Below are positions 1-64,000 of a stretch of DNA of 64,000 bases, piece after piece. Both the position numbers and the translations under genes were made by a program. The stretch is from the IMG/VR virus record IMGVR_UViG_3300010430_000003, positions 124,001 to 188,000 of that record; one strand, written 5' to 3'. Numbering within the stretch: position 1 is the stretch's first letter; each line of letters opens with the position of its first letter. Under the pieces are notes generated by a model that was not told the DNA's origin, did no database searches, and saw nothing but the letters and a program-made list of their open reading frames with translations.

Positions 1-176
1 GTTGCAAAGTTGTACATGTTGCAATATTATTTTCAATATGTTGAAATTATCAAAAAATTTGATGGTGGCAGGGATTGTTATTTGGGGTATGCTAATAAAT
101 TAAGTTATAAAGAATCTATCTCTTCTAAAATAATAAACATTGGACGATTAACACAAAAACAACAAAAGGAAAGAAC

Positions 177-530
177 ATGAAATTTCGACACATTTACCTC
201 TCTGATCATAATGAAAACCCAATGCCTGTTGCTACCATCTGTAGTGTTCAACATGAAGGTGCTGTAAGGTTTGCAATGGCAAGGTGCAACACACTAGACC
301 AATTTGCAAAACGAACAGGTCGGAGAATCTCTCAAGGGCGGTTAGAAAAATGTAAGAGTCTTACAGGCTTCGCGTCACCCTTCACAGAAAGACTAGAGTC
401 GCTCTTTAATAATGATTGCGCTCTCTTCACAAAAGAAGAAATCCCAGACCTGTTGAAAGCTCTTAAGAAGGAACTTTCTTTTAGGCACGACAAGACTTAT
501 CGTGAGCTTGCACAGGAAAGGTCAATTTAG
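177..530 (+). CDS. hypothetical phage protein
   Basis: 117-aa ORF with upstream AAGGA; FAKRTGRRISQGR resembles a motif common in small phage proteins. Confidence 0.6.
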   Translation: MKFRHIYLSDHNENPMPVATICSVQHEGAVRFAMARCNTLDQFAKRTGRRISQGRLEKCKSLTGFASPFTERLESLFNNDCALFTKEEIPDLLKALKKELSFRHDKTYRELAQERSI

Positions 531-571
531 AACCACCCTTAATTTATTAATCTAGACAAACTCATAAGTGT

Positions 572-805
572 ATGATGGAAGAAAAAAACAAAAGAGATCT
601 TAAGAGAATTAGAGAAAAAGCTCTTAGAGATAGAGAAGTAGAAAAGGGTGTGCATGATGGGCGTATGTATACCAAAGTCCATAAAGTCAGAAAAGACAAG
701 AACATTAACTATGAAGACGAAATGGATGAGTATTTTTGGGAAGAAGAGGAAATAGAAGAGCCTTCCGACGAAGAAGAAATTGAAGCATCACCTTGGAGAC
801 GATAA
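572..805 (+). CDS. hypothetical protein, basic N-half and acidic C-half
   Basis: 77-aa ORF in the + strand gene chain. Confidence 0.5.
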   Translation: MMEEKNKRDLKRIREKALRDREVEKGVHDGRMYTKVHKVRKDKNINYEDEMDEYFWEEEEIEEPSDEEEIEASPWRR

Positions 806-1008
806 TGGATTCGTATATTAATATATTGATTCATTATCGTTTTTATGGAGACCTCCCAATGATACCTGAATTGCTGTATCAAAACTTTGAAATGGAACAA
901 TATTCATCATCTATGTCTTCCTTTAATGAAAGCGAATATAAAGAAGACAACATATATTATGATTATGATCTTAACGGTTTAACTACATTACTGGAGACCA
1001 ATGCCTAG
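805..1008 (+). CDS. MNIN-family small protein
   Basis: MDSYINILIHYRF N-terminus; overlaps the next gene. Confidence 0.5.
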   Translation: MDSYINILIHYRFYGDLPMIPELLYQNFEMEQYSSSMSSFNESEYKEDNIYYDYDLNGLTTLLETNA

Positions 1009-1582
1009 TCATTCATTTTGGTACACTGATACCAATGTTATTAAGAAAATATATGAGGTTTTTAACTATATTACTATCGATCCAACAACCTCCCCGGAAG
1101 CCAACAAGCGTGTCCGTGCTGAGTTCGTTTACACGATCGATGACTCATGCCTGACGACCCCGAAATGGCTTCCTGACGCCCCTGACGGCGCTGTGACGTG
1201 CTATATGAACCCCCCTTATTCTAAGGACTGTGATGGTACAAAACCCTATGTGGTTAAGCTATTAGAACAGCTAGATAAAGGTGTTGTTAACGCAGCTATC
1301 GTGCTTGTTAATTCATCTACTTCTTCAAGCTGGTTCCAGCTTTTAATGAAAAACAGTGAGCTTGTTTGTTTTCCATCAAAAAGGTTGTGTTTTGATGAAG
1401 ACCTTGATTACGTCAAGAAATATGTTGATCCCGAAGAGCCAGGGCATGGGCTAAAGACTGGCAAAGCTCCGAGATATGATAATGCTGTTTTTCTCTTAAT
1501 AAGTGACAGTTCATACAGTCATTATGCAGAGAACTTTATTGATTCTTTCTCCTCAATGGGTAGTGTATTAAAATTGGTATGA
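1001..1582 (+). CDS. phage DNA N6-adenine methyltransferase (Dam-like)
   Basis: IDP..S..AN N-terminal motif, catalytic NPPY, ST.SSWFQ.L segment typical of phage Dam family. Confidence 0.85.
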   Translation: MPSHSFWYTDTNVIKKIYEVFNYITIDPTTSPEANKRVRAEFVYTIDDSCLTTPKWLPDAPDGAVTCYMNPPYSKDCDGTKPYVVKLLEQLDKGVVNAAIVLVNSSTSSSWFQLLMKNSELVCFPSKRLCFDEDLDYVKKYVDPEEPGHGLKTGKAPRYDNAVFLLISDSSYSHYAENFIDSFSSMGSVLKLV

Positions 1583-1966
1583 ACTCTTCTACTATAAATA
1601 AATGGGTTGTAGAACGGTATGCTTCGTCATACACTTTTTGGCATGGCGCTATAATTGAAACAAACAAATTCACAAGTAGGGGCACTCGCACGAAAATTCG
1701 ATTTATTCAGATAGATGGAGAGTTGCGATATAAAGTTCTGAAGGCGTGGCTATCTTTATACAATCTTGTTGATGATAAATACAGAGATTAATAGATTAAT
1801 AGTAGATAATTTGATTTGTGAATTATCAGGTTCGTGGAAAGTGTATGGATTTTGTAAATATAGTCGATTAACTTACACACAAATATTGGAGATACCATAC
1901 CCATACGTTATTATACATATTGGCAACATGAGAGAACTATATGAAAGACATGCTCATAACCGGTAG
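1579..1966 (+). CDS. two MNIN-family small proteins (1579-1791, ~1772-1966)
   Basis: [14 protein letters not shown] and [15 protein letters not shown]-termini; overlapping starts and stops. Confidence 0.5.
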
Positions 1967-2657
1967 CACCAAAGGTATTGGTTTAGCTACTGCAAAATTG
2001 TTTAATGAACAAGGTTATAAAGTCACTGTGATTGGCAGAGAAATCCAGTCAGTAGATAAAACTGTCTTTGCAAACCCACAACATGTAAAATACATTCAAG
2101 TTAACTTCTTAAAAGAAGACCAAGTAAAAACCTTCATTGATTGGGTATCAAAACAAGATTTTGATGTTATAGTTAATAACGCGGCAATCAATGCAGTATC
2201 TAACGTATCGGATAAGAGCTTTATAGCTGAGTCTGAAGCTATCATGAAAGTTAACTATCAAATACCGTTAAGAATTTTGAATGCTTGTTCATATAAAGAC
2301 GATATGAAGATTGTTAATATATCTTCCATATCCGGGATTTTAGGTTTAGCAGGTAGAACGAACTATTGTGCATCTAAGCACGCGCTCAACGCCTTAACTA
2401 AAACCCTCGCTCTGGAGCATCCAGAGATATGTATAAACTCTGTTTGTCCAGGTGTAATTGAAACTAAGCTTACAAAACAAATCTTGAAAGAAGAGGACAT
2501 TGAAAATATAATAAAACAGATCCCGAAAGGGAGATTAGGTACTCCAAAAGAAGTGGCTAACTTAGTATACTTTCTATGTTCTGATATGAATACATATATA
2601 ACTGGGCAGAATATTATTATTGATGGTGGTTTAACTTCTACTTGGTGGAATCAATGA
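1941..2657 (+). CDS. short-chain dehydrogenase/reductase (FabG-like SDR)
   Basis: [21 protein letters not shown] (YxxxK), PG.I.T and ITGQ.I.IDGG motifs. Confidence 0.93.
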
Positions 2658-3700
2658 ATTTTACTATTGAATATATTTCATCAAATTATCACTCTTATCA
2701 AAACTTAAACATAAGATATGATTATATCTTCTACGATAAAAATTTATCTCGCTCTAGTCTTACTCGAAAAGCAATTCCGATTGACGCTGGAGAAAGTCTT
2801 AAGGCTTGGGAAGGTGTGTCTGACATAATTAATACCTTTCAAAGCCTCGGCATCACTAGACAAGACAGAGTTTTAGTTATTGGTGGTGGAACAATGCAAG
2901 ATGCATTTGGTTTTGTGTGTTCAATTTATAGTCGTGGGGTAGGATGGTCCTACCTCCCCACTACACTAGGCGCTATGTGCGATAGTTGTATTGGTGGTAA
3001 AACCTCTATCAACGTTGGGGGGTCTAAGAACATTGTTGGGACATTTTCAGACCCCGAAAAGATCTATATTGATTTCTCTTGGCTTATGACAGCGAGCAAG
3101 AATTCTATCTTGTCAGGTCTTGGGGAAATGAATCATATTTTTGCAGTTGCGCAGCGATATGATTTAATGATTAAGCTAGAAAAAGAGTATAAGAAAGATA
3201 CTCCCAACTGGTCGCACTTAGTTAGAGCGTGCTTGGAAATCAAGTCTTCTTTCATTGAGGAGGATAAGTTTGATAAAGGGAAGAGACTCCTTCTTAATTA
3301 CGGTCATACTTTTGGCCATGCGTTGGAGTCTGCCGCTTTCACACCCCATGGCATTGCTGTAGCTTGGGGTGCTATGCTTTCTAATAGATTAAGTTATGAA
3401 AGTGGTTTGATGTCAGAAGAATTAACTAATTATTTAAACAACAGGTTTCAATGGATTGTTTCTGAAGCAGAAGCCCAGCAACTTGAGTGGGCAGATGTCC
3501 AAGAGGATTTCTTTGAATCTTTGTTGAAAGATAAAAAGAATAAAAAAGGAGCAAAAGGTAAAACCAAAATTGGTTGCATCTTGATGAAAGAAGGGCAGGC
3601 TGTCCTAGATCATATTTACTTCGAAAACCTCAAAGGGAGAATTAACAATGTTTGTTCCAACTGGGAAGATTCTAACACCACTGACTCGGAAAACGGATAA
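2654..3700 (+). CDS. 3-dehydroquinate synthase-like sugar-phosphate cyclase
   Basis: [35 protein letters not shown] and HG.AVA.G motifs. Confidence 0.88.
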
Positions 3701-3965
3701 CCCTGCACCTCCCCCAACACCCCCTGATAAGAATGAATTTTGGAAACAAATCGCAGTCAGTCTTGGATTAAGTGTTGTTTCTACCGCACTCACCCAGATG
3801 ACACAAATTGCTATCTCTGAAATTTATGGTAAGTATCGTGGTAGAGGACAAAGGATGGAAGAGGAACTTCCTCAACCCCCACAGCAATGTAATTGTTCTC
3901 AGTATCAGGAAGATGATACGGAAGAGATGACAAGGGAAGAAATTGACTCAATTATTTCCTCTTAA
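3648..3965 (+). CDS. hypothetical protein with Pro-rich segment and one hydrophobic helix
   Basis: 105-aa ORF preceded by AAGGGAGA. Confidence 0.5.
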   Translation: MFVPTGKILTPLTRKTDNPAPPPTPPDKNEFWKQIAVSLGLSVVSTALTQMTQIAISEIYGKYRGRGQRMEEELPQPPQQCNCSQYQEDDTEEMTREEIDSIISS

Positions 3966-4533
3966 TGTCACCATTGCTTTTAAGTTTCTTATTAATGCTG
4001 TCCCTGAAGTCTACTCTGCCAATAATCAGTTATCAGATTATTGGTTGGATAAGAGAACTTTACTCATGGAATTGGAAGATCGCAAGATAGGATATAATTC
4101 TATTATTAATTTAATAGTTAACGGGCCAAATTCTTTATTAAGACGATTTAATGAATTTAAATGAACTCATTCGTGCTGATTTCTTGTGGGAAGTAGATTA
4201 CTCTATTATTCTTAATAAGGAACTCAAAAAAACAGTCTCGACGTCTGAAGGGTTTGTCTGGTTTTTACGCATATGGCAAACACAAACGTTAAATCACGTT
4301 ACCTTTATTAAGGGGAAGTTATTATCATTAACTTAATAATGGCCGCTGAATACATGTATAGCGTTTCTAATCTTAGAGATAGAGATGAAAACTTTATAAA
4401 GGGAACCTTCTCTTACATAAGAGGAGGAGAACAACAAGAATTGGCTTCTGAATTGACAGATTTGGCCGCTTCTTGGCTGGATTATATCGCAGAAACTGAA
4501 GATTCTAGTTTGTTTTTCTCGGCCTCTCCTTAA
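3943..4533 (+). CDS. three MNIN-family small proteins (3943-4164, 4151-4336, ~4321/4339-4533)
   Basis: LNVTIAFKF, MNLNELIRADF and (I)INLIMAAEY N-terminal motifs. Confidence 0.45.
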
Positions 4534-4543
4534 AAAATTACTG

Positions 4544-4571
4544 TTGTTTTTTTGTCCAAAATAAATATAAT
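4544..4571 (+). promoter_or_regulatory. sigma70-like promoter
   Basis: TTGTTT-N16-TATAAT in the intergenic gap, 6 nt before the ATG at 4578. Confidence 0.55.
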
Positions 4572-4577
4572 TAAATT

Positions 4578-5282
4578 ATGAAGAGTTTTGTTTGTATAAG
4601 CGACACTCACTCAAAGCATAGAGAGTTAGAAATGCCATTTGGCAATGTTCTATTGCATTCTGGTGATATCTCATATGCTCGTAAGGGTGACTTGTTGGAA
4701 GAGAGAAAACAGCTTATTGATTTCTCTGAATGGCTTGGGGAACTTCCCTATGACCATATTGTTGTGATTGCTGGCAATCACGATTTCCTCTTTGAGAAAG
4801 AAGAAGAGGAAGCGGTGGAGATCTTAACGCAACATAATCCCAATGTTCATTATCTAAATCAAACATCAATCACAATTGATGATATTAAGATTTATGGTGA
4901 GCCAAGACAGCCTGAGTTTTATAACTGGGCGTTTAATGTCTCAAGAAACAGTATGAAGCATGTATGGGATATGGTTCCCGATGATGTTGATATTATTGTT
5001 ACTCATGGTCCTCCGCATGGTTATGGAGATGTTGTTGAAAACAACGCAAGCATGGATATCTTTTCAAATCACAATCAATTTGAAAGAGTGGGTTGCAAAC
5101 ATGCTAGGAGACTTATTGATTCAAGAATAGAACACCCTTTAAAGCTTGTAACCTTTGGGCATATTCATGAGGGATATGGTCAGTGGTATAAGCCCCAAGC
5201 AGGAACACACTTGGTAAACGCATCAGTTGTTAATCGTCGTTATAATGTTGTTAATAAACCAGTTGTAATTGAAATTGATTAA
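4578..5282 (+). CDS. calcineurin-like metallophosphoesterase (MPPED-like)
   Basis: SDTH, HSGD, AGNHD, THGPP and FGHIHE motifs. Confidence 0.92.
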   Translation: MKSFVCISDTHSKHRELEMPFGNVLLHSGDISYARKGDLLEERKQLIDFSEWLGELPYDHIVVIAGNHDFLFEKEEEEAVEILTQHNPNVHYLNQTSITIDDIKIYGEPRQPEFYNWAFNVSRNSMKHVWDMVPDDVDIIVTHGPPHGYGDVVENNASMDIFSNHNQFERVGCKHARRLIDSRIEHPLKLVTFGHIHEGYGQWYKPQAGTHLVNASVVNRRYNVVNKPVVIEID

Positions 5283-5484
5283 TCTAATCATAGCTGAAAC
5301 TCTTATTAATAACATTCTCTGGTTTGAGAGGGATTGGCTCGCCTGCGACCATTTCTGGTATTGGGATAGTACTCGCGACAATGATGGTGATGGAGACTAT
5401 TACACTTCTCGGCGCTATTCACCATTGGAAGATTCAATAGACTGTGCAAGACATTGTTTGCATAATGTGGCACTTATTTATTAA
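5269..5484 (+). CDS. MNIN-family small protein
   Basis: MKLINLIIAETL. Confidence 0.55.
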   Translation: MKLINLIIAETLINNILWFERDWLACDHFWYWDSTRDNDGDGDYYTSRRYSPLEDSIDCARHCLHNVALIY

Positions 5485-5490
5485 GAGTGT

Positions 5491-5565
5491 GCTCCTATAG
5501 CTCAAAGCGGTGAGAGCACTTGCCTTATAAGCGAGAGGTTTCGGGTTCGACCCCCGATGGGAGTA
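5491..5565 (+). tRNA. tRNA-Ile (UAU)
   Basis: acceptor GCTCCTA/TGGGAGT, anticodon arm CTTGC-CTTATAA-GCGAG, T-loop GGTTCGACCC; no encoded CCA. Confidence 0.85.
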
Positions 5566-5585
5566 TTGTAAAATTAAGGAATAAT

Positions 5586-5846
5586 ATGAATATTAATTTA
5601 ACAATGGCATGGAAGGTCTTTATAAGCAAGGGGCTTAATTGGAGTTATGTTGATGCTTCAAGCTCTTTGATTTATTATCTTGAACGTAGTGTTGAATATA
5701 AAAAAGATTTTGATCTCTATGTCGGACAACATAATAAATTATTAAAAGACCTTGATGGGTGGAATAGGTCACAGTTTGATCATGCTATGGAATATAGACA
5801 CAACCCGTCTATCTTTAGATTTTGGACATTCAAGGGAGAACAATGA
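5586..5846 (+). CDS. MNIN-family small protein
   Basis: MNINLTMAWKVF starting just after the tRNA; AAGGA upstream. Confidence 0.6.
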   Translation: MNINLTMAWKVFISKGLNWSYVDASSSLIYYLERSVEYKKDFDLYVGQHNKLLKDLDGWNRSQFDHAMEYRHNPSIFRFWTFKGEQ

Positions 5847-6721
5847 AAATCAAAGTAGCGAAGGAACTATTTGTTGGTATTCGCAACAGTGATGCTGTTG
5901 GTTGGGCAGTCGGGTATAACAATACCACTAAGAAGGGAAAGGCGGACCAAGATAAAGTTGAAAGATGGTGTGGCAAAGGGATGACAAAAGTCATTGTCAA
6001 TGAACCAATTGATGGCTTTGAAATTGATAAGAGTGTTTCTCGCTATTCAACCTCCAATAAGGTGTGGAGGATTAAAGATCCTCGCGGCTTTATTCTTGAA
6101 ATCTCAACTTCCAATATGGAAATGTTGTTGAACAACTGTACTATGGAAAATGGAGTAGTTAAAGGGAAGTGTGTTTGGGGTGTCTCAAACAAGATGGCAC
6201 TCCTTCCAGAAAGCCACCCTGAGTTTGACAATATTGTCAACGAACAATCAACAACATCAAAGTTCCTTACACCTAGCAAGCTCAAAAGCGGGATGATTCT
6301 CCGTAAGAATACTGGGGAGAAGATTCAGTATATCGGAAAAGTTTGTTACTATGGAGTAACTGCCACAACTAGAGCAAGCGGCGGAAGAAATAAGTGGGGT
6401 GGCATTGGTTATAATTGGCATATTAAGAGTATTAATAAGAGCCCTGCAATAGTTCACCTATACAAGTTTATTAAAGAAGATTCAAGGCTAGAAACCTATG
6501 GCTTTCAAAAGACTTTGAAAGCACATTTAATTGAGGAAGGCAAAGAGGTAGAGTTTACACAAGAAGAACTTGACAATGCACATAAAACCCGCCGCATATA
6601 TTGCAATGGAAACTTTAGAGAGTATCGTTTCTTTTTGAGGAAAGAAGAAACTGAATTTACTCACGATGATAAAAAGGCATTCACTCCATCGGGTGAAGAA
6701 ATTTATGAGGTTACAAGATGA
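5843..6721 (+). CDS. conserved hypothetical phage protein
   Basis: ~292 aa; TSNKVWRIKDPRGFILEISTSN motif resembles large-phage hypothetical proteins; GGAG RBS. Confidence 0.7.
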   Translation: MKIKVAKELFVGIRNSDAVGWAVGYNNTTKKGKADQDKVERWCGKGMTKVIVNEPIDGFEIDKSVSRYSTSNKVWRIKDPRGFILEISTSNMEMLLNNCTMENGVVKGKCVWGVSNKMALLPESHPEFDNIVNEQSTTSKFLTPSKLKSGMILRKNTGEKIQYIGKVCYYGVTATTRASGGRNKWGGIGYNWHIKSINKSPAIVHLYKFIKEDSRLETYGFQKTLKAHLIEEGKEVEFTQEELDNAHKTRRIYCNGNFREYRFFLRKEETEFTHDDKKAFTPSGEEIYEVTR

Positions 6722-6930
6722 CTGGTCAAGAGATTGCTCATATCATGAGTAAAATGATCTTGTGGAAATATCAGAAAGATATCTTTTATCCACACATGAC
6801 GGGGGTGCAATGCAGCGGGGGCCCCGAGCACCGAATGTCTTTTAATGATAGGGTTAGAATAAACAAGAAGAGTTGGGTTCGTTGGTACCAAGAAGAATTG
6901 GGTTCGTTGGTGGCATAGATTCTCCTTTAT

Positions 6931-7002
6931 GCGCCTATAGCTCAATGGAGAGAGCACGGGATTTCTAATCCCATGATCTAGGTTCGATTCCTAGTAGGCG
7001 TT
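6931..7002 (+). tRNA. tRNA-Arg (UCU)
   Basis: acceptor GCGCCTA/TAGGCGT, anticodon loop TTTCTAA, T-arm CTAGGTTCGATTCCTAG. Confidence 0.85.
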
Positions 7003-7084
7003 TGATTAAACAGTGTTAGAGCTTAATTTAGTACTAATCACTATGATGAATTACAGGTTCGAATCCGGGTATAACGAGGATTGC

Positions 7085-7551
7085 ATGAATACCAATAATC
7101 TCATTAGGAAGTTTATTCTGCTTAGTACTTATTATACGCACCTGCGCCGGCATCGGTCGCCTTGCGTGGGTCTTCCAAGTCGTGAAAACGTTTTCGAGGT
7201 TCAAGCGACTAGAGGGCGGAGTCTTTATCTTTTTATGCAATGGACAAAATACCAAGAAAAACCCTCGGAAAACTCTGGTGATTTAGGTTTCGCAGAAAAT
7301 ATTTGTTTTGCAACCATACAAGACTTCCGGCGGCATCAGAAGTGAATCAAGATATTAATAATGTTGTTTACAAACAGTACTTGATAAGCGGATATTTATT
7401 TTGTAATGCTAAATTTTATGGAACTCTGTACAAATATCTTTCTCCATTAGATAGAGTTTCTTGGTTAACCCTTGATGAGTGGGCACATGAGGTAAAATTA
7501 TCAAGGATTATTAAAAACATGCCTGTATGGAAGAATGGTAAATATGTCTAA
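7085..7551 (+). CDS. two MNIN-family small proteins (7085-7345, 7342-7551)
   Basis: MNTNNLIRKFIL and (V)NQDINNVVYKQY; GTGA overlap. Confidence 0.5.
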
Positions 7552-7950
7552 TCAACGGAGGTACCTATTACCAGCTTAAGGCTGGCTAACAAGAATACTA
7601 ATAATAAATGGAATGTATGTGCAGTTTGTTTTGCGGGCTCAAGAGTTCTTGCTTTTGGCTTTAATAAACCCAAAACTGAAGCATCCATTCTTTATCATGC
7701 AGAAAACATTAATTCAATGTATGAGAGTTCCAAAACAGATTATGTTTCTCATTGTCGCCATGCCGAAGTTGATGCTATCAAAAAGGTAAGTGATGTAACA
7801 AAGATAGAGTGCATTGTTATTGTTCGTAAGACTAAAGATGGCACTCCGTCAATGGCAAGACCATGTAACATTTGTCAACAGGTGATAGAAGAAGCGGGAA
7901 TAGACAATGTTTATTACTCGGATGAGGAAGGTAAGTTAAGGAGGTTTTAA
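7544..7950 (+). CDS. CMP/dCMP-type zinc deaminase, apparent frameshift near the 5' end
   Basis: HAEVDAI and ARPCNIC motifs; in-frame upstream CAVCFAGSRVLAFGFN; ATG at 7544 is out of frame by one base at ~7575. Confidence 0.75.
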
Positions 7951-8153
7951 TGAATCTATTAATTTCTAGGAAAATTCTTGATGCTTATGGTAGAGAATAT
8001 ATATTCTTTGGAGATGATGATTTTACTCCCATGTCTGCCTCTGATAGATGGTTAAAAGCAACTCTTAGAATGAGATGGAAATATTGGTCTTCGACTCGTT
8101 GCTCAAGAACTCTTAAAGCTGAATTTAGTTATTTAACCTTCAAAATTAATTAA
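7950..8153 (+). CDS. MNIN-family small protein
   Basis: MNLLISRKIL; TAATG overlap. Confidence 0.5.
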   Translation: MNLLISRKILDAYGREYIFFGDDDFTPMSASDRWLKATLRMRWKYWSSTRCSRTLKAEFSYLTFKIN

Positions 8154-8251
8154 TAATAGGAAGAAAACGACTTGCAACCCCGTTATATAGGGTGACAATT
8201 CGCCGGTGTCAAGTGGGGCACCACCACATTACCATCATTGGAGATCAGAAA

Positions 8252-9736
8252 ATGCCAGTGTGGAGCAAAGAACAAGAAGAAATCTTTTCGTTTTTCGAAA
8301 CGATTCACGAGCAATCCCAAGACCTCGTTATCGAGGCATATGCAGGGTGTGCTAAAACAACAACAGCCATTCAGGCCATTAAGCACTACCATGCAAAGTA
8401 TCCCAAAAAACGAATACTCATGGCTGCATTCAATAAGAAGAATGCAGATGAGCTTACTGAAAAAATCAATGCTCTTGGCATTGAATGGAAACAGGCTCAT
8501 GCAAAGACACTGAATAGTGTTGGGCTTGCCTGTCACCGAAAGAACAGCAAGGGCAAAATTAATGTCGAGCCCCGAAAGGGTCGAATAATTGCAAAAGCCC
8601 TTGCTGATGCATACAATGGCACACGGGGCGAAGACGATCAAATTTCCGGTCTTGCTGGGAAGGTTCGTCGTCTTGTTGAATTGGCTAAGGCCACTTTAAC
8701 TTGGTCTAACAACGACTATGAAATGCGCTCTTTGTGTTGGGAACACATGATTAGTTGTGATGTGGATGAGGTTAATGTAGTTATTGATCTTGCCCGGAAA
8801 GCTATGGATGAATCAACATATGATCCCTTCAATGTTGACTTCACTGATATGATTTGGTTCCCATACCGATTCAAGCAGTGGCCTTGGCAATATGACTTGG
8901 TCATTATTGATGAGGCACAGGACCAGAACGCCGCAATGCTTTCTCTTGCTCAAAAGAGCAAAAAGCGAAACGGCAAACTTGTCATCATTGGAGATAGGCA
9001 CCAAGCAATTTATGGTTGGCGCGGTGCTGATTCTGAATTCATGCAACGAGCAACTGAGGAAATGGGAGCTAAGGTTCTCACGCTCTCCCAGACCTTTCGG
9101 TGTGGCAAGGCAATTGTTGCTGAAGTCGCAGAAGAGCATAAATTGGTTCCCGGCTTTACTGCTCACAAGGATAACTGTGAGGGGCTTGTTCGCCATGAAC
9201 GAATAGATACAATGATTGAGGAAGCTGTAGCAGGAGATTTCATTATCTCTCGCAAGAATGCTGACCTTATGCAACTCTGCATTGAGTTTCTTAAGGATGG
9301 TCGGGCAGCTACTATTCAAGGTCGCGATATCATGGGAGCCCTTATCGGAATTATCAATGATTCCGAAGCTGTTACCACTCCTGAGTTCCTGTCATGGTTG
9401 GAAGATTATAGGGTAGTTGAGGCACAAAAGCTGGAACTTCTTGATGCGGAGGAAAAACAAATCGATGCACATTATGATCGATGCGAATGTCTCCGCGTTC
9501 TCTCTGTTGAATGTGATACAACGCAGTGCTTGATTGATAAGCTTGAAGAGCTTTTCAGTGATGATGATGATGAGAACAAAATTGTTCTTACCACTGCTCA
9601 TCGCTCGAAAGGTTTGGAGCGAGATAGGGTGTGGTTGCTTATTGATTCTTTCCGCGCTGATCGTGGAGGACAAGAGGCAAACTGTCTCTATGTGGCAATT
9701 ACTCGTGCAAAGGAAGAGGTGGTTTATGTCGGTTAA
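8252..9736 (+). CDS. UvrD/Rep-like superfamily 1 helicase
   Basis: Q motif SKEQ, AYAGCAKTT, IIDEAQD, GDRHQAIYGWRGA, TFRC, TAHRSKGLE and YVAITRAK. Confidence 0.93.
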   Translation: MPVWSKEQEEIFSFFETIHEQSQDLVIEAYAGCAKTTTAIQAIKHYHAKYPKKRILMAAFNKKNADELTEKINALGIEWKQAHAKTLNSVGLACHRKNSKGKINVEPRKGRIIAKALADAYNGTRGEDDQISGLAGKVRRLVELAKATLTWSNNDYEMRSLCWEHMISCDVDEVNVVIDLARKAMDESTYDPFNVDFTDMIWFPYRFKQWPWQYDLVIIDEAQDQNAAMLSLAQKSKKRNGKLVIIGDRHQAIYGWRGADSEFMQRATEEMGAKVLTLSQTFRCGKAIVAEVAEEHKLVPGFTAHKDNCEGLVRHERIDTMIEEAVAGDFIISRKNADLMQLCIEFLKDGRAATIQGRDIMGALIGIINDSEAVTTPEFLSWLEDYRVVEAQKLELLDAEEKQIDAHYDRCECLRVLSVECDTTQCLIDKLEELFSDDDDENKIVLTTAHRSKGLERDRVWLLIDSFRADRGGQEANCLYVAITRAKEEVVYVG

Positions 9737-9808
9737 CATAAACCTCAAAGGCTTTCTCAAGAAAGTTAAGTCTCGGCAGGTAAGACACGAAATCAAACGC
9801 GCTATTAG

Positions 9809-10159
9809 GTGGAATCCTTAGTAAGTATGAGTCTTAAAAGCGCAATATGGAGAGTCATTAGAAAACGCATGCATATAAATAGGAAACATTCATTACCCAA
9901 CTTGATACAATCATATAAATTTTTAATAAAGGGGGGAAGACTAGGAAACGTTGGGGGAGAGATTCATATTTTTAATGGCTTGGAAGATATCAACCGCCGA
10001 ATTGCTTGCAGGTTTCTCTCAAGAGTGTTGTTCTCTGTTAAAGAACCTGATGGATCTTGCTATTCTAGTTTTCATCAAGAATATGGTCTTTGGGAAAGTG
10101 GGTCCGTACACTCTCTTTATCTAATGAAGAAAGTCTATCTTGCGCAATCAAATAACTGA
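9809..10159 (+). CDS. hypothetical protein
   Basis: 116-aa ORF in the operon; contains an internal DINRRIACRF resembling the MNIN motif. Confidence 0.4.
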   Translation: MESLVSMSLKSAIWRVIRKRMHINRKHSLPNLIQSYKFLIKGGRLGNVGGEIHIFNGLEDINRRIACRFLSRVLFSVKEPDGSCYSSFHQEYGLWESGSVHSLYLMKKVYLAQSNN

Positions 10160-10165
10160 TAAACA

Positions 10166-10238
10166 GGATCTCTAGCTTAAGTGGTAGAGCTACTGGCTCA
10201 TAACCGGTAAGGTCTCGGTTCAAACCCGAGGAGATCCA
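10166..10238 (+). tRNA. tRNA with CAU anticodon (elongator Met or Ile2)
   Basis: acceptor GGATCTC/GAGATCC, ACTGG-CTCATAA-CCGGT, T-arm CTCGGTTCAAACCCGAG. Confidence 0.88.
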
Positions 10239-10257
10239 TAGGAAATAAGAGAATAGT

Positions 10258-10449
10258 ATGAACATTAATCAAATGGTAATGTCAGTTTTTATATATGATT
10301 TTGAAGGGGATCAATTTGATTCTCCTCTTTTTAGGGTTAAATTTATCTATCTTCGTCATCCTCAACACGGCAATGAAAGTATAACTAAATATTTATGGGA
10401 CATAGAGGACGCTTTGCGATGCTTAAAAAGAGTGAGAGACGCCCAATGA
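10258..10449 (+). CDS. MNIN-family small protein
   Basis: MNINQMVMSVF. Confidence 0.6.
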   Translation: MNINQMVMSVFIYDFEGDQFDSPLFRVKFIYLRHPQHGNESITKYLWDIEDALRCLKRVRDAQ

Positions 10450-10934
10450 AATATATACTAATCGCCACTGCCCTTCTTGCCTCTTGTGGCTCCTTACCGG
10501 GTAAGACCTTGGTTGAAAAGCATCTCTTAATGTCTGTTGAAGACTTTGAAGGGTATATGGGGGTTGAAGTTAACGCTGACATCTCTGTGCGACGTTCTAA
10601 GTTTTTTCAATTATATAAAGAAGAAAAGTATAGAAATAAAAATGTCAGTGTGGTTGCGTTGTGTTTATTTGAAGAGAATAAAATTATCTTCAATGAAGAT
10701 GTGATTGAAGAACTAATAGCAAAAGCAGAAAAGCCTCAATATGAACTGCAACCAATAGTATATCATGAATTGGGTCATTGCATGTTTGATCTTAAACATG
10801 ATGTTGCCGAAGTATTTGAAGGTGTTCCAGCTTCATGGATGCACCCTGTTTATCAGGAAAAGCGAAAGTGGGATGTGTTGGGACATGACCATTACAAACG
10901 AGAATTTAAGTCCAGAGCTTTGAATGAATATTAA
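10446..10934 (+). CDS. putative lipoprotein zinc metallopeptidase
   Basis: MKYILIATALLASC lipobox; YHELGHC....H and S.M.P Met-turn-like motif. Confidence 0.7.
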   Translation: MKYILIATALLASCGSLPGKTLVEKHLLMSVEDFEGYMGVEVNADISVRRSKFFQLYKEEKYRNKNVSVVALCLFEENKIIFNEDVIEELIAKAEKPQYELQPIVYHELGHCMFDLKHDVAEVFEGVPASWMHPVYQEKRKWDVLGHDHYKREFKSRALNEY

Positions 10935-11550
10935 AATTGCCTTCACTCTTTTAAAGAGCCACGCTTTGCGTGGTATTCTTGGTGAAGAGTATAGACCTGT
11001 TTATTCTGAAGAGGAAGATCCTAATTTCTTCATTAGGAAATATGCTAGAGCTACCTTATCTGCCCTCGCTCTTCATGGTGAGGAGAATGTTGTGTCAAAA
11101 CAATTCAAAAGAACAGTGAGTATATCTGAATTGTTCAATGGTAAATATGTTGCCATGCGTCTTCCAACAGATGAAGACATGCAAGTGTGGAGTGTTAAGA
11201 AGAAAAGTGAAGAGACTATCGATTATTTGCTCTTTGAAGACAAAGACGGAACTTTCAAAATGATCCCCGGCGGGGAGGTTATCGCTGAAATTCAATTGAA
11301 GTGTTGTGTTGGAGCAGTGGAAGGGTTTGTAGCCTGTCCAGACTTTCATGGTGGAATTACTGATCAAATTCTTCTTTCTTATACAACAAAACTCCCACAA
11401 GATTTTGAAGTTAGTGATAAAAAAGTAACCTATTTGAAGAAAACTGTTAGTTTTAAAGGTGTGTTTTCAGCGGCATGGTTTCTCTATTCTGTTGTTGCTG
11501 TTGTGTATATCATCGCAATCTTGATTGACATGCTTGGGTATAATATATAA
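10924..11550 (+). CDS. hypothetical membrane-anchored protein with MNIN-like N-terminal module
   Basis: MNIKIAFTLL start, internal GAGGAG plus GTG at ~11093, C-terminal transmembrane helix. Confidence 0.55.
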   Translation: MNIKIAFTLLKSHALRGILGEEYRPVYSEEEDPNFFIRKYARATLSALALHGEENVVSKQFKRTVSISELFNGKYVAMRLPTDEDMQVWSVKKKSEETIDYLLFEDKDGTFKMIPGGEVIAEIQLKCCVGAVEGFVACPDFHGGITDQILLSYTTKLPQDFEVSDKKVTYLKKTVSFKGVFSAAWFLYSVVAVVYIIAILIDMLGYNI

Positions 11551-11553
11551 ATG

Positions 11554-11581
11554 TTGAAAAAACCGTCAGAAAAACTATAAT
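11554..11581 (+). promoter_or_regulatory. sigma70-like promoter
   Basis: TTGAAA-N16-TATAAT, 6 nt before the ATG at 11588. Confidence 0.65.
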
Positions 11582-11587
11582 AAAAGC

Positions 11588-13166
11588 ATGAATAGTTCTT
11601 TGTGCAACCTTTCTATAGCCTCTTCTTTTTTGTGGGCTTGGCCTCGAAAAATGGCACATGGTGAAACAGTGGCAAAACGAACTATTTTTAATAAAGGTTT
11701 AAGAAAAGCACCTTCTCATTCTTTTGTCCATAGCAATTTACAAGTTTCCCCTTCGTGGGTTTATGGTACTGTAGTAGGGGATATCATAGGAGAAATAAAT
11801 AACAAGGATTATGGACGAAGAAGATAATATCATCCCATTCCCAATCAAGGAAGAAGAAAAGATTACAACACCCTTTGTTCTTCAAGATATTGATGCTCTG
11901 AATGGTATTCAGTTTGCTCTCATGTCTCTTCTTACCATGTTGGGAATATTCATAGTAAATGCTAAAACCTTATCAGATAAGATTGCTGAAAGAGATGAAG
12001 AGCTTGCTGTTAGTTTAAAAGAATTAACAATAAGCTTGGTTAAGGTTCAAATGAAATTAAGAAAACTGCTTACTAATGCAGCTAATGAACCAAAATAATA
12101 TTTATTTATAGGAGAAATAAATGAAAGCAACATCATCACAACTGAAGTCATTTTTACGAACATGCAAGAACGCTTATGTAACTATTGATCTGGGTAATGG
12201 ACCCATGATGGTTAAAGTTATCAAGAGTGCCTTATCAGAATCTATTTCAAGCCCCGAATATGCAGAATCAATGTGGCACTATGAGTTTGTACAAACAGAC
12301 GCTGGTGTTGATTTGAAGTTGGGAGAAACTGTGGAAGTAGAAGAAGAGAATCTTCCATTTACATCAATTGATGTAATGCCTGATGATGACTATGGCCGAG
12401 AAGATTTCTCGAATAGTCTCAATGACGACGCAGAAGATTCCTCAATGTACCACGAGTGATTAATGATTAATTAATTCTTGGAACAAAAGTAGTCTCCGGG
12501 GCGTTATATATGTGTCCGATTGGGACGAGGAGAGCCCGATCGCAGCGCAAGAGGAAGCAAGTGGACTTTAAAAAAGAACTCAAAGAAATCGTTGAAGATA
12601 TTTTCGGTAGTCGGGCATATGGCTATGAAACCTTTGAAGATGACACCATAGCGTGTGTCCGCCTTCGCTCGGAGATTCTTACCCAAGATTGGGAACGTCT
12701 CTATGGTGAAGTTTCTTCACTGGTAACTATGAACATGGTGGACTCTGAAAAGGGTTTTGTTCTGAGGTTTGTAAAAAACCAAGATAGTATGCTGGAAATT
12801 GCAAAACGCTTGCTTGCAACGGCAGATAAGAATAAAATGAATATGATTCAATCCTTCAATGAGGCAACTAAAGAGGAGCTTAAAAGGAATTATGCAGAAA
12901 GGGTTAAGCAGTATGAGGCCGAACCCTTTGCTAAAGTGGATAACGTTGTTATTCTTAATGAGCTTCCCACGGAGTTCTACATCGGAGATAAAGTGGAATA
13001 CGTTGGAGCTAACTCAAAAGAGAAGAGTCTAGAAGGTGTAATTGGCACTGTTATTGCCTATGACGTTGACAACTCTTGCGTGGTTTCTTTCAAGAGGGAT
13101 GGTGAAGTAAAGGTGTTCACGGTTAAAACCGAGTATCTTTCACCCGCTTGGATTAATTGTAACTAA
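11588..13166 (+). CDS. four hypothetical genes (11588-11827 MNIN-like, 11811-12098, 12121-12459, ~12561-13166)
   Basis: co-oriented ORFs with RBS-like GGAG/GAGG; the last has a C-terminal SH3/KOW-like IGDKVEY...G.IGTV segment. Confidence 0.55.
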
Positions 13167-13407
13167 CAATCTCTATAGCCGGCATAAGCCCCAAGGAGTC
13201 TGTTTTGATTGTTTAGAGTGCCGCGCGGCGTAACTATTAACCTTGTGATATAAAACTAGAATAGTTCGTTAGCAAACTTGTAGACAATAAAGAGGAAAGA
13301 ACATGAAATATTGACATCTAAATATAACATGCTATGTAGAAGGGCTCCCACGCTATTGTGATAGCGGGAATGACTTAGGGAGGGATGAGCAGGGGTAACT
13401 CATCATA

Positions 13408-13533
13408 TCTGTTGTGGCGAAACGGTAAACGCAAGGCTCTACTGCCAATAAACGGCTCGTTGAGGAATAAGAGGCACCCAATAGGGAACACAGGAATACT
13501 CAATAATTGCAGGTTCGAATCCTGTCAACAGAT
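13408..13533 (+). ncRNA. tRNA-like RNA with intact acceptor, D and T arms and an expanded anticodon/variable region
   Basis: TCTGTTG/CAACAGA stem, Leu-type D arm TGGCGAAACGGTAAACGC, GCAGGTTCGAATCCTGT; ~75 nt between D and T arms. Confidence 0.65.
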
Positions 13534-13544
13534 ATTATAGGGAA

Positions 13545-13649
13545 GCGGTGAAGGAGGATATGGTTCCGAGGGCTACCAAAAGAATTAACTACTCTTTAGT
13601 TTGCGACAGCTAGCCGTCGTCAGTGGGGTTCGAACCACCACCGCCGCCA
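13545..13649 (+). ncRNA. second degenerate tRNA-like element
   Basis: GCGGTG...CACCGC closing stem, GGTTCGAACC loop, ends in GCCA. Confidence 0.35.
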
Positions 13650-13660
13650 TAGAGGGAAAG

Positions 13661-14129
13661 ATGAAAAATTTTAATAAAGAATTATATGATGAACTTAGGT
13701 GGGAAGTGAAAGAACCACTTCAAGTTCAAAAAGAGCTTGATAATTATATTTTCTATGATTTTGATGATGAGCGGGTACCATCAGTAACAAAGGATTATAT
13801 CTATATTGGAGAATATTCTAAGGAAGAGATTATCACAACACTTGTTGTAGTTGTGATGGACAAACTTGCAGAACAAGTAGAAGAATTCAACAATCTAAAG
13901 GAACTATTCCGAGGTAAACATGACTAGTAAAGATTATGAAAAGTTCGCTGGTATTCTCAAAGAGCGTAAGAACATCGCCGAGGTAAACGTTCAGCATGGC
14001 GGTGATTCGGTGATTTATGAATCCCATCTTGAAGTAATTGATGCCCTTGTCGAAGAATTCTGTGTTATCTTTGAAGAAGATAATCCAAACTTCGATGAAG
14101 ACCTTTTCCGCGATGCTTGCGGAACCTGA
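13661..14129 (+). CDS. two small acidic hypothetical proteins (13661-13927, 13920-14129)
   Basis: RBS-preceded ORFs; the second has the T.KDY..FA ... DNPNFD...F..AC pattern seen in small phage proteins. Confidence 0.6.
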
Positions 14130-14135
14130 TTAATT

Positions 14136-14251
14136 TCTGTTCATCGTGGAGTGTGTTGATAAAGAGTTAAACTTACGCTAGCTTCTTTATCAATTACCTG
14201 TGTTGTTGTTCGCGGCTGCAACGTGAAACAGGACACTCCACGATGAACAGA
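14136..14251. ncRNA. structured element with a perfect 19-bp terminal inverted repeat and two internal hairpins
   Basis: TCTGTTCATCGTGGAGTGT / ACACTCCACGATGAACAGA; internal TTGATAAAGA/TCTTTATCAA and CCTGT/ACAGG. Confidence 0.6.
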
Positions 14252-14272
14252 TATATAAAAAAGGTATTAACC

Positions 14273-15290
14273 ATGGAAGCTTGGAAAAGAAATGCCCGAA
14301 AGTTCATTGATGAACTTGAAGAGTTTGAACAAAATCCCGTCACAGAAGATGACTGCGATGATTCTTATTGTGATGAGCAGGAACCAGACATCCTTATAGC
14401 TCGCGAAACGATTGATTTGGAACGTATATCCAAGGAGAAGTGATGGAGGCAAATACACGACATGCAATTGTTAGTGTGATGACTGTTTTGGTTGGTATCT
14501 CTATCATACTTTCAAATTGGTCTTCATTCTCTGAACTCTTTAAAGAAGAAATTGAGTGTGAACAAAAGAAATATGAAGAGCATACCGCCGCTTGCATCAA
14601 AAGGGAAAAAGCACACCTTTCTGATGAACCCGGTGAACTTCGAAACCGTTGTAAACGGTGGGCGGCCTCTCGGTATTGTTGGATAGCAGATAATTAATTC
14701 AAGGAATGAAAACCCTGACTCGCATGTTATACAATATGAGAACAAGAGGGTGGTGCGATGGCAAAGGTTAATGGTAAAATCACAAAAGCTCTTAATGCTC
14801 TTCAAGATGATTTGAAGAAGCATAGAGCAACTCTTGATGAGTTGGCTAACCAAGTTAACGATGACGATAGGTTGGATTCTCTTATGGAGGATCTGTTTTG
14901 TGAAAACCATAAACTGCAATGCCGAGTCAAAAGGGTGTTGCGCGAGCTTGGGAGACGATAATGTCAAACTTTAGAAGAAAGTGGGCAGCTTCGGAATATC
15001 ATGATGGGTCTCTTGAAGAGCATTTGCTTGCTCGGCAAGATATGCATCTTGAAAACATTTCAAGAGAACTCCAACAGCAGAACGGTGGGAGTTATTCTGG
15101 AAATGTGCGGGGAGTTGGGAATTATCCAGGACTTCGTGTAAGCCTTTGTTATCTGTTTTCAATCTTTGCAATCTTTGCAGGTCTGACGATAACGTTGGGT
15201 TTGCCCAATGCTGTTGTTATGACCATGACTCCTATCTTTTGGGCACCCGCCGTAGTGATTGGTGCTGGATTTGATGCCTTGACGAGATGA
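14273..15290 (+). CDS. cluster of small hypothetical genes (~14273-14443, 14440-14697, 14758-14961, ~14961-15290), two with TM segments
   Basis: co-oriented, abutting ORFs. Confidence 0.5.
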
Positions 15291-15339
15291 ATTTTGACCA
15301 CATTAAGTTCATGTTCAGTTAAAACAACAAAGGAAAAGC

Positions 15340-15930
15340 ATGTCACAACCTAACATCAATGATCTCTATACCAAACTTCGAAAGATTGAAGCTCTTTCTA
15401 AGTCAACAACATTTGCTGGTGAGCAAAGCACAGCCCAACAAAGGGCGCGAGAGTTACGTGATAAGATCAACGATCTTGAACAAGATCATCTGCCCAATCT
15501 TCTTAAAAAGTTGAAAACGTTACAAGAAACTGTTCAAACGCTTGCAATAGCAGGGATTGAAGTTCCTATACAACTCAAAGAACAAATTCAAGAGTTGAAC
15601 GAAAAGATTGAGGTTGCTAGATATCGTGCTATTGAGCGAGAGAACAAACAACCATTTAAGTTTTCAATTCATGATCCATGGCAGCGCAGGCTCTTTATGG
15701 CAATGTGTCGTGCAAGGGGTTATGAACCATATCGTTTGAAGTTTCAACGAAATCAGACATTAATGGTGTATGTTGAACCATCAATGCAAGAATTGATTTG
15801 GAATGAATTCAACGAAGCTGCTAACGTTCTTGTGTCTTACTTGTCCGATGTGACTGCTTCTGCTGTTCGTGACGTGTATAATCAAGAAGATCGAGAAGCT
15901 AATGAGATTGTTGGAGAGCTTCCACGCTGA
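15340..15930 (+). CDS. conserved hypothetical protein (DUF2786-like N-terminus)
   Basis: KLRKIEAL...T.AGE..A N-terminus; DPWQRRLFMAMCR..G..PYR...QR..T.MV motif. Confidence 0.6.
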   Translation: MSQPNINDLYTKLRKIEALSKSTTFAGEQSTAQQRARELRDKINDLEQDHLPNLLKKLKTLQETVQTLAIAGIEVPIQLKEQIQELNEKIEVARYRAIERENKQPFKFSIHDPWQRRLFMAMCRARGYEPYRLKFQRNQTLMVYVEPSMQELIWNEFNEAANVLVSYLSDVTASAVRDVYNQEDREANEIVGELPR

Positions 15931-15978
15931 TTCACTAAATTACTTGATGCTCAAGCTTCGAATTGAAGGTAAAGACCA

Positions 15979-17478
15979 TGGATGAAAAAAGCTCTTCATA
16001 TATTCTCTTGCCTGCCGAAAAGGTAATTGATATGGCCACTGTCATCATTGAAAGAATTAATGAGATTCGTGAAGATGATAATAAGCGGATGATTATGAAC
16101 AGGAAAAAGAATATGGTTTCCACATTTTGGAACACCATCTTTAATCGTTCATATGCTCCAACAGATGAAGAGGCACACAAATCCCTGATGAGTGATAAAT
16201 GGTACTTCCATTATCCATCCACGAAACATAGTCATCAAATGACTATCGCAAAGCGCCTTCGCATTGCCGCCAAGATGATAGACCCAGACGCAGAAATGCT
16301 TATCTCCACAAACGATTTATTTTACATAGTGCCATCATGAATGTTATCATTGCTCGCTCTTGGCTGTTATCTAGGTGGGGAGAGATTGTGCCAGTAGCAG
16401 AAGAGAATCGTCGGGAGACATATGTTAAAAACAAAGAATATATGTCCTATGAAGACTTTCAAGAAGCTGCCTTTACTAACCACTTTTTCCTTTTTCGACA
16501 TTATACACAGGAGAAGACATGAAATATCGACTGATTAACCTTTTTTTCACCATCATGGGGATCAGCATTTGGCTGTTTATCTTTGGTGCCCGTTCCGTTA
16601 AAGCAACTCTTCTTTAAGGAATTTAATGAAAGCCTTCATTAATGGATTTCGACACTATCATTTGTTCATTGGGGTAGCACTAGTTGTGCTCTCTCTCACT
16701 TCCGAGAATTGGGTACAACAGGTTATATTTGGTGTGATTGGTATTTGGTATCTGCACGATATTCATAAAGAACATAATAGGGTGTTGGATTGGATCAATG
16801 CCTTTTATCAGACTCCACAAACATCGGAAGAGGAAGAGTGATTTATAAACATATCGCCCTCTCCCTATTGCTTGCAGATAAACGTTCTATGAGCAATAGG
16901 GAAGTTATGAGAGGTTTCATAAAAGGTAGAACGGAAAATCTTCTTAACCTCTTCAAATTAGGTTGGCTCTGGTGAAAGTATTTCTTGTATTCTATGATTC
17001 TGATAGGGGCGACCGTGAAGATTGGAACGTCTTTTATGCCCAACCAGAAGTCTTCTTTGATGAAAATATAGCTAAAGAGAGAGTTCAATGGCTTATGGAT
17101 AATGGGCCAAAGGGTTGGGATACTCACATGATTGAAGCAGATCTTCATAAGAGTTGTCCTCAAACTCTTATAGAAAGAGCAGCAGACGCACTTCATTATC
17201 AGGAGAATCCAGAGGAGTATTAAATGGGAACCGCAACTGAAATTCTCGAAGATGAAATCTTTGCCAACTTTAATGTCCGCGCTGTATGGGGATGTGATAC
17301 AAGGACAGGGCGGGTTGAATTATCTAATAAAGACCAAGGGGAAGATTCTGTTGTCATCTCTCTTACAAAAGAGATTGATAATCAAGAAGATCTCCTTGAT
17401 GTTTTTGGGGTAATTTGCGAGGGGTTTGAATCAGTATCAACTTTGGGCTATTATTTGGAGGTGACAAACTTAGCTTAA
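15979..17478 (+). CDS. cluster of small hypothetical genes, including MNIN-family members at 16337 and ~16838
   Basis: co-oriented overlapping ORFs. Confidence 0.5.
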
Positions 17479-17493
17479 GTTGTTAAGTTGTTT

Positions 17494-17566
17494 GGCCCCG
17501 TAGCCCAACGGCAGAGGCAGAGGACTTAAAATCCTTCCAGTGTGGGTTCGAATCCCACCGGGGCTA
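17494..17566 (+). tRNA. tRNA-Leu (UAA), short variable loop
   Basis: GGCCCCG/CGGGGCT acceptor, GAGGA-CTTAAAA-TCCTT, GTGGGTTCGAATCCCAC. Confidence 0.9.
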
Positions 17567-17568
17567 TT

Positions 17569-18132
17569 ATGAAAGATATCAATAAATTCATCGCAATGCA
17601 ATTTTATGAAACACACGGAGCACTCATTACAAAACAAATTAAATGTGGCATTCGAGAGCCTTTCTATCTCATGGAAAGAGAAGAAACGTTAAATGAAATA
17701 TTGTCGGAAATTTCTAACACGTTGCTTCGTTATCCAAAAGTCTCTCTTCTTCTTGTAAAATGAATATTAAAATTACATTTCATTTTATTTCCTCGTTCGA
17801 TTATGTCGAAGACATGCTTGAAAGTAGTGGGGTGATATTTGGTAATCGAGTGTCATATAGTAAAAGGAACACGGGCTTTCACAATTGGATTTATGAAGAT
17901 TTGGAAGCACTTAGAAGAATTTTAAATGAACATTAATCACAGGATATTAATACTATTTCTTACATCATTTACGTCTCCTTTAGATTGGAGTCGTGATGGT
18001 GTCGTGATGTATTATAGAAGAGATCCCTTTTCAGAAAGGTTTGCGGCCCCCACCATGCTTGCGGCTTGGATTAAAAGTGACCTTCAGGGCTTAGAAGTAT
18101 TCAATTCATACAAAAGGAAGAAAAATGACTAA
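17569..18132 (+). CDS. three MNIN-family small proteins (17569-17763, 17760-17936, 17926-18132)
   Basis: MKDINKFIAMQF, MNIKITFHF, MNINHRILILF; overlapping junctions. Confidence 0.6.
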
Positions 18133-18358
18133 ACCACCAACAGTAGAAAAACTCTCTGATGAAGAGATCAAAGAACAGACTGAAGAAATCATGTCTCAAT
18201 TTGAAGACGATGAAGAAGTGGACTTCGATGAAGAAGCAGAGTTTAATAAACCCAATCCTCGTATGATAAAGATTTTGGCTCAAGGCGGAAATGCCCGTAT
18301 TATTCGAACCCTCGACGAATATTATTCGACAGGGAATAAGGAGGGAGATAATCAATGA
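18125..18358 (+). CDS. small acidic hypothetical protein
   Basis: 77 aa, ATGA-coupled to the sigma factor. Confidence 0.6.
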   Translation: MTKPPTVEKLSDEEIKEQTEEIMSQFEDDEEVDFDEEAEFNKPNPRMIKILAQGGNARIIRTLDEYYSTGNKEGDNQ

Positions 18359-19200
18359 AAGAGGTTAAAAAGGCTTATACAAAAGAATATCAAGATGAAC
18401 TCATTCAACGCTTTCGAGATAACGAAGACGTTAAGGCGAGGGATGAACTTGTTTTCTCGAACGATAAGTTTATTCATAAGGTAGCACGACAGATCTTTAA
18501 GAAGATTGGATCGATTGTATCATATGAAGACGTATATCAAGAGAGTGTTGTTGGCTTTCTGGTTGCTCTGAATTCTTATGATATGGATCGAGGTGTCAAG
18601 TTCCTTACTTATGCATATTATCAAATGAGAAATCATTGCAACAAAGTAATGTATGATAACATGCATGTTGTCCGCCTTCCTACCACCCCACTTAAAAAGA
18701 AAGTGATATGGTCAGCAGGCACCATCGGGAAGAGGCTTAGAAAAGAAGGAAAAGAATTCACTCTTGAAAATGTTGCAGAAGAACTCAATGTTAAGCCCGA
18801 AGACATTAAGGAGACATTCAAGCTTCTGCGCTCCATTAATTATCGCATCTCCACACCTACGGAGAACAACGGAGATGAAGAAGATGCTGCAGCAGATGCA
18901 ACCTTCTATTCATTGTATAACAACTCTCCGTTTCGGACTGATGACTTCTCAAGCCCCTTCCAGAAAACCTATATCAAAGAAGTATATGAACTGACTCAAG
19001 TATTCAAGAATCGATTGGATCACAGAGAGCAGGAAATTTTCGATTATCGAGTTCTTGAGCTTACTGAAAGTAAAACTCTTCAAGAGCTTGCTGATAAGTG
19101 GGATGTATCTGTGGAAAGGATTAGACAAGTTCAGACTGATCTTGAAAAGTCCTTTCGTCTATATTCTCTAAACCATATCATTAATCGAAGGTTGGGATGA
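18355..19200 (+). CDS. RNA polymerase sigma70-family factor, RpoH/sigma32-like
   Basis: region 2 DVYQE..VG...A...YD.DRGVKFLTYA; RpoH-box-like VVRLPTTPLKKKVIW; region 4 TLQELADKWDVSVERIRQ. Confidence 0.9.
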   Translation: MKEVKKAYTKEYQDELIQRFRDNEDVKARDELVFSNDKFIHKVARQIFKKIGSIVSYEDVYQESVVGFLVALNSYDMDRGVKFLTYAYYQMRNHCNKVMYDNMHVVRLPTTPLKKKVIWSAGTIGKRLRKEGKEFTLENVAEELNVKPEDIKETFKLLRSINYRISTPTENNGDEEDAAADATFYSLYNNSPFRTDDFSSPFQKTYIKEVYELTQVFKNRLDHREQEIFDYRVLELTESKTLQELADKWDVSVERIRQVQTDLEKSFRLYSLNHIINRRLG

Positions 19201-22200
19201 GCAATAGCTCTCTCTACAATAATCGATTGATTGCTTATATGATTCTCACCAATGTGAAGAGGGTACGCAAAGTCGGCAGTTTGCTTCTATGAGGATTTTT
19301 ATTCATATCCATGTTAATACACTAAATAAATTAACTCAATGACCATTAATATCATTATCGCTTGGAAGACTATATATGGCAACTCCCCCACTTTAGATAA
19401 ACCACTGTGGCTTGGCAATTCAATTGTACAACTTAATTCGCACGACAAGTATTTAACGTGGATTCACAGAATGTCATATTTTAGGAAAAAAAGATTTGAC
19501 GAGGCAACATATACTTGAAATCTTCAAACGTTAATTTAGAAGTAGCAAGGGCTTGGGTACAATCTTCTCACGGTTGGAAGGTTGGAAAGAGAAGAAGCTA
19601 TAATTATTTTGAAGGCGGTTATTTTTCTATCGGAAGTTTAGAGTTTTTTATTAGAACAGCAATTTCATATACGAAACATGTGTATACGAAACACATATTA
19701 CGATTACATAAATGAATATCAACTTGATCATTCGAAATATGATTACATCAGAAATTATTTTCTTATATACTCATCATGATAAAGCAAATGATATTATGTT
19801 ATGGGGGAAAAGATACCTTCACGTTCTTGAAAAAATGAAAATGGATAGTCTGATCCACTATTATATTCATAAGTCCCTTAAGGAAGTATGCAAAAGACTT
19901 CTCAACAGATAAACCTCTTCGTTGCTTTTATGTGGTTTAACTCTCATAGACTTGATAGGATACCAAGGAGAAGATCTTCTTTTAGGAGATGGCCTTGCGT
20001 GTATCCTGGAATACTACAGAAAGAACTCAGACATGAAGCGTTAGACTTTAAGGCGAGAGTTGGCCATGAATATCAATATATTAATTGCGAAGTCTTATGT
20101 GTGGAATTTCAATGCTTTTGACGTGACATGTGAAAGATATAATATACTTCACAATCCGATAGATAGTTATTTCAATAATTTGATTATGTCCGACATTTCT
20201 GCGATGATGTATACTAGGACTCATTATATGAGAATCGCAGCATATATAGCAAAATGAAAGACAATATCAATCTTCAAGTGATGTCATTTTTCCTTTATTC
20301 AGAAATAGAGGTGCTTTTCTGTAAGGCCATAAATGAAAGAAGATATAAGTATAGTAGGGACATCGCCACCTATTATCCATATGATATAGAATTTTCTTTG
20401 TCTTCTCTTAAAAAAAGGGAAAAGAATGAATGAAATGATAGCATCATTCTTAATAAACTCTGGATATTCTTTAGTCTTGTCCAAAGCCACGGGTTTCTCT
20501 AGGAGAGGGACATACCCAGATTGGAAGTTCTATACTCACAATTCAATAGTGCGTCTTATGCTAAGAATGAACAACAGTCCGCTTAAATGTAGAGATTGGA
20601 ATGATTGATACAGCCATTAACATTGCGATTGCAGGGTCAATCTTCACAGAAGTGAATATATTCATGGTAAGATCATCCCTAAAGAGGGAGAGAGTAGAAA
20701 GACATTGGGTCTTTTACCACATCAGGAAGGGTAATTATCGACGAGATGAATATATCGTTGTGAAAACTCGTGCTTTTGTGGGGCGCAACCCTTGAATTAT
20801 ATCAACAACATATCAGATATCAATATAATGATTGCCACAATTATATTGGATAGAATTCCTTATGGTACGAGGCGATATTTTATAGAAAAGAGAATTAAGA
20901 GATATATGTCATATGCTCAATGGGATTCTCGTTTCGTGCTTGGTGAACCTAAACGCAGAGAAGATTATGTTTTGGGAAAAACAAGACGGGTTCGATATAT
21001 CCTTAAACGTAGACAATAATATCAATATCATAATTGCATCTCGTTTTTTGCATGCGTGGACTCAGCAGAGCTGTACATTCTCAGCCTCTGAGAGTAGATC
21101 ATATTCTACATGGTCTCTAGCCCATGTTAAAGGTTCACAAAAATACAGAGCAGATTATTTATATAAATTAAGTTTGTTTAGATTAAACAGAGTGCAAGAA
21201 TGTGAATCATAATTTAATTATTGCAACTCGCTGTCTCCATTATATTAAATGGAGTCATGATGAATACAGAACATGGCCACTCATCACTTCATATTCTAAT
21301 TGGGTTCACGAGTTTATTCATGGAACTGATGAATATCGAATTGGCTATAACATAGAATACGTTCGGGTTTTGAAAACAAGAATGAGAGAAAACCATGGGA
21401 ATAATAAATGGGCTAGGTGGTGGAATGAATATTAACGTCATTATTGCTTCAAAGTTTTTCAACACTTTTGGAGCAAAAGCAGGGGATATGCAACCAATGT
21501 CAAAGAGTTCATATTCTATATGGTCACTCCTCTTTGTTAAAGGTTCAGAAAAGTATAGAAAAACTTATCTTTCCAATCAAAGTCCAAAGATGCGAAGATG
21601 GATGTCATTGGAGATATTTGATAAATGAACATCAATTTAATCATAGCGGGCCATGTCTTCAAAGAGATAAATATGTATATGTTCATGTTGGAACCAGAAC
21701 ATCTTACTTATATTCGAGGAGAAAGAACAGAAAGTGATTTCATGGTTAGGCATATAGTTTGGCAAGGAATCATGTCAAGGTATATTAAGGGAAGAGTGAG
21801 GATTTTCCATGTTTCATATCCACCAACCAGATTATGAACAATTCAAATGTTAACGGAATATTGGCTTGTTGTTATGTTGGAGATATTGGCCTCAACCTTG
21901 TTGAGCCTAAGCTGATAAGTTATAGATCTCGCATAAGAATGTTTGGTGCATATGCCAGAGATGAATATATCAGGAAAAGAACAGAGCACTTCAAAATAAG
22001 ATATTCCAAATATGAACATTAATATCATCATTGCAACTCATATCTTTACGGAAGTGAGCATATATTATTCTCCAACCGTTAATAATTTTGTGTATCCCAG
22101 ATCTCAGCTTGCACTACACCCTGATCTTGTTGCATATACAAGATATATGAAAAGAGCAGCAAGAAGATTCTTGGAAGAATATCCAATAACATGAATAGTT

Positions 22201-24883
22201 CAAATATCAATATCATCATTGCTCTTCTTATCTTCGATGAAACAGGTGTCAATTTCATTCCGTCTTGTTATAGTAGGTCCAGAAGTCAAATGAAACCAAC
22301 AAAATTATTGCACTACAAAGATTATATAGGAATACAAATGCACCGATTCCATGAGAGATATCCAATACCATGAATAACAATAGATTGAATATCAATATGG
22401 TGATTGCAATCAATATCTGCGCATCAGCAGACATTATGTATTTGAGAGAAAGAAAAGAAAAAGAAGTAAAGCTTAAAGGAAGACTTACAGTGATCAAAGC
22501 CCGCATTGCTTCTTTATTGTTATGGAATCGCTGTCGCTATTTCCATAGGCAATTCCCAGTTGATCATGAATAACAATTCAATCAACATGTTCATTGCCGC
22601 TCATATCATTTCAAGCATTGATATATATTACATTAAGCAGATAGGAGAGTTTATATACCCCAGAGGACATATCAACTCACAGAGATTCATATATTATAGA
22701 GAATATATACATCAAACTTGTCGAGCCTTCGCCAAAATATATCCAATGGACTCAGAAAGGTCTAACATGTTCGACGAAGTAACAGTGCAATGAATGATTC
22801 AAATATCAATATGTTCATCGGTTTTCATGTCTTTTCAGACACAAATATATATCACGTTGTTCGGATGGGGGAGTTTATCTATCCTAGAAGAAAAGCATAC
22901 TCATATAGATTCTCATTTTATAAAGAATATGTATGGCAAGCAACGCGACGCTTCGCATCATCATATCCAATACAATGCCATGAATAATTCAGAAATCAAT
23001 ATTGAAATATGCAACAACTTCGTTTCAAGAGCAAGCAATGGTTCTATAAGATTCTATATGCATAGAAGTTCAATGTATTATAGATTATATGGGTATCAGG
23101 TAAGAACGAACAAAATAACTATCTATACAAGAATATTCTTTCAACCAATAATGAAGTATATGATGGAAGAGCATCCAACGGTTATTAAGCAGGATGCGGA
23201 ATCACAGTATATACGGTGGAAGATGTGGAAACTGACAGAGCGAGCAGAGAGGATTCTAAGAAAGTCATTCATTTAGATAAGGGTTTATCTATAAGGTAGT
23301 GTGGAATGGATTGTGTGGGTGTGTGCTTGGTTAGAAGGGAACGACCGGAGGGAGTGTAGTAGTTGATTCTAGCACTGTAACTCAGGAACAAAGTAACTAG
23401 GAATAACAGAGATGAAAAGAGACATAATTAATCAAATAATAGCACAAACATTATTCGTAACCCACATTCAAGAAGTGTGGAAATATAGACTAACTTATCA
23501 TAGAGGAACATATAAATATTATGAAGGGTTAGGTGATATCCTTCCTTTACCAAGAATAGCAGAAACAGTGTTAATTGATAAAGCCTCACACCTCAGAAGA
23601 AAACCATGATTGATACAATTGTAAACTGTCATATTGGGGCATTGATATCATATCAGTTTTCGAGATCGCACATATTGCATGGCGATCTCCCCAGACCCAG
23701 ATTAACACTATCCAGTTATTTTAATGTTAAGAGCAGAAGAAGCATGGGGTATCAATGGTTAGTGAGAGAATTATGAACATTAATATCCAGATAATGAGTT
23801 TTATGGTTAGAGAGTTCTTCTTCTATCCAAACACTGTGGTCTTTGAAAGATATGTATATTATGACTATGCAGATGTATTGGCATTCTATCAAATAGATAT
23901 TAAAGATACTTTGATTAAGTATAGGAAATTAATGTGAATGTTGAGATAGCAATACGGTTTCTTGAACCACTAACAGATGCTACCATGTTTTTGAATAGTG
24001 CTAGCACACGATATTCATTATCAGAGCCTTGCCACTCAATAAGATCAGAGGAGGTGAGATTTTTTAAGAAAAGCTTGAAATATTACTATGAAGTGCAACA
24101 ACAATGAATATTAACATTATGATAGCAAACTGTTGGTTGGGGCCATTCACATATTCCAGTATGTATTTGAACAATTGTTATAAGAAATATAGCATTATTC
24201 GTTATGGATCTGCCATCGCTGGACGCTTCTTAAGAGAGGTTAGATATCATTTAAATAACCTTTTGATAGCTGATAAATGAATATCAATCAAATGGTGGCA
24301 TATGCATATATTCGATCTTATTGGTGGAGAAACATCAGACCTATCACTGATAGGTCGAGTTTACAATGGCAAATAGAATGGATAAATATAACTGACTACA
24401 TCGAGGAAGTTGAGTACCATATTTCCTCATTACCTGATACCACTTACCCAGTACCCAGGTAGGGCTCGCCCACATGCGCACACGCATAACACACACACAT
24501 ACGCACATATGTGCAATAGGTGAACAATGAAAAAGATATTAAAGAGCAAACAGAAAGGCGTTCATTATTCCAATCATAAGAGCACATATGAAGAAATCAT
24601 AACATTAGTGGCCATTGATGTAAGCCATGCAAACATTAATCTATTGATAACAGAGAAGTTCTTTAAATCAATGATCAATAATGGATCACTGTTTACTTCA
24701 AAGTTATTTCGTCCGCCCTATCCAAGATATAATCCAGCTGCTATCATGAGACATCATAGTTATGCTTGGGCTTGGCAAACAATTATTAATGAGAATGTGC
24801 TACTTAATGTGCATTCCTGCGCCAGAACAAATATTAACTATTTGCATAGGTTAGGAATTAATCAGAATTTATCTCATTGTTAA
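19197..24883 (+). repeat. tandem array of ~28 paralogous MNIN-family small ORFs
   Basis: starts at about 19197, 19339, 19515, 19712, 19888, 20066, 20254, 20426, 20601, 20792, 21007, 21202, 21425, 21625, 21834, 22012, 22191, 22370, 22566, 22790, 22980, 23412, 23606, 23773, 23934, 24104, 24277 and 24527 (motif internal); each carries (I)NxxIA-type motif, ~180-230 bp period. Confidence 0.85.
24470..24515. repeat. alternating purine-pyrimidine (CA/CG) low-complexity tract
   Basis: CACATGCGCACACGCATAACACACACACATACGCACATATGTGCA. Confidence 0.7.
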
Positions 24884-24901
24884 AAATCCATAGTTCCAAA
24901 T

Positions 24902-24920
24902 GATATTGATATTCATTATC
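24902..24920. promoter_or_regulatory. Fur-box-like site
   Basis: GATATTGATATTCATTATC matches the classical GATAATGATAATCATTATC at 17 of 19 positions; intergenic. Confidence 0.45.
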
Positions 24921-25037
24921 AAAATGTTTTTTCAGAAACCTCGAATCCTTTTTGAATTCCGCGCATCTTGCGCGCTCCTTAGATCACCCGAATCAAAACT
25001 GTGGCATTGATACCACGCAAATAAAATGAGAATGACC

Positions 25038-25163
25038 GAAACCTTTTTGAGTTTCGAGACTCTTAACCTTGAAGCCGCGAAACACCGCACAAACACTGAC
25101 CGAAACGGAGTGCAGAAAAAACGGAGAAAGTTAGAAACCTTTTCGAGTTTCGAGCACCTTAAC
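25038..25163. repeat. two 30-bp direct repeats (25038-25067, 25134-25163), each containing a GAAAC-N8-GTTTC dyad
   Basis: GAAACCTTTTTGAGTTTCGAGACTCTTAAC vs GAAACCTTTTCGAGTTTCGAGCACCTTAAC (26/30). Confidence 0.8.
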
Positions 25164-25239
25164 ACTGAGACCGAGGGAACACGTTCCGAGGCTCAACAAC
25201 CGCACAGGCTGCCAAGCCTACCAAACAACGAGGTAAATC

Positions 25240-25887
25240 ATGGGAAAGAAGAACGAAGAGACGACCGAAGAGACGCCGAGCAACATGGAGCGCATTTCTT
25301 CTGCGCTGGCCCTGCTGGAGAACGTACAGCCTCCTGCGACGTCAGACGAAGTCAAGTCGATCAAGGCCGAGTCCGATAAGCTGAGCAAGGCGCGTGAGGC
25401 GCTGAGCGCTGCTGGTCTCGACACTGACGCGGTCGATGCGAAGATCGCGGAACTCGGCGAAGCGGAAGCGAAAGCGGACGCGGGTCGCTCGGAACTGGTT
25501 GTTGCGCTTGCTCATGTTGAGCGCTTCACCAAGATTCTGGGTCAACGGTGCTCCGGTGCTAGGGTGGAGAGTGTCCGGGAGAAGTTCGCCGGAATCATCG
25601 AGGCCGGAATTCCTGAGTTTCCGGGACCGTGTGAAATGAAGACCCTCGCAAGCGGTAAGAAGCGGGCTGTCCACGGTGGACGGGCAACGCAGATCGTTAC
25701 CGCTCTCCTCTCGATGTCGGAGAATGGTCGGCTGCGCGTCAGCATCGAAGCCATGGCGGAAGCCCTGCTGGACGTCGACGATACTTTCGGCGACCTCGAA
25801 GGTGCTGCCCAGCAGTGTCGCACGGTACTTCAGAACTATGCCGACGTGTGGACGTCTGATAGTTCCTTCGTGTTCTCGCAGAATTAG
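25240..25887 (+). CDS. hypothetical protein in a GC-rich island
   Basis: GAGGT RBS, 215 aa, strong G/C third-position bias; coiled-coil N-half, possible winged-helix C-terminus. Confidence 0.8.
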   Translation: MGKKNEETTEETPSNMERISSALALLENVQPPATSDEVKSIKAESDKLSKAREALSAAGLDTDAVDAKIAELGEAEAKADAGRSELVVALAHVERFTKILGQRCSGARVESVREKFAGIIEAGIPEFPGPCEMKTLASGKKRAVHGGRATQIVTALLSMSENGRLRVSIEAMAEALLDVDDTFGDLEGAAQQCRTVLQNYADVWTSDSSFVFSQN

Positions 25888-25984
25888 CGAGGACATACCC
25901 ACCACGGGCATAGGGTATCGGGAGTTAATCAAATCTCCCGGCCCTTTGCCAAACATTCCAAACAAAACAAAAAGATCCATTAAC

Positions 25985-26102
25985 AGGGGGGAGGGGTATC
26001 CCCCGGAATGTAAGTCGCCGTTATCCAAAATCGGCTTGTTCCTCCAACTAAGACCATTCAAAAAACTGCGCACATTATTTCTCAAAATAAGGGGGGAGGG
26101 GT
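25985..26102. repeat. duplicated AGGGGGGAGGGGT tract at the transcription convergence point
   Basis: copies at 25985-25997 and 26090-26102. Confidence 0.75.
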
Positions 26103-26839
26103 TAATTGAGAGGTTTGAACAATAGGGGTTTGAGCTTCTTTAAACTCCTGCGAATTTGTTTCGTGGAGAGTCCTGTAATGTCACGGAGGTTTGCAAGCAT
26201 TTCCTTTTTATGAGAAAAATCGCATTCAATGGGGTCATTGAGCCATGATATCAATGTTTTAAGGACTTTTACATGATTTCTCTTATAAGAGGTTATTAAC
26301 AACGGAGACGACAGCAGGCGAGCTGCATTCTGCTTGATGAGCTTCCCCACCTCGGCATTATATACTTGAGTGTGTTGAATGGGCTCTGTTTCAAAGGTAT
26401 CCACGGATTGATATACAAGACGCTTGCCCTCCTTAAGCAGCTTTCTGTTCGCTGCCCAAAAGAAATAAATTGCGGATTGTTCAAAATACCGATACATCCT
26501 CTTATTCATTTTAATGGTTTGAAATGCCATAAATAGTTGGGATTTGCAATCTTGCCGATATTCGAATAATTCATTTGATGACGGCTTTATATTCCATCGC
26601 ACATGTTCTTTTAACACTTGATCAATGATTATATCAAAATATTCTTCCAATTGGAAATATAGTTTATTGCGCTTTGAATTTGATGATCTCAAAAATTCAA
26701 TCACCAATTCATTAAAATTTTGATGATCAAGAAACATAACAACTCGTGGACCACCAGTTACTTTAAGAACTGTGTGTTCTGTAAACAATCTTTCTGCTTC
26801 ATCTGATGAAATAATGCAAAATTTATCTTTTGATGGCAT
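26102..26839 (-). CDS. divergent phage sigma-factor-like protein
   Basis: region-2-like EYRQDC...LF.AF...YRYF...A and C-terminal HTH KK.....LRDITGLSTKQIRRSL; AGGAGA RBS. Confidence 0.55.
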   Translation of the reverse strand: MPSKDKFCIISSDEAERLFTEHTVLKVTGGPRVVMFLDHQNFNELVIEFLRSSNSKRNKLYFQLEEYFDIIIDQVLKEHVRWNIKPSSNELFEYRQDCKSQLFMAFQTIKMNKRMYRYFEQSAIYFFWAANRKLLKEGKRLVYQSVDTFETEPIQHTQVYNAEVGKLIKQNAARLLSSPLLITSYKRNHVKVLKTLISWLNDPIECDFSHKKEMLANLRDITGLSTKQIRRSLKKLKPLLFKPLN

Positions 26840-26848
26840 TACATCTCC

Positions 26849-29800
26849 TTAAATTGCTGCAATGGATTTAATTGCAATATCCCATTCAACATGGGCGTCT
26901 TTAACTTGACCGTTTTCAATTATGAAAACACGAATATCGAATGATTCGGTCTCCCAAGCAGAAAGTTTATCTCCGAAACAATTGCGGACATCATTCGTAT
27001 CCCCAAATCCATAATCACTTCCATGACCCCAATAACAAAAAATGAAATAAGGTTTGGTTGCAAGATTTAATTCCCAATCTGCAACCACTTGTTTTAAGTT
27101 GGCTTCGTCTTCAACGTCGATAAAGTTGTTAATCAGTTGATCAAAGATTGATTTCATAAATGAACCTCCATCTCCGCAAGCTTGACAAATAAGATTCAAT
27201 CCAAATGCGTTGAATCGACTCATGTCGATGCATTGGATTCCATATTTCATTGCGTCCCAAACTAGTCTTGGTTTGAAAATGAAAAGATTGACGGCTTTCA
27301 TTCCGCACCAAGCTTCTGACAAAAGCATAATAAACAATCGGGGTGAGATCATTCATAACTGATACCATGTTCGGACGCTTTTCAAATAGCTATTGATCCA
27401 AGTGTGTTGAATATGACTTGAATAAATAAGCGGATTAAATCTATCATTGCCAGGAACAAGAGTTCTTTTTTGAGAAATAATGAAAGTTCGATGAGCGGGA
27501 TACCTCAACAAACTTCTCACGAAGGAATAATAAATGAGCGTGTTGAGATTACCAGTCAATGACGGAAGCCTTCAAATACGGCGAATCAAGATTTGAATCC
27601 GCCCAATCCGTATTATCCTCCCACCATTTCAAGCCCCTAAATGTCCCCGTGTTCATATGGGGATCTCCAGCTTGTCTAAGAATGACTTCCATGATTGCTT
27701 CATCAACCTCCGTCATATCTTTGTGATTGAGGATATACTGAAAATGCAAGGCCATCTCTCTGAACTCCTCATAAGATTGCACATCCCAGTCGGGGAAGGT
27801 TTTTGAAGAATGATGGGTTATTTCATCATAAATGTTTTCGGGATCAAATGCGCGGTATGGGAATGCGATCGTTTTGACTCGCTTCGCGAGATCATCATAA
27901 TTCATTGCTGCTCCAATCTTCGTTGTTCTCTTAACAATGTCTTAAGAGAATGAATATTATTGGTATTGAAAAGCCTCATATTTATGTGGTAATATGAATG
28001 TGGAAAAATAAAATTATCAACCCAGAAAGGGTTGAGGAAAAATCCAAGCCTTCGCAACATTGCACAATGTATTTTTTGATTGATATTCATTAGTAAGGGT
28101 AACGTGAAAAGGTTCTATAATTATCAAAATCAATCTTTTCTTCCATATTCCGCCACCGGGCATCATTCTCATTTCTCATTAATGTTAAATATGAATCCAT
28201 CCAACCATTTGTGTATCTTGCATTCGGTTTAATATCATAATATGGTTTTATATAATATAAAGAATCAAAGTGACAACAAATCTGTGCCATCTTTTGTATC
28301 ATTGCATATTTTATTATAAGATTGATATTCATGTTGGGTTATTCATCTGGAATCTGATAACGCGAGAACTGCAATTCTGATGGGGAATCTTCAAAAGGGT
28401 AAGCATCATGGATAACCTTCACATGCCACCCTGCTTTCGTAAAGTCCTCAACAAGTCGATCAATATATAAGGTTAACTTGTATACATTAAAGGTCGAACA
28501 TCCGCTCATGAGCCGTTGATTGACTTCCTTGACCACCTCTTCATAAGATGGTGCCAAATGTCGTTCCACTTCATCAGGAGTAACAGGTATGGGTTGGTTT
28601 TCTCGCTTTTGCGGTCGTTTTATGGGTTTGTTAAACATGCTTGTTTTCCCATGGCAGAGACCATCCGTAATCATCGCCTTCTTCAAACATGCGTTCTGGA
28701 TCGAGATTTAGAACTTTGCATAACTCTTCTTCAATTCTTTCGGGATCTGGATCATGAACAACGTGTTCACTGACAGCATCTGCAATCCGTTCAACCAATT
28801 TGCGTGCTTCGTCGCGTTCTTCTTTTAATTGCGTCATATTGGCTTCATATTCTTTATGAAGTTCTTCGATATGATCGGCAACAACATCACCAACCCATCC
28901 CTCAACATAATTGCCAGCAAGCTCTCTTACCCAATCCGCATTCTGTTTATGTCGCTTGTTATCGCTCATTGAATGTCCTAGACTTGCATTCCCAAAGGAT
29001 TCATGATGGTTAAAATTGTGGTTGTGATCGCAAGCATTAGAATAAAAAGAAATACTGGTTTTGCCAAATTGGGTGCTTTCTTTGTGAAAAATTCATCGAG
29101 ATATGCCACTATAATAAGAATTAGGGATAACGAACAGATCACAGTGATGACAATCACAAAATACATAAAGAACATTAAAAGATCAATCATCACCACCTCT
29201 TTTTTCAAGACATCTGTGAGCACATTCAAGTTCATCTTTCAATCGATCAATCTCCATGACGCACTCTCCATACTCATTTGATAGATAGATAAATGCTTCA
29301 TCAAGCAGTGCGATAGACGCAGATTGCTCCGCAATGATCTTATCTTTCTCATTGGATTCAAATAGCTTTGGATTCATTGCTTTCACACCTTCCCCGAAAC
29401 AATCCAAACATAATTGAGTGGAGTATGATGTAATCAAATATCGTGGCATCACATCTTCTCGATATTCTTTGCAGGACCTGCATGTTTTGAATTTGATTCG
29501 GTCAATCTCAAGACTCATTTTGATTCTAGAAATCATCAATAATCCGCGTTGTCGTTAAACCATTTCCAAAAGGAATCGGTTTTCAAACCATAAACTGCAA
29601 ACACAAGAGCTTCAAAAGCATACTGGACATGATCTCTGCCGGGATATCCATCATCAAGAATTGATTCATTCATCTCTTTAATGAATGATTTAAGACTCTT
29701 AACATTAACGTCTTTATCATCAACCATTGTTGGTGGCCCATTTTCATTTCGCTTTTCTTTGAATGTGGCAATTTCCCGTAATTCTTCCGGAGTTAATTCA

Positions 29801-32800
29801 TCTAAACTCTTTCTCAATAAAGTGTTGTATTCAAAAATGTCAGTCATCGTTTTCCTCCGGCAATAACACGCCCCAATATAGTGCGCACCATCCTTCCATT
29901 AACACCAACTCAATATCCTCACCGTATTCATCAGCAAGCTGTTCGGCAATGTTTGCAAGCTCTTTGATGGTGATTCTATCCCACTCACTATCAGGAAGGT
30001 TTTTGTAAATTCGTTTCCATTTCGTTTTCTTCATATAAATATTATATCAAAAATCTGTGCAGATTCAAGAATAATTAAATATCGAATGTTTATGAGGTCG
30101 ACGTTCGCCGGGCATTCGCGTCTGCAGCCCTTACACGACATGACAAAATATAGATAGTTCTTTCTAATTCTTGAAATTTAAAATTTTTAATATAATCAGT
30201 TCTATCTGCACACAACCTTTTGTGACTTATAAAAGAACGAACCCAATTATTATCGATTGATGCAAGAAACATGTGAGTTAAAATCAAATTATGATTCATA
30301 TAAAATCTCGCATGCAACAGCGTTATAATAAAGTTGAAGAGGTTGCTGTTTATGAAATCTATTATAGCTTCTTCTTAAGAGAAGATAATCTTGCGTTAAT
30401 GCATATGAATCATTTATATACGCATATGCCACAATTAAATTCACATTAGTGTTCACATTCTTTCACGGTGTATGTTAAAGTTGTTTCTCGTGTTTTGGGA
30501 TCATCTCATCTCCTTAAAAAATTTCATCATAATGATTGATTACAGGAAATCCTGCATCTGCTATCCTTCCTCGTATTTCAGCATAGAACAATATATCTTC
30601 TTTATTCCGTGCATTGCAGCCACCGCTATGATCGAGACCATCAGAAACCATTACAGCGGAGACATCCATATCAGCTTTCATCTTCCCATAATCACCATTC
30701 CAAGTCCCTTTTATGGGTTCAAATCCCATTACATAGATTGCGTAATCAGAATCAGGTGATTTTGTGATATATAGATTTTCTGTATCGTAATCTCCTCCGG
30801 GTGAATTGATTTCAATGTTGCAATCAAAATCATCAAAGAGATCAATAACTTCTTGTGTTTTCCATCGTTTCATTTTCTTCTCATACTTGAAATTAAAAAA
30901 GGCACCCCTGTTCCGGCCATAAGTACAACTGTTAAAGCTGTGCGTTCACCAAAAGTGATTGCAAAGTCTGCAAAAAGAGCAATGATTGAAACCCCAATTA
31001 TGCATGAAATAAGCGTTGTGAATAAACCATCATTCTCATTTTCTTTTTTCATCTCAAAGTCCCATGAAGATTTGCAATCTTGATCGTTTATTATGAAGAA
31101 TCATAGAACAAAAATCACGATAAGCATATTTTATTCTAATCTCACGATATGAATGATATTTCTGATAGAAATCCATTTCAACTTGAGTCTTCCATATTAC
31201 AGGAACTCCTTGAATAACCATATTATACCCAACACACAAATTTATCATTGTATCTTTACACATTTATATTTTTCAATGTTCGCAAATAAGAAGTGAGCCA
31301 ATTCTCAACTTTATTGTGATAAAAGAAGCTAGAACAAAAATATTTTGGCCAATAAAAACTATCCCATGATGTGAATCCGAGCACTTCTATTGTTGTCGTT
31401 CTTCTAAGAAAACGATCACGCACAACTTTATTAATATCCATATTTTTTAAAATGCCTAAAGAAGATTTGAGGACGAAAGCAATTATATTTAAGCATGGAT
31501 TGATAATTATCATATGAACAGTAAACATCTTTCATTGAATAACATTCCAACGGTTCAAAGGGATAGGTAGGATGCCACCAATACCATATTAATCGGTTAG
31601 CAAGAATAGTATTAATATTTGAATTCATTGATTTTCAACATATAATGTTCATACCATCTTTTTAACCACCGTTCACCACAATTAATAGGATCAGTATATT
31701 CTCTAAAAAATATCAAGAAGTGACTTCTACCTTTTCTTGGGTGACTTTCATAACCGACACCGGGAAAATTTCTATCACCTAAATTAAAATTGGGATTGCT
31801 AGGTGAATATAATTCCAAATATATTCGGCAGGCTAGAAGTTGATTGATGTTGGAATTCATCGAATTTCAATTAGGGGAATGAAAAACAAAACAATAGTTA
31901 GGAATTGACCATATTGGTCCATCTTCATAAACCCACGCATATGTTTCATTCCCTTCCATTATAAAGGAATCATATTGATATGTGATTTTAAAATCATGCC
32001 ATGAAAACCATGTAGTTAAAAACTTTGCGGCAATGGCATAATTAATTTCTTGCGAGGTTGGATTATACTTTGGAAAGATGTTATACATCTGAACAAATCA
32101 GAATGATATAACAATTCCACAATTCTTTAACCCACTCATGTTCTTGAGGTGTTAAATCTTTCATTATACTTCCGTAAGATTGCACATAATATCTTCTGCG
32201 AATCGCTTGTTGGAAATTACACTACAAATTTCAGTAATCTCATCACAAAAAACATCAAAAGCCTCTTCTCCTTCTTCCCAAAGATTGAGGAGAAGTTGGC
32301 TTGCTTCATTCCCAACAGATCGTGTGGGCCAAGCAATATCGTATGCTTCTAGGTGATCATGACCTTCATTCGCCGCATCAACAATAATTCGAGCAATGAG
32401 TTTAACATCGTCGAGCGATTTAATTCCAAATTCAAACGCTTCTACAGAACTTTTGTCTTGAATAGAATACGTTCCAAACTCCATATAAATGGGGAAAATA
32501 TAATCAAGATATTCTTGTGTAGTTTTGATTTTCACTTATTATTCCTCGCAGTTTCGTTTTGAGAAAATTAATCCAATTTGAATGCCAATTAATAGTTTCT
32601 ATTGCTTGATAATATTCCCATGCGCAATAACGCCGAGATTTCAGGTCAATATCATAATACTCTCCATCTCTAAAAAGCATAATAGCAATATATTGATTAA
32701 TCATGGTGTCATTCATGCTAACTTGCTGATTCTAATGCCCAATAAACACACCGCCATAAATCTTCAACCCATTCTCGCTCATCTGCAGAAATGGCTTCAT

Positions 32801-33113
32801 TGTCAGGATCAATTGCCATTCGGAACCATTCGGGTTCAATATCTCCCCAACCTCTTTCTTCGAGCGTTTCATAAAAGGTTTGCAAGAAGATGTTTGTCTT
32901 TTCATTCATGTCAGGCTTAGGAACATACATCACCCATCGCTCTTTGGCAAAGAAAGCGAGTTTATCATTATCATTTCTTTTGCAATTAAAACCATTGGTT
33001 TCATGAACTTTTGTAAATTCAATTAACATTGAACCTGATTCACCTTCATCAAGGGCAATAGAGAAAACATCACCAACTTCGAGATTTTCAAACTTTACTT
33101 TTTCCATTATCAT
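26849..33113 (-). CDS. block of ~25 small genes: acidic hypothetical proteins alternating with MNIN-family ORFs (family members 27141-27356, 27353-27559, 27902-28090, 28090-28332, 30090-30299, ~30290-30456, 31054-31263, 31256-31441, 31431-31628, 31612-31860, 31867-32088, 32504-32716)
   Basis: ORF track plus N-terminal motif; all on the - strand with overlapping junctions. Confidence 0.6.
30041..30068 (-). promoter_or_regulatory. sigma70-like promoter
   Basis: TTGAAT-N16-TATAAT, 6 nt before the ATG at 30034. Confidence 0.65.
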
Positions 33114-33171
33114 CCTTTTTCATAAGATTTAAAATTACTTCTTCTTTTTTCATTTTAAAGCTCGCAAAGAT

Positions 33172-33245
33172 TGGATATCAACTGAGGGTTTCGAACCTTC
33201 ATCCTCCCCATCACAGGGCACTTTACCACTTAAGTTAAGTTGATA
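33172..33245 (-). ncRNA. tRNA-like RNA with shortened anticodon arm and encoded CCA
   Basis: TATCAAC/GTTGATA stem, D arm TAACTTAAGTGGTAAAGT, CCC-TGTGAT-GGG mini arm, GGTTCGAAACC, 3' TCCA. Confidence 0.6.
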
Positions 33246-33321
33246 GACGGCAGGCAATCTTGTATCCTAGACAACGCCTGCCTAAGTTTAGTGTCTTTCA
33301 GCACTTCGCCACGTTTAAGTT

Positions 33322-33437
33322 GCATCATTAGATTAAAATCGTGCGTCCTTCCTTTAGACGACAGGAACATAAGAAAGAAAGTTCCCGGTGGGATTCGAAC
33401 CCACATACATTGATTATTTTGATGAAACATTTGATGC
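33322..33437 (-). ncRNA. circularly permuted tRNA-like RNA (YrlA Y-RNA-like), copy 2
   Basis: order T arm GTGGGTTCGAATCCCAC, CGGGAAC, loop, GTTCCTG, D arm GTCTAAAGGAAGGAC; ends pair GCATCA/TGATGC. Confidence 0.7.
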
Positions 33438-33490
33438 GAAGATAACACTTGGTTGCTCAATTTTGGAGTAAGAATTTCATGTTAATAAAG

Positions 33491-33579
33491 AACTGACTGC
33501 TGCCTCTACCAATTGGGCTACCCGCCCCCAATTTATGGGCGGAGATGGATTCGAACCACCACTGACACAATCTTTAGTT
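33491..33579 (-). ncRNA. circularly permuted tRNA-like RNA (YrlA Y-RNA-like), copy 1
   Basis: order T arm GGTGGTTCGAATCCATC, TCCGCCC, loop, GGGCGGG, D arm TAGCCCAATTGGTAGAGGC; closed by GATTGT/GCAGTC and AACT/AGTT. Confidence 0.75.
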
Positions 33580-33643
33580 GACAAGAAACTTGAGCTTGCT
33601 ATGTGCCTGCACCGATCTTTCGGTGGTCTTAGGCACACTCCAT

Positions 33644-34384
33644 TTATTGTCCGAAGACAAAGTTGAAAAGTTTATCACCAATCTTCTTGGTTTCCACTTC
33701 TGTTTCATTTGCATTGCAGCGAGCTTCTTTAACTGCAATTCGCAGTTTTGCAATCTTTTCAGTCCATGCTCGCTTTTGATTTTGTGTAATCCCTCCATGT
33801 TGCTGAATGGCAGTCCATACACCTTGGATCACATCTTCAGTGATAAGTTGTGTTTGCGCCGGATGTTCGGGAGTTGCATCGTAAAGGACAATTGCTCTCT
33901 GTACCTTTTTGGTGGAGTTTCGATGTTCCGGGTTGGAAACAAAGATCTTTTCATTGCTTGAGGATGGTGTCCATTCTCGATCTGTTCCCAACACAGGTGC
34001 GTGTCGAACAAATGTTTCAAGGTCTTCAAATTGCTTCTCAAGGAATAGCAATAGAGATACAGGACAATCGTGTACCAACGTCTCGCCTTCTACAACGATA
34101 TCAGAAGAAGCCTTTACGTTACCATAGTCCTTAGACGCTGTGAGGTCAATAAGGCGCACTGTTGCCTCTTGAAAGTCTTCTACGGCGTCTTGCACCGTCA
34201 TTTGAACCCTTGCTACTTCATCTGGCAATTGTTCGCCTTCTTCGTCCTTTGGTTCATATTTCCGAACCATGCCAGTGAACAGGGCTTCCTTTTGGAGTTT
34301 CTTATACAGTTCAGTCCTTGTCCTTTCAAGGCGTTTCTTTTCTGAACTTTCGACGGCTACAATTTGATGCAGTTTGCTTGACAT
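33644..34384 (-). CDS. conserved hypothetical protein (KLHQIVAVE family)
   Basis: 246 aa, GAGG RBS; LF.G..R.Y.PKDEEGEQLP, LLFLEKQ, VLY.AT.EHPAQ and AVK.AR..AN motifs seen in bacterial and phage homologues. Confidence 0.8.
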   Translation of the reverse strand: MSSKLHQIVAVESSEKKRLERTRTELYKKLQKEALFTGMVRKYEPKDEEGEQLPDEVARVQMTVQDAVEDFQEATVRLIDLTASKDYGNVKASSDIVVEGETLVHDCPVSLLLFLEKQFEDLETFVRHAPVLGTDREWTPSSSNEKIFVSNPEHRNSTKKVQRAIVLYDATPEHPAQTQLITEDVIQGVWTAIQQHGGITQNQKRAWTEKIAKLRIAVKEARCNANETEVETKKIGDKLFNFVFGQ

Positions 34385-34436
34385 TTCAAACCTCTCTTGT
34401 TTTGATAAGTTTCAGTTTCATAATCTTGATAATAAA

Positions 34437-34464
34437 ATTATATTATTTTTTGAGCAAATTTCAA
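34437..34464 (-). promoter_or_regulatory. sigma70-like promoter for the 34384 gene and downstream RNAs
   Basis: TTGAAA-N16-TATAAT. Confidence 0.65.
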
Positions 34465-34474
34465 TGACAATATA

Positions 34475-36672
34475 TTAATATCTTCTATTGGCATTGGCAA
34501 TAATGATAGGACATGAGATCATTTCTGAATATGAAGAGGACTTGAAAAAAATTAGGTGATAATACCAGAAAATATCTCTTTTTTGAAATTTAGCCCAACC
34601 AGTTAAATTTCTTAATAAGAAGAAGTCATGATTTAAAGGTCGCAAACAAAAAATACTATAAATACTATATGATGATAAAACGGTGTTTTGCAATACACAA
34701 TGAGCAATATATTTATTCACATAATGGTTATTCATAATTAACAGTTTTTATTTCACCATCCTTTGTGTCAAGCCAGTCCCACAGTCGATCATCACCACGC
34801 ATTATTACCAAATACGGATCAATCCAACCACATGTTAATTCTCCATATGTTCTAGCAACACAATAAGAATGAGTGTATTCCATGATTTTAAAAGTAAACA
34901 TGGAACGAATCATTCTTGTAAGAAACATTTTATATATTTCTTTATTTAAGTTCATGTCTTCATCTCTTAAATAAATTATACTGTTTTCTGTACAGAATTC
35001 AAGAACAGTATTTTATCAAACGGTGTAATGTATCGTCTTTAATAATTCTCGCCCACTCGTTTTGGTCTTTAATGTGAATTGAGGCGAACTTAAATCTTGT
35101 GTAAGGTCTTACCTTATCACTTTCGAGATGGGAGAAAATTCCGTAGAACTGGAAGACTTCGGAATAATAAAAATCTGCAAGAATATATCCTCTTGCTATT
35201 TGATTGACATTCATCATCTTCTCTTTACAATGGTGAGGTCTTTCGAATCAAAGAAAGGTATGGTTCCATATAATCTTTTAATCATTTCTTCATAATCTAC
35301 ACTGCGAACTGAAAAGGAAATTCTATCACAGTTTAGATGATTTGTAAAACTATATAAAATTTGAGGTTCTGCCATAAGAATAAATCTGGCGATTTGCACG
35401 TTAATTTTAACAGCATTCATACTTTAATCTTTTCTGCTGCTCTATGAATTCTCTCCTCAAGATGATCATGGTCTTCATCTAAATCAAGAATAATTCCTTC
35501 TAATTCCTTCTTCTTTGTTCTCAACCTCTTTATTTCTTTTGCCCTTCGATCAAGAAGAATTGTGCGATACCACATATCCCTTTTTGGAACATAAACTTCT
35601 TTTTCTTCACCATCAATGAATCTTATTGTATGGGTATGAGGAATGACTTCTTCGATTTTTTCCCATTTGTAATAATTACATGTTTTTTGTTTCTTTGTTT
35701 GCTGAATATCCCAAACAGGCGAATCATGATCAAGATCAGCTATAGCAACTTCCATATCTTTTTGCCAAAGATATTCAATTATGGAGTAATTGAATAAAAT
35801 AGATAATCCAAGCGCAGCGGCGAAAACTGCAATTATGGCTATAATGAATAACATTTATACCCTTAATGGTTTGGGAAATCATTTAAATTGAAATCTTTAA
35901 AATCAACTAAATCTAAAGAAGAAATAGACACTTTTTTATTCAATGGTTTTCTCATTCGATTTCCACGTTTATCATATAAAACACGAACTTCCACAATTTG
36001 TTCTTTATCATTTGTACAGGTATACCACCAATGCTGATTTTGTCTTACATAAGCTTCCCCAAACCATCTTGCTTTATGGTTACTTCTAACCTCTTGACCC
36101 CACACTAAAGGTTTGTGTGGAATCCTTTTCAGAGAGGAAACAGCATAACTTAATTCAGATTCTATATCATGTGATATGAGAGTGTATTGGAATTCGCATG
36201 ACCGATTATTTGAAACCCACCTTTCTCCAAGAAATCCTCTTTCATACATTAAAAATGTATACGCAACCTTTTTATTAATCATTTAAATTTAATCAATTTT
36301 GAAGAACTGTGTGTTAAAAATGTATGTACATTTTTATACATAATGTCAGACATATACTTACGAGTAAGAGTTGTATGACTAATTGTCAATCTACCGGGAC
36401 TTGGAGTTGACGACCAAATATATTCCCACTCTGATGAGATCATCATGAAAGCCACTTGAAAATTAATTTTCATTTTGAGTCAATCTCAAATTATTTGTAT
36501 ATTCTTGCATAAAATGCATCATATATATCTCGAAAAAGGTAGAGGAATGATTAGTGTAGAGAAAAGAAATAGAGTGCTCCAAAAAGAGCTTTGAACCAGC
36601 CATCGCTACATTATGATGATTCGAATGAAATGTTATAGAATACATTACTTTTATTCGAATTATCTTATTCAT
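34475..36672 (-). CDS. seven MNIN-family ORFs (34475, 34728, 34999, 35214, 35863, 36279, 36463) and a membrane-anchored protein (35417-35854)
   Basis: VNKYIAHC, MNLNKEIYKMF, MNVNQIARGY, INVQIARF, MINKKVAYTF, INFQVAFM, MNKIIRIKV. Confidence 0.6.
34975..35002 (-). promoter_or_regulatory. sigma70-like promoter
   Basis: TTGAAT-N16-TATAAT. Confidence 0.6.
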
Positions 36673-36678
36673 CTGAAT

Positions 36679-37746
36679 TCACACCCACGCAGAGGTATAT
36701 AGAGAACTTGCATAGCCTCTTCGTGTGAAGGTAACCTTTACACCCTCTTCAGAAAGATAGGTATATGTGTATTTGTCATCATTGATATCAGAAAGATTGG
36801 AAGGATATAGAATGACTGACTCACTGTGACCCCAATAACCTTCTCGAACATCTTCAGCTTTTTCATTCCATTGAAGAAAGATATCTATCTCTCCATTAAA
36901 AATATCTCCGTAATGTGATGTCTCACGGTAAACTCGCCCGTCTTTCTCAGCAAGAATTTTGTAACTATATTCTTGATTGCCAAAGGAAACGTTCAACATG
37001 TCCAAAACTTCTTTGGCAGTTTCATTATATCGGTTCATTTCTTCAACCATTGCTTGAAGCATATCAAAGTTGAATTTCCCGTTAATTTTTGCAAGGCGAA
37101 GAATTGATTTAATTTCATTCTTATCATTAAGGCGTTCATTGCAATATTCGAGAATCGCATCTTCTTCCAAACCTTTATAGTCAAGGTTATAAAACAAGCG
37201 ACCGGGGCGATTATTCATATTTTTATCAATGCCCCATTTATCATTGGCAGTCAAAAGAAACAGTCTTTTTCCTGTGAAAACTCCATCAAGAAGAGTTAGC
37301 ATTGCTTCCTGTTCTTCCTTGTTATAAACCTTTTCAAATTCATCAAATAGAACAACAGCAGGTTCATCAATTGACGCAATGAAAGAGTTAAAGATCTCTC
37401 CGTGAAGAGCACCATTAACAACAATTGTTGATACCCCTTCTTGAGCCAATGCCACACTAATTTTCTTGGCAAGGAGGCTTTTGCCAGATCCCTTTTCACC
37501 AACCATTAATACTCCTGTACTTTCTGTACGAGAGTTAAATGTATTGATAATTCTGTCAGAGCGATCACAAATATTGCCATAAAACTTTTCAGGGAGTATG
37601 AAATCACTCATCTCTTCCAGATAGTATTCACCTGAAATTGGATTAAACTTAACTAGATAGTTCCCGACGGGCAGCTTCTTGCGGATATCAATTGCACTAT
37701 CAGGAGTTACTATAAAAGTGTTACCATTCTTGATGTAATTTGTCAT
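36679..37746 (-). CDS. AAA-family ATPase
   Basis: Walker A GEKGSGKS, Walker B VLFDEFEK, LLDG, LT.N, NRPGR; likely start MTNYIKNG. Confidence 0.9.
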   Translation of the reverse strand: MTNYIKNGNTFIVTPDSAIDIRKKLPVGNYLVKFNPISGEYYLEEMSDFILPEKFYGNICDRSDRIINTFNSRTESTGVLMVGEKGSGKSLLAKKISVALAQEGVSTIVVNGALHGEIFNSFIASIDEPAVVLFDEFEKVYNKEEQEAMLTLLDGVFTGKRLFLLTANDKWGIDKNMNNRPGRLFYNLDYKGLEEDAILEYCNERLNDKNEIKSILRLAKINGKFNFDMLQAMVEEMNRYNETAKEVLDMLNVSFGNQEYSYKILAEKDGRVYRETSHYGDIFNGEIDIFLQWNEKAEDVREGYWGHSESVILYPSNLSDINDDKYTYTYLSEEGVKVTFTRRGYASSLYTSAWV

Positions 37747-37759
37747 TGTTTGTCCTTTT

Positions 37760-40700
37760 TTATAAACAATATACTTGTGATTCTTGGTTAGAAGCTGTTG
37801 AGTCAAAAATGAATGTCTCGCCATTATCCCAACGAGTATCTCTCAAATACCGATCCACTTCTTCATCAATAAGCAAATCGTTAGGCACAACAGAGAGGTA
37901 TTTTGCGATATCCACAACCTCTTTATTCTTTAAGGCTCCTTCCTCAATTTTCTCTAATCCATTATAGGACCAATGATTTTGATGTAAAAGATAGTGTGTT
38001 GGAATCATCGCGTTGATTAATTCACAAAGCTTAACTTTATTGCTTGTTAGGGCACTATTGCCATTATTAGAAGCATATTGAATGCTCCGAAGAATTCCAT
38101 TCCAAGTATAATAAAAATCATTGTCGCCGGTTACGATTGCAAGCTTTTTCATATATCTCCTTTGTTGGAAATATTATATTAAAATTTGAACGAAAAACAA
38201 CAAAACAATATTAATGAAAAGCTTTATAAGAAAGCTCGCAGAAAAGACCTTTATGAGTACAATGATACATGGTGGGTTTTTTAAGTTTATTCATCATCTT
38301 TATTCTTGAAGATCTGTCACATAGATACTTGGAATGAATTTCAAATGAATGATGTTTGATCAATCCGAAGTGCGTGAAATGGTTCCAATCAAAATCGTCA
38401 TGCATGAAAAACCCTGCAATCATTAAATTAATGTAATTCATTATCAAACTGTCTCATTGCATGGATGCAAACTCTAATTGAACTGTGCAAATATCCCTCA
38501 TACCATTCAATAAATGTTGTATATCGATGATCTGATATACAAGAACCTTCTCTAGCAGAGTTGTTCTTAATATCAGGAAGTTCGTAATCTAATACAAAAC
38601 AATTGGAGACCAACAAGTTAATGTGATTCATAACCCTTTAAATAAAACTTCATGTTTTGGATATTTATCTTTTATAAAGGAATACATTGAGAACTTTTCA
38701 GGCATTAGATACAAGCTTTCTCTTTGAGAAAAAGGTATAACCTCCTTATTGACACGGAAGTGAATCCAATCAAAATCATAATTTATAAAATATATACTTA
38801 TCATTAAATTGATATTATCAATCTTGGCTTTCATTGTCCCTCCATGGCAAAGGGTCAAATGTAGCCCAAGGTCTTTCCGCTTTAAGCAGCTCGTGAAGTT
38901 CTTCAGTATTTTGTTCAGCAATTTCCCTTGCCACCTTTAAGTCTTTTTCCAAGACCTTGATTCTGATTCCAGAAGATTGTTTATATTTGTTGTAATCATT
39001 TTCAATTTCATTGTGAACTCGAATCATTTCATGCCAATTAACGACGGCAGCAACAAAATGCCCTCTCAATTCATCCTCAGACATATTATTAGCATCATTT
39101 TGAGTTTCTTTTAATAACTTGTCATATTCTTCATCAGTCATGCTTTTCTCTTAGTAAAATTCTTACTTTCATATACACAATTGCCATATTTAGAATAATC
39201 AAATGCCATTCTAAACCACCTCAAATAACCGCAATTTGTTCGAATTGTTCTCTCATTTAAAAAATGAAAGCGACGGCCTCTCCCCAACAAAAAATTCACG
39301 GAAAGCAGTAATGTATGTACTATACAAATATATTCTTATAAATTCAAGATTATGGTCAAGGCCGAACTCCTCAACTGTATTGCTAATTTTTGTTATGATT
39401 ATTATATTAAAAAGTGCGGGATATTCAATAAAGAATAAAAGGTCGGGTGTTAAGCGTTTCGTTCGAAACACCTGTAAGCATGACATCAATATTATTCCGT
39501 GGATATAAATCAATCCAACTAAATCTTATTTCTTTGTAAATTCGTTCGAAGGTGTAGAATATATTAACAGAATCATGAAGCAAATAGGCATAGTTATGTC
39601 CTCTCAAGGCGCTTCTATGAAAAAAGAAAGAAATCTGTTTATTTATATTCATTTGATAAGTTGCTTATAATTTGCGGCGACCAAGTCGGAATTTTCTCCG
39701 CAAAGCCAAACTTCAGCCGTTGCTTGAATTGTTTCTTCACCAGCAGGTTTCCAACCCTTAACTCGAATTTTAGCTTCAAAGCTCAGTCTACCATTTTCAT
39801 GACTTACAATAACATCCGATAAATCAAGTCTTGGGGAAGTCGTCCAGTGACCTTCATCATATGATGCAATTGTTAAATCACCAATTATAAGCCAAGCTTT
39901 TGAGACCCAGTCTAAATTCCATGTAAGTGAAGCTAAATGTATGCTGCCATCAAACTCATCCCAATGCTCAGGTGCATCTGTCCACATCTTTGTCTCAAAT
40001 CTATTTTCAATAGGGAGTTTTATTGGAGTTTGTTGTGTGGTTGTTGTTAGAGTTTCAACAATAAGATCACAATATTCAAAATCGGGAGGATCGGGAGGAT
40101 ATTCAATAAAAGTAGAACCACAACTTGTTAGAAACAGTATTAATACAAATAACAATAATTTCCGAAACAAATGGTAAGCCTCTTATATATCCTTTTTAAA
40201 TAGGATTTTTAAAAGACTTATATCGAATATTTGTTTTACAATACCTTTAAATCAACATGTATTGCAACCCTTTTTCATAAAATCGAGAACTTCGATTAAA
40301 TAGGTATCAAAATGATTAAAATATCTATCTCTTACCAAGTCTAAAGTTATACAAGATTCATGATGGCTATAATTATCAAGAAAAACAGCGTATGGGAAAG
40401 AATAGTATGCATTCATATGAACGTTCCATGATTCGCGAAATAATCTACCCTTAGTTCCACCTAAAAATCTCTTGCAAATTAAAAAATTTATATTCATTTA
40501 TAACCTTTAAACCATCTTTCAAACCATGTTGGTTGACGATCATGCCAACGAACCTCTATTTTAGAGATCTCATTAGGTTCCCACAATGTTTTATATATTT
40601 CTTTATAAGTCAAATTAACAGAATCAACTCTCCACACAGGAATCTTAAGATAAGCCCCAAGAATTTCAAACATCTCTTCTTTGGAAAAGATTAGAATAGA

Positions 40701-42137
40701 TTTCTGTTTAACCAAATAATATTTCTGTGGCAACTGAGAAGTCGGTCTGGGATCAAGAAATTTGAGTTTCTCGTGAGGGCCAAACATTGTTTTAAAATCA
40801 CTTGTGCTTAGATATTCTTTTTGTAAAGTAACCATCATTCACCGATATTCAGAATCATGCCAGAACAGTTCAATATATTCCTCGTATTTATCTTTGTGAA
40901 GATATTTGCGAAGATTGGCTTTTCCTTTAGCCCTATCCCTCTTCACCCTTCCCCGCTTGTAACATTTTATGGATTTGCGTGTATGAGGACTCACTAATCG
41001 CTGCCCCCACCACCTACAAAGAACAGTAAGAGTGATAAAATTCCAAACCACCAAGACAATTCAATATTAAAGAAAACGATTGGTTCTCCATATAACCACA
41101 TAATCATCCATCCAATGGCAAATCCGATGGCAAATCTAATGGCGTACATTACAGCGGCAAAAAGGAGAACCGTAAGAAAAGCACCAACCCCGAAAAGTAC
41201 TGCAAGAACAGGTGTGAAGTAAGGCTTCAGAAAATCATAACTGCGTTGATACCAAGTTCTAATGTGGTGCATAATTGTTATTCCTTTGAAAGAAGAATAT
41301 AAGGTTTTCATAGTAAGTATTTCCACTCGCCGTAAAGTTTTTAACTATTGTTTCATAATAAATTGCAGAGTTTCTAAACTTATCATTTGATACGAACATT
41401 TTATCTGCTGTCAGGCGATGCCAGTTGCAAATGTAAAGGACATAGGTTCGTGCTATGATGATATTAATATCGTTTGATTCCATTTAATTTAGCCAGCAGT
41501 GATTTGTTTTTATTTCTCAATAACAGTGAAATATTGTGCTTTATATATTGAGGATATCTTTGGAGTTTCTTCAAAGCGGGACATGTCTTTCTTGAAAAGC
41601 CATGGGAACCATTTTTGTAAATCTTATGACAACCGCTATATAGAAAAATATGAGCAACAAAAATATTAATATTATTCATAATATAATCTAAAATCTAAAC
41701 AATTTGTTGAAATCAATTCAATTTCAAATTTAGGAATATAAGAAATGAATTGTTCTTGTCGCAATTCAATTAATTCTTTTTCAACAATTGTTCGCAATTC
41801 ATAAATACCTTTAGTATTTGCTTGAAGCGCAGTACCATTTTTCCTCTTAAAGAGGAGATATTTGTTTAAAATTTGAACGAGTTGTGCATAAAGCTGTTTA
41901 TAAGTTAAGAATGGACTTTTCATCCTAAAAAGAACCCGAAAAATCAAATATATTTGAGACCCACTCTTTACTATAATATATCAGTTGTTGATTTTCAAAC
42001 AGTTGTTGATTATAACTTCCATTTTTATCAAGCCACCACACCACACAATTTCCCGCATTATCAACTTCTTTGACATACATACAAATATCACGGTATTCTC
42101 TAAGACATACTTTATCTTTTTTATGAAAAATAATCAC
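37760..42137 (-). CDS. block of small hypothetical genes with MNIN-family members at 38211, 38428, 38628, 39425, 40252, 41259 and 41464
   Basis: INLMIAGFF, INLLVSNCF, INLMISIYF, MNINKQISFF, MNINFLICKRF, INIIIARTY, INIFVAHIF. Confidence 0.6.
39649..40170 (-). CDS. putative lipoprotein
   Basis: FRKLLLFVLILFLTSC lipobox signal peptide. Confidence 0.6.
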   Translation of the reverse strand: MFRKLLLFVLILFLTSCGSTFIEYPPDPPDFEYCDLIVETLTTTTQQTPIKLPIENRFETKMWTDAPEHWDEFDGSIHLASLTWNLDWVSKAWLIIGDLTIASYDEGHWTTSPRLDLSDVIVSHENGRLSFEAKIRVKGWKPAGEETIQATAEVWLCGENSDLVAANYKQLIK

Positions 42138-42454
42138 TCTTCGTTCTTCTTTTCAAAATATTTACTTAAGTATTTTCTAATATTTGTAGCCCCAACAGGA
42201 TTAGCAGAATGAACACACCAAGTCAAATCAGTTATGTCCAACTTTTTATCCATATCCTGTTTTACAAGCCATTTAGCGCAATCATAACCAGTTTTAGAAT
42301 AACGACCAGTACCACCCAAATCATGATCAAAGGAAATTCCAAGAGGAACACCATGTTCAGTGATGTAATCACAAAATTCCTCATATGAACGCACTGTCAC
42401 CCAGTGTTCATATGGAGATTCTCTAATATCATCAAGAAATAAATGGTAAGACAT
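42134..42454 (-). CDS. cyclic-phosphate-processing receiver-domain protein
   Basis: LFLDDIR, ISFDHDLG, TGYDCAKWL and VHSANPVG motifs. Confidence 0.8.
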   Translation of the reverse strand: MSYHLFLDDIRESPYEHWVTVRSYEEFCDYITEHGVPLGISFDHDLGGTGRYSKTGYDCAKWLVKQDMDKKLDITDLTWCVHSANPVGATNIRKYLSKYFEKKNEE

Positions 42455-43026
42455 TTAAACCAAACCTCTAAGTCTTGAATTATCTTGACCCATTTCATTA
42501 ACCAGTGATTCAAGAAGAATAGACCACTCTTTAAGATTAGATTTTGCAGGGAAACATGAGCGGAGAGCACCAACCCTCATAATTTGAGGGTGAATACTAT
42601 TATTTAGCCTCTTAAGAAGGAAATCAACTCTCTCCCACCTTTTGAGCCGACATTCAAAATGAAGAATTGTAAAAAGAGTTTCCATCCGCTTTTGAAGGTT
42701 GGGGTCCATTATTCCTCCAGCGCTTTAATTACTTCAGCTTCAAACTCTAGAGATAGGGAGTCCAGTTCTCCCTTGAATGAGTCTTGCTGTTTGAGGTTCT
42801 TATCAAGACGCTCCAAGAGTAATTTAATGTTGAATTTAGGTTGTTTCTTTTCGAACACCCAAACAGTCACAGCACTTTTTGTACTCTGTCCAGAGGCATT
42901 CACATAAATTTCAGACTGGAACGAATTTTTGAATTCACATCTCTTTGTGAGTTCGCTAGATGGTGGCTCAAATTGTTTTGTGGTGATTGTAAGGAAACGA
43001 TCATTCTCTCTAACATAGATAGCCAA
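42455..43026 (-). CDS. two hypothetical proteins (42455-42709, 42709-43026)
   Basis: coupled ORFs downstream of a promoter. Confidence 0.55.
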
Positions 43027-43052
43027 AATGCACTCCTGATATGTACAGTTTT

Positions 43053-43080
43053 ATTGTAGTTTTTCTTGGAAAAATCTCAA
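43053..43080 (-). promoter_or_regulatory. sigma70-like promoter
   Basis: TTGAGA-N16-TACAAT. Confidence 0.55.
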
Positions 43081-43157
43081 TACTAAAATATTACGAAGAA
43101 TTGGGAGGAATTCGAAAAAAGACGTGAGTGCGAGAAACTCTAAATGACAAAAATGCA

Positions 43158-43829
43158 TTATGTCCTCAAGAAGATACCATGGTTGGTAGTAGAAAAGTCA
43201 AGTGAATAGTTTTTAATGTCAACTAATCGACAGTAATCATCTATTTCTTCAAGAGTGAGACTTGTAAACCCACGTTTAACAGAACCAACCTGATTATCAC
43301 ATGGTAAGTGGATACACATTTTACCAGTTTCATTAAGAACTCTTTGAGTCTCTTCCATATAGGAGAGAATGATTCCTTTGTCGGCTCTCATTAAGGAATC
43401 AAGGCTAAATACAAAATCAACAGAATTGTCTTCAATACCTTTAAGTTCGTCACCTTCTGTAAGATAGGTTTTGATTGGAGCGTCCGGCCATCTTTCAAGT
43501 AACCTTGAAAAACCCCCTTCATGGAGGTCAACACATATAATCTCTTTTGCTTCTAAACAGAATTGCGTCCACTTACCGTCTAAGGAGCCAATTTCAAGAA
43601 CAACATTATTGTTGATGTTCGGAGTGATAAACTCATTTTTGATTTTAAGATAATTCCCAAGCGGATCGTCTTCTCTGTTGGGGTCACCCCAACTATACCC
43701 ATAGATGTCCTCTACAGGCATCTTATTCATTTCATTGATCCAGCGCTGTGTAAACTCTTTACTCACAGTAAAATCTCCAACGACACATATTGTTCTGACA
43801 GCCAGAATAATAGGTAGAGCCCTCCTCAA
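43158..43829 (-). CDS. class I SAM-dependent methyltransferase (start uncertain)
   Basis: VLEIGSLDG.WT, ICVD, DNSVDFVFS, RVL...G...IH. Confidence 0.85.
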   Translation of the reverse strand: MRRALPIILAVRTICVVGDFTVSKEFTQRWINEMNKMPVEDIYGYSWGDPNREDDPLGNYLKIKNEFITPNINNNVVLEIGSLDGKWTQFCLEAKEIICVDLHEGGFSRLLERWPDAPIKTYLTEGDELKGIEDNSVDFVFSLDSLMRADKGIILSYMEETQRVLNETGKMCIHLPCDNQVGSVKRGFTSLTLEEIDDYCRLVDIKNYSLDFSTTNHGIFLRT

Positions 43830-43906
43830 ATCAAGATTATTATTATATTTCTTTTTAATGATACTAGCTAATAATTACATTGACAGTTTATAAGAGTTAA
43901 TAAAGC

Positions 43907-44176
43907 ATGAAAATTACCAATAAGAGAATGATGGAAATTATCAAAGAAGAAACTGATCGATTTCTACGAGAAGTGGAACTTGGAGATTCAAACGAAACTC
44001 GACAAAAACTTGACTTGTTTGTTAATTCTCTTGAAGAGCAAATTGAACTAATTGGTGATGCAATACTCATGGCAGCACAAGAAAACCCCGATGAATCAGA
44101 AAAACTAACAAGAATTATAACTGTTCACAATGCTTATATTAAATCCCTTAAAGAGTTATCAACTATTTTAAGATGA
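43907..44176 (+). CDS. putative virion head-associated small protein
   Basis: MKIT......IIKEE N-terminus typical of T4-like jumbo phage late proteins. Confidence 0.5.
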   Translation: MKITNKRMMEIIKEETDRFLREVELGDSNETRQKLDLFVNSLEEQIELIGDAILMAAQENPDESEKLTRIITVHNAYIKSLKELSTILR

Positions 44177-45426
44177 AGTTATTTAAAATTAAAAATGAAA
44201 CAAGTCTTGACACTTCTGACTTTGAAGAGTTGGCAAATGTCTTTATTCCATACCATCAACAAGAGTTGCAGTGGAGAAAACCTGTTAATATTAATCTGAT
44301 TTCAGATGAGGAGAACAGTTCTAATCCTCTCGGTAAAACTGCTTATTATGATCCCAATGAACAACTAATTGTCTTATATCTTGATAATCGTCACGTAAAA
44401 GACATTCTTCGTTCGTTAAGCCATGAGCTTGTTCATCACTTTCAAAATGGCAAGGGGATGTTAACACCAATACAAGGTGAAGATCCTAAATACGCCCAGA
44501 ATGATGATAACCTTCGTAAATGTGAAGAAGAAGCTTATTTGGTTGGAAACATGCTTTTCCGTGATTGGGAAGATGATTATAAAAATTCAGAAAAGTTAAA
44601 TGAGGGATTTGATTCTCCACGAATTGATGATTATCGATTTCTTATAACATGGAATCATCCAAACGGAGATGAACTCATTGTTGTTGATTATCCCTCACAT
44701 GCAGAGATTCCAGATGAGAATAACTTTCGATCAGGTGCTAAAGTATATCTGCGAAAATGGCTCCGTCGATTTCCTCATCGGGGTTCTTTAACTTTCTGGG
44801 AACTTGACAAAAGTGTGGACGACATCACTGATATTTATCAACCTGGTGATGTTATTCCTGCTGCCGCGATTGATTTTTCTGTCGCTGGTGATTATAAGGT
44901 CCGTGCGACACAGGATACCATTTCCCAAAAAGATATGTTTAAAATTGTACAAGAAAGTGTAATGTCCTTTAAGGAAATGATGCCCGATAAATTAGAAACT
45001 GAAATAATTGGAAGTATTAATCTAAATAAAACAACAACAAACCGAAAATGGATCGGAACGGTTATATATGGCAAGAATGAAATTACTGTTTCGTATTTTT
45101 GGACAACTTTGGGAACTAAGTTCTTTGTTGTTTCGAATTCGTCCTTATATGGCCCAGAAGTAATTGATTCTACTTTTGAAAATAAAAAGCAAGCACGTTC
45201 TTTTGCTCTTTTGAATATGAAAGAAACTTCATATGAAACAGACGTTTTTCAAATGAGAACATATAAAGATTACAACAAAGAAAAACGAGATGACAAAGGA
45301 TATACTAAAAAGCTTAAAAGTTATCAATATGAATCAATTTCTACTCGGAAAGAAGAGCATAGAATTAAATTGGAAGAAAGGCTGTATAAACGATTCAATA
45401 TTCATCATAAAATTGGAGAAGAATAA
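44173..45426 (+). CDS. protein with N-terminal HExxH zinc-peptidase-like domain
   Basis: DILRSLSHELVHHFQ ... EEEAY..GN..FRDWED. Confidence 0.7.
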   Translation: MKLFKIKNETSLDTSDFEELANVFIPYHQQELQWRKPVNINLISDEENSSNPLGKTAYYDPNEQLIVLYLDNRHVKDILRSLSHELVHHFQNGKGMLTPIQGEDPKYAQNDDNLRKCEEEAYLVGNMLFRDWEDDYKNSEKLNEGFDSPRIDDYRFLITWNHPNGDELIVVDYPSHAEIPDENNFRSGAKVYLRKWLRRFPHRGSLTFWELDKSVDDITDIYQPGDVIPAAAIDFSVAGDYKVRATQDTISQKDMFKIVQESVMSFKEMMPDKLETEIIGSINLNKTTTNRKWIGTVIYGKNEITVSYFWTTLGTKFFVVSNSSLYGPEVIDSTFENKKQARSFALLNMKETSYETDVFQMRTYKDYNKEKRDDKGYTKKLKSYQYESISTRKEEHRIKLEERLYKRFNIHHKIGEE

Positions 45427-45606
45427 ATGTCACGATTAAGAGTTAAACGAAGAAATATGGCCATTGAAGAGGCCGCTAAAAGCCCTGTAGTTGAAGATGA
45501 GGTTGTTGATGACACTCCCACTGCAGAAACTGTTGAAGAGGTTGAGGAGGCTCCTGCGTCTGTTGAGGAAGCCCCTAAGAAGAAGACAATCAAAAATAAG
45601 AAGTAA
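45427..45606 (+). CDS. small acidic/basic protein (59 aa)
   Basis: MSRLRVKRR...VVEDEVV...APKKKTIKNKK fills the gap between two large genes. Confidence 0.6.
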   Translation: MSRLRVKRRNMAIEEAAKSPVVEDEVVDDTPTAETVEEVEEAPASVEEAPKKKTIKNKK

Positions 45607-45612
45607 TAAAAT

Positions 45613-48600
45613 ATGGGTGGTCTCGCTGGTCGTATCAAATATCTTTATGAAGGTGATTTAACCTTCAAAGAACTTAAAACTATTCTTGAAAATATTTCAT
45701 TAAGTCACCTTCCTCTTTATGAAAAAGTGGATGGATTTAATTGCTATTTTTCTTGCAGAAGAGGTATGCCTGTAATGGCTCGAAATCTGACCGAAGCACG
45801 GTCAGGTGGTTTATCCATCATTGAACTATCAAATCGAGAATTTAAAGGTGGCAAGAAAGTAAAGAAGGTTTTTATTGAAGCCCTCAAAAATTTCTCCAAA
45901 GATTTCAGACTCTTAGATAAGAAAATTTTTGAAAGCGATGGGAATCAAGTTTTTTATAATTTTGAAATCGTTGACAAAAATACGAATCGTTTGTTTGAAT
46001 ATGATAGTAACGGTCTTGTCTTGCACAACTCTGGTCATTTCTGCATTGTTGAAAATAATAAACATTTTGTCAATGGCGATGGTTTTAGAACAGGAACTAT
46101 CGGAACCAAATATATTAAGCATAATTTCAAAACCTCTCTTAGAGAAAATTCATATTTTGATGGAAGTTCATTCATACAAAGAATTGATGAAGTAATGCAA
46201 TCAGTTGGATTGTCTGAACTCAATTCAATTTCAGAATTGAAAGAGCAAGAGAGACTCAAAAAGATTCTTAATGAGTTTTCTAATAATTTAATAAACTCTC
46301 TTAAAAGTAATTTTGTTGACAGTCAAGAAGAAAAAGTAACTCAATTCAAAGATCGAGTCAAAGAAGCTGTTGATTGTCTCCTTGAATATTCAGGTCCAAA
46401 TCGAGCACAGGTCGTTGAAAAAACTATTCATTATTTAAATCAATTCCCTGCCATTGACTCAATCAACTCATGCATTGAAGGGGTTGTTTTTGAACATAAT
46501 GGCGAAATGTATAAAATGACTGGTTATTATAGACCAATAAATCAACTTTATGGCTTTTATCAAAAGACGCTAAAGGAATTCGATTCAGGTCGAATGTATC
46601 CCATTGAGCCAAGCTCTTATAATGTTGACGGTGTTTTGACACATCCTCAAGAAAAAACCATTGCAATCTTTCCTGGAAGTTTTAAACCGCCTCATGCGGG
46701 ACATTATCGAATCATTGAGGAATTGAAAAAACTCAAAACTCCTGATGGTTTTCATATTTGTAATAAGATAATCATTTTAATTTCTAATAAGGCTAGAATG
46801 GCTCAATCTGATTCGAAAACGACATATGTCACCGCTGAGATTGCTAAGGAGCTTTGGGATCTCTATGTGTCAAATGAAGATGCTCAAACTCGAATTGAAG
46901 TCCGAGTTGCAGATCACGACACTCCAATTAAGTGTGTTTATGATATCATGCTTAATGAAATGTCTCCCGGCGAAACTTTGATGTTGGTCAAATCAGATAA
47001 AGACGCAAATTCAGATCGATTTAATGCTTTTTCAGATTTCTCGGATGAATATGACCTCGGTGTTAAGGTTATTGCAAAAGAAATGAATATCTTCTCTGCG
47101 GGAATTTCAGCTTCAAATATGCGAAACTGGATTGCTGATGGAGATGAGGATAGGTTCAAGGGCTTCCTCCCAGATCACTTATCGTCAGAAGACCGCGCTC
47201 GTGGTTGGGAAATTGTTACCGGCGAACAAGACGTTTCGTTATCGGAAGACGACTCTTTTTTTTTAAGTGAAGGGTATGACGCTCTTCTTGAAGGAGAAGG
47301 TGATAAACGTCTAAAGAGTGCCCTCCGGAAGAACCCAGATTATAAAGAACAAATTGAAGCTCTTGCTGCAGCTGATCCTTCCGGCAAAGGAAGGAAGCTT
47401 TTGCCTTGGATGGTTCGTGAGCTTGTGAAGTTTGATGGCGGGCGAACAAATGATATTATTGCTGTGATATCATTGTTTTGGCAATATCGGCAACGCTTTA
47501 AAGCAGCTTCCTATTCAACCGATGTTTTTTCATATTCCTTTGAAGAAATGTTGACTCTCCTTAAGAAATTAAGACTCACTCCTCGTTTTGATAAAATTAA
47601 GTCTCCTCTTCGAACATCCAATTATCCCGGTTCTTCTGTTGTGTATGAGGAAGAAGACTTTGCTGTGATCCGACCATATACCTTTGAAGCTTCATGCTAT
47701 TTTGGAGAAGAGGGAAATTGGTGCATCTCCACTGATGAGGGTCATTGGAATGACTATGTCGGAAATGAATCTGTTCATTATATCTTAATTAATGATTCAA
47801 TTAAATTTGAAGAAGATGCTGATTCAAAAATTGATTTTGTTGTAAGACATGGTACAGTCATGGAGCTGTGGGATAAAGAAAATACTTCTCTTGATGAAGA
47901 TTATGTGGAAGAGCTTCTTGGAGAAGAACTCTATAACAAAATTGAACAAGCAATTTTAACAGATTATGAACGTGATCCTGATAATGAAGAAACAGGTAAT
48001 CGCAAAGAGTGGATTGAACTTCAATCTGAAATCGAAGCTGATTGGGATGATCGAAAATATATCACATGTGAGATATATGAATATGATTCGAATCAATTCC
48101 AGCTTCAAGCTTGGATTAATATTGACTTCGATGAAACGAATATAAAATTAAAACCGCAAGAACGCTCTTGGCAAGCGTCTCAAAAATTTTCTCATGCAAT
48201 TGAAGCAATTATTGATTATACAATCGAAGATGTTGAAGTTGATGGGAATACAATTCGTGGTAGAATATACCTTGATGATGTATTTACCCCTGATGACGCA
48301 CAATATAGTTGGGAGCAATTAACAGAAAAAGATGATTATCTTCAAGGTGATGATCCCGATGACAACATTCGAGCCGTTGTTTATTCACTGTGGGAATATG
48401 ATTTAATTGAAGGTGAAACAGAAAGTAAAATAGAAATCATCAAAAAGATTGATGAGCATGAGTTCAGATATCTTTTCGCCGATTTTGATGAAGATGAAGG
48501 GTTATCGGTTCAATTTACTCTCCACGATTTAATGCTTCCCATTTTTCCAGAACAATATGTTGTTTACGAAGATAAAGGGGTGGATTCAATGCGTCCAAAT

Positions 48601-51444
48601 CTTAGTACACAAAGTTTTCAAAATAGAGCAATTCGAAGGCAAACTTTCGAAGGTGCAGACATTAAAATGCACACTCAAGATTTCTTTAAAAAGTTTGGAA
48701 TTCCCACTTCTCTTGTAACAGCATCAGAACATGAAGTTATTCTTGGAGAAAAAGCTTATGGAATTGTTAATAAGAATTTAGAAATGGAAACGTTTGCTAT
48801 TAGAGATAATTCTGGTGTTGAAAACTATAGAGATGTCGATGAAAAAGTAAGTTCTGTTGTTAAACAGGCCGGGAAGGATCCTGATTTCTTAGATGGTGGA
48901 ATAATTGTTGAATATTTCTCGAAGGATGGGAAACTTGTAAATTCTGTTCATTGCTTGATTAAATTCTATCTTTGGATTGGAATAGCAGATCTTTTATATA
49001 TTGATGATGATGACATGGCTGGCTTATTGGAAAAGCTTATTGAATTAGATTCAAGCGGTAAAATTGAAGATTTCCGAAACCAAATTAAAGATCTCATGCT
49101 CGGTAAAAGAAAGTCAATTATGCAAAACGATCTCGGAAAGATTAAAGATAATATAGGCAGGAAGTTTATCAATAAATATTATCTATCTAACTTTTCCGTA
49201 ACAGAATCCTTTACTGATCAAATTCTCGAAAAATGTGGTCCTGATAAAACTGTGATTGTTTGGAATTCTCCTAGATCCCAAAACACAGATCGATATTTCC
49301 TTGAGGCAAAGCTTGAAGCTATGAATAGGGGGATTGATACGTCTGGACTATATTACGCTCCAGTTAATGAACTGTTCATGACCGAACATGGATTGATAGA
49401 AGAAGAGATTAACGGTGGCTCTTCTGATCAGTTTGCTGTTGTTCCAAAGATGAATACAAAGGCTCATTGGTATTTTAATAATTTAAAATCAGAAAATCAA
49501 TTGGCTTCTCATTCATTGGGACAGTTTCATCTGTTAATGGAAAATCGGGTTGATTTCTTGCAAAAGACATATCGTGAGAAAATCTTCAATAAACTGATCA
49601 ATAGTCTTTCAACACTCTATATGGCAGAAATAGACCACTTAAATTGGAAGTGGCTTGGACCTCACATTGTTGCCGCTTATAATAAGGTAATGGAAGACCC
49701 AGCCGTCGGGAAAGAATTCCTTTCAAGTATTGAAGAAGACGACATTGAAAGACTTAAAGACCAAGCATTTGAATTCTTTATTGAAACTGATCCTTCTAAA
49801 AAGAAAAAGTTTAGCCAATGGTTGATCTTTAAGTTCATTAAAGATGACGAACGCATTGAAGATATCTGGAGTTCGGCGGGTGATCTTGAGCTTTTCGAAC
49901 AGCTTGTTGAACGAAGAATTATTATAGGTGTTGATATCAACAAACTTTCATTAAAAGAACTTAAGGAAATTGTTGATGAACATGAAGGTCAGTTATCTGC
50001 TCGACAGAAGGCTGGTAAAGGAAATGAAAAAGAGCAAATCATCAAGAATGAAATGGACGTTCTCTTTCAAGAGGGTGAATATGTGATGGCTCTCCCAAAA
50101 ACACAAAGAGCTTCATGTCTTCTTGGTACAGAAACACATTGGTGCACCGCTTCTCGTGGTGATCGCAACATGTTCGACATGTATTACGAAGACGGCCCGT
50201 TGATTGTGTTTATTACTCCTGCCGGAAAGTGGCAGCTTCACATTGAATCAAAACAATTTATGGATAAGAATGATTCTCCTATTGATTTATTACCTTGGAT
50301 TGATTCCAATGAAATTTTCAAGGAACCATTTTTGAAATTCTTGCTCGATAATGAATGGGATAAAAAGCTCGATCAAACCGATATATATAGCCAATATTTT
50401 TCAAATTCGGGAATGTTGAGAGATCTCTCCATTTTTATATTCCAAGAAACATTAACAGAAGAAAAAGCATTGGATATCATTGAGAAAGGCTCCCGACCAA
50501 AGAATGCTACTCACGTTGATTTTGGAACCAAAAACTCATTTGGTGGGGAAATCAAGAATAAAATGTTATTCGATATCTTATGGAATTCAGAACATAAGAA
50601 GTGGTGGAAGCTTAAGAGACGTTGGGTTAGAAAACTTGTAGAAGCTTATGAAAATGGGGTCGTTCCCGTGGGTCAAATAAGAAAAGATATGGTGAATAAC
50701 TTTATCAATCTAATGCCTCCCAACGATTTCAAAGAAATCTTCATGCCAACTTTTATAAGTGAAAATTATCCAACATCCAGAGAGATGTTTTTGAAAACAA
50801 TTGCTATTGATGCGCTCGGTTTGAAAATTGGATTCAATACAGAGAAAGGAGCACAGAATTTTCTAACAATCCTCGAAAGAATAATTAAAAATGAGGGTGA
50901 GTCTAATCTTGCATGGAAATCATATCAAAATTCCATCGAACCAAAAGGTTGGGTGTTAGAGATGCTTAAAAGACCAAATCTTAAAGAATGGTATTCTCAA
51001 AAATTTGAAGAATTAGATTATGCTCAAAGAACCGCCGTAGCCTTCGATATGCTTAAAACAGGTAAGAAAAACAATGATCAAATGTCAGGCTCCTCAAATG
51101 TTGAATTCGTTGACGATAACTCCCCAATTACCAAGTTCTTCATTCCAAGACTCAAAAAAGGAATTTCGGGATCAAAAAAATATAATGACTTCCCAAAATT
51201 GGGAGGTTATTTATCGCAATGGGAAGAGATTAACAAACTTGATCCAGAGATTACCGATATTTGGGTTGATACATTCTTAAATGCAGTGGAAAATGGAAAG
51301 GATAGTGATTCAAAAGAAAGGCAAATGTCATGGATGTACGGTAACATTACTGATAAACATGGGAATCCTATTAGATATGGACCACCTCAATTCAAACAGT
51401 TGATTGAACCATTGAAAAAAGCACTTGGGCGAGATCATGATTGA
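45613..51444 (+). CDS. 1943-aa multidomain protein: ligase-like (EKxDG) domain, HIGH nucleotidyltransferase domain, two repeated DPS..W / ASC..G...WC modules
   Basis: EKVDG...EGVVF...YKMTG; FPGSFKPPHAGH...ISASNMR; ASCYFGEEGNWCIS and ASCLLGTETHWCTAS. Confidence 0.75.
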   Translation: MGGLAGRIKYLYEGDLTFKELKTILENISLSHLPLYEKVDGFNCYFSCRRGMPVMARNLTEARSGGLSIIELSNREFKGGKKVKKVFIEALKNFSKDFRLLDKKIFESDGNQVFYNFEIVDKNTNRLFEYDSNGLVLHNSGHFCIVENNKHFVNGDGFRTGTIGTKYIKHNFKTSLRENSYFDGSSFIQRIDEVMQSVGLSELNSISELKEQERLKKILNEFSNNLINSLKSNFVDSQEEKVTQFKDRVKEAVDCLLEYSGPNRAQVVEKTIHYLNQFPAIDSINSCIEGVVFEHNGEMYKMTGYYRPINQLYGFYQKTLKEFDSGRMYPIEPSSYNVDGVLTHPQEKTIAIFPGSFKPPHAGHYRIIEELKKLKTPDGFHICNKIIILISNKARMAQSDSKTTYVTAEIAKELWDLYVSNEDAQTRIEVRVADHDTPIKCVYDIMLNEMSPGETLMLVKSDKDANSDRFNAFSDFSDEYDLGVKVIAKEMNIFSAGISASNMRNWIADGDEDRFKGFLPDHLSSEDRARGWEIVTGEQDVSLSEDDSFFLSEGYDALLEGEGDKRLKSALRKNPDYKEQIEALAAADPSGKGRKLLPWMVRELVKFDGGRTNDIIAVISLFWQYRQRFKAASYSTDVFSYSFEEMLTLLKKLRLTPRFDKIKSPLRTSNYPGSSVVYEEEDFAVIRPYTFEASCYFGEEGNWCISTDEGHWNDYVGNESVHYILINDSIKFEEDADSKIDFVVRHGTVMELWDKENTSLDEDYVEELLGEELYNKIEQAILTDYERDPDNEETGNRKEWIELQSEIEADWDDRKYITCEIYEYDSNQFQLQAWINIDFDETNIKLKPQERSWQASQKFSHAIEAIIDYTIEDVEVDGNTIRGRIYLDDVFTPDDAQYSWEQLTEKDDYLQGDDPDDNIRAVVYSLWEYDLIEGETESKIEIIKKIDEHEFRYLFADFDEDEGLSVQFTLHDLMLPIFPEQYVVYEDKGVDSMRPNLSTQSFQNRAIRRQTFEGADIKMHTQDFFKKFGIPTSLVTASEHEVILGEKAYGIVNKNLEMETFAIRDNSGVENYRDVDEKVSSVVKQAGKDPDFLDGGIIVEYFSKDGKLVNSVHCLIKFYLWIGIADLLYIDDDDMAGLLEKLIELDSSGKIEDFRNQIKDLMLGKRKSIMQNDLGKIKDNIGRKFINKYYLSNFSVTESFTDQILEKCGPDKTVIVWNSPRSQNTDRYFLEAKLEAMNRGIDTSGLYYAPVNELFMTEHGLIEEEINGGSSDQFAVVPKMNTKAHWYFNNLKSENQLASHSLGQFHLLMENRVDFLQKTYREKIFNKLINSLSTLYMAEIDHLNWKWLGPHIVAAYNKVMEDPAVGKEFLSSIEEDDIERLKDQAFEFFIETDPSKKKKFSQWLIFKFIKDDERIEDIWSSAGDLELFEQLVERRIIIGVDINKLSLKELKEIVDEHEGQLSARQKAGKGNEKEQIIKNEMDVLFQEGEYVMALPKTQRASCLLGTETHWCTASRGDRNMFDMYYEDGPLIVFITPAGKWQLHIESKQFMDKNDSPIDLLPWIDSNEIFKEPFLKFLLDNEWDKKLDQTDIYSQYFSNSGMLRDLSIFIFQETLTEEKALDIIEKGSRPKNATHVDFGTKNSFGGEIKNKMLFDILWNSEHKKWWKLKRRWVRKLVEAYENGVVPVGQIRKDMVNNFINLMPPNDFKEIFMPTFISENYPTSREMFLKTIAIDALGLKIGFNTEKGAQNFLTILERIIKNEGESNLAWKSYQNSIEPKGWVLEMLKRPNLKEWYSQKFEELDYAQRTAVAFDMLKTGKKNNDQMSGSSNVEFVDDNSPITKFFIPRLKKGISGSKKYNDFPKLGGYLSQWEEINKLDPEITDIWVDTFLNAVENGKDSDSKERQMSWMYGNITDKHGNPIRYGPPQFKQLIEPLKKALGRDHD

Positions 51445-53902
51445 TTTAAAAGAAATAGAGCTAGCGCTCGAAAAGTATTATGATAAAGAAACAACTTTAG
51501 AGAACAATCTCTCTTCTTTTTATGAAAATTTGAGAGAAAATCCGAAGTTTTATTCTTATTCTGTCGCGAGAGAACAAAAAAGAGACCAATTATGCCCTGT
51601 GCGTGATCAAAATGACTGGCTTAGAGAGGAATTCACTCACAGTTCCCCCAATAGCTATTCAGAAGCCATAGAAACCACTGTAAGGTCATTAAAAGAGATT
51701 TTGGAGGCACTCTTCCTTGCCTCGCAAGAAGACTTTAGAGTGGATTCTGTTCGGTCTGACATAATGCGTAATCTTTCGATAATTTTAAAGACAGTTTTGC
51801 GGTCAGCGAAGCTCCAAAATACTGCAAATGACCCTGATATCGTAAATATTGCGAAAAAGCTGCTCAAAATGTCTGATGAACGTATCGGCACCCTTGAGTC
51901 TTATGAGCCAGAGATGCCAGAACTTTTTTATGACACCGCAAAACTCGTATATCAAACAATATATGTGTTAACTGCAGAGATAATCAATAACCCAACTGAT
52001 TCTAATGTTTTTGATTCTCGAAACTTATCAAAGATGCTTGATAAACTTGCAACGGCTGTTCGCCATGGATTTTATGAAGAGGCCTTCAGTGAATTCAGTG
52101 AAGGAAGGAATATTCTTAATCCCCAACCAGAAATCTCTCCAACTTTGATTGACAAAGCAATTAAATACGAGAAAGACCGTTCGCGAACCACAGATATGGA
52201 AGGTCTTTATAATATTGTGCTTGCAAACCTTGAAGAAGACCCCGATCATTATAATTTTCTTTTGAAGGGCAATCTTGATGAAATGTCTTCAATGGGAGGT
52301 GGTGCAGTTGCCGGCGCCATGGGTGTGGGTTTCGATCCCGATCCAAAAAAAAAGAAAAGATATGAAAAGTCTTTAATTGGTGAAAATAAAAAGAAGCTTG
52401 GGCAATTTTCTGATTGGTTGAAGACTCCTTTTTTTGGGGGCACTATTTTTTCTGATAATCTCCTTCGACGGCCCGAGGAGTGGGTTGCTGTTCATCCTGA
52501 TGGGGATCATTTTGTTGATTATCAAGATAACGAAGTTAAAATAACAGATGAAAAGTTAAGCATAGTTAGACCTTGGATGTTAGATCCTTCAAAATCCCGA
52601 GAAAATTGGGATCCTCATGGTGTTTGGTCAGAATGGCTATCTGATTATGAAATTATTTATAATGATAAAATTAATAAATTTGAGATTATTGAAAATCTTA
52701 AAAATATAAAAGCAAATATTGAAAACTTAAGAGCAATTTTTTTCATTAATGAGGAAGACTACAATTTATATTCTAATATACTCAAACCGAATGAATCTCT
52801 TCCAAAAGAAGTTTGGGACTCATGTTTGATTGAACCATACGCTATGAATTATTCAGGTTATCTTGAACGAGATTTTATGCTTGATGGGATTGGGAAAGAA
52901 AGTAATGATATCTATTCTTCAAAAAAGTATTCGGTGGAGCCATGGGCAGAAAAGCATGGTTTGGGCTCTGTTGCTCAATCACATATGTTAACACAAGTTT
53001 ATTGTAAAGGAGAAATGACAGACTTAAAAAGAGAGTTATGTAAAAAACTTATTAATTTAAAACAAACTCTAAATAAAAATTTATCAGAACAACAAGAACA
53101 TGATTTGAAAATCTTTGAAGATTATGAAGACTATTTTCGAAATATCCATAAAGAGATTTCAGGAGAAGGAAAGGCTCCCGCAAAATTCTGGAAAGACCCG
53201 TTTTGGGTGGGGGCGGTGTTCAGCAATTCAAATGGCGATGAATTTATGCTCGAACCAGAATTTGATTTCATCAACATAAATTATGACACCATTGAAGTGC
53301 CTGATGATGAGATTTTGGAAATCAATCCATATCTTAACATCGATAATAAATATAGCGAAATTCGGTCAGATTATGAAATCACAATGGTCAACACTTTTGT
53401 TCACTATGGAGGTTCAGGATATTCCATCTTTCATAATGGTCAGGAAAGATACTTAAAAAGCTGGCATGGGGCATATGAGTATTTCATGAATGACAACGAA
53501 GAATATCATCATGATACCCACCCAGCCAAAATGTATTATATGACCCCCTCTTTTGATTTGAGCGAGCTTCAAGATCATGAATGGTTCAATCATGGAAAGA
53601 GTGTTTGTTTGGTTGATTTTCATCATGAAACTGAAATTTGGTTTTATTTAACAAAAGACAAGTTCATTGATTATCTAATAGATTATAATTCAACTAATAA
53701 AAGAATCTCTTATTATGTCCCGAATGGCACAATAGTAGGTGGGTTGAGAGTGAGATATGATAAATCAGGAATTCCTGATGGAATCTTCAAAGGAAACAAA
53801 AAACATAAAGTTCCATTAAATGTCTATGTTGAAAAACATGGACCCGTTCCGCAATATAGTGATCTCAAACAAATCGTGAACAAATACTTTTATAGAAAGT
53901 AA
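51437..53902 (+). CDS. large acidic hypothetical protein, putative virion component
   Basis: ~820 aa; contains LDEMSSMGGGAVAG linker typical of jumbo-phage head proteins. Confidence 0.7.
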   Translation: MIDLKEIELALEKYYDKETTLENNLSSFYENLRENPKFYSYSVAREQKRDQLCPVRDQNDWLREEFTHSSPNSYSEAIETTVRSLKEILEALFLASQEDFRVDSVRSDIMRNLSIILKTVLRSAKLQNTANDPDIVNIAKKLLKMSDERIGTLESYEPEMPELFYDTAKLVYQTIYVLTAEIINNPTDSNVFDSRNLSKMLDKLATAVRHGFYEEAFSEFSEGRNILNPQPEISPTLIDKAIKYEKDRSRTTDMEGLYNIVLANLEEDPDHYNFLLKGNLDEMSSMGGGAVAGAMGVGFDPDPKKKKRYEKSLIGENKKKLGQFSDWLKTPFFGGTIFSDNLLRRPEEWVAVHPDGDHFVDYQDNEVKITDEKLSIVRPWMLDPSKSRENWDPHGVWSEWLSDYEIIYNDKINKFEIIENLKNIKANIENLRAIFFINEEDYNLYSNILKPNESLPKEVWDSCLIEPYAMNYSGYLERDFMLDGIGKESNDIYSSKKYSVEPWAEKHGLGSVAQSHMLTQVYCKGEMTDLKRELCKKLINLKQTLNKNLSEQQEHDLKIFEDYEDYFRNIHKEISGEGKAPAKFWKDPFWVGAVFSNSNGDEFMLEPEFDFININYDTIEVPDDEILEINPYLNIDNKYSEIRSDYEITMVNTFVHYGGSGYSIFHNGQERYLKSWHGAYEYFMNDNEEYHHDTHPAKMYYMTPSFDLSELQDHEWFNHGKSVCLVDFHHETEIWFYLTKDKFIDYLIDYNSTNKRISYYVPNGTIVGGLRVRYDKSGIPDGIFKGNKKHKVPLNVYVEKHGPVPQYSDLKQIVNKYFYRK

Positions 53903-53930
53903 TTATAGCATAACAACTGGGTTAAAACAA

Positions 53931-54752
53931 ATGATCGATAGAGAAAAACTTTTAACAGAAATCAAATTCAGAAAATTCGTTCGAGATCTTCTTGAAGAAA
54001 AAGATAAGAAGGAATCTTTCAAAGAAAAAATGCAAGAAGAGGTGAGGTTTCGAAACTTTGTTCGGCAAGTTTTAACAAAAGAACGAGACACCCAAAAACT
54101 CACTGAAGCGAAGACCAAAATCATTCCTTATGATTCCACTGGCATTGCCATTCTTGCAGATGTGATCAAAAAAGTTATCCCAATTATTAAAGATGATTAT
54201 TTCTCTCTGACCACAGATATCAAACAAAGAAAATCATTTCGTGCACACATTGTGAATGCTGTTCGAAATTCCCTCGCTCCAATTAGGAACATCCAAGGGT
54301 ATCCAGTTGATAACAGTGGTGGAGATGGACAATTGCTATCAGCACCAGATATGGTTTCTTCGCCGCATCATCATTATGCTCAATCCGGAAATGGTGCAAA
54401 TGGACCACATGATACTGGATCAGTCAATGAACAGACCGATCTTGAAGACGTTGATCAAGATGGAATCGCTGATAAGGATGATCGGTATATCGATACCGAT
54501 GATAAGCCGGCAAAAAAAGTTAAATCCTCTGATGAGGAGGATACTTTCTCTCTTCCGGGTGAAGATGGAACAGGCAGAAACCTTGCCCTCTTAACTTATC
54601 GACGAATTGAAAAGGTTATTATTGACGGATATCAAACTCTTGATCGCAGAGAAGATCAAGAGGATTTCTACGACTATATTGTGGCAAACTTAAAGATCTA
54701 TTTTGATCGGTGGGAAGAGGAACTTCAAAAGGAATTATCAGAACGGTATTAA
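53931..54752 (+). CDS. hypothetical late protein
   Basis: 273 aa; duplicated E..FR.FVR..L motif; TGRN.A...Y; FYDY.V.NLK.YFDRWE. Confidence 0.7.
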   Translation: MIDREKLLTEIKFRKFVRDLLEEKDKKESFKEKMQEEVRFRNFVRQVLTKERDTQKLTEAKTKIIPYDSTGIAILADVIKKVIPIIKDDYFSLTTDIKQRKSFRAHIVNAVRNSLAPIRNIQGYPVDNSGGDGQLLSAPDMVSSPHHHYAQSGNGANGPHDTGSVNEQTDLEDVDQDGIADKDDRYIDTDDKPAKKVKSSDEEDTFSLPGEDGTGRNLALLTYRRIEKVIIDGYQTLDRREDQEDFYDYIVANLKIYFDRWEEELQKELSERY

Positions 54753-55573
54753 GACAATTTTACTGATCTGTTAAATGTTCTCCGTAATCCAAATATTAGT
54801 TCGTAATGGGTATAGTTGGCGTGGAAAAAACTACATTTCCAACTATGAACCGATATGTTCGTCGACAGTTTATCTGATTTAGCATGTATCATTATACAAT
54901 TACTAATCAATAAATTGATAAATTGATTATCATTAGGATCAATTACATATCCTCTAATTTTGGTCTTCAAATGATAATGGTACATGGTATTTAACGAAGC
55001 ATTGAATTCCAAAGCAGTTCAAATTCTTCAACAAGAAGATCAACAATTCGTGAAATTTCATCAGGAAGGGAAGCTCCCGGTGTGATTATCAAGTCTATAT
55101 CATAGACTTCAAAAGTACGCTCATATAAATCTTTCATCCCGCTCCTCTTTTAATTTCTCTTAAATCCAAAAGACACACCCACAAAAGAAAATTCTCTATA
55201 CAATATTCTCCAAAAACAATCAATTCTTCATGTTCGTAAGATTCTATCACAGATTGTTTGGGGTCTATTTCCCATATTTTGGGGTTATTAATATCAACAG
55301 TGAAGTTTTGATTATATTGAAGAACAAAACTAGCCTTCACCATTTTATTAACAAATGAATTCATTTATGTTCATTGGAGAATGATAAGTAGTAGTAGTTT
55401 ACATCTTCTATACATCCAGAAATAACATGTTTTGAATATTCAAGTATAGATGCCATACTTGAATATAGCGCTACGGAATAGTGCTTTCCTGGTATGGACG
55501 TCCATAAGAACCGACCATGTTGACGAACAAAGCCAGCTTTAATCAGATTATTTATTGTTGAATGTGAATTCAT
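54749..55573 (-). CDS. three MNIN-family ORFs (54749-~54960, 55134-55364, 55361-55573)
   Basis: FINLLISNC, VNKMVKASFV, INNLIKAGFV. Confidence 0.55.
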
Positions 55574-55656
55574 AGCGGGAGAGGGATTCGAACCCTCGAA
55601 GCCTTAACGGCAAAAGGTTATGAGCCTTTTCACTTTAACCACTTGTATATCCCGCA
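55573..55656 (-). tRNA. tRNA with CAU anticodon and long variable arm
   Basis: TGCGGGA/TCCCGCT (1:72 mismatch), AAAGG-CTCATAA-CCTTT, variable stem GCC-GTTAA-GGC, GAGGGTTCGAATCCCTC. Confidence 0.8.
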
Positions 55657-55661
55657 GCAAA

Positions 55662-55829
55662 TTTATGATTAAATGCTCCGATTCTTCAACCACCACTTAT
55701 GCCAATCTCCATCCTTGCGGGGAGGAGCAACCTTTAAGGTTGAGACAATCAGCTTAAGTCTTCTAACGGTACCTATCCCCAAGGTTCAGGCCGATCACTC
55801 GATCTGCACGCACCTCACTTAATCATAAA
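55662..55829. ncRNA. 6S RNA-like element
   Basis: ~170 nt closed by TTTATGATTAAATG/CACTTAATCATAAA; + strand has TGCTC..CTTCAACCACCAC, GGTACCTATC..GGTTCAGG and CTGCACGCAC in 6S-like order. Confidence 0.45.
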
Positions 55830-56018
55830 AGCAAATCCTACCCCGAAGTCTCTCACCAATTAATAATCAACCGCACGAAAATTATTAATGACTTCGATCT
55901 CTCAACCTATGGAGTATCATAGGTCACCAGCTTTGTATCATTCAAGAGCGAAAGGACAACGACATGAATGAATGAATTTTGTCTGATTGTTTGAACACCC
56001 GCAGCACAAGTTATTAAC

Positions 56019-56046
56019 ATTATAGTATATGTTGCAATTTTCTCAA
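56019..56046 (-). promoter_or_regulatory. sigma70-like promoter upstream of the RNA cluster
   Basis: TTGAGA-N16-TATAAT. Confidence 0.6.
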
Positions 56047-56053
56047 GAGAAAT

Positions 56054-56585
56054 TTATTCATCAATCCAACCTGCTTGTGAAGCACACCATGTCTTGACCA
56101 TTTCTCTTTCTCGATAACCTAATCTATCCCAAATAGCATCAAGTTCATCAAGCAACTTTTCTACTTTAGGACGATGCGTAGCTGATAGCGGTTTCTCTTT
56201 GCACAACTCTTGTGCCTGTAAGAAACGCTCTTTGTAAATCTCAATTGTTTCCATGGATTCCCTCCGCTATGAAATCATATAAACTTTAGTCAGAAAATTA
56301 AGCTAAATATAAAAAGTAGTATGCGATATTGGCACAATGGTATATCGCAAGAATCCCATACAAGAAATTCAAAAAGAAAAGTGTTTTCTTAGCATCACGG
56401 AAATGTTTCCACAAGATTCCGCACAGGATTGCCATTACAATTAACTTGAATGGTAAAAAGATACCAATATCGTATGCGAATTTCATTAAGGGGTTTAATT
56501 CCATACCAGAACCGAACTTAGTCAGGATCCAGTACGTAACAAATGCATCGAAAGCGTTAAGAATATATAACAGAATTATGGACAT
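56054..56585 (-). CDS. hypothetical protein (56054-56254) and small membrane protein (56298-56585, DUF5658-like)
   Basis: LN.FD...T......G..ELNPLM motif with three hydrophobic helices. Confidence 0.6.
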
Positions 56586-56691
56586 TTAAAAAAAACCTTG
56601 AAATTTTGGAGTTTTTACCCCTTAATAATCCCCCGGAGGGAGAGTCACTGTGAACTGTGATTCAATAATAGTTAGTATAAAGGAAATAGTA

Positions 56692-57057
56692 ATGATTAAA
56701 AAGAAATTCTATAGACAGAACAAATATAAGTACTATAATAACAGTTACATTAAACACTTAGAAGAACAGAATATTCTTACTAATGATTTAAAGAACTTAA
56801 TAAGAAAACTTACTTTAGAAGACTTAATAGTGATTAAATTAGAATTAAGTAATGAAATACTGAAAGGTAGGAATTACAGTTTACCATTATGGTCTTCCAT
56901 GACATCAATTGTACAGGAATCTCTATTGAGATATAGTTTATCTTTTGCAGCATATTCTAGAGAGGTATATTCCTTCCTTGGAATGTCCAAAAATAGATAC
57001 TGGGATATGATGAGAAAATATAACCTGTTCCGTCAGGATGATGAATCAGGTATTTGA
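56692..57057 (+). CDS. hypothetical protein, possible C-terminal HTH
   Basis: LTLEDLIVIKLELS...LPLW...LLRYSL...FLGMS. Confidence 0.55.
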   Translation: MIKKKFYRQNKYKYYNNSYIKHLEEQNILTNDLKNLIRKLTLEDLIVIKLELSNEILKGRNYSLPLWSSMTSIVQESLLRYSLSFAAYSREVYSFLGMSKNRYWDMMRKYNLFRQDDESGI

Positions 57058-57828
57058 AAGAAAACTTTGAAGATCTCTGAGGGAAGTACCCATGCAGAAT
57101 TCTTGAAATAGTCCTAATCTCCCAGAATTCAATGCGACAACAGAGTGAATTACTCCAACAACTTGGTATGTATTGTTTCGTTTTACAAAAACAGGAGAAC
57201 CAGATGAACCGGGAGCAATTCTAGCAGAATATAAATATCCAACCGTGTTTCCTAGTCTTCCAATCTTTACACGACCGTTAAACAAACCTCTGATGATTGG
57301 AACCGTTTCGAAGTGATCGTCAAATTGTTCCCAACCAACCGGAGTGCCAATTATCCAGATTTCTTCACTGACAGCAGGCTCATTCTTTGATACCTGTGCA
57401 ACAGTAAGATAAATATCTTCAATAATAAAAGAGGCGAGATCTGTTCGAGGATCTTTCTTTAAAACCTTAACTTTAAAAGTTTCATTAGTTGGAAGCTTGA
57501 CTTTATAGATTAATTTAGTATCTTTACTAAACATGAGTTCCATGGCAACCATTGGATTTGTATCAACACAGTGAAAATTTGTTACCCCGATGGTTCCTTT
57601 TCTTGAATGCTTTGCACTAAAAGCAGAACATGAAGAAACGACTTTAGACTCTGTGGGGGAGACTAAGTGAGTTTCAAATTTTAAGAAAGTTTCTGTTGGG
57701 ATTGTGGATTTGTGCAGTCTTGGTCCTTCAAATTCTTTTGGCTTAACATTGAAGTTAATTCTCGTGCAAGAACATGAAGAAAAAATTAGAATAAAGAGTA
57801 GAAGAGCAAACTTAAGTTTTGTAATCAC
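57046..57828 (-). CDS. trypsin-like serine protease with lipoprotein-like signal
   Basis: TNFHCV, TDLA, PGSSGSPVF catalytic motifs; hydrophobic N-terminus ending in SSC. Confidence 0.88.
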   Translation of the reverse strand: MITKLKFALLLFILIFSSCSCTRINFNVKPKEFEGPRLHKSTIPTETFLKFETHLVSPTESKVVSSCSAFSAKHSRKGTIGVTNFHCVDTNPMVAMELMFSKDTKLIYKVKLPTNETFKVKVLKKDPRTDLASFIIEDIYLTVAQVSKNEPAVSEEIWIIGTPVGWEQFDDHFETVPIIRGLFNGRVKIGRLGNTVGYLYSARIAPGSSGSPVFVKRNNTYQVVGVIHSVVALNSGRLGLFQEFCMGTSLRDLQSFLSNT

Positions 57829-57992
57829 ATATTAGCCTCATAAATACTGGTTCATATTAAGTATGGCAAAAAAAAGTGCTTAAGAAAATTTAAAATTAAA
57901 AATGTGACATTTTGTGAAAAACGTAAGATACTTAATTTGAATGCTATATCTATTCACACCATCACTACATTCCTTTTTGAGAGGTCCATTAC

Positions 57993-59258
57993 TTGAATAA
58001 TTCTAATCGAGTAGTTTTAGACACTAGTGCAATTTTATTTGATCCCGAAATCCTATTTACAGACGAATATGAAACAATTTTTATGCCATATGAAGTCATT
58101 CAAGAGCTTGATAGAATCAAGTCGAAGAGTGATTTTTTGGGAGCTAAAGCTAGGAAAGCAATTAGAATTCTTTATAACAATTTAAACGACAAGGTTGAGT
58201 TTTTAGACCCAATATCGTTATCATTAAACGATGACTCGATTATTGAGGCTGCTCGTCAAACAGATTCTTTGTTGTTGACAAATGATTTCAACATTGTGCT
58301 GAAATGCCGAGGTCTTGGAGTTAAAGCAGAAATTTTAGATTCTGAAATGACAAACGAGTTCTCTGCTTCTGGAGATTTATTCACAGGACTCCAAGACGTC
58401 ATGGTGGATGATGATGTTATTGATGATCTTTATGCCGAAGAATCTGACTATATTGATAATATTGAATTTCAAGATCATGAAATCCACATGAATCAGTTTG
58501 TTCGATTAACTTCATTGACAAATCCCAAGAAGAAGATTTTCATGATGAAAAAGGGTGAATATCTTTTCAAGATTATTGATCTGAGCAAATCAATACAGGT
58601 TTGGGGTTTAGAGGCAAGAAATATTGAACAAAGGTTAGCTCTCGAATTGCTTATGGATCCAGATATTCAGTTAGTTTCGCTTATTGGTCTTGCTGGGTCT
58701 GGGAAAAGTTTGATGGCAACTGCAGCAGGTTTGCAACAAATCTTCACAAGAAAATTGTCAAACGGTGAAAAGGCAAAGAGATTTAAGAAAATGGTTATAT
58801 CTCGTCCCATTCAAGTTATGGGTAAAGATATTGGTTATTTGCCCGGTTCTATGGAGGAAAAACTTGCACCATGGATTGCACCAATTATGGATTGTTTAGA
58901 TTTTTTGGAAAACAGCAATAGTGTGAAGATTGGAAAGTGGTTTGAAGACGGTAAAATTCAAATTGAAGCCCCAACCTACATCAGAGGTAGATCAATCCCG
59001 GATTCCTTTATTATCATTGATGAATGTCAGAACTTGTCCATGCACGAGATCAAAACGATCCTGACACGAGCAGGCGAGAATTCCAAAATCGTTCTAACTG
59101 GTGACGTTGAACAAATTGATAATTCTAAGTTGAATAAATTCACAAATGGACTAACATATGCTATAGAACGATTGAAGGGGTATAATATCTCTGGTCACTT
59201 AACATTGCAAAAATCAGAGCGGTCAAAGCTTGCTGAAATTTGTGCAAAAGAATTGTAG
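57993..59258 (+). CDS. phoH: PIN domain plus PhoH-family ATPase
   Basis: VVLDTS, ELD..K, NDD.I, LLTND (PIN); G.AGSGKS, DIGYLPG, YIRGRS, IIDECQN, LTGD.EQID. Confidence 0.93.
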   Translation: MNNSNRVVLDTSAILFDPEILFTDEYETIFMPYEVIQELDRIKSKSDFLGAKARKAIRILYNNLNDKVEFLDPISLSLNDDSIIEAARQTDSLLLTNDFNIVLKCRGLGVKAEILDSEMTNEFSASGDLFTGLQDVMVDDDVIDDLYAEESDYIDNIEFQDHEIHMNQFVRLTSLTNPKKKIFMMKKGEYLFKIIDLSKSIQVWGLEARNIEQRLALELLMDPDIQLVSLIGLAGSGKSLMATAAGLQQIFTRKLSNGEKAKRFKKMVISRPIQVMGKDIGYLPGSMEEKLAPWIAPIMDCLDFLENSNSVKIGKWFEDGKIQIEAPTYIRGRSIPDSFIIIDECQNLSMHEIKTILTRAGENSKIVLTGDVEQIDNSKLNKFTNGLTYAIERLKGYNISGHLTLQKSERSKLAEICAKEL

Positions 59259-59264
59259 GCAAAG

Positions 59265-59891
59265 TTGATGAATTTTAAGACATACAAAGGTTGGTTTATT
59301 TCACAGACAGTGCCATTCACAAACAATGAAATAGACTTATATGATGTCTTGGATAAAGTGAATGCCTCAATCCCTCGCCAATTCATTCTTGACATCGATG
59401 GAGTTTATGTTGTCAAAACAAAAGAAATGGAGAGACGAAATATAAATGCTATTTTTGCCGACGGCATGATTTACGTATCACCAGAGCAAAGTAGCAATCA
59501 GGATTTATTGGATGATATCATTCATGAAATTGCTCACTCAATTGAGTCAAAGTATAAAGCTGATATTTATTATGATAATTGCATTGAAGATGAATTCATA
59601 ACCAAGAGAACAATGTTGTCAAGATTGCTAACTAATCTTGGTTATGAAATTCCTGTTGAATTTACACACAATATTGACTATAATGAAGAATTAGATTATT
59701 TTCTTCACAATGAGGTTGGATATAATATTTTAGAAAAAGTAGTTAATGGCATATTTATAAATGCATATTCAGTGACATCGGTACAGGAATATTGGGCGGT
59801 AGCTTTTGAAAAATATTACCTCGGAGATTACCGGGAGGTTAAGAGACTTTCTCCAAGAACCTTCGAAAAAATTGAGTCACTAATTTATTAG
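59265..59891 (+). CDS. HExxH zinc-metallopeptidase-like protein
   Basis: IIHEIAHS and downstream EYWAVAFEKY. Confidence 0.65.
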   Translation: MMNFKTYKGWFISQTVPFTNNEIDLYDVLDKVNASIPRQFILDIDGVYVVKTKEMERRNINAIFADGMIYVSPEQSSNQDLLDDIIHEIAHSIESKYKADIYYDNCIEDEFITKRTMLSRLLTNLGYEIPVEFTHNIDYNEELDYFLHNEVGYNILEKVVNGIFINAYSVTSVQEYWAVAFEKYYLGDYREVKRLSPRTFEKIESLIY

Positions 59892-59901
59892 CGGGATAAA
59901 A

Positions 59902-60171
59902 ATGAAAATTGATAAAAATGCAAAAGGAAGTATCTTAACAGTTAAGATAACTTTGGCAAAAAATCCGAAAGGTACCCCTCCCCGAAAAATTACTACTTCT
60001 AATGTTATCAACCTCCCGCAGTTGGGAAGATATAATATATTATCAGTAATAACACAAGATGTTATTGTTTCATCTGAAGAATCAGAGGTGATTGGTGAGT
60101 GGACCTTCGAACTCAAAAGACAACCCAAACCGAAAAAAGTATCAAGAAAAGTGGCTAAGAAAGTGGAGTGA
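59902..60171 (+). CDS. small basic hypothetical protein
   Basis: 89-aa ORF in the operon. Confidence 0.55.
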   Translation: MKIDKNAKGSILTVKITLAKNPKGTPPRKITTSNVINLPQLGRYNILSVITQDVIVSSEESEVIGEWTFELKRQPKPKKVSRKVAKKVE

Positions 60172-60982
60172 TTATCTCTATTCCATTGATAGAAAACTAA
60201 CTAAAAGAATATCTTATTCACAACTCTATAATTGGTGTAAGTGTCCGCATTTACATTGGTTAATTTCCGTATCAAAGCAGATACCGTATAGTAGCAATAC
60301 TTATACGGTTTTCGGCTATGCCATTCATGAATCCCTAGAGTACCAGCTTCTCCAAAAAGCGGTAAGGGGTAATATTGACTTCTCAAGTACAAAACAATAC
60401 TACATAAAAGCTCTTAGAAAAGAGGTTGATAGGAACATCGACAATGTTGACCTTTCAATTTTGCAAGAATTAAACAAAAAGATCAACATTATTCACAATA
60501 ATGTAGAAAAGTTCTTGAAAGATAAATACGGTGATTATACAATCATATCGATTGAGGACAAGATTGAAAGAGATGTTGTCTATGAATCTGACAAGTGGGA
60601 GTATAAGTTCATTGGATATATTGATTTGGTTTTGCGGGACGATGAAGGGAAATATCATTTAATTGATTTCAAGACATCCAAGAGTGGATGGACAAAATGG
60701 GACCGCCGAGATAAATCAAAGTATTATCAACTTATTTTGTATAAATATTTTTGGTTGATGGATAAGAACATTCCAATCAAGGATGTTAAGGTTTCTTATG
60801 TCTTTCTGAAGAGAAACGGAAAAGTATCATCATTCGATCCAACTTCTGGCAAGAAAAGAATGCAAAATTCCTTCGAGCTTTTGAAGAAGATGATCTGGAA
60901 TGCTTATGAACGAGAATTTTACATTAAGAAAAAAGGCGAATGTAAATTTTGTGACTGTAAAGAATTTTATGGAAAAGTATGA
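60092..60982 (+). CDS. PD-(D/E)xK exonuclease (RecB/Cas4-like); start uncertain
   Basis: ISYSQ...W.KCP, G.AIHE.LE, GYIDLV, IDFKT, QL.LY, C.FC.C. Confidence 0.88.
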   Translation: MVSGPSNSKDNPNRKKYQEKWLRKWSDYLYSIDRKLTKRISYSQLYNWCKCPHLHWLISVSKQIPYSSNTYTVFGYAIHESLEYQLLQKAVRGNIDFSSTKQYYIKALRKEVDRNIDNVDLSILQELNKKINIIHNNVEKFLKDKYGDYTIISIEDKIERDVVYESDKWEYKFIGYIDLVLRDDEGKYHLIDFKTSKSGWTKWDRRDKSKYYQLILYKYFWLMDKNIPIKDVKVSYVFLKRNGKVSSFDPTSGKKRMQNSFELLKKMIWNAYEREFYIKKKGECKFCDCKEFYGKV

Positions 60983-62277
60983 AAAAAATAACTAAGAAGA
61001 AACAGAACAAGACTGACAAGAAGATTAAAATTCTTACTTTAGGTGATTCACCCCTCTTGCCATCTGGTGTGGGAATCCAATCGAAATATATTTTTCAAGC
61101 ACTCTTGGAATCTGGAAAATATCAAATTTATTCTTTGGCTGGCGCTAGAGAACATAAGGATTACAATCCCGTTAAAACGGAGGAGTTTGGTGACGACTGG
61201 ATTATCCATCCTGTTAAGGAATATGGAAACGCCGCTATCATGAGAGGGCTCTTAGCAGGATTCAAACCTGATGTAATCTGGTTCATGACAGATCCTCGTT
61301 TTTATGAATGGCTTTGGGATATTGAAGATGAAATTCGTGCAAATGTTCCTATGGTTTATTATCATGTTTGGGATAACTTTCCAGTCCCAGTGTTCAATAA
61401 AGGATATTATGAATCTACTGATGTCATTCACAGTATTTCAAAAGTGACGAGAGATGTCGTCAATGAAATAATGGGTGAAGAATATGATCACAAACATGTC
61501 CCGCATTGCATCGACCAAGAGGTCTTCAGGAAATATCCCGCAGCAGATGTGGAAAAATTTCAGGAAGAGTTTATTACATCAAAATTAGGAGACCCTGATC
61601 GATTGGTTTATTTTTGGAACAACCGAAATGGTCGAAGAAAACAACCAGGTTCATTAATTTTCTGGTTTAAAGAATACCTTGACAAAGTGGGACATGATAA
61701 AGCAACGTTGATTATGCACACTGAACCAAAAGATCAGTATGGGCAGGATTTATATAAGATTGTTGATCACCTTGGTTTGTCAAATGGGCAGGTTGTATTT
61801 TCAACTAACAAATATGAATCAAGAGTTCTTGCGTTAATTTATAACGCTGTTGATTGTACAATTAATATTTCTGACGCTGAGGGATTTGGTCTTTCTGTTT
61901 CTGAAAGCTTGAATTGTGGAACGCCTGTCATTGTAAATCTTACTGGTGGAATGACTGAACAAGTTTTTGATGGCGAAGAGTATTGTGGAATTGGAATCGA
62001 ACCATCTTCGAAGGCAGTAATCGGAAGTCAAATTTGCCCTTGGATTTATGAAGACCGAATTTCAAAAGAAGATTTTGTTGATGCATTATTGAAATTCCAT
62101 AATATGAGTCCTGAAGAAAGACAAGAACTTGGTGAACGTGGAATTCGTCATATGGATAAGAATTTCAATTTCAAAGAGTTTAAGAAATTTTGGCCTAAAG
62201 AAATGCAAAGAATTCATAATAAATATGGTTCGTGGCCGAATAAGAAATATAAGTCATGGGAGCTTAGAGAAGTATGA
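60979..62277 (+). CDS. glycosyltransferase family 4 (GT-B)
   Basis: NRN.RRKQ, YNAVD, EGFGLS..E...CGTPVI...TGG..EQ. Confidence 0.9.
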   Translation: MKKITKKKQNKTDKKIKILTLGDSPLLPSGVGIQSKYIFQALLESGKYQIYSLAGAREHKDYNPVKTEEFGDDWIIHPVKEYGNAAIMRGLLAGFKPDVIWFMTDPRFYEWLWDIEDEIRANVPMVYYHVWDNFPVPVFNKGYYESTDVIHSISKVTRDVVNEIMGEEYDHKHVPHCIDQEVFRKYPAADVEKFQEEFITSKLGDPDRLVYFWNNRNGRRKQPGSLIFWFKEYLDKVGHDKATLIMHTEPKDQYGQDLYKIVDHLGLSNGQVVFSTNKYESRVLALIYNAVDCTINISDAEGFGLSVSESLNCGTPVIVNLTGGMTEQVFDGEEYCGIGIEPSSKAVIGSQICPWIYEDRISKEDFVDALLKFHNMSPEERQELGERGIRHMDKNFNFKEFKKFWPKEMQRIHNKYGSWPNKKYKSWELREV

Positions 62278-63506
62278 AGAAACGAGTTCTAATAAGAGGG
62301 CCTCTGCTCTCTCAATCAGGTTATGGAGAGCAGGCAAGATATTTATATGATGCTTTAAAAGAATTTGATGATGTTGATTTGTTTGTTGAGAATACCAACT
62401 GGGGTTCGACTTCTTGGATTTCCGATCAGCAGATTGAAGCATATATCAAGAAAACACAACATTATACAAACACCGGTGGCACATTTGATTTATTTGTGCA
62501 AGTTTCTATTCCAAATGAGATTGTAAAAAAGGCACCAATTAATATTCTATATACTGCCGGAATCGAAACTACAAAGATTGCTCCTGAGTGGCTTGAGAAA
62601 GTTAATGAAATTGACAAAGTTATTGTCGTGTCTGAGCATGCCAAATGGGGTTTTGATAACACAGAATATAAGATGCTTGAAAAAGAAAGCAATCGAGAGC
62701 TTGGAATGCTTCAATGCAATGTCCCTGTTGAAGTTCAAAACTATCCATGGCCCGGTCCAATTAAGTCAAAAAAGGTTGATTTGAAACTTGATTATGATTT
62801 CAATTTTCTATGTGTTGGGCAATGGAGTCCGAGAAAGAATCTTGGTGCGCTCATTTCATGGTTTATGGATGAGTTCAATGATGAAGAGGTTGGTCTTGTT
62901 TTAAAGACAAGCACACGGAAGCAATGTATTCTTGATAGAAATTATACCGAAAAGAAACTTCATAACTTGATTAAGAAGCATACAAACGATGAAACAAAAT
63001 GTAAGGTTTATCTTCTTCATGGAAATATGACTCGTGCAGAAATGTATGGTTTATATAAACATAAAAAGATCAAAGCTCTTGTTTCAACTGCTCATGGTGA
63101 AGGTGCCGGATTGCCAATTTTCGAAGCAGCGCAAGCACAACTCCCAGTTATCGCCCCTGCATGGTCTGGTTATCTTGACTTCATGACTCATGAAGAGGAG
63201 GTTTTCTTTAAAGAGGTTGAATACGAGGTGAATTATGTGCAGCCTGAAGCCGTCTGGAAGGGCATCATTTTGCAAGATGCCATGTGGTGCTACCCTGATG
63301 AAGAGTCAACCAAGAAAGCCATGAGAGAGCTTTACAGTGACTCTAGTGAAGCTGAGGGAAAGGCAAAAGAATTAAAGAAAATTCTTCGAACAAAATTTGC
63401 CAAGAAGAAAATGTATCAGGAATTCTATGATAAGACTGTTGGGATTCTTGAAGTTTCTAATGATGAGATTGAAGAGTGGTTGAATGATATTCAACTCTAT
63501 GATTAA
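62274..63506 (+). CDS. glycosyltransferase family 4 (GT-B)
   Basis: SGYG..AR, RKN, HGEG.GLPIFEA....LPVIAP.WSG.LDF. Confidence 0.9.
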   Translation: MKKRVLIRGPLLSQSGYGEQARYLYDALKEFDDVDLFVENTNWGSTSWISDQQIEAYIKKTQHYTNTGGTFDLFVQVSIPNEIVKKAPINILYTAGIETTKIAPEWLEKVNEIDKVIVVSEHAKWGFDNTEYKMLEKESNRELGMLQCNVPVEVQNYPWPGPIKSKKVDLKLDYDFNFLCVGQWSPRKNLGALISWFMDEFNDEEVGLVLKTSTRKQCILDRNYTEKKLHNLIKKHTNDETKCKVYLLHGNMTRAEMYGLYKHKKIKALVSTAHGEGAGLPIFEAAQAQLPVIAPAWSGYLDFMTHEEEVFFKEVEYEVNYVQPEAVWKGIILQDAMWCYPDEESTKKAMRELYSDSSEAEGKAKELKKILRTKFAKKKMYQEFYDKTVGILEVSNDEIEEWLNDIQLYD

Positions 63507-63517
63507 GGAGATTTATA

Positions 63518-63811
63518 ATGAGTGACGGAGATTGCATACACACATCCTCTTATGGTTATTGCCAACATAAAGATTGTACACATTATGGAATTCAGTGGTC
63601 AACAGGAACAACTTCAAACAATTGGCCTTTGACAATGGATAGTTCATATCTATATCCGTTTTATAATCCATATTATACGACCTTTAACTATAATGGAGTT
63701 CCAAATGAAATTGCAGATATGATTCAAAGAGTGGGAACAGAAAAAGTTAAACACTTTCTTGAGAAAGAACTTGAGAAGATTCAAAAAGAAATAGAGGAAG
63801 AAGATGAGTGA
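63518..63811 (+). CDS. hypothetical protein
   Basis: AAGGAG RBS, 97 aa. Confidence 0.6.
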   Translation: MSDGDCIHTSSYGYCQHKDCTHYGIQWSTGTTSNNWPLTMDSSYLYPFYNPYYTTFNYNGVPNEIADMIQRVGTEKVKHFLEKELEKIQKEIEEEDE

Positions 63812-64000
63812 GCATGCTATAAATAACGTATTACAGATTTTCACGACAAATCAGGAAGGTGTTGTTGCAATGACAACTTTTGATGGTGGAGAAACTTCTG
63901 AAGAATTCATGAAGAATTATGATTATTCTCTCAAGAAACTTATTACGGTTGGAGAATTTGAAGTTTTAAAAGAAAACAAAGAAACATATTTACCACACGC
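63804..64000 (+). CDS. partial hypothetical protein running off the window
   Basis: open frame from ATG 63804 (MSEHAINNVLQIF...). Confidence 0.45.
   Translation, partial: MSEHAINNVLQIFTTNQEGVVAMTTFDGGETSEEFMKNYDYSLKKLITVGEFEVLKENKETYLPH

Follow-up and report, generated by a model that had tools for sequence, protein, structure and literature searches.

The window analyzed in this study is the whole 64-kb stretch of DNA, which comes from the 210-kb genome of an uncultured phage, and approximately one-fifth of it is occupied by a family of mini-genes. Members encode proteins of 54-139 aa, always follow the orientation of the neighboring genes, as an earlier note on this DNA had stated, and account for nearly half of the genes in a 45-kb region. 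They are characterized by an 11-residue N-terminal motif, hydrophobic-N-h-h-[I/V]-A-x-x-aromatic/hydrophobic-hydrophobic, which starts 0-9 polar residues after the beginning of the protein: an invariant Asn is followed by two mostly hydrophobic residues, and the Ala by two free positions and then two hydrophobic or aromatic residues. The positions of members and of weaker candidates are shown in Table 1.

Table 1. Members of the mini-gene family and weak candidates in the window
Coordinates	Strand	Feature	Remark
805..1008	+	Single member, 67 aa, degenerate motif (His for Ala)	Gene call by JGI
1579..1966	+	Two overlapping members (1579-1791, 1772-1966)	
5275..5846	+	Two members, 5275-5484 (non-ATG start) and 5586-5846, flanking tRNA-Ile(TAT) 5490-5566	
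9980..10449	+	Weak TTG-start member 9980-10159, tRNA-Met 10166-10238, member 10258-10449	
within 3943..11550	+	Weak candidates 3943-4164, 4151-4336, 7085-7345, 7342-7551, 7950-8153	Low scores
10924-11550	+	208-aa protein with family-like start, weak candidate	Low score
16337..16522	+	Single member, motif shortened to M-N-V-I-I-A	
17569..18132	+	Three members immediately after tRNA-Leu(TAA) 17493-17567; two have orthologues in related-phage locus L141	
19339..24462	+	Unbroken 26-member array downstream of a sigma-factor gene; includes expanded subfamily 20601-22987	
24527..24883	+	118-aa protein with internal motif at about residue 36; L141 orthologue with matching layout	
27902..28332	-	Two adjoining members (27902-28090, 28090-28332)	
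30090..30456	-	Two members, one of them starting at GTG	
31054..32088	-	Five-member run (31054, 31256, 31431, 31612, 31867)	
32504..32716	-	Single member, 70 aa	
34475..35420	-	Four-member run adjoining a DUF7873 gene; two have orthologues in related-phage locus L126	
35863..36672	-	Three members, one of 139 aa with an L126 orthologue	
38211..38834	-	Three tandem paralogues; one copy at the same site in a related phage	
39425..39652	-	Single member, L126 orthologue with 46% identity	
40252..40497	-	Single member, L126 orthologue with 39% identity	
41259..41679	-	Two overlapping members	
55134..55573	-	Two members abutting tRNA-Met 55573-55656	

A strict form of the motif (ATG-initiated ORFs of at least 40 aa with M-x(0-7)-I-N-x-x-[ILVM]-[AGSCV]) was observed in 31 ORFs of the window, whereas the expected number was 0.41 (maximum 3) from 100 second-order Markov sequences and 0.85 (maximum 4) when the residues of these ORFs were shuffled 200 times. 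The family is real and far above chance, which bears out the earlier proposal of an expanded set of mini-genes with a constant N-terminus. A looser pattern, which also admits GTG and TTG starts, yielded 72 candidates on the locally coding strand versus 7 that were antisense or out of block; therefore, we estimate approximately 60-65 true members, and the previous figure of about 70 was slightly too high. The five examples quoted at that time were all found in their places. More than 60 copies are present in the window, and the number in the whole genome is probably higher, while some of the weak candidates within 3943-11550 may be chance matches.

With regard to the arrangement of the family, the largest block is made of 26 back-to-back members (19339-24462), so that the earlier description of ones to fives between ordinary genes needs to be corrected, and so does the accompanying list of regions, from which this block was missing. 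The reported absence of members from 43.9-54.7 and 56-64 kb was reproduced, but the former region could not be upheld as a late or virion block, since no match to a structural family was found among its proteins. The genes form tightly coupled, operon-like arrays and sit in the non-structural part of the phage genome, among replication and regulation genes. No convincing common promoter motif emerged from a consensus scan and k-mer enrichment analysis of the intergenic gaps, and eleven contigs from other samples were 100% identical to the window and thus contained no polymorphism.

Conservation of the motif acts at the protein level. It shows a three-base period, with information at codon positions 1 and 2 only and free third positions, and synonymous usage for the I, N, I and A of the motif resembled that of the genome (p = 0.30, 0.16, 0.03 and 0.87, respectively), in line with the earlier argument from synonymous variation. 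A non-coding tandem DNA repeat or regulatory site could be rejected on the same grounds, and no conserved DNA was found upstream of members. It is also very unlikely that the peptide motif is a by-product of an RNA- or DNA-level element, such as an AU-rich unstructured start or a termination/coupling device for the upstream ORF. The 26-member array has several features that would suit such an element: overlaps occur at 24 of its 25 junctions (4, 8 or 11 nt at 20 of them and 4-56 nt at the other four), the usual start sequence contains stops in both other frames, only 5 of the 26 starts have a Shine-Dalgarno core and, by our reading, the codons for Asn-Ile-Asn-Ile form a 12-bp palindrome if all of them end in T. 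However, third positions vary freely, the Ala codon of the motif takes all four third bases, a wide variety of codons specifies the hydrophobic residues at +7 and +8, and the motif, being located 0-9 codons from the start, often lies off the junction.

Judging from sequence comparison, members look translated and selected. The annotated frame was the best-scoring one in 41 of 47 members, and the orthologues in a related phage are open frames of similar length with 35-55% identity. Orthologue pairs had dN values of 0.37-0.72 and dS values of approximately 1.4-1.8, giving dN/dS ratios of about 0.2-0.45, which are rough because dS (NG86) is saturated; a ratio of about 1 together with a lack of translation had been named in the earlier note as refuting the proposal. 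Identity in 14 orthologue pairs was 58% in the motif versus 37% in the body, and the closest paralogue pair had a dN of 0.47 and a dS of 0.61. Chance or non-coding ORFs are ruled out by strand asymmetry, by preservation of the ORFs in orthologues and by codon-position identity patterns, and the mini-genes are not pieces of larger genes connected through recoded stops, since neighbors lie in different frames and have start-stop overlaps. The codon scores of members were much weaker than those of ordinary genes and GC content at codon position 1 was lower (0.34 versus 0.48 in long genes), which shows weak constraint on most residues of the body. The bodies had been described as rich in Y, F, W, H and R; enrichment was indeed seen (for Y, H, R, C, M, I and N), but it mainly reflects a shortage of GNN codons (D, E, G, A and V).

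Codon usage of the family is related to the tRNAs of the phage. Members showed a 1.5-3-fold enrichment of the codons ATA, AGA and TTA, and the window encodes precisely the tRNAs for these three codons, each directly upstream of a member. The phage tRNA set thus matches the codon usage of the family, which suggests a concrete reason for the carriage of tRNAs in this phage.

Beyond the motif, divergence is extreme. A total of 134 candidates from four loci fell into 106 BLAST clusters, and past approximately 15 residues the subfamilies could not be aligned by BLAST, HMM or hhalign, confirming the previous view of a constant N-terminal element on mutually unalignable bodies. Neither hhalign nor HMMs built from bodies only found anything between subfamilies, and with the bodies alone, iterative HMM search and hhalign performed no better on real sequences than on reversed or shuffled decoys. 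On the other hand, a weak, register-specific R/S position 24 residues past the Asn is common to the bodies, which speaks against regarding them as unrelated payloads.

The family recurs, with heavy turnover, in two related phages, and it is restricted to this one lineage of three closely related phages. Of 30 members in the sigma-gene region, only about 8 have orthologues over their full length in the 31-gene array of the relative, and the subfamily at 20.6-23 kb, which is recently expanded, was found in the source phage alone. Members occupy syntenic positions between conserved genes, and copy numbers differ between the related phages. Turnover is rapid, involving birth, divergence and loss. 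T4-like and other large phages have hyperplastic regions (the plastic periphery), in which small early genes with fast turnover lie between conserved core genes, and the placement of the mini-genes and their varying numbers among relatives are similar; however, hyperplastic regions hold unrelated ORFans, whereas almost all small genes here belong to one motif-marked family.

Searches of databases agreed with the earlier statement that no such family has been described. When 1.84 billion representative proteins were searched with a profile, only the phage's own copies matched; scans of 45 members against Pfam-A, PHROGs and NCBIfam revealed no family common to more than one member; sequence search of PDB with members gave no match, and the best E-values of the Foldseek fold search were 2.3 and 2.7 (PDB and BFVD). 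A word-index homologue search with one member returned no candidate, and an exact-pattern IMG/VR scan for the back-translated motif gave, among the matches listed, single, chance matches with at most two motif ORFs per locus. The neighborhoods of DUF7873 homologues (53-70% identity, at least one neighborhood being clearly bacterial) and of sigma homologues (23-27% identity) were without the family.

Structures of two subfamilies were predicted by AlphaFold2 with moderate and low confidence (pLDDT 71 and 59.5, the second model being too uncertain for use in the fold search). In both models the N-terminal element forms a helix (residues 3-15), as the earlier note had supposed, and the rest of each protein appears to consist of a loop or hairpin and C-terminal helices, a common layout that fits one small fold diverged beyond recognition. 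The helix could be no more than a core for folding: members would be ordinary fast-evolving paralogues whose N-terminus, the most constrained part of one small fold, is kept for folding and stability. The modeled C-terminal helices could pack on the N-terminal one, the weak R/S position at +24 suggests common ancestry over the full length, and the hydrophobic residue before the Asn would fit a helix N-cap with a hydrophobic staple. However, the core of a protein usually diverges in step with the parts packed on it, whereas the partner helices here are unalignable between subfamilies and the N-terminal helix is nearly fixed in approximately 100 copies over three phages, far more conserved than any packing surface of the same chain. 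In addition, the motif varies in position, lying 0-9 residues from the start in most proteins and about 36 residues in within the 118-aa member, which implies that a free N-terminus is not required. Such conservation together with tolerance of N-terminal extensions fits an external, common constraint, and we consider the folding-core explanation unlikely.

Second, a known arrangement of this kind is found in the internal proteins of T-even phages, which are small, often basic and mutually unrelated, carry a short conserved N-terminal peptide and counter host functions through their variable part (PMC3012670). The likeness is one of layout and not of homology: in both cases, small proteins that are otherwise unrelated carry a short conserved peptide at the N-terminus. 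The mini-family has neither detectable homology to these proteins nor a protease site after the motif. If the helix were likewise a capsid-targeting tag, members would enter the prohead, be packaged together with the DNA and reach the host by ejection. Members resemble the T-even proteins in size and are mostly basic (median pI 9.2), which would be expected of DNA-packed proteins, and the capsid of a 210-kb phage has room for them. However, there is no conserved cleavage site of the Glu type after the motif: acidic residues make up only 16% at +10 and a fraction of 0.09-0.12 at positions near it, and the first Asp or Glu after the Asn occurs anywhere from +9 to beyond +20. Moreover, the neighbors of the genes are replication and regulation genes rather than head genes, the motif is internal in one member, and at least 60 cargo species in translationally coupled arrays would be without precedent; T4 has three capsid-targeted genes, whereas the window has approximately 60 mini-genes in coupled arrays. 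A capsid tag therefore seems a rather improbable role for the helix.

Third, sets of many paralogues with a short constant N-terminus and a fast-diverging remainder are also formed by prochlorosin RiPP precursors and by pathogen effectors with host-targeting motifs. The logic of a conserved leader and a variable core, and the small, cationic, aromatic-rich nature of members, would be in keeping with exported or processed peptides, whether signal-peptide proteins, bacteriocin-like peptides with double-glycine leaders or RiPP precursors. However, in prochlorosins and effectors the N-terminal element serves known processing or export machinery, of which nothing was found here: Pfam scans and JGI annotations revealed no modifying enzyme, C39 peptidase or transporter. 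No Lys or Arg precedes the motif in 73 of 95 members, the first 19 residues have a median Kyte-Doolittle value of 0.51, with all 95 below 1.6, and Gly-Gly occurs within residues 9-30 in only one of 95. These charge, hydropathy and Gly-Gly counts also led us to reject a signal peptide, double-glycine leader or membrane anchor, and the export helix considered in the earlier note is lacking a basic n-region, a membrane-length hydrophobic stretch and a cleavage motif. In contrast with RiPP leaders and effector motifs, the conserved part of the mini-family is a predicted helix that would stay in the folded protein of 60-80 aa. Export or processing is highly improbable.

The mini-genes form a lineage-restricted family of small, mostly basic proteins, which expanded by tandem duplication and shows rapid birth, divergence and loss. 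We tentatively favor the view that in this birth-and-death family a docking or oligomerization helix is combined with a variable specificity body to provide a host-directed repertoire. The helix would be a common interaction module, either docking on one phage or host partner or pairing members with each other; and the variable remainder would supply specificity for a repertoire that may act on the host in takeover or counter-defense. A host-directed role is suggested by likeness to other fast-evolving small phage proteins. We regard as possible, though doubtful, a combinatorial adaptor/effector system in which the Asn-Ala helix plugs into one hub (a phage or host machine, or the members themselves) and the bodies choose host targets; here, tandem duplication and loss would renew the repertoire and the phage tRNAs would be tuned to translate it. 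Overall, the interpretation in the earlier note is partly supported, and its effector library with a shared partner appears to be the most attractive reading.

Should the helix prove to be a common docking module, phages would have their first example of a large mini-protein library that renews itself around one adaptor, and the family would offer a compact natural system in which to study the generation of viral binding diversity without a diversity-generating retroelement. Even on a conservative view, divergence beyond recognition within a single genome while 11 residues remain fixed makes it a useful case for studying the origins of new small proteins and how far constraint on one interaction surface can go.

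A strict form of the shared N-terminal motif was matched by 31 ATG-initiated open reading frames (ORFs) in the window, against an expectation of 0.4 in composition-matched random sequences (maximum 3) and 0.85 in residue-shuffled versions of the same ORFs (maximum 4), so that the family described in the earlier note lies well beyond chance. A short hidden Markov model (HMM) of the motif added members that start with GTG or TTG and others in which the first ATG is upstream. Under a loose definition, 72 candidates were found on the locally coding strand and 7 elsewhere; taking this asymmetry as the false-positive level, about 60-65 real members of 54-139 aa are present in the window, a large family indeed but slightly smaller than the approximately 70 copies first claimed. 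They account for about 45% of the approximately 135 genes and about a fifth of the bases. The scattered members are located at 0.8-2 kb, 5-10.5 kb, 16-18 kb, 27.9-41.7 kb and beside a tRNA gene at 55 kb; outside the window, the contig carries a few others. The motif scan of the window found none at 43.9-54.7 kb or 56-64 kb, as had been reported; however, the description of ones to fives between ordinary genes holds only for the scattered groups, since 26 members form one unbroken array (see table). In the gap between the sigma-factor gene and this array, an open frame of 35 codons whose start resembles that of the family looks like the remnant of a truncated member, and a CA/CG-rich low-complexity stretch directly follows the last array gene. 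Local GC content is 0.45 at 24-26 kb and 0.34-0.35 in the array. Another family-like start is encoded opposite the first 30 nt of member 805-1008 (+), probably an accident, since Asn-Ile-Asn-Ile codons that all end in T form a perfect 12-bp palindrome.

Features located in the window (window positions) and members in related phages
Feature	Position or locus	Strand	Remark
tRNA-Ile(TAT)	5490-5566		
tRNA-Arg(TCT)	6931-7002		
tRNA-Met(CAT)	10166-10238		
tRNA-Leu(TAA)	17493-17567		
tRNA-Met(CAT)	55573-55656	-	
tRNA-like match	13408-13533	+	Rfam; 126 nt
tRNA-like match	33176-33244	-	Rfam
Unbroken array of 26 members	19339-24462	+	
35-codon open frame	19185-19292		
Low-complexity stretch	24463-24526		CA/CG-rich
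Antisense ORF with family-like start	709-834	-	
DUF7873 gene	33644-34384	-	
Serine protease gene (Trypsin_2)	~57046-57828	-	260 aa; JGI annotation; 4773-5555 of contig flank L144
Members in one related phage	L126/L127 and L141/L142		~13 and ~31 members
Members in another related phage	L143		~10 members in 4 kb

Residue counts over 95 members showed that the motif is preceded by 0-9 polar residues and consists of a hydrophobic position (Ile in 65), an invariant Asn, two mostly hydrophobic residues, Ile or Val, Ala (in 64, otherwise a small residue), two unconstrained positions, an aromatic or aliphatic residue, then an aliphatic one, another unconstrained position and a polar one. An extreme terminal position is unnecessary, as in a 118-aa member and its orthologue the motif lies about 36 residues in. 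The claim of a constant N-terminus on unalignable bodies was well founded: BLAST clustering of 134 candidates from four loci gave 106 clusters (largest n=6), and profile-profile comparison of nine subfamilies gave alignments limited to the first 10-25 residues and none after removal of the N-terminus. In body-only HMM iteration, real sequences were indistinguishable from decoys. The members nevertheless share one faint feature past the motif: residue +24 from the Asn was Arg or Ser in 38 of the 95 (15 expected; maximum 28 in 2000 permutations). AlphaFold2 predicted helix 3-15, a hairpin and helices 29-35 and 37-56 for member 22012 (pLDDT 71), and helix 3-15, a loop and three helices for member 21425 (pLDDT 59.5). 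We read this as a putative single small fold that has diverged past sequence recognition, with its first helix nearly fixed.

In 35 members aligned at the motif, the first two codon positions of the conserved Ile, Asn, Ile/Val and Ala had a high nucleotide information content and the third positions a low one, with nothing conserved upstream beyond a faint purine-rich patch. Synonymous codons at these four positions match general genome usage, and the direct repeats reported by a repeat finder are member gene starts (64-87% identity, spaced by one gene length). Thus, the constraint acts on the peptide, as the earlier note had proposed from synonymous variation, and an RNA-level start or coupling device as the conserved element is very improbable. 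The common start sequence carries stop codons in both other frames, and for this reason the end of the upstream gene usually extends 4, 8 or 11 nt into the following gene. In the big array, 24 of the 25 junctions overlap (20 by one of these lengths) and a Shine-Dalgarno core precedes only 5 of the 26 starts, which points to translational coupling. Coupling was nevertheless rejected as an explanation of the motif, since the motif is often several codons past the start.

In 41 of 47 members, the codon score was highest in the annotated frame, with scores much weaker than those of long genes. GC content at codon position 1 was 0.34 in members and 0.48 in long genes; the usual excess is missing because Asp, Glu, Gly, Ala and Val are depleted. 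The basic, aromatic-rich composition noted previously therefore reflects this depletion in part, but the excess of Tyr, His, Arg and Trp is real and the median pI is 9.2 (5.6 for comparison). In a related phage (Logan run SRR29270390) whose core proteins are 75-82% identical to those of the window phage, many member orthologues are open and of similar length, with 35-55% identity. Their dN was 0.37-0.72 (0.13-0.41 in neighboring ordinary genes) and their dN/dS, which the earlier note had suggested computing, was 0.2-0.45 rather than about 1, a rough ratio given the saturation of dS (about 1.4-1.8). Purifying selection thus acts on the bodies, which nevertheless evolve two to three times faster than neighboring genes; in 14 orthologue pairs, the ten motif positions were 58% identical and the bodies 37%.

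ATA, AGA, TTA and ATG, the codons read by the tRNAs of the window, are 1.5-3 times commoner per 1000 codons in members than in long genes, and each of the five tRNA genes is followed, 0-83 nt downstream, by a member or candidate member, a pairing kept for tRNA-Leu in a related phage (L141 2858-2942). This match hints that the tRNA set serves the family and supports its real translation, but the link is suggestive only, since tRNAs for AT-rich rare codons are common in phages in any case. ARAGORN did not call the two additional tRNA-like matches, the longer of which may hold an insertion or be spurious.

With regard to distribution, a search of 1.84 billion representative proteins with a profile of the best-defined subfamily recovered nothing but copies from the phage itself and one repetitive artefact. 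No match was found in Pfam, PHROGs, NCBIfam or PDB sequences, or by Foldseek against PDB and BFVD, in agreement with the claim that no such family had been described. Two related phages found via the DUF7873 and sigma-factor genes also possess the family, which is absent around more distant homologues of these genes. Of 30 members near the sigma-factor gene, only about 8 have a full-length orthologue in the relative's array, where order is kept. That array lacks any full-length counterpart of a nine-member subfamily (eight copies at 20.6-23 kb, one at 31.6 kb), the relative has one gene where the window phage has three tandem copies at 38.2-38.8 kb, and an extra member lies between tRNA-Leu and its conserved neighbor. 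The family therefore undergoes birth-and-death evolution via tandem duplication; the closest paralogue pair shows dN 0.47 and dS 0.61.

The window (GC content 36.5%) represents bases 124001-188000 of the 210,326-bp metagenomic contig JGI 3300010430 Ga0118733_100000259 (IMGVR_UViG_3300010430_000003). Together with its flanks, it encodes a sigma-70-like factor, UvrD-type helicase, Dam methylase, PhoH, chaperonin, DnaE-type polymerase, five to seven tRNAs, several glycosyltransferases and a dehydroquinate-synthase-like enzyme with a short-chain dehydrogenase, and from this gene content the contig looks like a jumbo phage. Two window regions compared with GenBank phages gave no nucleotide or protein match. 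At least 8 further samples or assemblies yielded contigs that match the window at 100% identity over 1-2.6 kb; thus, one genotype is widespread across that sample series. The flanks (contig positions 104-124 kb, L145, and 188-197 kb, L144) are unusually metabolic for a phage, with the polymerase, dUTPase, an IMP-dehydrogenase-like protein, Cpn60 chaperonin, adenylosuccinate synthase, several additional glycosyltransferases and split transketolase-like genes. More than 1300 homologues of the DUF7873 protein exist, some of them in plainly bacterial settings (an operon for arginine biosynthesis; a 350-kb contig with 62% GC). The phage probably took up this gene from a cellular genome. The region 43907-54752, previously called a late/virion block, gave no match to structural proteins: a cytidylyltransferase-like segment and weak matches to PHROGs of unknown function were found in its 1943-aa protein, and its 417-, 821- and 273-aa proteins have no match. 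A gene annotated as a trypsin-like serine protease lies 1.5 kb from the 55-kb members.

What does the helix do? The export role suggested for it was not borne out. A signal peptide or membrane anchor was rejected (no basic n-region in 73 of 95 members; no sufficiently hydrophobic N-terminal window, and such a window anywhere in only 4), as was a double-glycine leader (Gly-Gly in 1 of 95), and that the members are exported or processed peptides is scarcely credible. The layout of the family is like that of T-even internal proteins, RiPP precursor sets and pathogen effector families that carry a short N-terminal motif. T-even internal proteins are diverse small proteins whose only common part is a capsid-targeting tag (PMC3012670), yet the present family has no conserved cleavage site after the motif, acidic positions included (95 members), and its genes lie away from head genes, which makes such a tag an unlikely explanation. 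The defining features of RiPP precursor and effector sets tested here were also absent.

On the other hand, the helix is conserved over about 100 copies in three phages while its intrachain packing surroundings have all changed, which argues for a constraint from outside the protein, such as a common partner or member-member pairing; a role as folding core only appears rather unlikely. The conserved polar Asn and small Ala within hydrophobic stripes are what would be expected of a specific helix-helix contact. Fast-diversifying parts, clustering with regulatory and replication genes and copy-number flux are typical of host-engaging phage proteins. These properties of the family lead us to favor, tentatively, a reading in which the helix would be a shared docking or oligomerisation module, the variable body would supply specificity, and the family would act in host takeover or counter-defence. 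Homology to anything curated was not found, nor was a description in the literature of a comparable case, in which a single family, with 11 residues in common, supplies nearly half of the genes in a 45-kb phage region.

What the first reader, a model, noticed from the sequence alone, without database searches (positions are those of the whole stretch)
10924..41679. The family's start sequence ATGAAYATTAA carries stop codons in both other frames: a universal translational-coupling plug
Seen: ATG AAT ATT AAT reads TGA in one alternative frame and GAA TAT TAA in the other. Upstream genes do end inside it: ATGA overlaps (19712, 21625, 22191, 22370, 22790, 24104, 24277) and 11-nt overlaps ending ...EY*/EH* (10924, 17926, 21425, 22012). 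Most members lack an obvious Shine-Dalgarno. Inference: a unit beginning this way terminates and re-initiates from an upstream gene in either shifted frame, which could explain part of the motif's conservation and how copies spread through operons.
Basis: partly seen in the sequence, partly recalled or inferred. Interest (0 to 1): 0.62.

Follow-up and report, generated by a model that had tools for sequence, protein, structure and literature searches.

The report
Stop codons hidden in gene starts
In a 210-kb marine-sediment phage, about 80 small related genes are packed so tightly that each upstream gene usually ends on a stop codon lying inside the next gene's start, but those stops are a by-product of the conserved Asn-Ile-Asn protein motif in an AT-rich genome, not a separately selected signal.

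Summary
All 11 cited junctions exist. Family genes overlap their upstream neighbour far more often than other genes do (66/81 vs 104/228, p=1e-8), and they have almost no Shine-Dalgarno (SD) sequence (median -2.4 vs -5.4 kcal/mol; random -1.0).

The idea that the stops help conserve the motif is not supported:
- The TAA-making Ile codon ATT is used in 10/20 canonical starts, against 59-64% genome-wide.
- Synonymous resampling predicts as many or more out-of-frame stops than are seen (10 vs 12.9; 40 vs 39.6).
- ATT is equally common when the motif lies inside the protein (19/33 vs 12/22).
- Variation sits at third codon positions, and nothing upstream of the ATG is conserved.
- More than half of members carry the N-I-N-x-x-I-A core 1-40 residues after the start.
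- TGA needs only an A after ATG, yet Asn fills 54 of 70 such starts.

Best reading: an orphan, tandemly expanding family of ~65-aa helical proteins whose N-terminal helix motif happens to supply stops at +4 and +8/+11. This lets compaction yield short overlaps, which probably permit local termination-reinitiation. That is a family-specific case of a published general rule. Interest is low to moderate.

The parts
19339..24462 (+). Tandem array of 27 family genes (54-98 aa). Nearly every junction is a stop-start overlap of 4, 8 or 11 nt; the exceptions are overlaps of 25, 53 and 56 nt and one 135-nt gap.
   Evidence: ORF tiling and translations; junction table; no sigma-70-like promoters or terminators above shuffle expectation inside the array
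10924..10934 (+). ATGAATATTAA: start of a 208-aa MNIK... gene. The TAA at 10932-10934 ends the upstream gene 10530-10934 (11-nt overlap, ...EY*).
17926..17936 (+). ATGAACATTAA: start of family gene 17926-18132. The TAA ends family gene 17760-17936 (11-nt overlap, ...EH*).
21425..21435 (+). ATGAATATTAA: start of family gene 21425-21628. The TAA ends family gene 21202-21435 (11-nt overlap). This is one of the few members with an SD-like GGTGG (-7.1 kcal/mol).
22012..22022 (+). ATGAACATTAA: start of family gene 22012-22194. The TAA ends family gene 21834-22022 (11-nt overlap).
19712..19715 (+). ATGA overlap: family gene 19515-19715 ends and family gene 19712-19912 starts (Ile3 = ATC, so there is no +2 TAA).
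21625..21628 (+). ATGA overlap between family genes 21425-21628 and 21625-21837.
22191..22194 (+). ATGA overlap. The downstream gene starts MNSSNIN, so the core motif is displaced by 3 residues.
22370..22373 (+). ATGA overlap. The downstream gene starts MNNNRLNIN.
22790..22793 (+). ATGA overlap. The downstream gene starts MNDSNIN.
24104..24107 (+). ATGA overlap: 23934-24107 ends and 24104-24280 starts.
24277..24280 (+). ATGA overlap: 24104-24280 ends and 24277-24462 starts.
22980..22987 (+). ATGAATAA: an 8-nt overlap (upstream ...HE*). This is the M-N-N variant of the same effect. Other 8-nt overlaps are at 20426, 20601 and 22566.
20066..20121 (+). Counter-example. This canonical MNIN gene uses ATC for Ile3, so the frame +2 upstream gene 19888-20121 runs 56 nt into it.
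27902..41679 (-). Minus-strand family members interspersed with other genes. ATGA overlaps are at 40494-40497, 39649-39652, 38628-38631, 36279-36282 and 35417-35420. 11-nt overlaps are at 36463-36473, 31431-31441 and 30289-30299. There is an 8-nt overlap at 41672-41679 and a 1-nt TAATG overlap at 28090.
5586..5846 (+). Free-standing canonical member, 19 nt after tRNA-Ile(TAT), with an SD-like leader (-6.1 kcal/mol). Its out-of-frame stops are present but unused.
10258..10449 (+). Free-standing canonical member, 19 nt after tRNA-Met(CAT), with a leader similar to that of the 5586 gene. Its stops are unused.

Best explanation
The window comes from a 210-kb, SD-using phage found in marine-sediment metagenomes. 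It carries an orphan family of small helical proteins: 34-35 genes by a strict HMM threshold and about 81 by a relaxed motif search, with a median length of 67 aa.

The members share little beyond an N-terminal core x-N-I-N-h-h-I-A-x-x-F/Y, one conserved Tyr, and a basic C-terminal helix. The core is conserved as protein. It forms the first, best-predicted helix, with Asn, Ser or Asp in front of it, which I infer to be a helix N-cap.

Asn is AAY and the genome is 64% AT. An M-N start therefore always reads ATGA. The invariant second Asn reads TAA whenever the preceding codon ends in T. So the out-of-frame stops are by-products of the protein motif.

Their consequence is real but passive. When tandem duplication and deletional compaction push an upstream gene against a family start, the upstream frame closes within 4, 8 or 11 nt if it is shifted. 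A frame 0 arrangement would give a fusion protein and is almost never seen. The result is arrays of short overlaps.

The family has essentially no SD, and the array shows no sign of internal promoters in consensus scans. Part of its translation therefore probably comes from local termination-reinitiation at these overlaps (inferred). The rest probably comes from SD-independent initiation on the AU-rich, unstructured start region (inferred). SD-less reinitiation is inefficient, so it could not alone carry ribosomes through 27 genes.
For: Protein-level conservation:
- In the 20 canonical starts, information content is high at codon positions 1 and 2 and low at position 3. It is near zero from -30 to -1, with no SD peak.
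- The core motif sits 1-40 residues after the start in about 60 of 81 members.
- The AlphaFold2 model has four helices. The N-terminal helix (residues 3-14) is the most confident block, at pLDDT 85.

No selection on the stops:
- Ile3 is ATT 10, ATC 7, ATA 3, against 64% ATT genome-wide and 59% before AA.
- Under synonymous resampling, a +2 stop within 11 nt is seen 10 times vs 12.9 +/- 2.1 expected (canonical set), and 40 times vs 39.6 +/- 3.7 (all family).
- ATT at the core Ile is 12/22 when the motif is at the start and 19/33 when displaced (p=1.0).
- Residue 2 is Asn in 54 of the 70 starts with A after the start codon, although any A-initial codon would give TGA. In other genes Asn is residue 2 in only 21 of 247.

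The overlap excess is largely explained by the N-terminal sequence:
- Given A at +4, a 4-nt overlap occurs in 28/70 family genes and 33/111 other genes (my recount; the Fisher p of about 0.1 printed there used 119, not 111, as the non-family total).
- Early +2 stops go with frame +2 neighbours in both family genes (OR 3.6) and non-family genes (OR 2.4).
- Frame 0 adjacency is rare: 3 of 70.

Tandem origin: the closest paralogues lie 1-4 genes apart.

Features compatible with coupling:
- 81% of junctions overlap, SD is about random, and the starts are less structured than random sequence (-3.9 vs -6.2 kcal/mol).
- Promoter-like and terminator-like matches across the scanned region (16500-26500) are no more frequent than in shuffled sequence.

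Published general rule: a 4-nt overlap needs only an A after the start codon, and overlap length is set by the first in-frame stop inside the neighbour (PMC3887535). Termination-reinitiation is local, and removing the SD usually lowers it by 60-90% in E. coli (PMC6728339, PMC10666635). SD-less genes rely on unstructured starts (PMC3121790).
Against: - Even given A at +4, family genes overlap more often in total (58/70 vs 63/111). Something beyond sequence capacity therefore favours abutment; it could be a need for coupling or recent tandem origin.
- Among canonical members, 4 of 5 with a frame +2 neighbour use ATT against 6 of 15 others.
- No RNA, ribosome-profiling or comparative data exist. 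No relatives were found and four metagenomes hold an identical sequence. Coupling, co-transcription and even expression are therefore unshown.
- Non-family start sites come from my own gene caller, although the subset with unambiguous starts gives the same answer.
- Paralogues are not independent samples.
Confidence: 0.7

Rival explanations
1. On this view the start sequence is kept partly because its TGA and TAA terminate an upstream gene in either shifted frame and allow reinitiation. This selected property would have helped copies spread behind resident genes.
For: - Overlap excess is specific to the family's 5' end: 81% vs 46% overall; family behind non-family 73% vs non-family behind family 50%.
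- The excess persists given A at +4 (58/70 vs 63/111).
- SD is near-absent.
- M-N starts recur even where the core motif is displaced (34 of 61).
- Single members sit with exact ATGA overlaps behind large unrelated genes, for example behind ORFs of 1140 and 308 codons outside the window.
Against: - There is no synonymous bias toward the stops, and ATT is used slightly below expectation.
- Half of the canonical members lack the +2 stop, and one pays for it with a 56-nt overlap.
- Asn is preferred over other A-initial codons.
- The motif is conserved away from the start codon.
- Variation is at third positions only.
- The same association between early stops and frame +2 neighbours occurs in unrelated genes.
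- Frame 0 is not covered.
Confidence: 0.12
2. The overlaps play no part in translation. They would be pure products of genome compaction and tandem duplication. Each family gene would be initiated de novo, without SD, on its AU-rich unstructured start, or the genes would be barely expressed.
For: - The first gene of the array (19339) and several members after gaps also lack SD, so SD-independent initiation must exist for at least some.
- Starts are 82% AT over nt 4-15 and less folded than random sequence.
- SD-less reinitiation is inefficient in E. coli (PMC6728339), so it cannot sustain 27 serial junctions.
- Family codon usage is atypical: ATA is 37% of Ile codons against 16% elsewhere, and coding scores are low.
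- PMC3121790 shows that unstructured starts suffice for SD-less genes.
Against: - Members after gaps tend to have better SD than overlapping ones (median -4.2 vs -2.4, not significant).
- The shortage of short positive spacers (4 of 81 at 0-10 nt, against 42 of 228 in other genes) suggests abutment itself is favoured.
- Strict coupling was found in 13 of 14 natural overlapping pairs tested (PMC6728339).
Confidence: 0.25
3. The conserved 5' sequence acts at the DNA level, as a homology patch for recombination that duplicates, deletes or shuffles gene cassettes. On this view protein conservation is secondary.
For: - Closest paralogues are adjacent.
- Gene boundaries coincide with the motif.
- T4-type phages are reported to shuffle small early genes at conserved flanking elements (from memory, not checked here).
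Against: - Synonymous positions vary at the genome's codon frequencies, and only about 8 of 12 bases are fixed.
- There is no conservation outside the coding positions.
- No structural variants were seen in four metagenomes.
Confidence: 0.05
4. The small ORFs are not genes and the repeated start-like motif is a non-coding repeat.
For: Many members have low or negative coding-potential scores in my model. They have no homologues elsewhere.
Against: - 27 consecutive open frames of 54-98 codons tile 5 kb of 35% GC DNA with stop-start overlaps.
- The motif shows three-base periodicity of conservation.
- There is a second conserved Tyr and a basic C-terminal helix.
- Subfamily similarity reaches 47% amino-acid identity.
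Confidence: 0.02

Closest known systems
Stop-start overlapping gene pairs with translational coupling by termination-reinitiation (ATGA, TGATG, 8-nt class; PMC6728339, PMC10666635)
   Same: The genes are co-directional and the upstream stop lies inside or next to the downstream start. Overlaps of 4, 1 and 8 nt dominate. The mechanism is local and needs no spacer.
   Different: - Here the downstream partners are about 80 paralogues whose shared protein motif supplies the stops.
- The 11-nt class is unusually common (12 of 81 vs 4 of 228).
- SD is essentially absent, whereas the phage's other overlapping genes keep one (median -5.5).
- Coupling itself is not shown.
Neutral models of unidirectional overlap formation (PMC3887535; also PMC2174442)
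   Same: Overlap length is set by the first in-frame stop inside the neighbour, and a 4-nt overlap needs only an A after the start codon. Long overlaps are filtered out. The family behaves as these models predict.
   Different: The models treat genes as unrelated. Here one conserved N-terminal peptide fixes the stop positions for a whole family, so the overlap spectrum is quantised at 4, 8 and 11 nt.
Ambush (hidden stop codon) hypothesis and its composition-based rebuttal (PMC3700767, PMC5909447)
   Same: The question is the same: are out-of-frame stops selected, or do they follow from codon and base composition? The answer here is also the same: they follow from composition.
   Different: The stops here serve as the real terminators of neighbouring genes, not as traps for frameshifted ribosomes.
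T4 internal proteins with a conserved capsid-targeting sequence (PMC3012670)
   Same: In both cases a set of otherwise very diverse small phage proteins shares only a short conserved N-terminal peptide.
   Different: - No conserved Glu cleavage site follows the motif here.
- The motif is predicted to be part of the folded helical core.
- The copy number is far higher.
- No link to head genes was examined.
This is a resemblance only.

Membership tests
Translationally coupled overlapping gene pairs (termination-reinitiation) | Co-directional neighbours with the upstream stop overlapping or within a few nt of the downstream start | tested here: met
   66 of 81 family junctions overlap: 28 by 4 nt, 12 by 11 nt, 8 by 8 nt and 6 by 1 nt.
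Translationally coupled overlapping gene pairs (termination-reinitiation) | Both genes lie on one transcript | tested here: inconclusive
   Promoter-like and terminator-like consensus matches in 16500-26500 are no more frequent than in shuffles. No RNA run holds the phage.
Translationally coupled overlapping gene pairs (termination-reinitiation) | Downstream translation depends on upstream translation reaching the overlap | not testable with these tools
   This needs reporter constructs with premature stops, as in PMC6728339 and PMC10666635.
Translationally coupled overlapping gene pairs (termination-reinitiation) | An intragenic SD upstream of the downstream start (common, but not obligatory) | tested here: not met
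   Family ATGA-overlapped genes have a median of -0.9 kcal/mol, against -5.2 for non-family ATGA pairs and -1.0 at random positions.
Selected out-of-frame stops (ambush-type or 'plug' selection) | Out-of-frame stops exceed what synonymous codon usage predicts | tested here: not met
   Observed 10 vs 12.9 expected (canonical) and 40 vs 39.6 (all family). ATT is 50-55% against 59-64% expected. Start-located and internal motifs do not differ.
T4-type capsid-targeting-sequence proteins | A short conserved N-terminal peptide on otherwise diverse small proteins | tested here: met
   Alignment A1: only N4 is invariant; I3 and one Tyr are at least 90% conserved; mean column identity is 16%.
T4-type capsid-targeting-sequence proteins | A prohead-protease cleavage site (hydrophobic-x-Glu) ending the targeting peptide, and presence of the proteins in virions | tested here: not met
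   No conserved Glu follows the motif in A1. Virion content cannot be tested here.
Any curated protein family (Pfam, PHROGs, PADLOC) or solved fold | A significant profile or structural match | tested here: not met
   No Pfam hit up to E=1. PHROG hits are no better than E=0.08. There are no PADLOC, Foldseek PDB or ESM Atlas hits. The only hits among 1.84 billion representatives are the phage's own proteins.

The most novel reading that the evidence does not exclude
The Asn-rich, SD-less start (ATGAAY...AAY) may be an adaptive 'plug-and-play' 5' end. A copy landing directly behind any resident gene in either shifted frame would then close that gene within 11 nt and borrow its ribosomes. That property would be what let this one orphan family reach about 80 copies, a quarter of the phage's genes. 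On this reading selection acts at the amino-acid level (choice of Asn), which is why no synonymous signal is visible.
Probability: 0.1. Interest if true: 0.6.

Novelty: new member of a known kind. Interest (0 to 1): 0.3.

Why it matters
If the plug idea were right, it would give a sequence-level reason why one gene family can multiply inside operons. As it stands, the case is a clean worked example: a conserved protein motif in an AT-rich genome can fix where neighbouring genes end, with no selection on the stops themselves.

It is also a caution against reading function into out-of-frame stops without a synonymous-codon control.

The more unusual facts are side results. An orphan family makes up about 8% of a jumbo-phage genome. 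Its members lack SD in a genome whose other genes have one.

Tried and rejected
- Relatives for a comparative test: megablast and tblastn against cultured phages found only distant sigma-factor and helicase homologues.
- The search for related loci with the adjacent sigma factor found nothing.
- A degenerate DNA pattern for M-N-I-N-x-I-I-A in IMG/VR gave 22 single hits. All were chance matches with no family-like ORF arrays.
- The word-indexed search and the exhaustive HMM search with the 35-member alignment returned only this phage's own proteins.
- Contigs carrying one member are 100% identical fragments of the same phage.
- Six marine-sediment DNA runs hold the array. The four that were laid showed no base differences, indels or joints, and no RNA run is on record. 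Polymorphism and expression could therefore not be used.
- Function: Pfam, PHROGs, PADLOC, Foldseek against PDB and the ESM Atlas gave nothing. The AlphaFold2 model is only moderately confident (pLDDT 68.7).
- I tested whether an in-frame stop just before the ATG makes a 'three-frame' plug. Six of 20 canonical members have one, but across the family it is 9/81 against 33/247 for other genes, so it is not special.
- An alternative genetic code is excluded: all three stops are used, coding density is 95%, and there is no suppressor tRNA.
- My first gene caller missed many family genes because of their atypical codon usage. I added a motif bonus and hand curation.

Full report
**Source and setting.** The window is bases 124,001-188,000 of a 210,326-bp virus record with direct terminal repeats. 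It is about 36% GC. Under the standard code it is 95% coding, all three stop codons are used, and there is no suppressor tRNA. It encodes a helicase, an AAA ATPase and its own sigma factor. It has no close cultured relative. It occurs, base for base identical, in marine-sediment metagenomes. Its genes in general use a Shine-Dalgarno (SD) sequence: AAGGAG-like words and a G peak at -11 to -7.

**The observation.** ATGAAYATTAA occurs 9 times in the window against 0.43 expected, and 10 times in the genome, always on the coding strand. It reads TGA in frame +1 and TAA in frame +2. More exist than were listed. Plus-strand examples are 17760 and 23773, and the minus strand has many (for example 40494-40497, 39649-39652 and 36463-36473). 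Three of the cited starts carry only ATGAAT, not the full motif.

**What the family is.** An N-terminal HMM, iterated on all stop-to-stop ORFs, finds 35 members at E<0.01. With a relaxed motif threshold plus hand curation, the count is about 81 genes, 17.5 kb or 8.3% of the genome, with a median of 67 aa.
- Only about 20 begin exactly M-N-I-N/K.
- The rest carry the same core (x-N-I-N-h-h-I-A-x-x-F/Y) 1-40 residues after the start: MNSSNIN, MKDNIN, MNNNSIN, MKAKIDNIN and others.
- A 35-member alignment shows one invariant Asn, a near-invariant Ile and Tyr, a basic C-terminal helix, and 16% mean column identity.
- AlphaFold2 predicts four helices, and the motif forms the first and most confident one.
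- Pfam, PHROGs, PADLOC, Foldseek/PDB and the ESM Atlas give nothing.
- An exhaustive profile search of 1.84 billion representatives returns only this phage's own proteins.
- Where paralogues are still recognisably similar outside the motif, the closest one lies 1-4 genes away. The family therefore grew by local tandem duplication followed by fast divergence.
- The densest block is 27 genes at 19339-24462. Across the scanned region 16500-26500, promoter-like and terminator-like matches are no more frequent than in shuffled sequence.

**Is the overlap pattern special?** Using my own annotation (81 family genes and 247 others):

| Measure | Family | Non-family | Test |
|---|---|---|---|
| Overlap with same-strand upstream neighbour | 66/81 (81%) | 104/228 (46%) | p=1e-8 |
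| 4-nt overlaps | 28 | 33 | p=3e-4 |
| 11-nt overlaps | 12 | 4 | p=4e-5 |

- The result holds for the strict 34-gene set (27/34, p=3e-4).
- It also holds against non-family genes with unambiguous starts (55/106, p=3e-5).
- The effect belongs to the family's start, not its end: family behind non-family 73%, non-family behind family 50%, non-family behind non-family 45%.
- Family genes also lack SD. The median is -2.4 kcal/mol, and -0.9 for ATGA-overlapped members. Other genes are at -5.4 (and -5.2 to -5.5 for overlapping ones), and random positions at -1.0.

**Are the stops selected?** No sign of it.
- The TAA requires ATT at Ile3. Canonical members use ATT 10, ATC 7 and ATA 3. Genome-wide ATT is 64%, or 59% before AA.
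- I resampled synonymous codons for residues 2-6 from the genome's usage. The expected number of genes with a frame +2 stop within 11 nt is 12.9 +/- 2.1, against 10 observed. For the whole family it is 39.6 +/- 3.7, against 40 observed.
- ATT at the core Ile is equally frequent when the motif is at the start codon (12/22) and when it is internal, where no neighbour can end in it (19/33; p=1.0).
- Information content in the canonical starts is high at codon positions 1-2 and low at position 3. It is nil upstream of the ATG. This is the signature of protein-level constraint.
- The TGA needs only an A after the start codon. Yet Asn fills 54 of the 70 such family starts, while Asn is residue 2 in only 21 of 247 other genes. 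So it is the residue that is kept, not the stop.
- The ATC member at 20066 is invaded for 56 nt by its frame +2 neighbour.

**How much does the sequence alone explain?**
- Given an A at +4, 4-nt overlaps occur in 28/70 family genes and 33/111 other genes. This is my recount; the Fisher p of about 0.1 printed there used 119 rather than 111 as the non-family total.
- Genes whose upstream neighbour reads in frame +2 are enriched for an early +2 stop both inside the family (OR 3.6, p=0.011) and outside it (OR 2.4, p=0.011). This is a general filter against long overlaps.
- Frame 0 adjacency is rare (3 of 70). That is expected if loss of the spacer in frame 0 gives a fusion protein.
- An in-frame stop just before the ATG is no commoner in the family (11%) than elsewhere (13%).
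- All this matches published neutral models: a 4-nt overlap needs only an A after the start codon, and overlap length is fixed by the first in-frame stop inside the neighbour (PMC3887535).
- A residue remains. Total overlap given A at +4 is still higher in the family (58/70 vs 63/111).

**Mechanism.**
- Shown: the overlap architecture, the absence of SD, the AU-rich (82% AT) and weakly folded starts, and the protein-level conservation.
- Inferred: some translation by local termination-reinitiation. This is the rule at natural 4-nt and 1-nt overlaps (13 of 14 tested pairs, PMC6728339) and collapses within about 20 nt of spacer (PMC10666635).
- Removing the SD lowered reinitiation by 60-90% in most E. 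coli pairs (PMC6728339). Pure coupling could therefore not feed 27 genes in series. SD-independent initiation on unstructured starts (PMC3121790) must contribute, and it is needed anyway for the SD-less first gene of the array (19339).
- Free-standing members at 5586 and 10258, each 19 nt after a tRNA gene, keep a similar SD-bearing leader. Their out-of-frame stops are unused.

**Verdict.** The stops are by-products of a conserved Asn-Ile-Asn peptide in an AT-rich genome and do not explain its conservation. The case is a family-specific instance of a known rule. What is unusual is the family itself: orphan, about 80 copies, and SD-less in an SD-using phage.

Noticed in passing
window 5490-5566, 6931-7002, 10166-10238, 17493-17567; also 55573-55656 (-): The phage carries tRNA genes Ile(TAT), Arg(TCT), Met(CAT), Leu(TAA) and a second Met(CAT). 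Ile(TAT) and Met(CAT) are each followed after exactly 19 nt by a canonical family gene with a similar SD-bearing leader, and Leu(TAA) is followed after 1 nt by another member. Family gene bodies use the ATA codon for 37% of Ile, against 16% in other genes. ATA is the codon that tRNA-Ile(TAT) reads.
   Followed up: partly
whole genome; densest in window 3900-41700: The family has about 81 members by relaxed motif and 34-35 by strict HMM. It makes up 8.3% of the genome and a quarter of its genes, yet it has no detectable homologue in 1.84 billion representative proteins and no Pfam, PHROG or PADLOC hit. Its function is unknown. The arrangement of a shared N-terminal peptide on a hypervariable body recalls T4 internal proteins.
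   Followed up: partly
window 18355-19200 (+): A phage-encoded sigma factor (PHROG 351, E=7e-35) sits immediately upstream of the 27-gene array. Whether the array is under its control is unknown.
   Followed up: no
window 22012-23276 (+): A young subfamily still shares up to 47% amino-acid identity, with C-terminal ends of the YPI/FPV type. Its junctions switch between 4-nt (…YPIT*, …YPIP*) and 8-nt (…DHE*, …CHE*) overlaps, so junction type changes easily by small C-terminal changes.
   Followed up: partly
window 10924-11550 (+): A 208-aa protein begins with the family's MNIK-I-A start but is three times the usual length. It may be a family N-terminus fused to another domain. It has no Pfam or PHROG hit.
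   Followed up: no
window 45613-51444 (+): A very large ORF (1943 aa) follows the minus-strand block. It was not examined.
   Followed up: no
window 42134-42454 (-) and 43158-43829 (-): Pfam hits precomputed for identical contigs from other samples list a cREC_REC domain protein and a weak Methyltransf_11 hit among the neighbours of the family genes.
   Followed up: no
window 19200-24600: Four marine-sediment metagenome runs from 2017 carry the array with no base differences, indels or rearrangements. There is no population variation to exploit, and the runs may come from one site.
   Followed up: yes

What the first reader, a model, noticed from the sequence alone, without database searches (positions are those of the whole stretch)
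19197..24883. ~28-gene head-to-tail array showing local birth-and-death evolution
Seen: nearly gapless ~180-230 bp units. Neighbours form subfamilies: ~21007/21202/21425 (SYSTWSLAHVKGSQKYR, SYSNWVHEFIHGTDEYR, SYSIWSLLFVKGSEKYR); 22012/22191/22566/22790 (IYY...GEFIYPR...RF...YPI); 20601/20792/21834 (R.(D/E)(E/D)Y(I/V)..KT). The first unit is truncated at 31 aa. No conserved inter-unit DNA repeat, integrase or reverse transcriptase is visible. Inference: an accordion-like diversification nursery next to the strand-switch region that seeds the dispersed copies.
Basis: partly seen in the sequence, partly recalled or inferred. Interest (0 to 1): 0.8.

Follow-up and report, generated by a model that had tools for sequence, protein, structure and literature searches.

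The report
Tandem array of phage mini-protein paralogs
An uncultured marine-sediment jumbo phage carries 28 back-to-back genes, plus about 25 scattered ones, for a previously unseen family of roughly 60-residue proteins that change several times faster than their neighbours; it resembles the multigene families of large animal viruses, and what the proteins do is unknown.

Summary
Window 19197-24883 (+) holds 28 head-to-tail small ORFs. The stretch is 96% coding, and 24 of 27 junctions are stop/start overlaps. All units belong to one family with an M-N-I-N-x-x-I-A start, an invariant Asn, and conserved Y, R-x-S, W and Y-[IL] positions further on.

The window is part of a 210-kb IMG/VR phage contig from marine sediment. 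About 25 more members lie scattered over 1-42 kb, always on the local coding strand.

No profile, family-library or fold search found a relative, except in one related phage (L028). There the flanking sigma factor and a 215-aa ORF are 74-76% identical. Between them sits a different array of about 30 units of the same family. The best-matched units are only 28-36% identical, with dN 0.6-0.9 against 0.16-0.20 for the flanks. Order is roughly collinear, and each lineage has its own duplicates.

Tandem duplication, fast divergence and loss are therefore supported. An active accordion is not:
- The youngest pair of units is 61% identical in DNA.
- The array is invariant in every assembly of this phage.

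Seeding of the scattered copies from the array has no support.

Function is inferred only. The most likely reading is a co-translated repertoire of small basic helical proteins acting on host or phage targets.

The parts
18355..19200 (+). Phage sigma-70-type factor gene, the upstream anchor of the array. Its stop overlaps the start of unit 1.
   Evidence: Pfam Sigma70_r2/r4 and PHROG 351. 76% aa identity to the L028 orthologue.
19197..19292 (+). Unit 1, truncated (31 aa), with a degenerate motif.
   Evidence: L028 has a full 81-aa unit at this position.
19339..19518 (+). Unit 2 (59 aa).
   Evidence: Reciprocal best hit to L028 r06.
19515..19715 (+). Unit 3 (66 aa, TTG start).
19712..19912 (+). 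Unit 4 (66 aa).
   Evidence: Sister to L028 r08+r10 in the tree.
19888..20121 (+). Unit 5 (77 aa).
   Evidence: Reciprocal best hit to L028 r07.
20066..20257 (+). Unit 6 (63 aa).
20254..20433 (+). Unit 7 (59 aa).
20426..20608 (+). Unit 8 (60 aa), motif shortened.
20601..20795 (+). Unit 9 (64 aa), subfamily 9/10/15.
20792..21019 (+). Unit 10 (75 aa, TTG start; start uncertain).
   Evidence: Orthologue of L028 r17.
20967..21212 (+). Unit 11. The start is uncertain: ATG at 20967 as in the database protein P0002, or a non-ATG start near 21003. The motif begins at 21018.
21202..21435 (+). Unit 12 (77 aa, GTG start).
21425..21628 (+). Unit 13 (67 aa), closest paralogue of unit 11.
   Evidence: 78-nt DNA repeat D7.
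21625..21837 (+). Unit 14 (70 aa).
21834..22022 (+). Unit 15 (62 aa).
22012..22194 (+). Unit 16 (60 aa), in the window-only clade 16/17/19/20.
22191..22373 (+). Unit 17 (60 aa), same clade.
22370..22573 (+). Unit 18 (67 aa).
22566..22793 (+). Unit 19 (75 aa). With unit 20 it forms the youngest pair: 46% aa and 61% DNA identity.
22790..22987 (+). Unit 20 (65 aa).
22980..23276 (+). Unit 21 (98 aa). Its C-terminus and the downstream gap are conserved with L028 r28.
23277..23411 (.). Intergenic gap 1: GT-rich, with an SD-like AGGA before unit 22. One of only two DNA-conserved islands inside the array.
   Evidence: 71% identity to L028 over a 182-column blastn alignment, with long identical runs. 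SD-like motif.
23412..23609 (+). Unit 22 (65 aa), orthologue of L028 r29.
23606..23776 (+). Unit 23 (56 aa), orthologue of L028 r23.
23773..23937 (+). Unit 24 (54 aa).
23934..24107 (+). Unit 25 (57 aa, GTG start).
24104..24280 (+). Unit 26 (58 aa).
24277..24462 (+). Unit 27 (61 aa).
24463..24526 (.). Intergenic gap 2: CA-rich, with an SD-like AGGTG before unit 28. The second DNA-conserved island.
   Evidence: 81% identity to L028. The motif at its 5' edge occurs only once in the window.
24527..24883 (+). Unit 28 (118 aa). The motif lies at residues 35-41, after an extra N-terminal extension. Orthologue of L028 r30.
24884..25239 (.). Conserved non-coding stretch after the array, with two exact-core direct repeats.
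   Evidence: (D8).
25240..25887 (+). G+C-rich 215-aa ORF, the downstream anchor of the array.
   Evidence: 74% aa identity to L028. dN 0.20.
17760..17933 (+). Dispersed family member just upstream of the sigma operon.
17926..18132 (+). Dispersed member with a 1:1 orthologue in L028 (3113-3349).
10258..10449 (+). Dispersed member (63 aa).
   Evidence: Array-only HMM, E = 6e-6..
5275..5484 (+). Dispersed member (start codon uncertain).
16337..16522 (+). Dispersed member (start codon uncertain).
27902..28332 (-). Two adjacent dispersed members (27902-28090 and 28090-28332).
30090..30456 (-). Two overlapping dispersed members (30090-30299 and 30289-30456).
31431..32088 (-). Three consecutive dispersed members (31431-31628, 31612-31860, 31867-32088; the last is weak).
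32504..32704 (-). Dispersed member.
34999..35420 (-). Two adjacent dispersed members (34999-35214 and 35214-35420).
36279..36473 (-). Dispersed member.
38211..38834 (-). Three consecutive dispersed members (38211-38441, 38428-38631, 38628-38834).
39425..39652 (-). Dispersed member.
40252..40497 (-). Dispersed member.
41259..41679 (-). Two overlapping dispersed members (41259-41483 and 41464-41679).

Best explanation
SHOWN. The stretch is a 28-gene array of one protein family. The family is known only from this uncultured 210-kb marine-sediment phage and one relative.
- Each unit encodes a basic protein of about 55-80 aa. It is rich in Tyr, Arg, His and Trp and is predicted to be all-helical.
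- The family signature is M-N-I-N-x-x-[IV]-A-x-x-aromatic-[LI], with an Asn invariant in 77 of 77 members. Conserved Y, R-x-S-[FY], W and Y-[IL] positions follow further on.
- The genes follow the phage sigma-factor gene without a break. They overlap stop-to-start, and most lack a Shine-Dalgarno motif.
- The array is old. It sits between the same two conserved genes in the related phage and keeps a roughly collinear order.
- Its units have diverged 3 to 5 times faster at non-synonymous sites than the flanking genes.
- Each lineage has made its own, mostly adjacent, duplicates and has lost units or let them diverge beyond recognition.

INFERRED (expression). The units are made from long polycistronic messages by termination-reinitiation coupling. 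There would be three translation blocks, starting at unit 1, at unit 22 and at unit 28. Expression would be early or middle, together with the sigma factor.

INFERRED (duplication mechanism). Duplication and loss happen by unequal recombination between units. The 20-40 nt of similar coding sequence at each unit's 5' end would keep the register.

INFERRED (function, least certain). The proteins form a diversified repertoire on one small helical scaffold. The conserved N-terminal helix and the few core residues hold the fold or a common contact. The variable surface binds different host or phage targets, as in host take-over or anti-defence. Selection would keep many different copies rather than many identical ones.

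The confidence given (0.6) is for the whole statement. It is about 0.9 for the anatomy and family, about 0.8 for the evolutionary mode, about 0.6 for coupled polycistronic expression, and about 0.3 for the binder-repertoire function.
For: Anatomy and coding:
- ORF chain, overlaps and shuffle control.
- The motif's codons vary synonymously.
- Only 8 of 28 units have an SD-like 4-mer, and these include the units after the gaps.
- Promoter-like and terminator-like sites are no more frequent than in shuffles.

Family:
- The array-only HMM recovers all units and finds 16 further ORFs outside the array at E < 0.05.
- A window-only profile recognises 27 ORFs of L028.
- Conserved columns in 77 members.
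- Basic pI and composition.
- AlphaFold models with 3-4 helices, pLDDT 68.

Uniqueness:
- Only this phage's and L028's proteins were found among 5.8 billion and 1.84 billion proteins.
- No recurrent hit in Pfam, PHROGs, PADLOC, NCBIfam, PDB, BFVD or the ESM Atlas.

Evolution:
- Flanks are 74-76% identical.
- dN is 0.16-0.20 for the flanks against 0.62-0.89 for the best-matched units.
- Collinearity of 8 strong orthologue pairs, tau 0.79, p = 0.006.
- Lineage-specific supported sister pairs and cross-genome pairs in the tree.
- Mantel test in the window.
- 21 units have their closest relative within their own genome, 13 in the other genome, and 24 have none.
Against: - No expression, proteome or functional evidence exists. 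No RNA run was listed.
- The structure models have only moderate confidence (pTM 0.35-0.37).
- The amino-acid make-up is close to what random codons of this base composition would give, and the protein language model barely recognises the sequence. A large share of each sequence may therefore be under weak constraint.
- dS is saturated, so positive selection cannot be told from relaxed selection.
- Known anti-defence proteins are more often acidic than basic (my own knowledge).
- In L028 similarity does not follow proximity.
- No recombination junction or young copy was caught.
Confidence: 0.6

Rival explanations
1. The conserved N-terminus is a shared address tag. The proteins would be packed into the capsid and injected with the DNA, like the T4 internal proteins, whose only common part is the capsid targeting sequence. 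They would act as first-line inhibitors of host nucleases.
For: The proteins are small and basic. The strongest conservation is in the first 12 residues, across otherwise very different sequences. [quoted passage not shown] A position about 13 residues in is often E or D, in 22 of 61 members, which could be a protease site.
Against: - Conservation is not limited to the N-terminus: W, Y-[IL] and R-x-S are kept across the family.
- There is no consistent cleavage motif.
- The array is contiguous with the sigma-factor gene in a non-structural region.
- No similarity to any PHROG of internal or head proteins was found.
- More than 50 different cargo proteins would be without precedent.
Confidence: 0.12
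2. The units are small nucleic-acid-binding proteins that act on DNA or RNA, for example modulators of transcription linked to the neighbouring sigma factor, or nucleoid or RNA binders. They would not be inhibitors of host defence.
For: pI is 9-10.6 in most units, and the proteins are rich in Arg, Tyr, His and Trp. They are in the same operon as a sigma factor. They are small helical domains.
Against: No helix-turn-helix, ribbon-helix-helix or other DNA-binding family matched any of the 77 members beyond single chance hits. A regulator would not be expected in more than 50 fast-diverging copies.
Confidence: 0.15
3. The array is largely neutral baggage. The ORFs would spread by duplication and drift almost freely, with no individual function. 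Their frames would stay open only because a stop would break the coupled translation of downstream units.
For: The composition is close to that of random codons. dN is near saturation. 24 of 58 units have no detectable relative beyond the motif. Recognition by the language model is low and model confidence is moderate.
Against: - Both lineages keep about 28-30 intact units through saturated dS, with a single truncation.
- Asn is invariant in 77 of 77 members and W is kept in 47 of 54.
- Dispersed copies are kept as orthologues.
- A phage genome limited by capsid size is not expected to carry about 11 kb of useless sequence (my own reasoning).
Confidence: 0.1
4. The periodic units are not genes but a DNA-level or RNA-level repeat, such as an array of promoters, binding sites or small RNAs.
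For: A 22-44-nt direct repeat recurs every 180-230 nt.
Against: - 28 open frames against 7.7 expected.
- The repeat's codons vary at synonymous sites while the residues are kept.
- There is no Rfam match.
- Promoter-like and terminator-like sites are at chance level.
- Between the two phages the coding parts are not conserved as DNA, while the protein signature is.
Confidence: 0.02

Closest known systems
Internal-protein (IP) locus of T-even phages, with proteins that share a capsid targeting sequence
   Same: A cluster of small, basic, very diverse phage proteins that share a conserved N-terminal segment and differ between related phages. They are thought to be kept diverse by conflict with host enzymes (PMC3012670).
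   Different: Here there are 28-30 units per array and more than 50 per genome, instead of a handful. Conservation extends to core residues along the whole domain. No protease site, no virion evidence and no sequence similarity were found. The array lies in an operon with a sigma factor.
Multigene families and gene accordions of large eukaryotic DNA viruses (African swine fever virus MGF families; poxvirus K3L amplification)
   Same: Tandem, co-oriented paralogues in a viral genome. Each lineage has its own duplications and losses. Members diverge quickly, and copy number differs between lineages (my own knowledge of ASFV MGFs; adaptive amplification in vaccinia, PMC3953438, listed but not read).
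   Different: Accordions are recent, near-identical copies that expand and collapse within a few passages. Here the youngest pair is 61% identical in DNA and the array is invariant in the sampled population. The units are much smaller, and the host is a bacterium.
Host-takeover or early-gene modules of large phages (for example the SPO1 host-takeover module; early small-ORF regions of T4 and T5)
   Same: Long runs of tightly packed small genes of unknown function, close to phage transcription factors (my own knowledge).
   Different: Those modules are made of unrelated genes. This one is a single family.
Anti-CRISPR and anti-defence gene clusters
   Same: Small, fast-evolving, lineage-restricted phage proteins found in clusters, with no hits in family libraries.
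   Different: Such clusters hold a few unrelated genes, usually with a helix-turn-helix regulator. No such regulator was seen here, and no member matched PADLOC or Pfam. No defence target is known.

Membership tests
Any described protein family (Pfam, PHROGs, NCBIfam, PADLOC, PDB, BFVD) | A significant or recurrent match of the members to a family profile or to a solved or predicted fold | tested here: not met
   All 77 members were scanned one by one, and every weak hit is to a single member. The profile search against PDB gave 0 hits at E up to 10. Foldseek gave E about 9.
T4-type internal proteins | Only the N-terminal capsid targeting sequence is shared; the rest is unrelated | tested here: not met
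   W (47/54), Y-[IL] (49/77), R-x-S and a mid-domain Y are also conserved.
T4-type internal proteins | A prohead-protease cleavage motif directly after the tag | tested here: inconclusive
   E or D about 13 residues in, in 22 of 61 members. There is no fixed motif.
T4-type internal proteins | Presence in the virion and ejection with the DNA | not testable with these tools
   This needs virion proteomics. The phage is uncultured.
Tandem multigene family evolving by birth and death | Co-oriented tandem paralogues of one family | tested here: met
Tandem multigene family evolving by birth and death | Lineage-specific duplicates beside shared orthologues; units lost or truncated | tested here: met
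   The tree has a window-only clade (u16/17/19/20), L028-only pairs (r15/r16, r08/r10, r09/r12) and cross-genome pairs (w10/r17, w23/r23, w27/r25). 24 of 58 units have no counterpart. Unit 1 is truncated.
Tandem multigene family evolving by birth and death | Similarity falls with distance along the array | tested here: inconclusive
   Window: r = -0.20, p = 0.001. L028: r = 0.00, p = 0.46.
Gene accordion (recent amplification) | Near-identical copies and copy-number differences within a population | tested here: not met
   The highest DNA identity between two units is 61%. Contigs of four runs and three other assemblies are 99.9-100% identical, with no joints. Contigs can hide rare variants.
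Diversity-generating retroelement | A reverse transcriptase and a template/variable repeat pair | tested here: not met
   No RT domain was found in the roughly 83 kb examined, although within the window only the larger ORFs were scanned. No long near-identical repeat pair was found.
RiPP precursor family (conserved leader, variable core) | A modifying enzyme next to the precursors, and conservation confined to the leader | tested here: not met
   No RiPP enzyme domain was found in the neighbouring genes. Conservation extends through the domain.

The most novel reading that the evidence does not exclude
The invariant-Asn N-terminal helix could be a common docking module. It would plug more than 50 diversified mini-proteins into one machine. 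That machine could be the phage's own (packaging or ejection, or its sigma factor and RNA polymerase) or a host complex. The phage would then carry a combinatorial effector library of a size so far known only from eukaryotic pathogens and large animal viruses. The array would be kept at about 30 different units by selection for diversity.
Probability: 0.15. Interest if true: 0.8.

Novelty: new variant of a known kind. Interest (0 to 1): 0.55.

Why it matters
Phage genomes are size-limited and usually carry few paralogues. Here about 11 kb of the 64-kb window is given over to more than 50 versions of one tiny protein, and a second lineage keeps the same arrangement while almost every residue has changed.

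If the proteins are effectors, this is a natural library of variants on one minimal scaffold, with built-in comparative data on which positions are free to vary. It would give a handle on how large phages cope with diverse hosts or defences.

It is also a clean case for studying how ORFan families arise and turn over. The family is invisible to every current library.

Tried and rejected
- Megablast of 9 kb against INPHARED phages: no match. tblastn of a unit: only chance hits at E of 8-9. The sigma factor has no relative above 28% identity among cultured phages.
- A degenerate DNA pattern for the motif scanned over IMG/VR gave 24 stretches. Only those of this same contig are real; the others match the motif alone.
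- Scans of the sigma-factor and 215-aa ORF alignments over IMG/VR and JGI metagenomes found only this contig or very distant sigma factors without arrays.
- A 522-aa hit with six matched stretches (P0006) turned out to be a low-complexity tandem repeat, not a relative.
- A dN/dS test for positive selection was abandoned because dS is saturated at 1.2-2.3.
- A chimera reading of L028 r28 (N-terminus like unit 27, C-terminus like unit 21) was not retained. The N-terminal likeness hardly goes beyond the family motif.
- An internal-deletion origin of unit 1 from an r01-like unit is only weakly suggested by the alignment.
- A k-mer shared between the post-array repeats and the 43.8-44.2 kb region lies inside an ORF there and is coincidental.
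- No RNA run holding the array was listed.
Full report
WHAT THE WINDOW IS. The window is bases 124,001-188,000 of IMGVR_UViG_3300010430_000003, also filed as JGI Ga0118733_100000259, a 210,326-bp contig. It is a phage.
- The window encodes a sigma-70-type factor, a UvrD-type helicase, an AAA ATPase, PhoH, a PD-(D/E)XK exonuclease, several glycosyltransferases and five tRNAs.
- The adjoining parts of the contig encode Cpn60, Dam and sugar-metabolism enzymes.
- The runs that hold the sequence are labelled marine sediment metagenome.
- No cultured phage is close.

THE OBSERVATION. Between 19197 and 24883 the + strand carries 28 consecutive small ORFs.
- A shuffle control gives 7.7 stop-free segments of 50 aa or more (maximum 15), against 28 observed.
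- 95.7% of the stretch is coding.
- 24 of 27 junctions are overlaps, 14 of them the four-base ATGA. There are three gaps, of 46, 135 and 64 nt.
- Every unit begins, directly or a few residues after its start codon, with a version of N-I-N-x-x-I-A followed by an aromatic and an aliphatic residue. Unit 28 is the exception: its motif follows a 34-residue extension.
- The codons of this motif vary at synonymous sites (AAT/AAC, ATT/ATC/ATA, GCT/GCA/GCG), so the constraint is on the protein.
- The DNA repeats that the repeat finder reports every 180-230 nt are this coding motif.
- Unit 1 is 31 aa long.

THE FAMILY IS LARGER THAN THE ARRAY.
- A profile built from the 28 units alone finds 16 further ORFs outside the array at E < 0.05.
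- A position matrix of the motif finds 49 sites in the window. All but one are on the local coding strand, each with 52-94 residues left before the stop.
- After one round of iteration, about 25 members lie outside the array: 7 on the + strand at 0.8-18 kb and 18 on the - strand at 28-42 kb. A few weaker candidates lie just outside the window.
- None lies in the 44-64 kb block of large genes.

WHAT THE PROTEINS LOOK LIKE. In an alignment of 77 members from two phages, conservation is not confined to the N-terminus.
- The Asn of the motif is invariant (77/77).
- Ile before it (63/77), [IV]-A after it, and the aromatic-aliphatic pair are strongly kept.
- Further on come a Tyr (36/50), R-x-S-[FY], a Trp (47/54) and Y-[IL] (49/77).
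- Most units have a pI of 9-10.6. They are rich in Tyr, Arg, His and Trp and poor in Asp, Glu and Gly. Their overall make-up is close to what random codons of this base composition would give.
- Two AlphaFold runs, with 26 and 77 paralogues as the alignment, give an all-helical model of three to four helices whose first helix is the motif. Confidence is moderate only: pLDDT 68, pTM 0.35-0.37.

NO KNOWN RELATIVES.
- Profile searches of 5.8 billion proteins and of 1.84 billion cluster representatives without a word index return only proteins of this phage and of one relative. They also return one low-complexity false hit.
- Pfam, PHROGs, PADLOC and NCBIfam scans of all 77 members give only single chance hits.
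- A PDB profile search, Foldseek against PDB and BFVD, and the ESM Atlas give nothing.

VARIATION WITHIN THE POPULATION. Every other assembly of this phage is essentially identical.
- An ENA contig covering 19572-27188 has 3 mismatches in 7,617 bases.
- Other JGI, ENA and Logan contigs are 99.9-100% identical.
- All contig pieces of four marine-sediment runs lie on the array without a single difference, indel or junction.
- Contigs drop rare variants, so this shows a fixed majority form. It does not show that rare variants are absent.

A RELATED PHAGE. The sigma factor has two relatives at 75-77% identity in Logan assemblies. One of them, L028 (12.9 kb), could be read.
- Its sigma factor is 76% identical and a 217-aa ORF is 74% identical to the window's genes at 18355 and 25240.
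- Between them lies a 7.2-kb array of 30 small ORFs with the same motif.
- A profile made only from window sequences recognises 27 ORFs in L028, 24 of them within the array. This is an independent confirmation of the family.
- At the DNA level the flanks align at 71-76%. Inside the array only two short islands align, and these are the two intergenic gaps (23277-23411 and 24463-24526).
- The best-matched units are 28-36% identical in protein. dN is 0.62-0.89 against 0.16-0.20 for the flanks. dS is saturated everywhere at 1.2-2.3, so dN/dS says nothing about positive selection.
- Eight strong reciprocal pairs are largely collinear, with three local swaps (tau 0.79, p = 0.006). Cross-array similarity tracks relative position (permutation p = 0.006).
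- With the motif excluded, 21 units have their closest relative in their own genome, 13 in the other genome, and 24 have none.
- A maximum-likelihood tree is mostly unresolved, with a median terminal branch of 1.6 changes per site. It does support a window-only clade (u16, u17, u19, u20), L028-only pairs (r15/r16, r08/r10, r09/r12) and cross-genome pairs (w10/r17, w23/r23, w27/r25, and w04 with r08+r10).
- Within the window, similarity falls with distance (Mantel r = -0.20, p about 0.001). In L028 it does not.
- The most similar pair of units in the window is 61% identical in DNA.

READING OF THE EVOLUTION. The array is ancient and positionally stable. It predates the split of the two lineages and has kept about 30 units and a rough order. 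Its sequences change 3 to 5 times faster than their neighbours. Occasional local duplications and losses continue in each lineage. This is birth and death in the ordinary sense. It is not an accordion of recent amplification. Nothing indicates that dispersed copies come from the array: none has a close relative there, and the copy at 17926 has its own orthologue in L028.

HOW IT IS PROBABLY EXPRESSED (inference). The sigma-factor stop overlaps the start of unit 1. Stop/start overlaps then continue through units 2-21 and 22-27.
- Only 8 of 28 units have an SD-like 4-mer upstream, against a background of 13%. These include unit 1 and the two units that follow the conserved gaps.
- Promoter-like and terminator-like sites are no more frequent than in shuffles.
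- The simplest reading is long polycistronic messages, shared with or following the sigma-factor gene, translated by termination-reinitiation in three blocks. The conserved gaps would act as re-entry or regulatory points.

WHAT IT PROBABLY DOES (inference, low certainty). The proteins form a small helical scaffold with a handful of fixed core positions and an otherwise free surface. It is kept in more than 50 different copies through saturated divergence, in a non-structural part of the genome next to a transcription factor. This is best read as a diversified set of binders for host or phage targets. Three rivals cannot be excluded without experiments:
- a shared address tag for packaging into the capsid, by analogy with the T4 internal proteins (PMC3012670);
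- nucleic-acid binding, suggested by the basic, aromatic-rich make-up;
- near-neutral baggage.
A non-coding repeat is excluded.

COMPARISON AND NOVELTY. The closest analogues are the hyperplastic internal-protein locus of T-even phages and the multigene families of large eukaryotic DNA viruses. The array is not a member of any described protein family. The phenomenon, a virus-encoded tandem multigene family, is known. Three things appear new: its size in a phage, the minimal size of the units, and the combination of positional stability with extreme sequence turnover. I could not search exhaustively for comparable phage arrays in the literature, and two full-text searches gave nothing relevant.

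Noticed in passing
window 23277-23411 and 24463-24526: The only two sizeable non-coding gaps inside the array are conserved as DNA with the related phage (71% and 81%), while the coding units around them are not. Gap 1 is GT-rich and gap 2 is CA-rich, with alternating purine-pyrimidine runs. Each ends in an SD-like motif before the next unit. Each of the two units before these gaps ends in TAG, whereas all the others end in TGA or TAA.
   Followed up: partly
window 24884-26100: This segment has a higher G+C content (45% in its 2-kb bin, against 32-43% in the other bins). It holds a 356-nt conserved non-coding stretch with two copies of a 21-nt element (25038 and 25134), each containing a small inverted repeat. 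A 215-aa Ala/Glu-rich ORF of unknown function follows; it is 74% identical in the relative.
   Followed up: partly
window 26100-26150: Convergent strand switch. The + strand genes end near 25.9 kb and the - strand genes end at 26102. A terminator-like hairpin lies at 26123-26150.
   Followed up: no
window 5490-5566, 6931-7002, 10166-10238, 17493-17567, 55573-55656: Five phage tRNA genes: Ile-TAT, Arg-TCT, Met, Leu-TAA and Met. Several of them decode A/T-ending codons, which fits the A+T-rich genome.
   Followed up: no
window 45613-51444: A 1,943-aa ORF with a cytidylyltransferase-like segment, followed by an 825-aa ORF without matches. Further on lie a trypsin-like protease gene (57046-57828, - strand), PhoH, an exonuclease and two GT4 glycosyltransferases.
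   Followed up: no
window 18125-18358: A 77-aa very acidic ORF lies between the two upstream family members and the sigma factor. It is only 40% identical to its L028 orthologue, so fast evolution is not confined to the family.
   Followed up: partly
L036 1-969 (contig 115,001-115,969) and L038 (contig 188-197.5 kb): Outside the window the phage encodes a Cpn60-type chaperonin, a DUF2201 protein, adenylosuccinate synthase, split transketolase-like genes and further glycosyltransferases.
   Followed up: no
window 1-42000, both coding blocks: All dispersed family members are co-oriented with their neighbours. Several sit in small runs of two or three: 27.9-28.3, 30.1-30.5, 31.4-32.1, 35.0-35.4, 38.2-38.8 and 41.3-41.7 kb. 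These are miniature arrays.
   Followed up: partly
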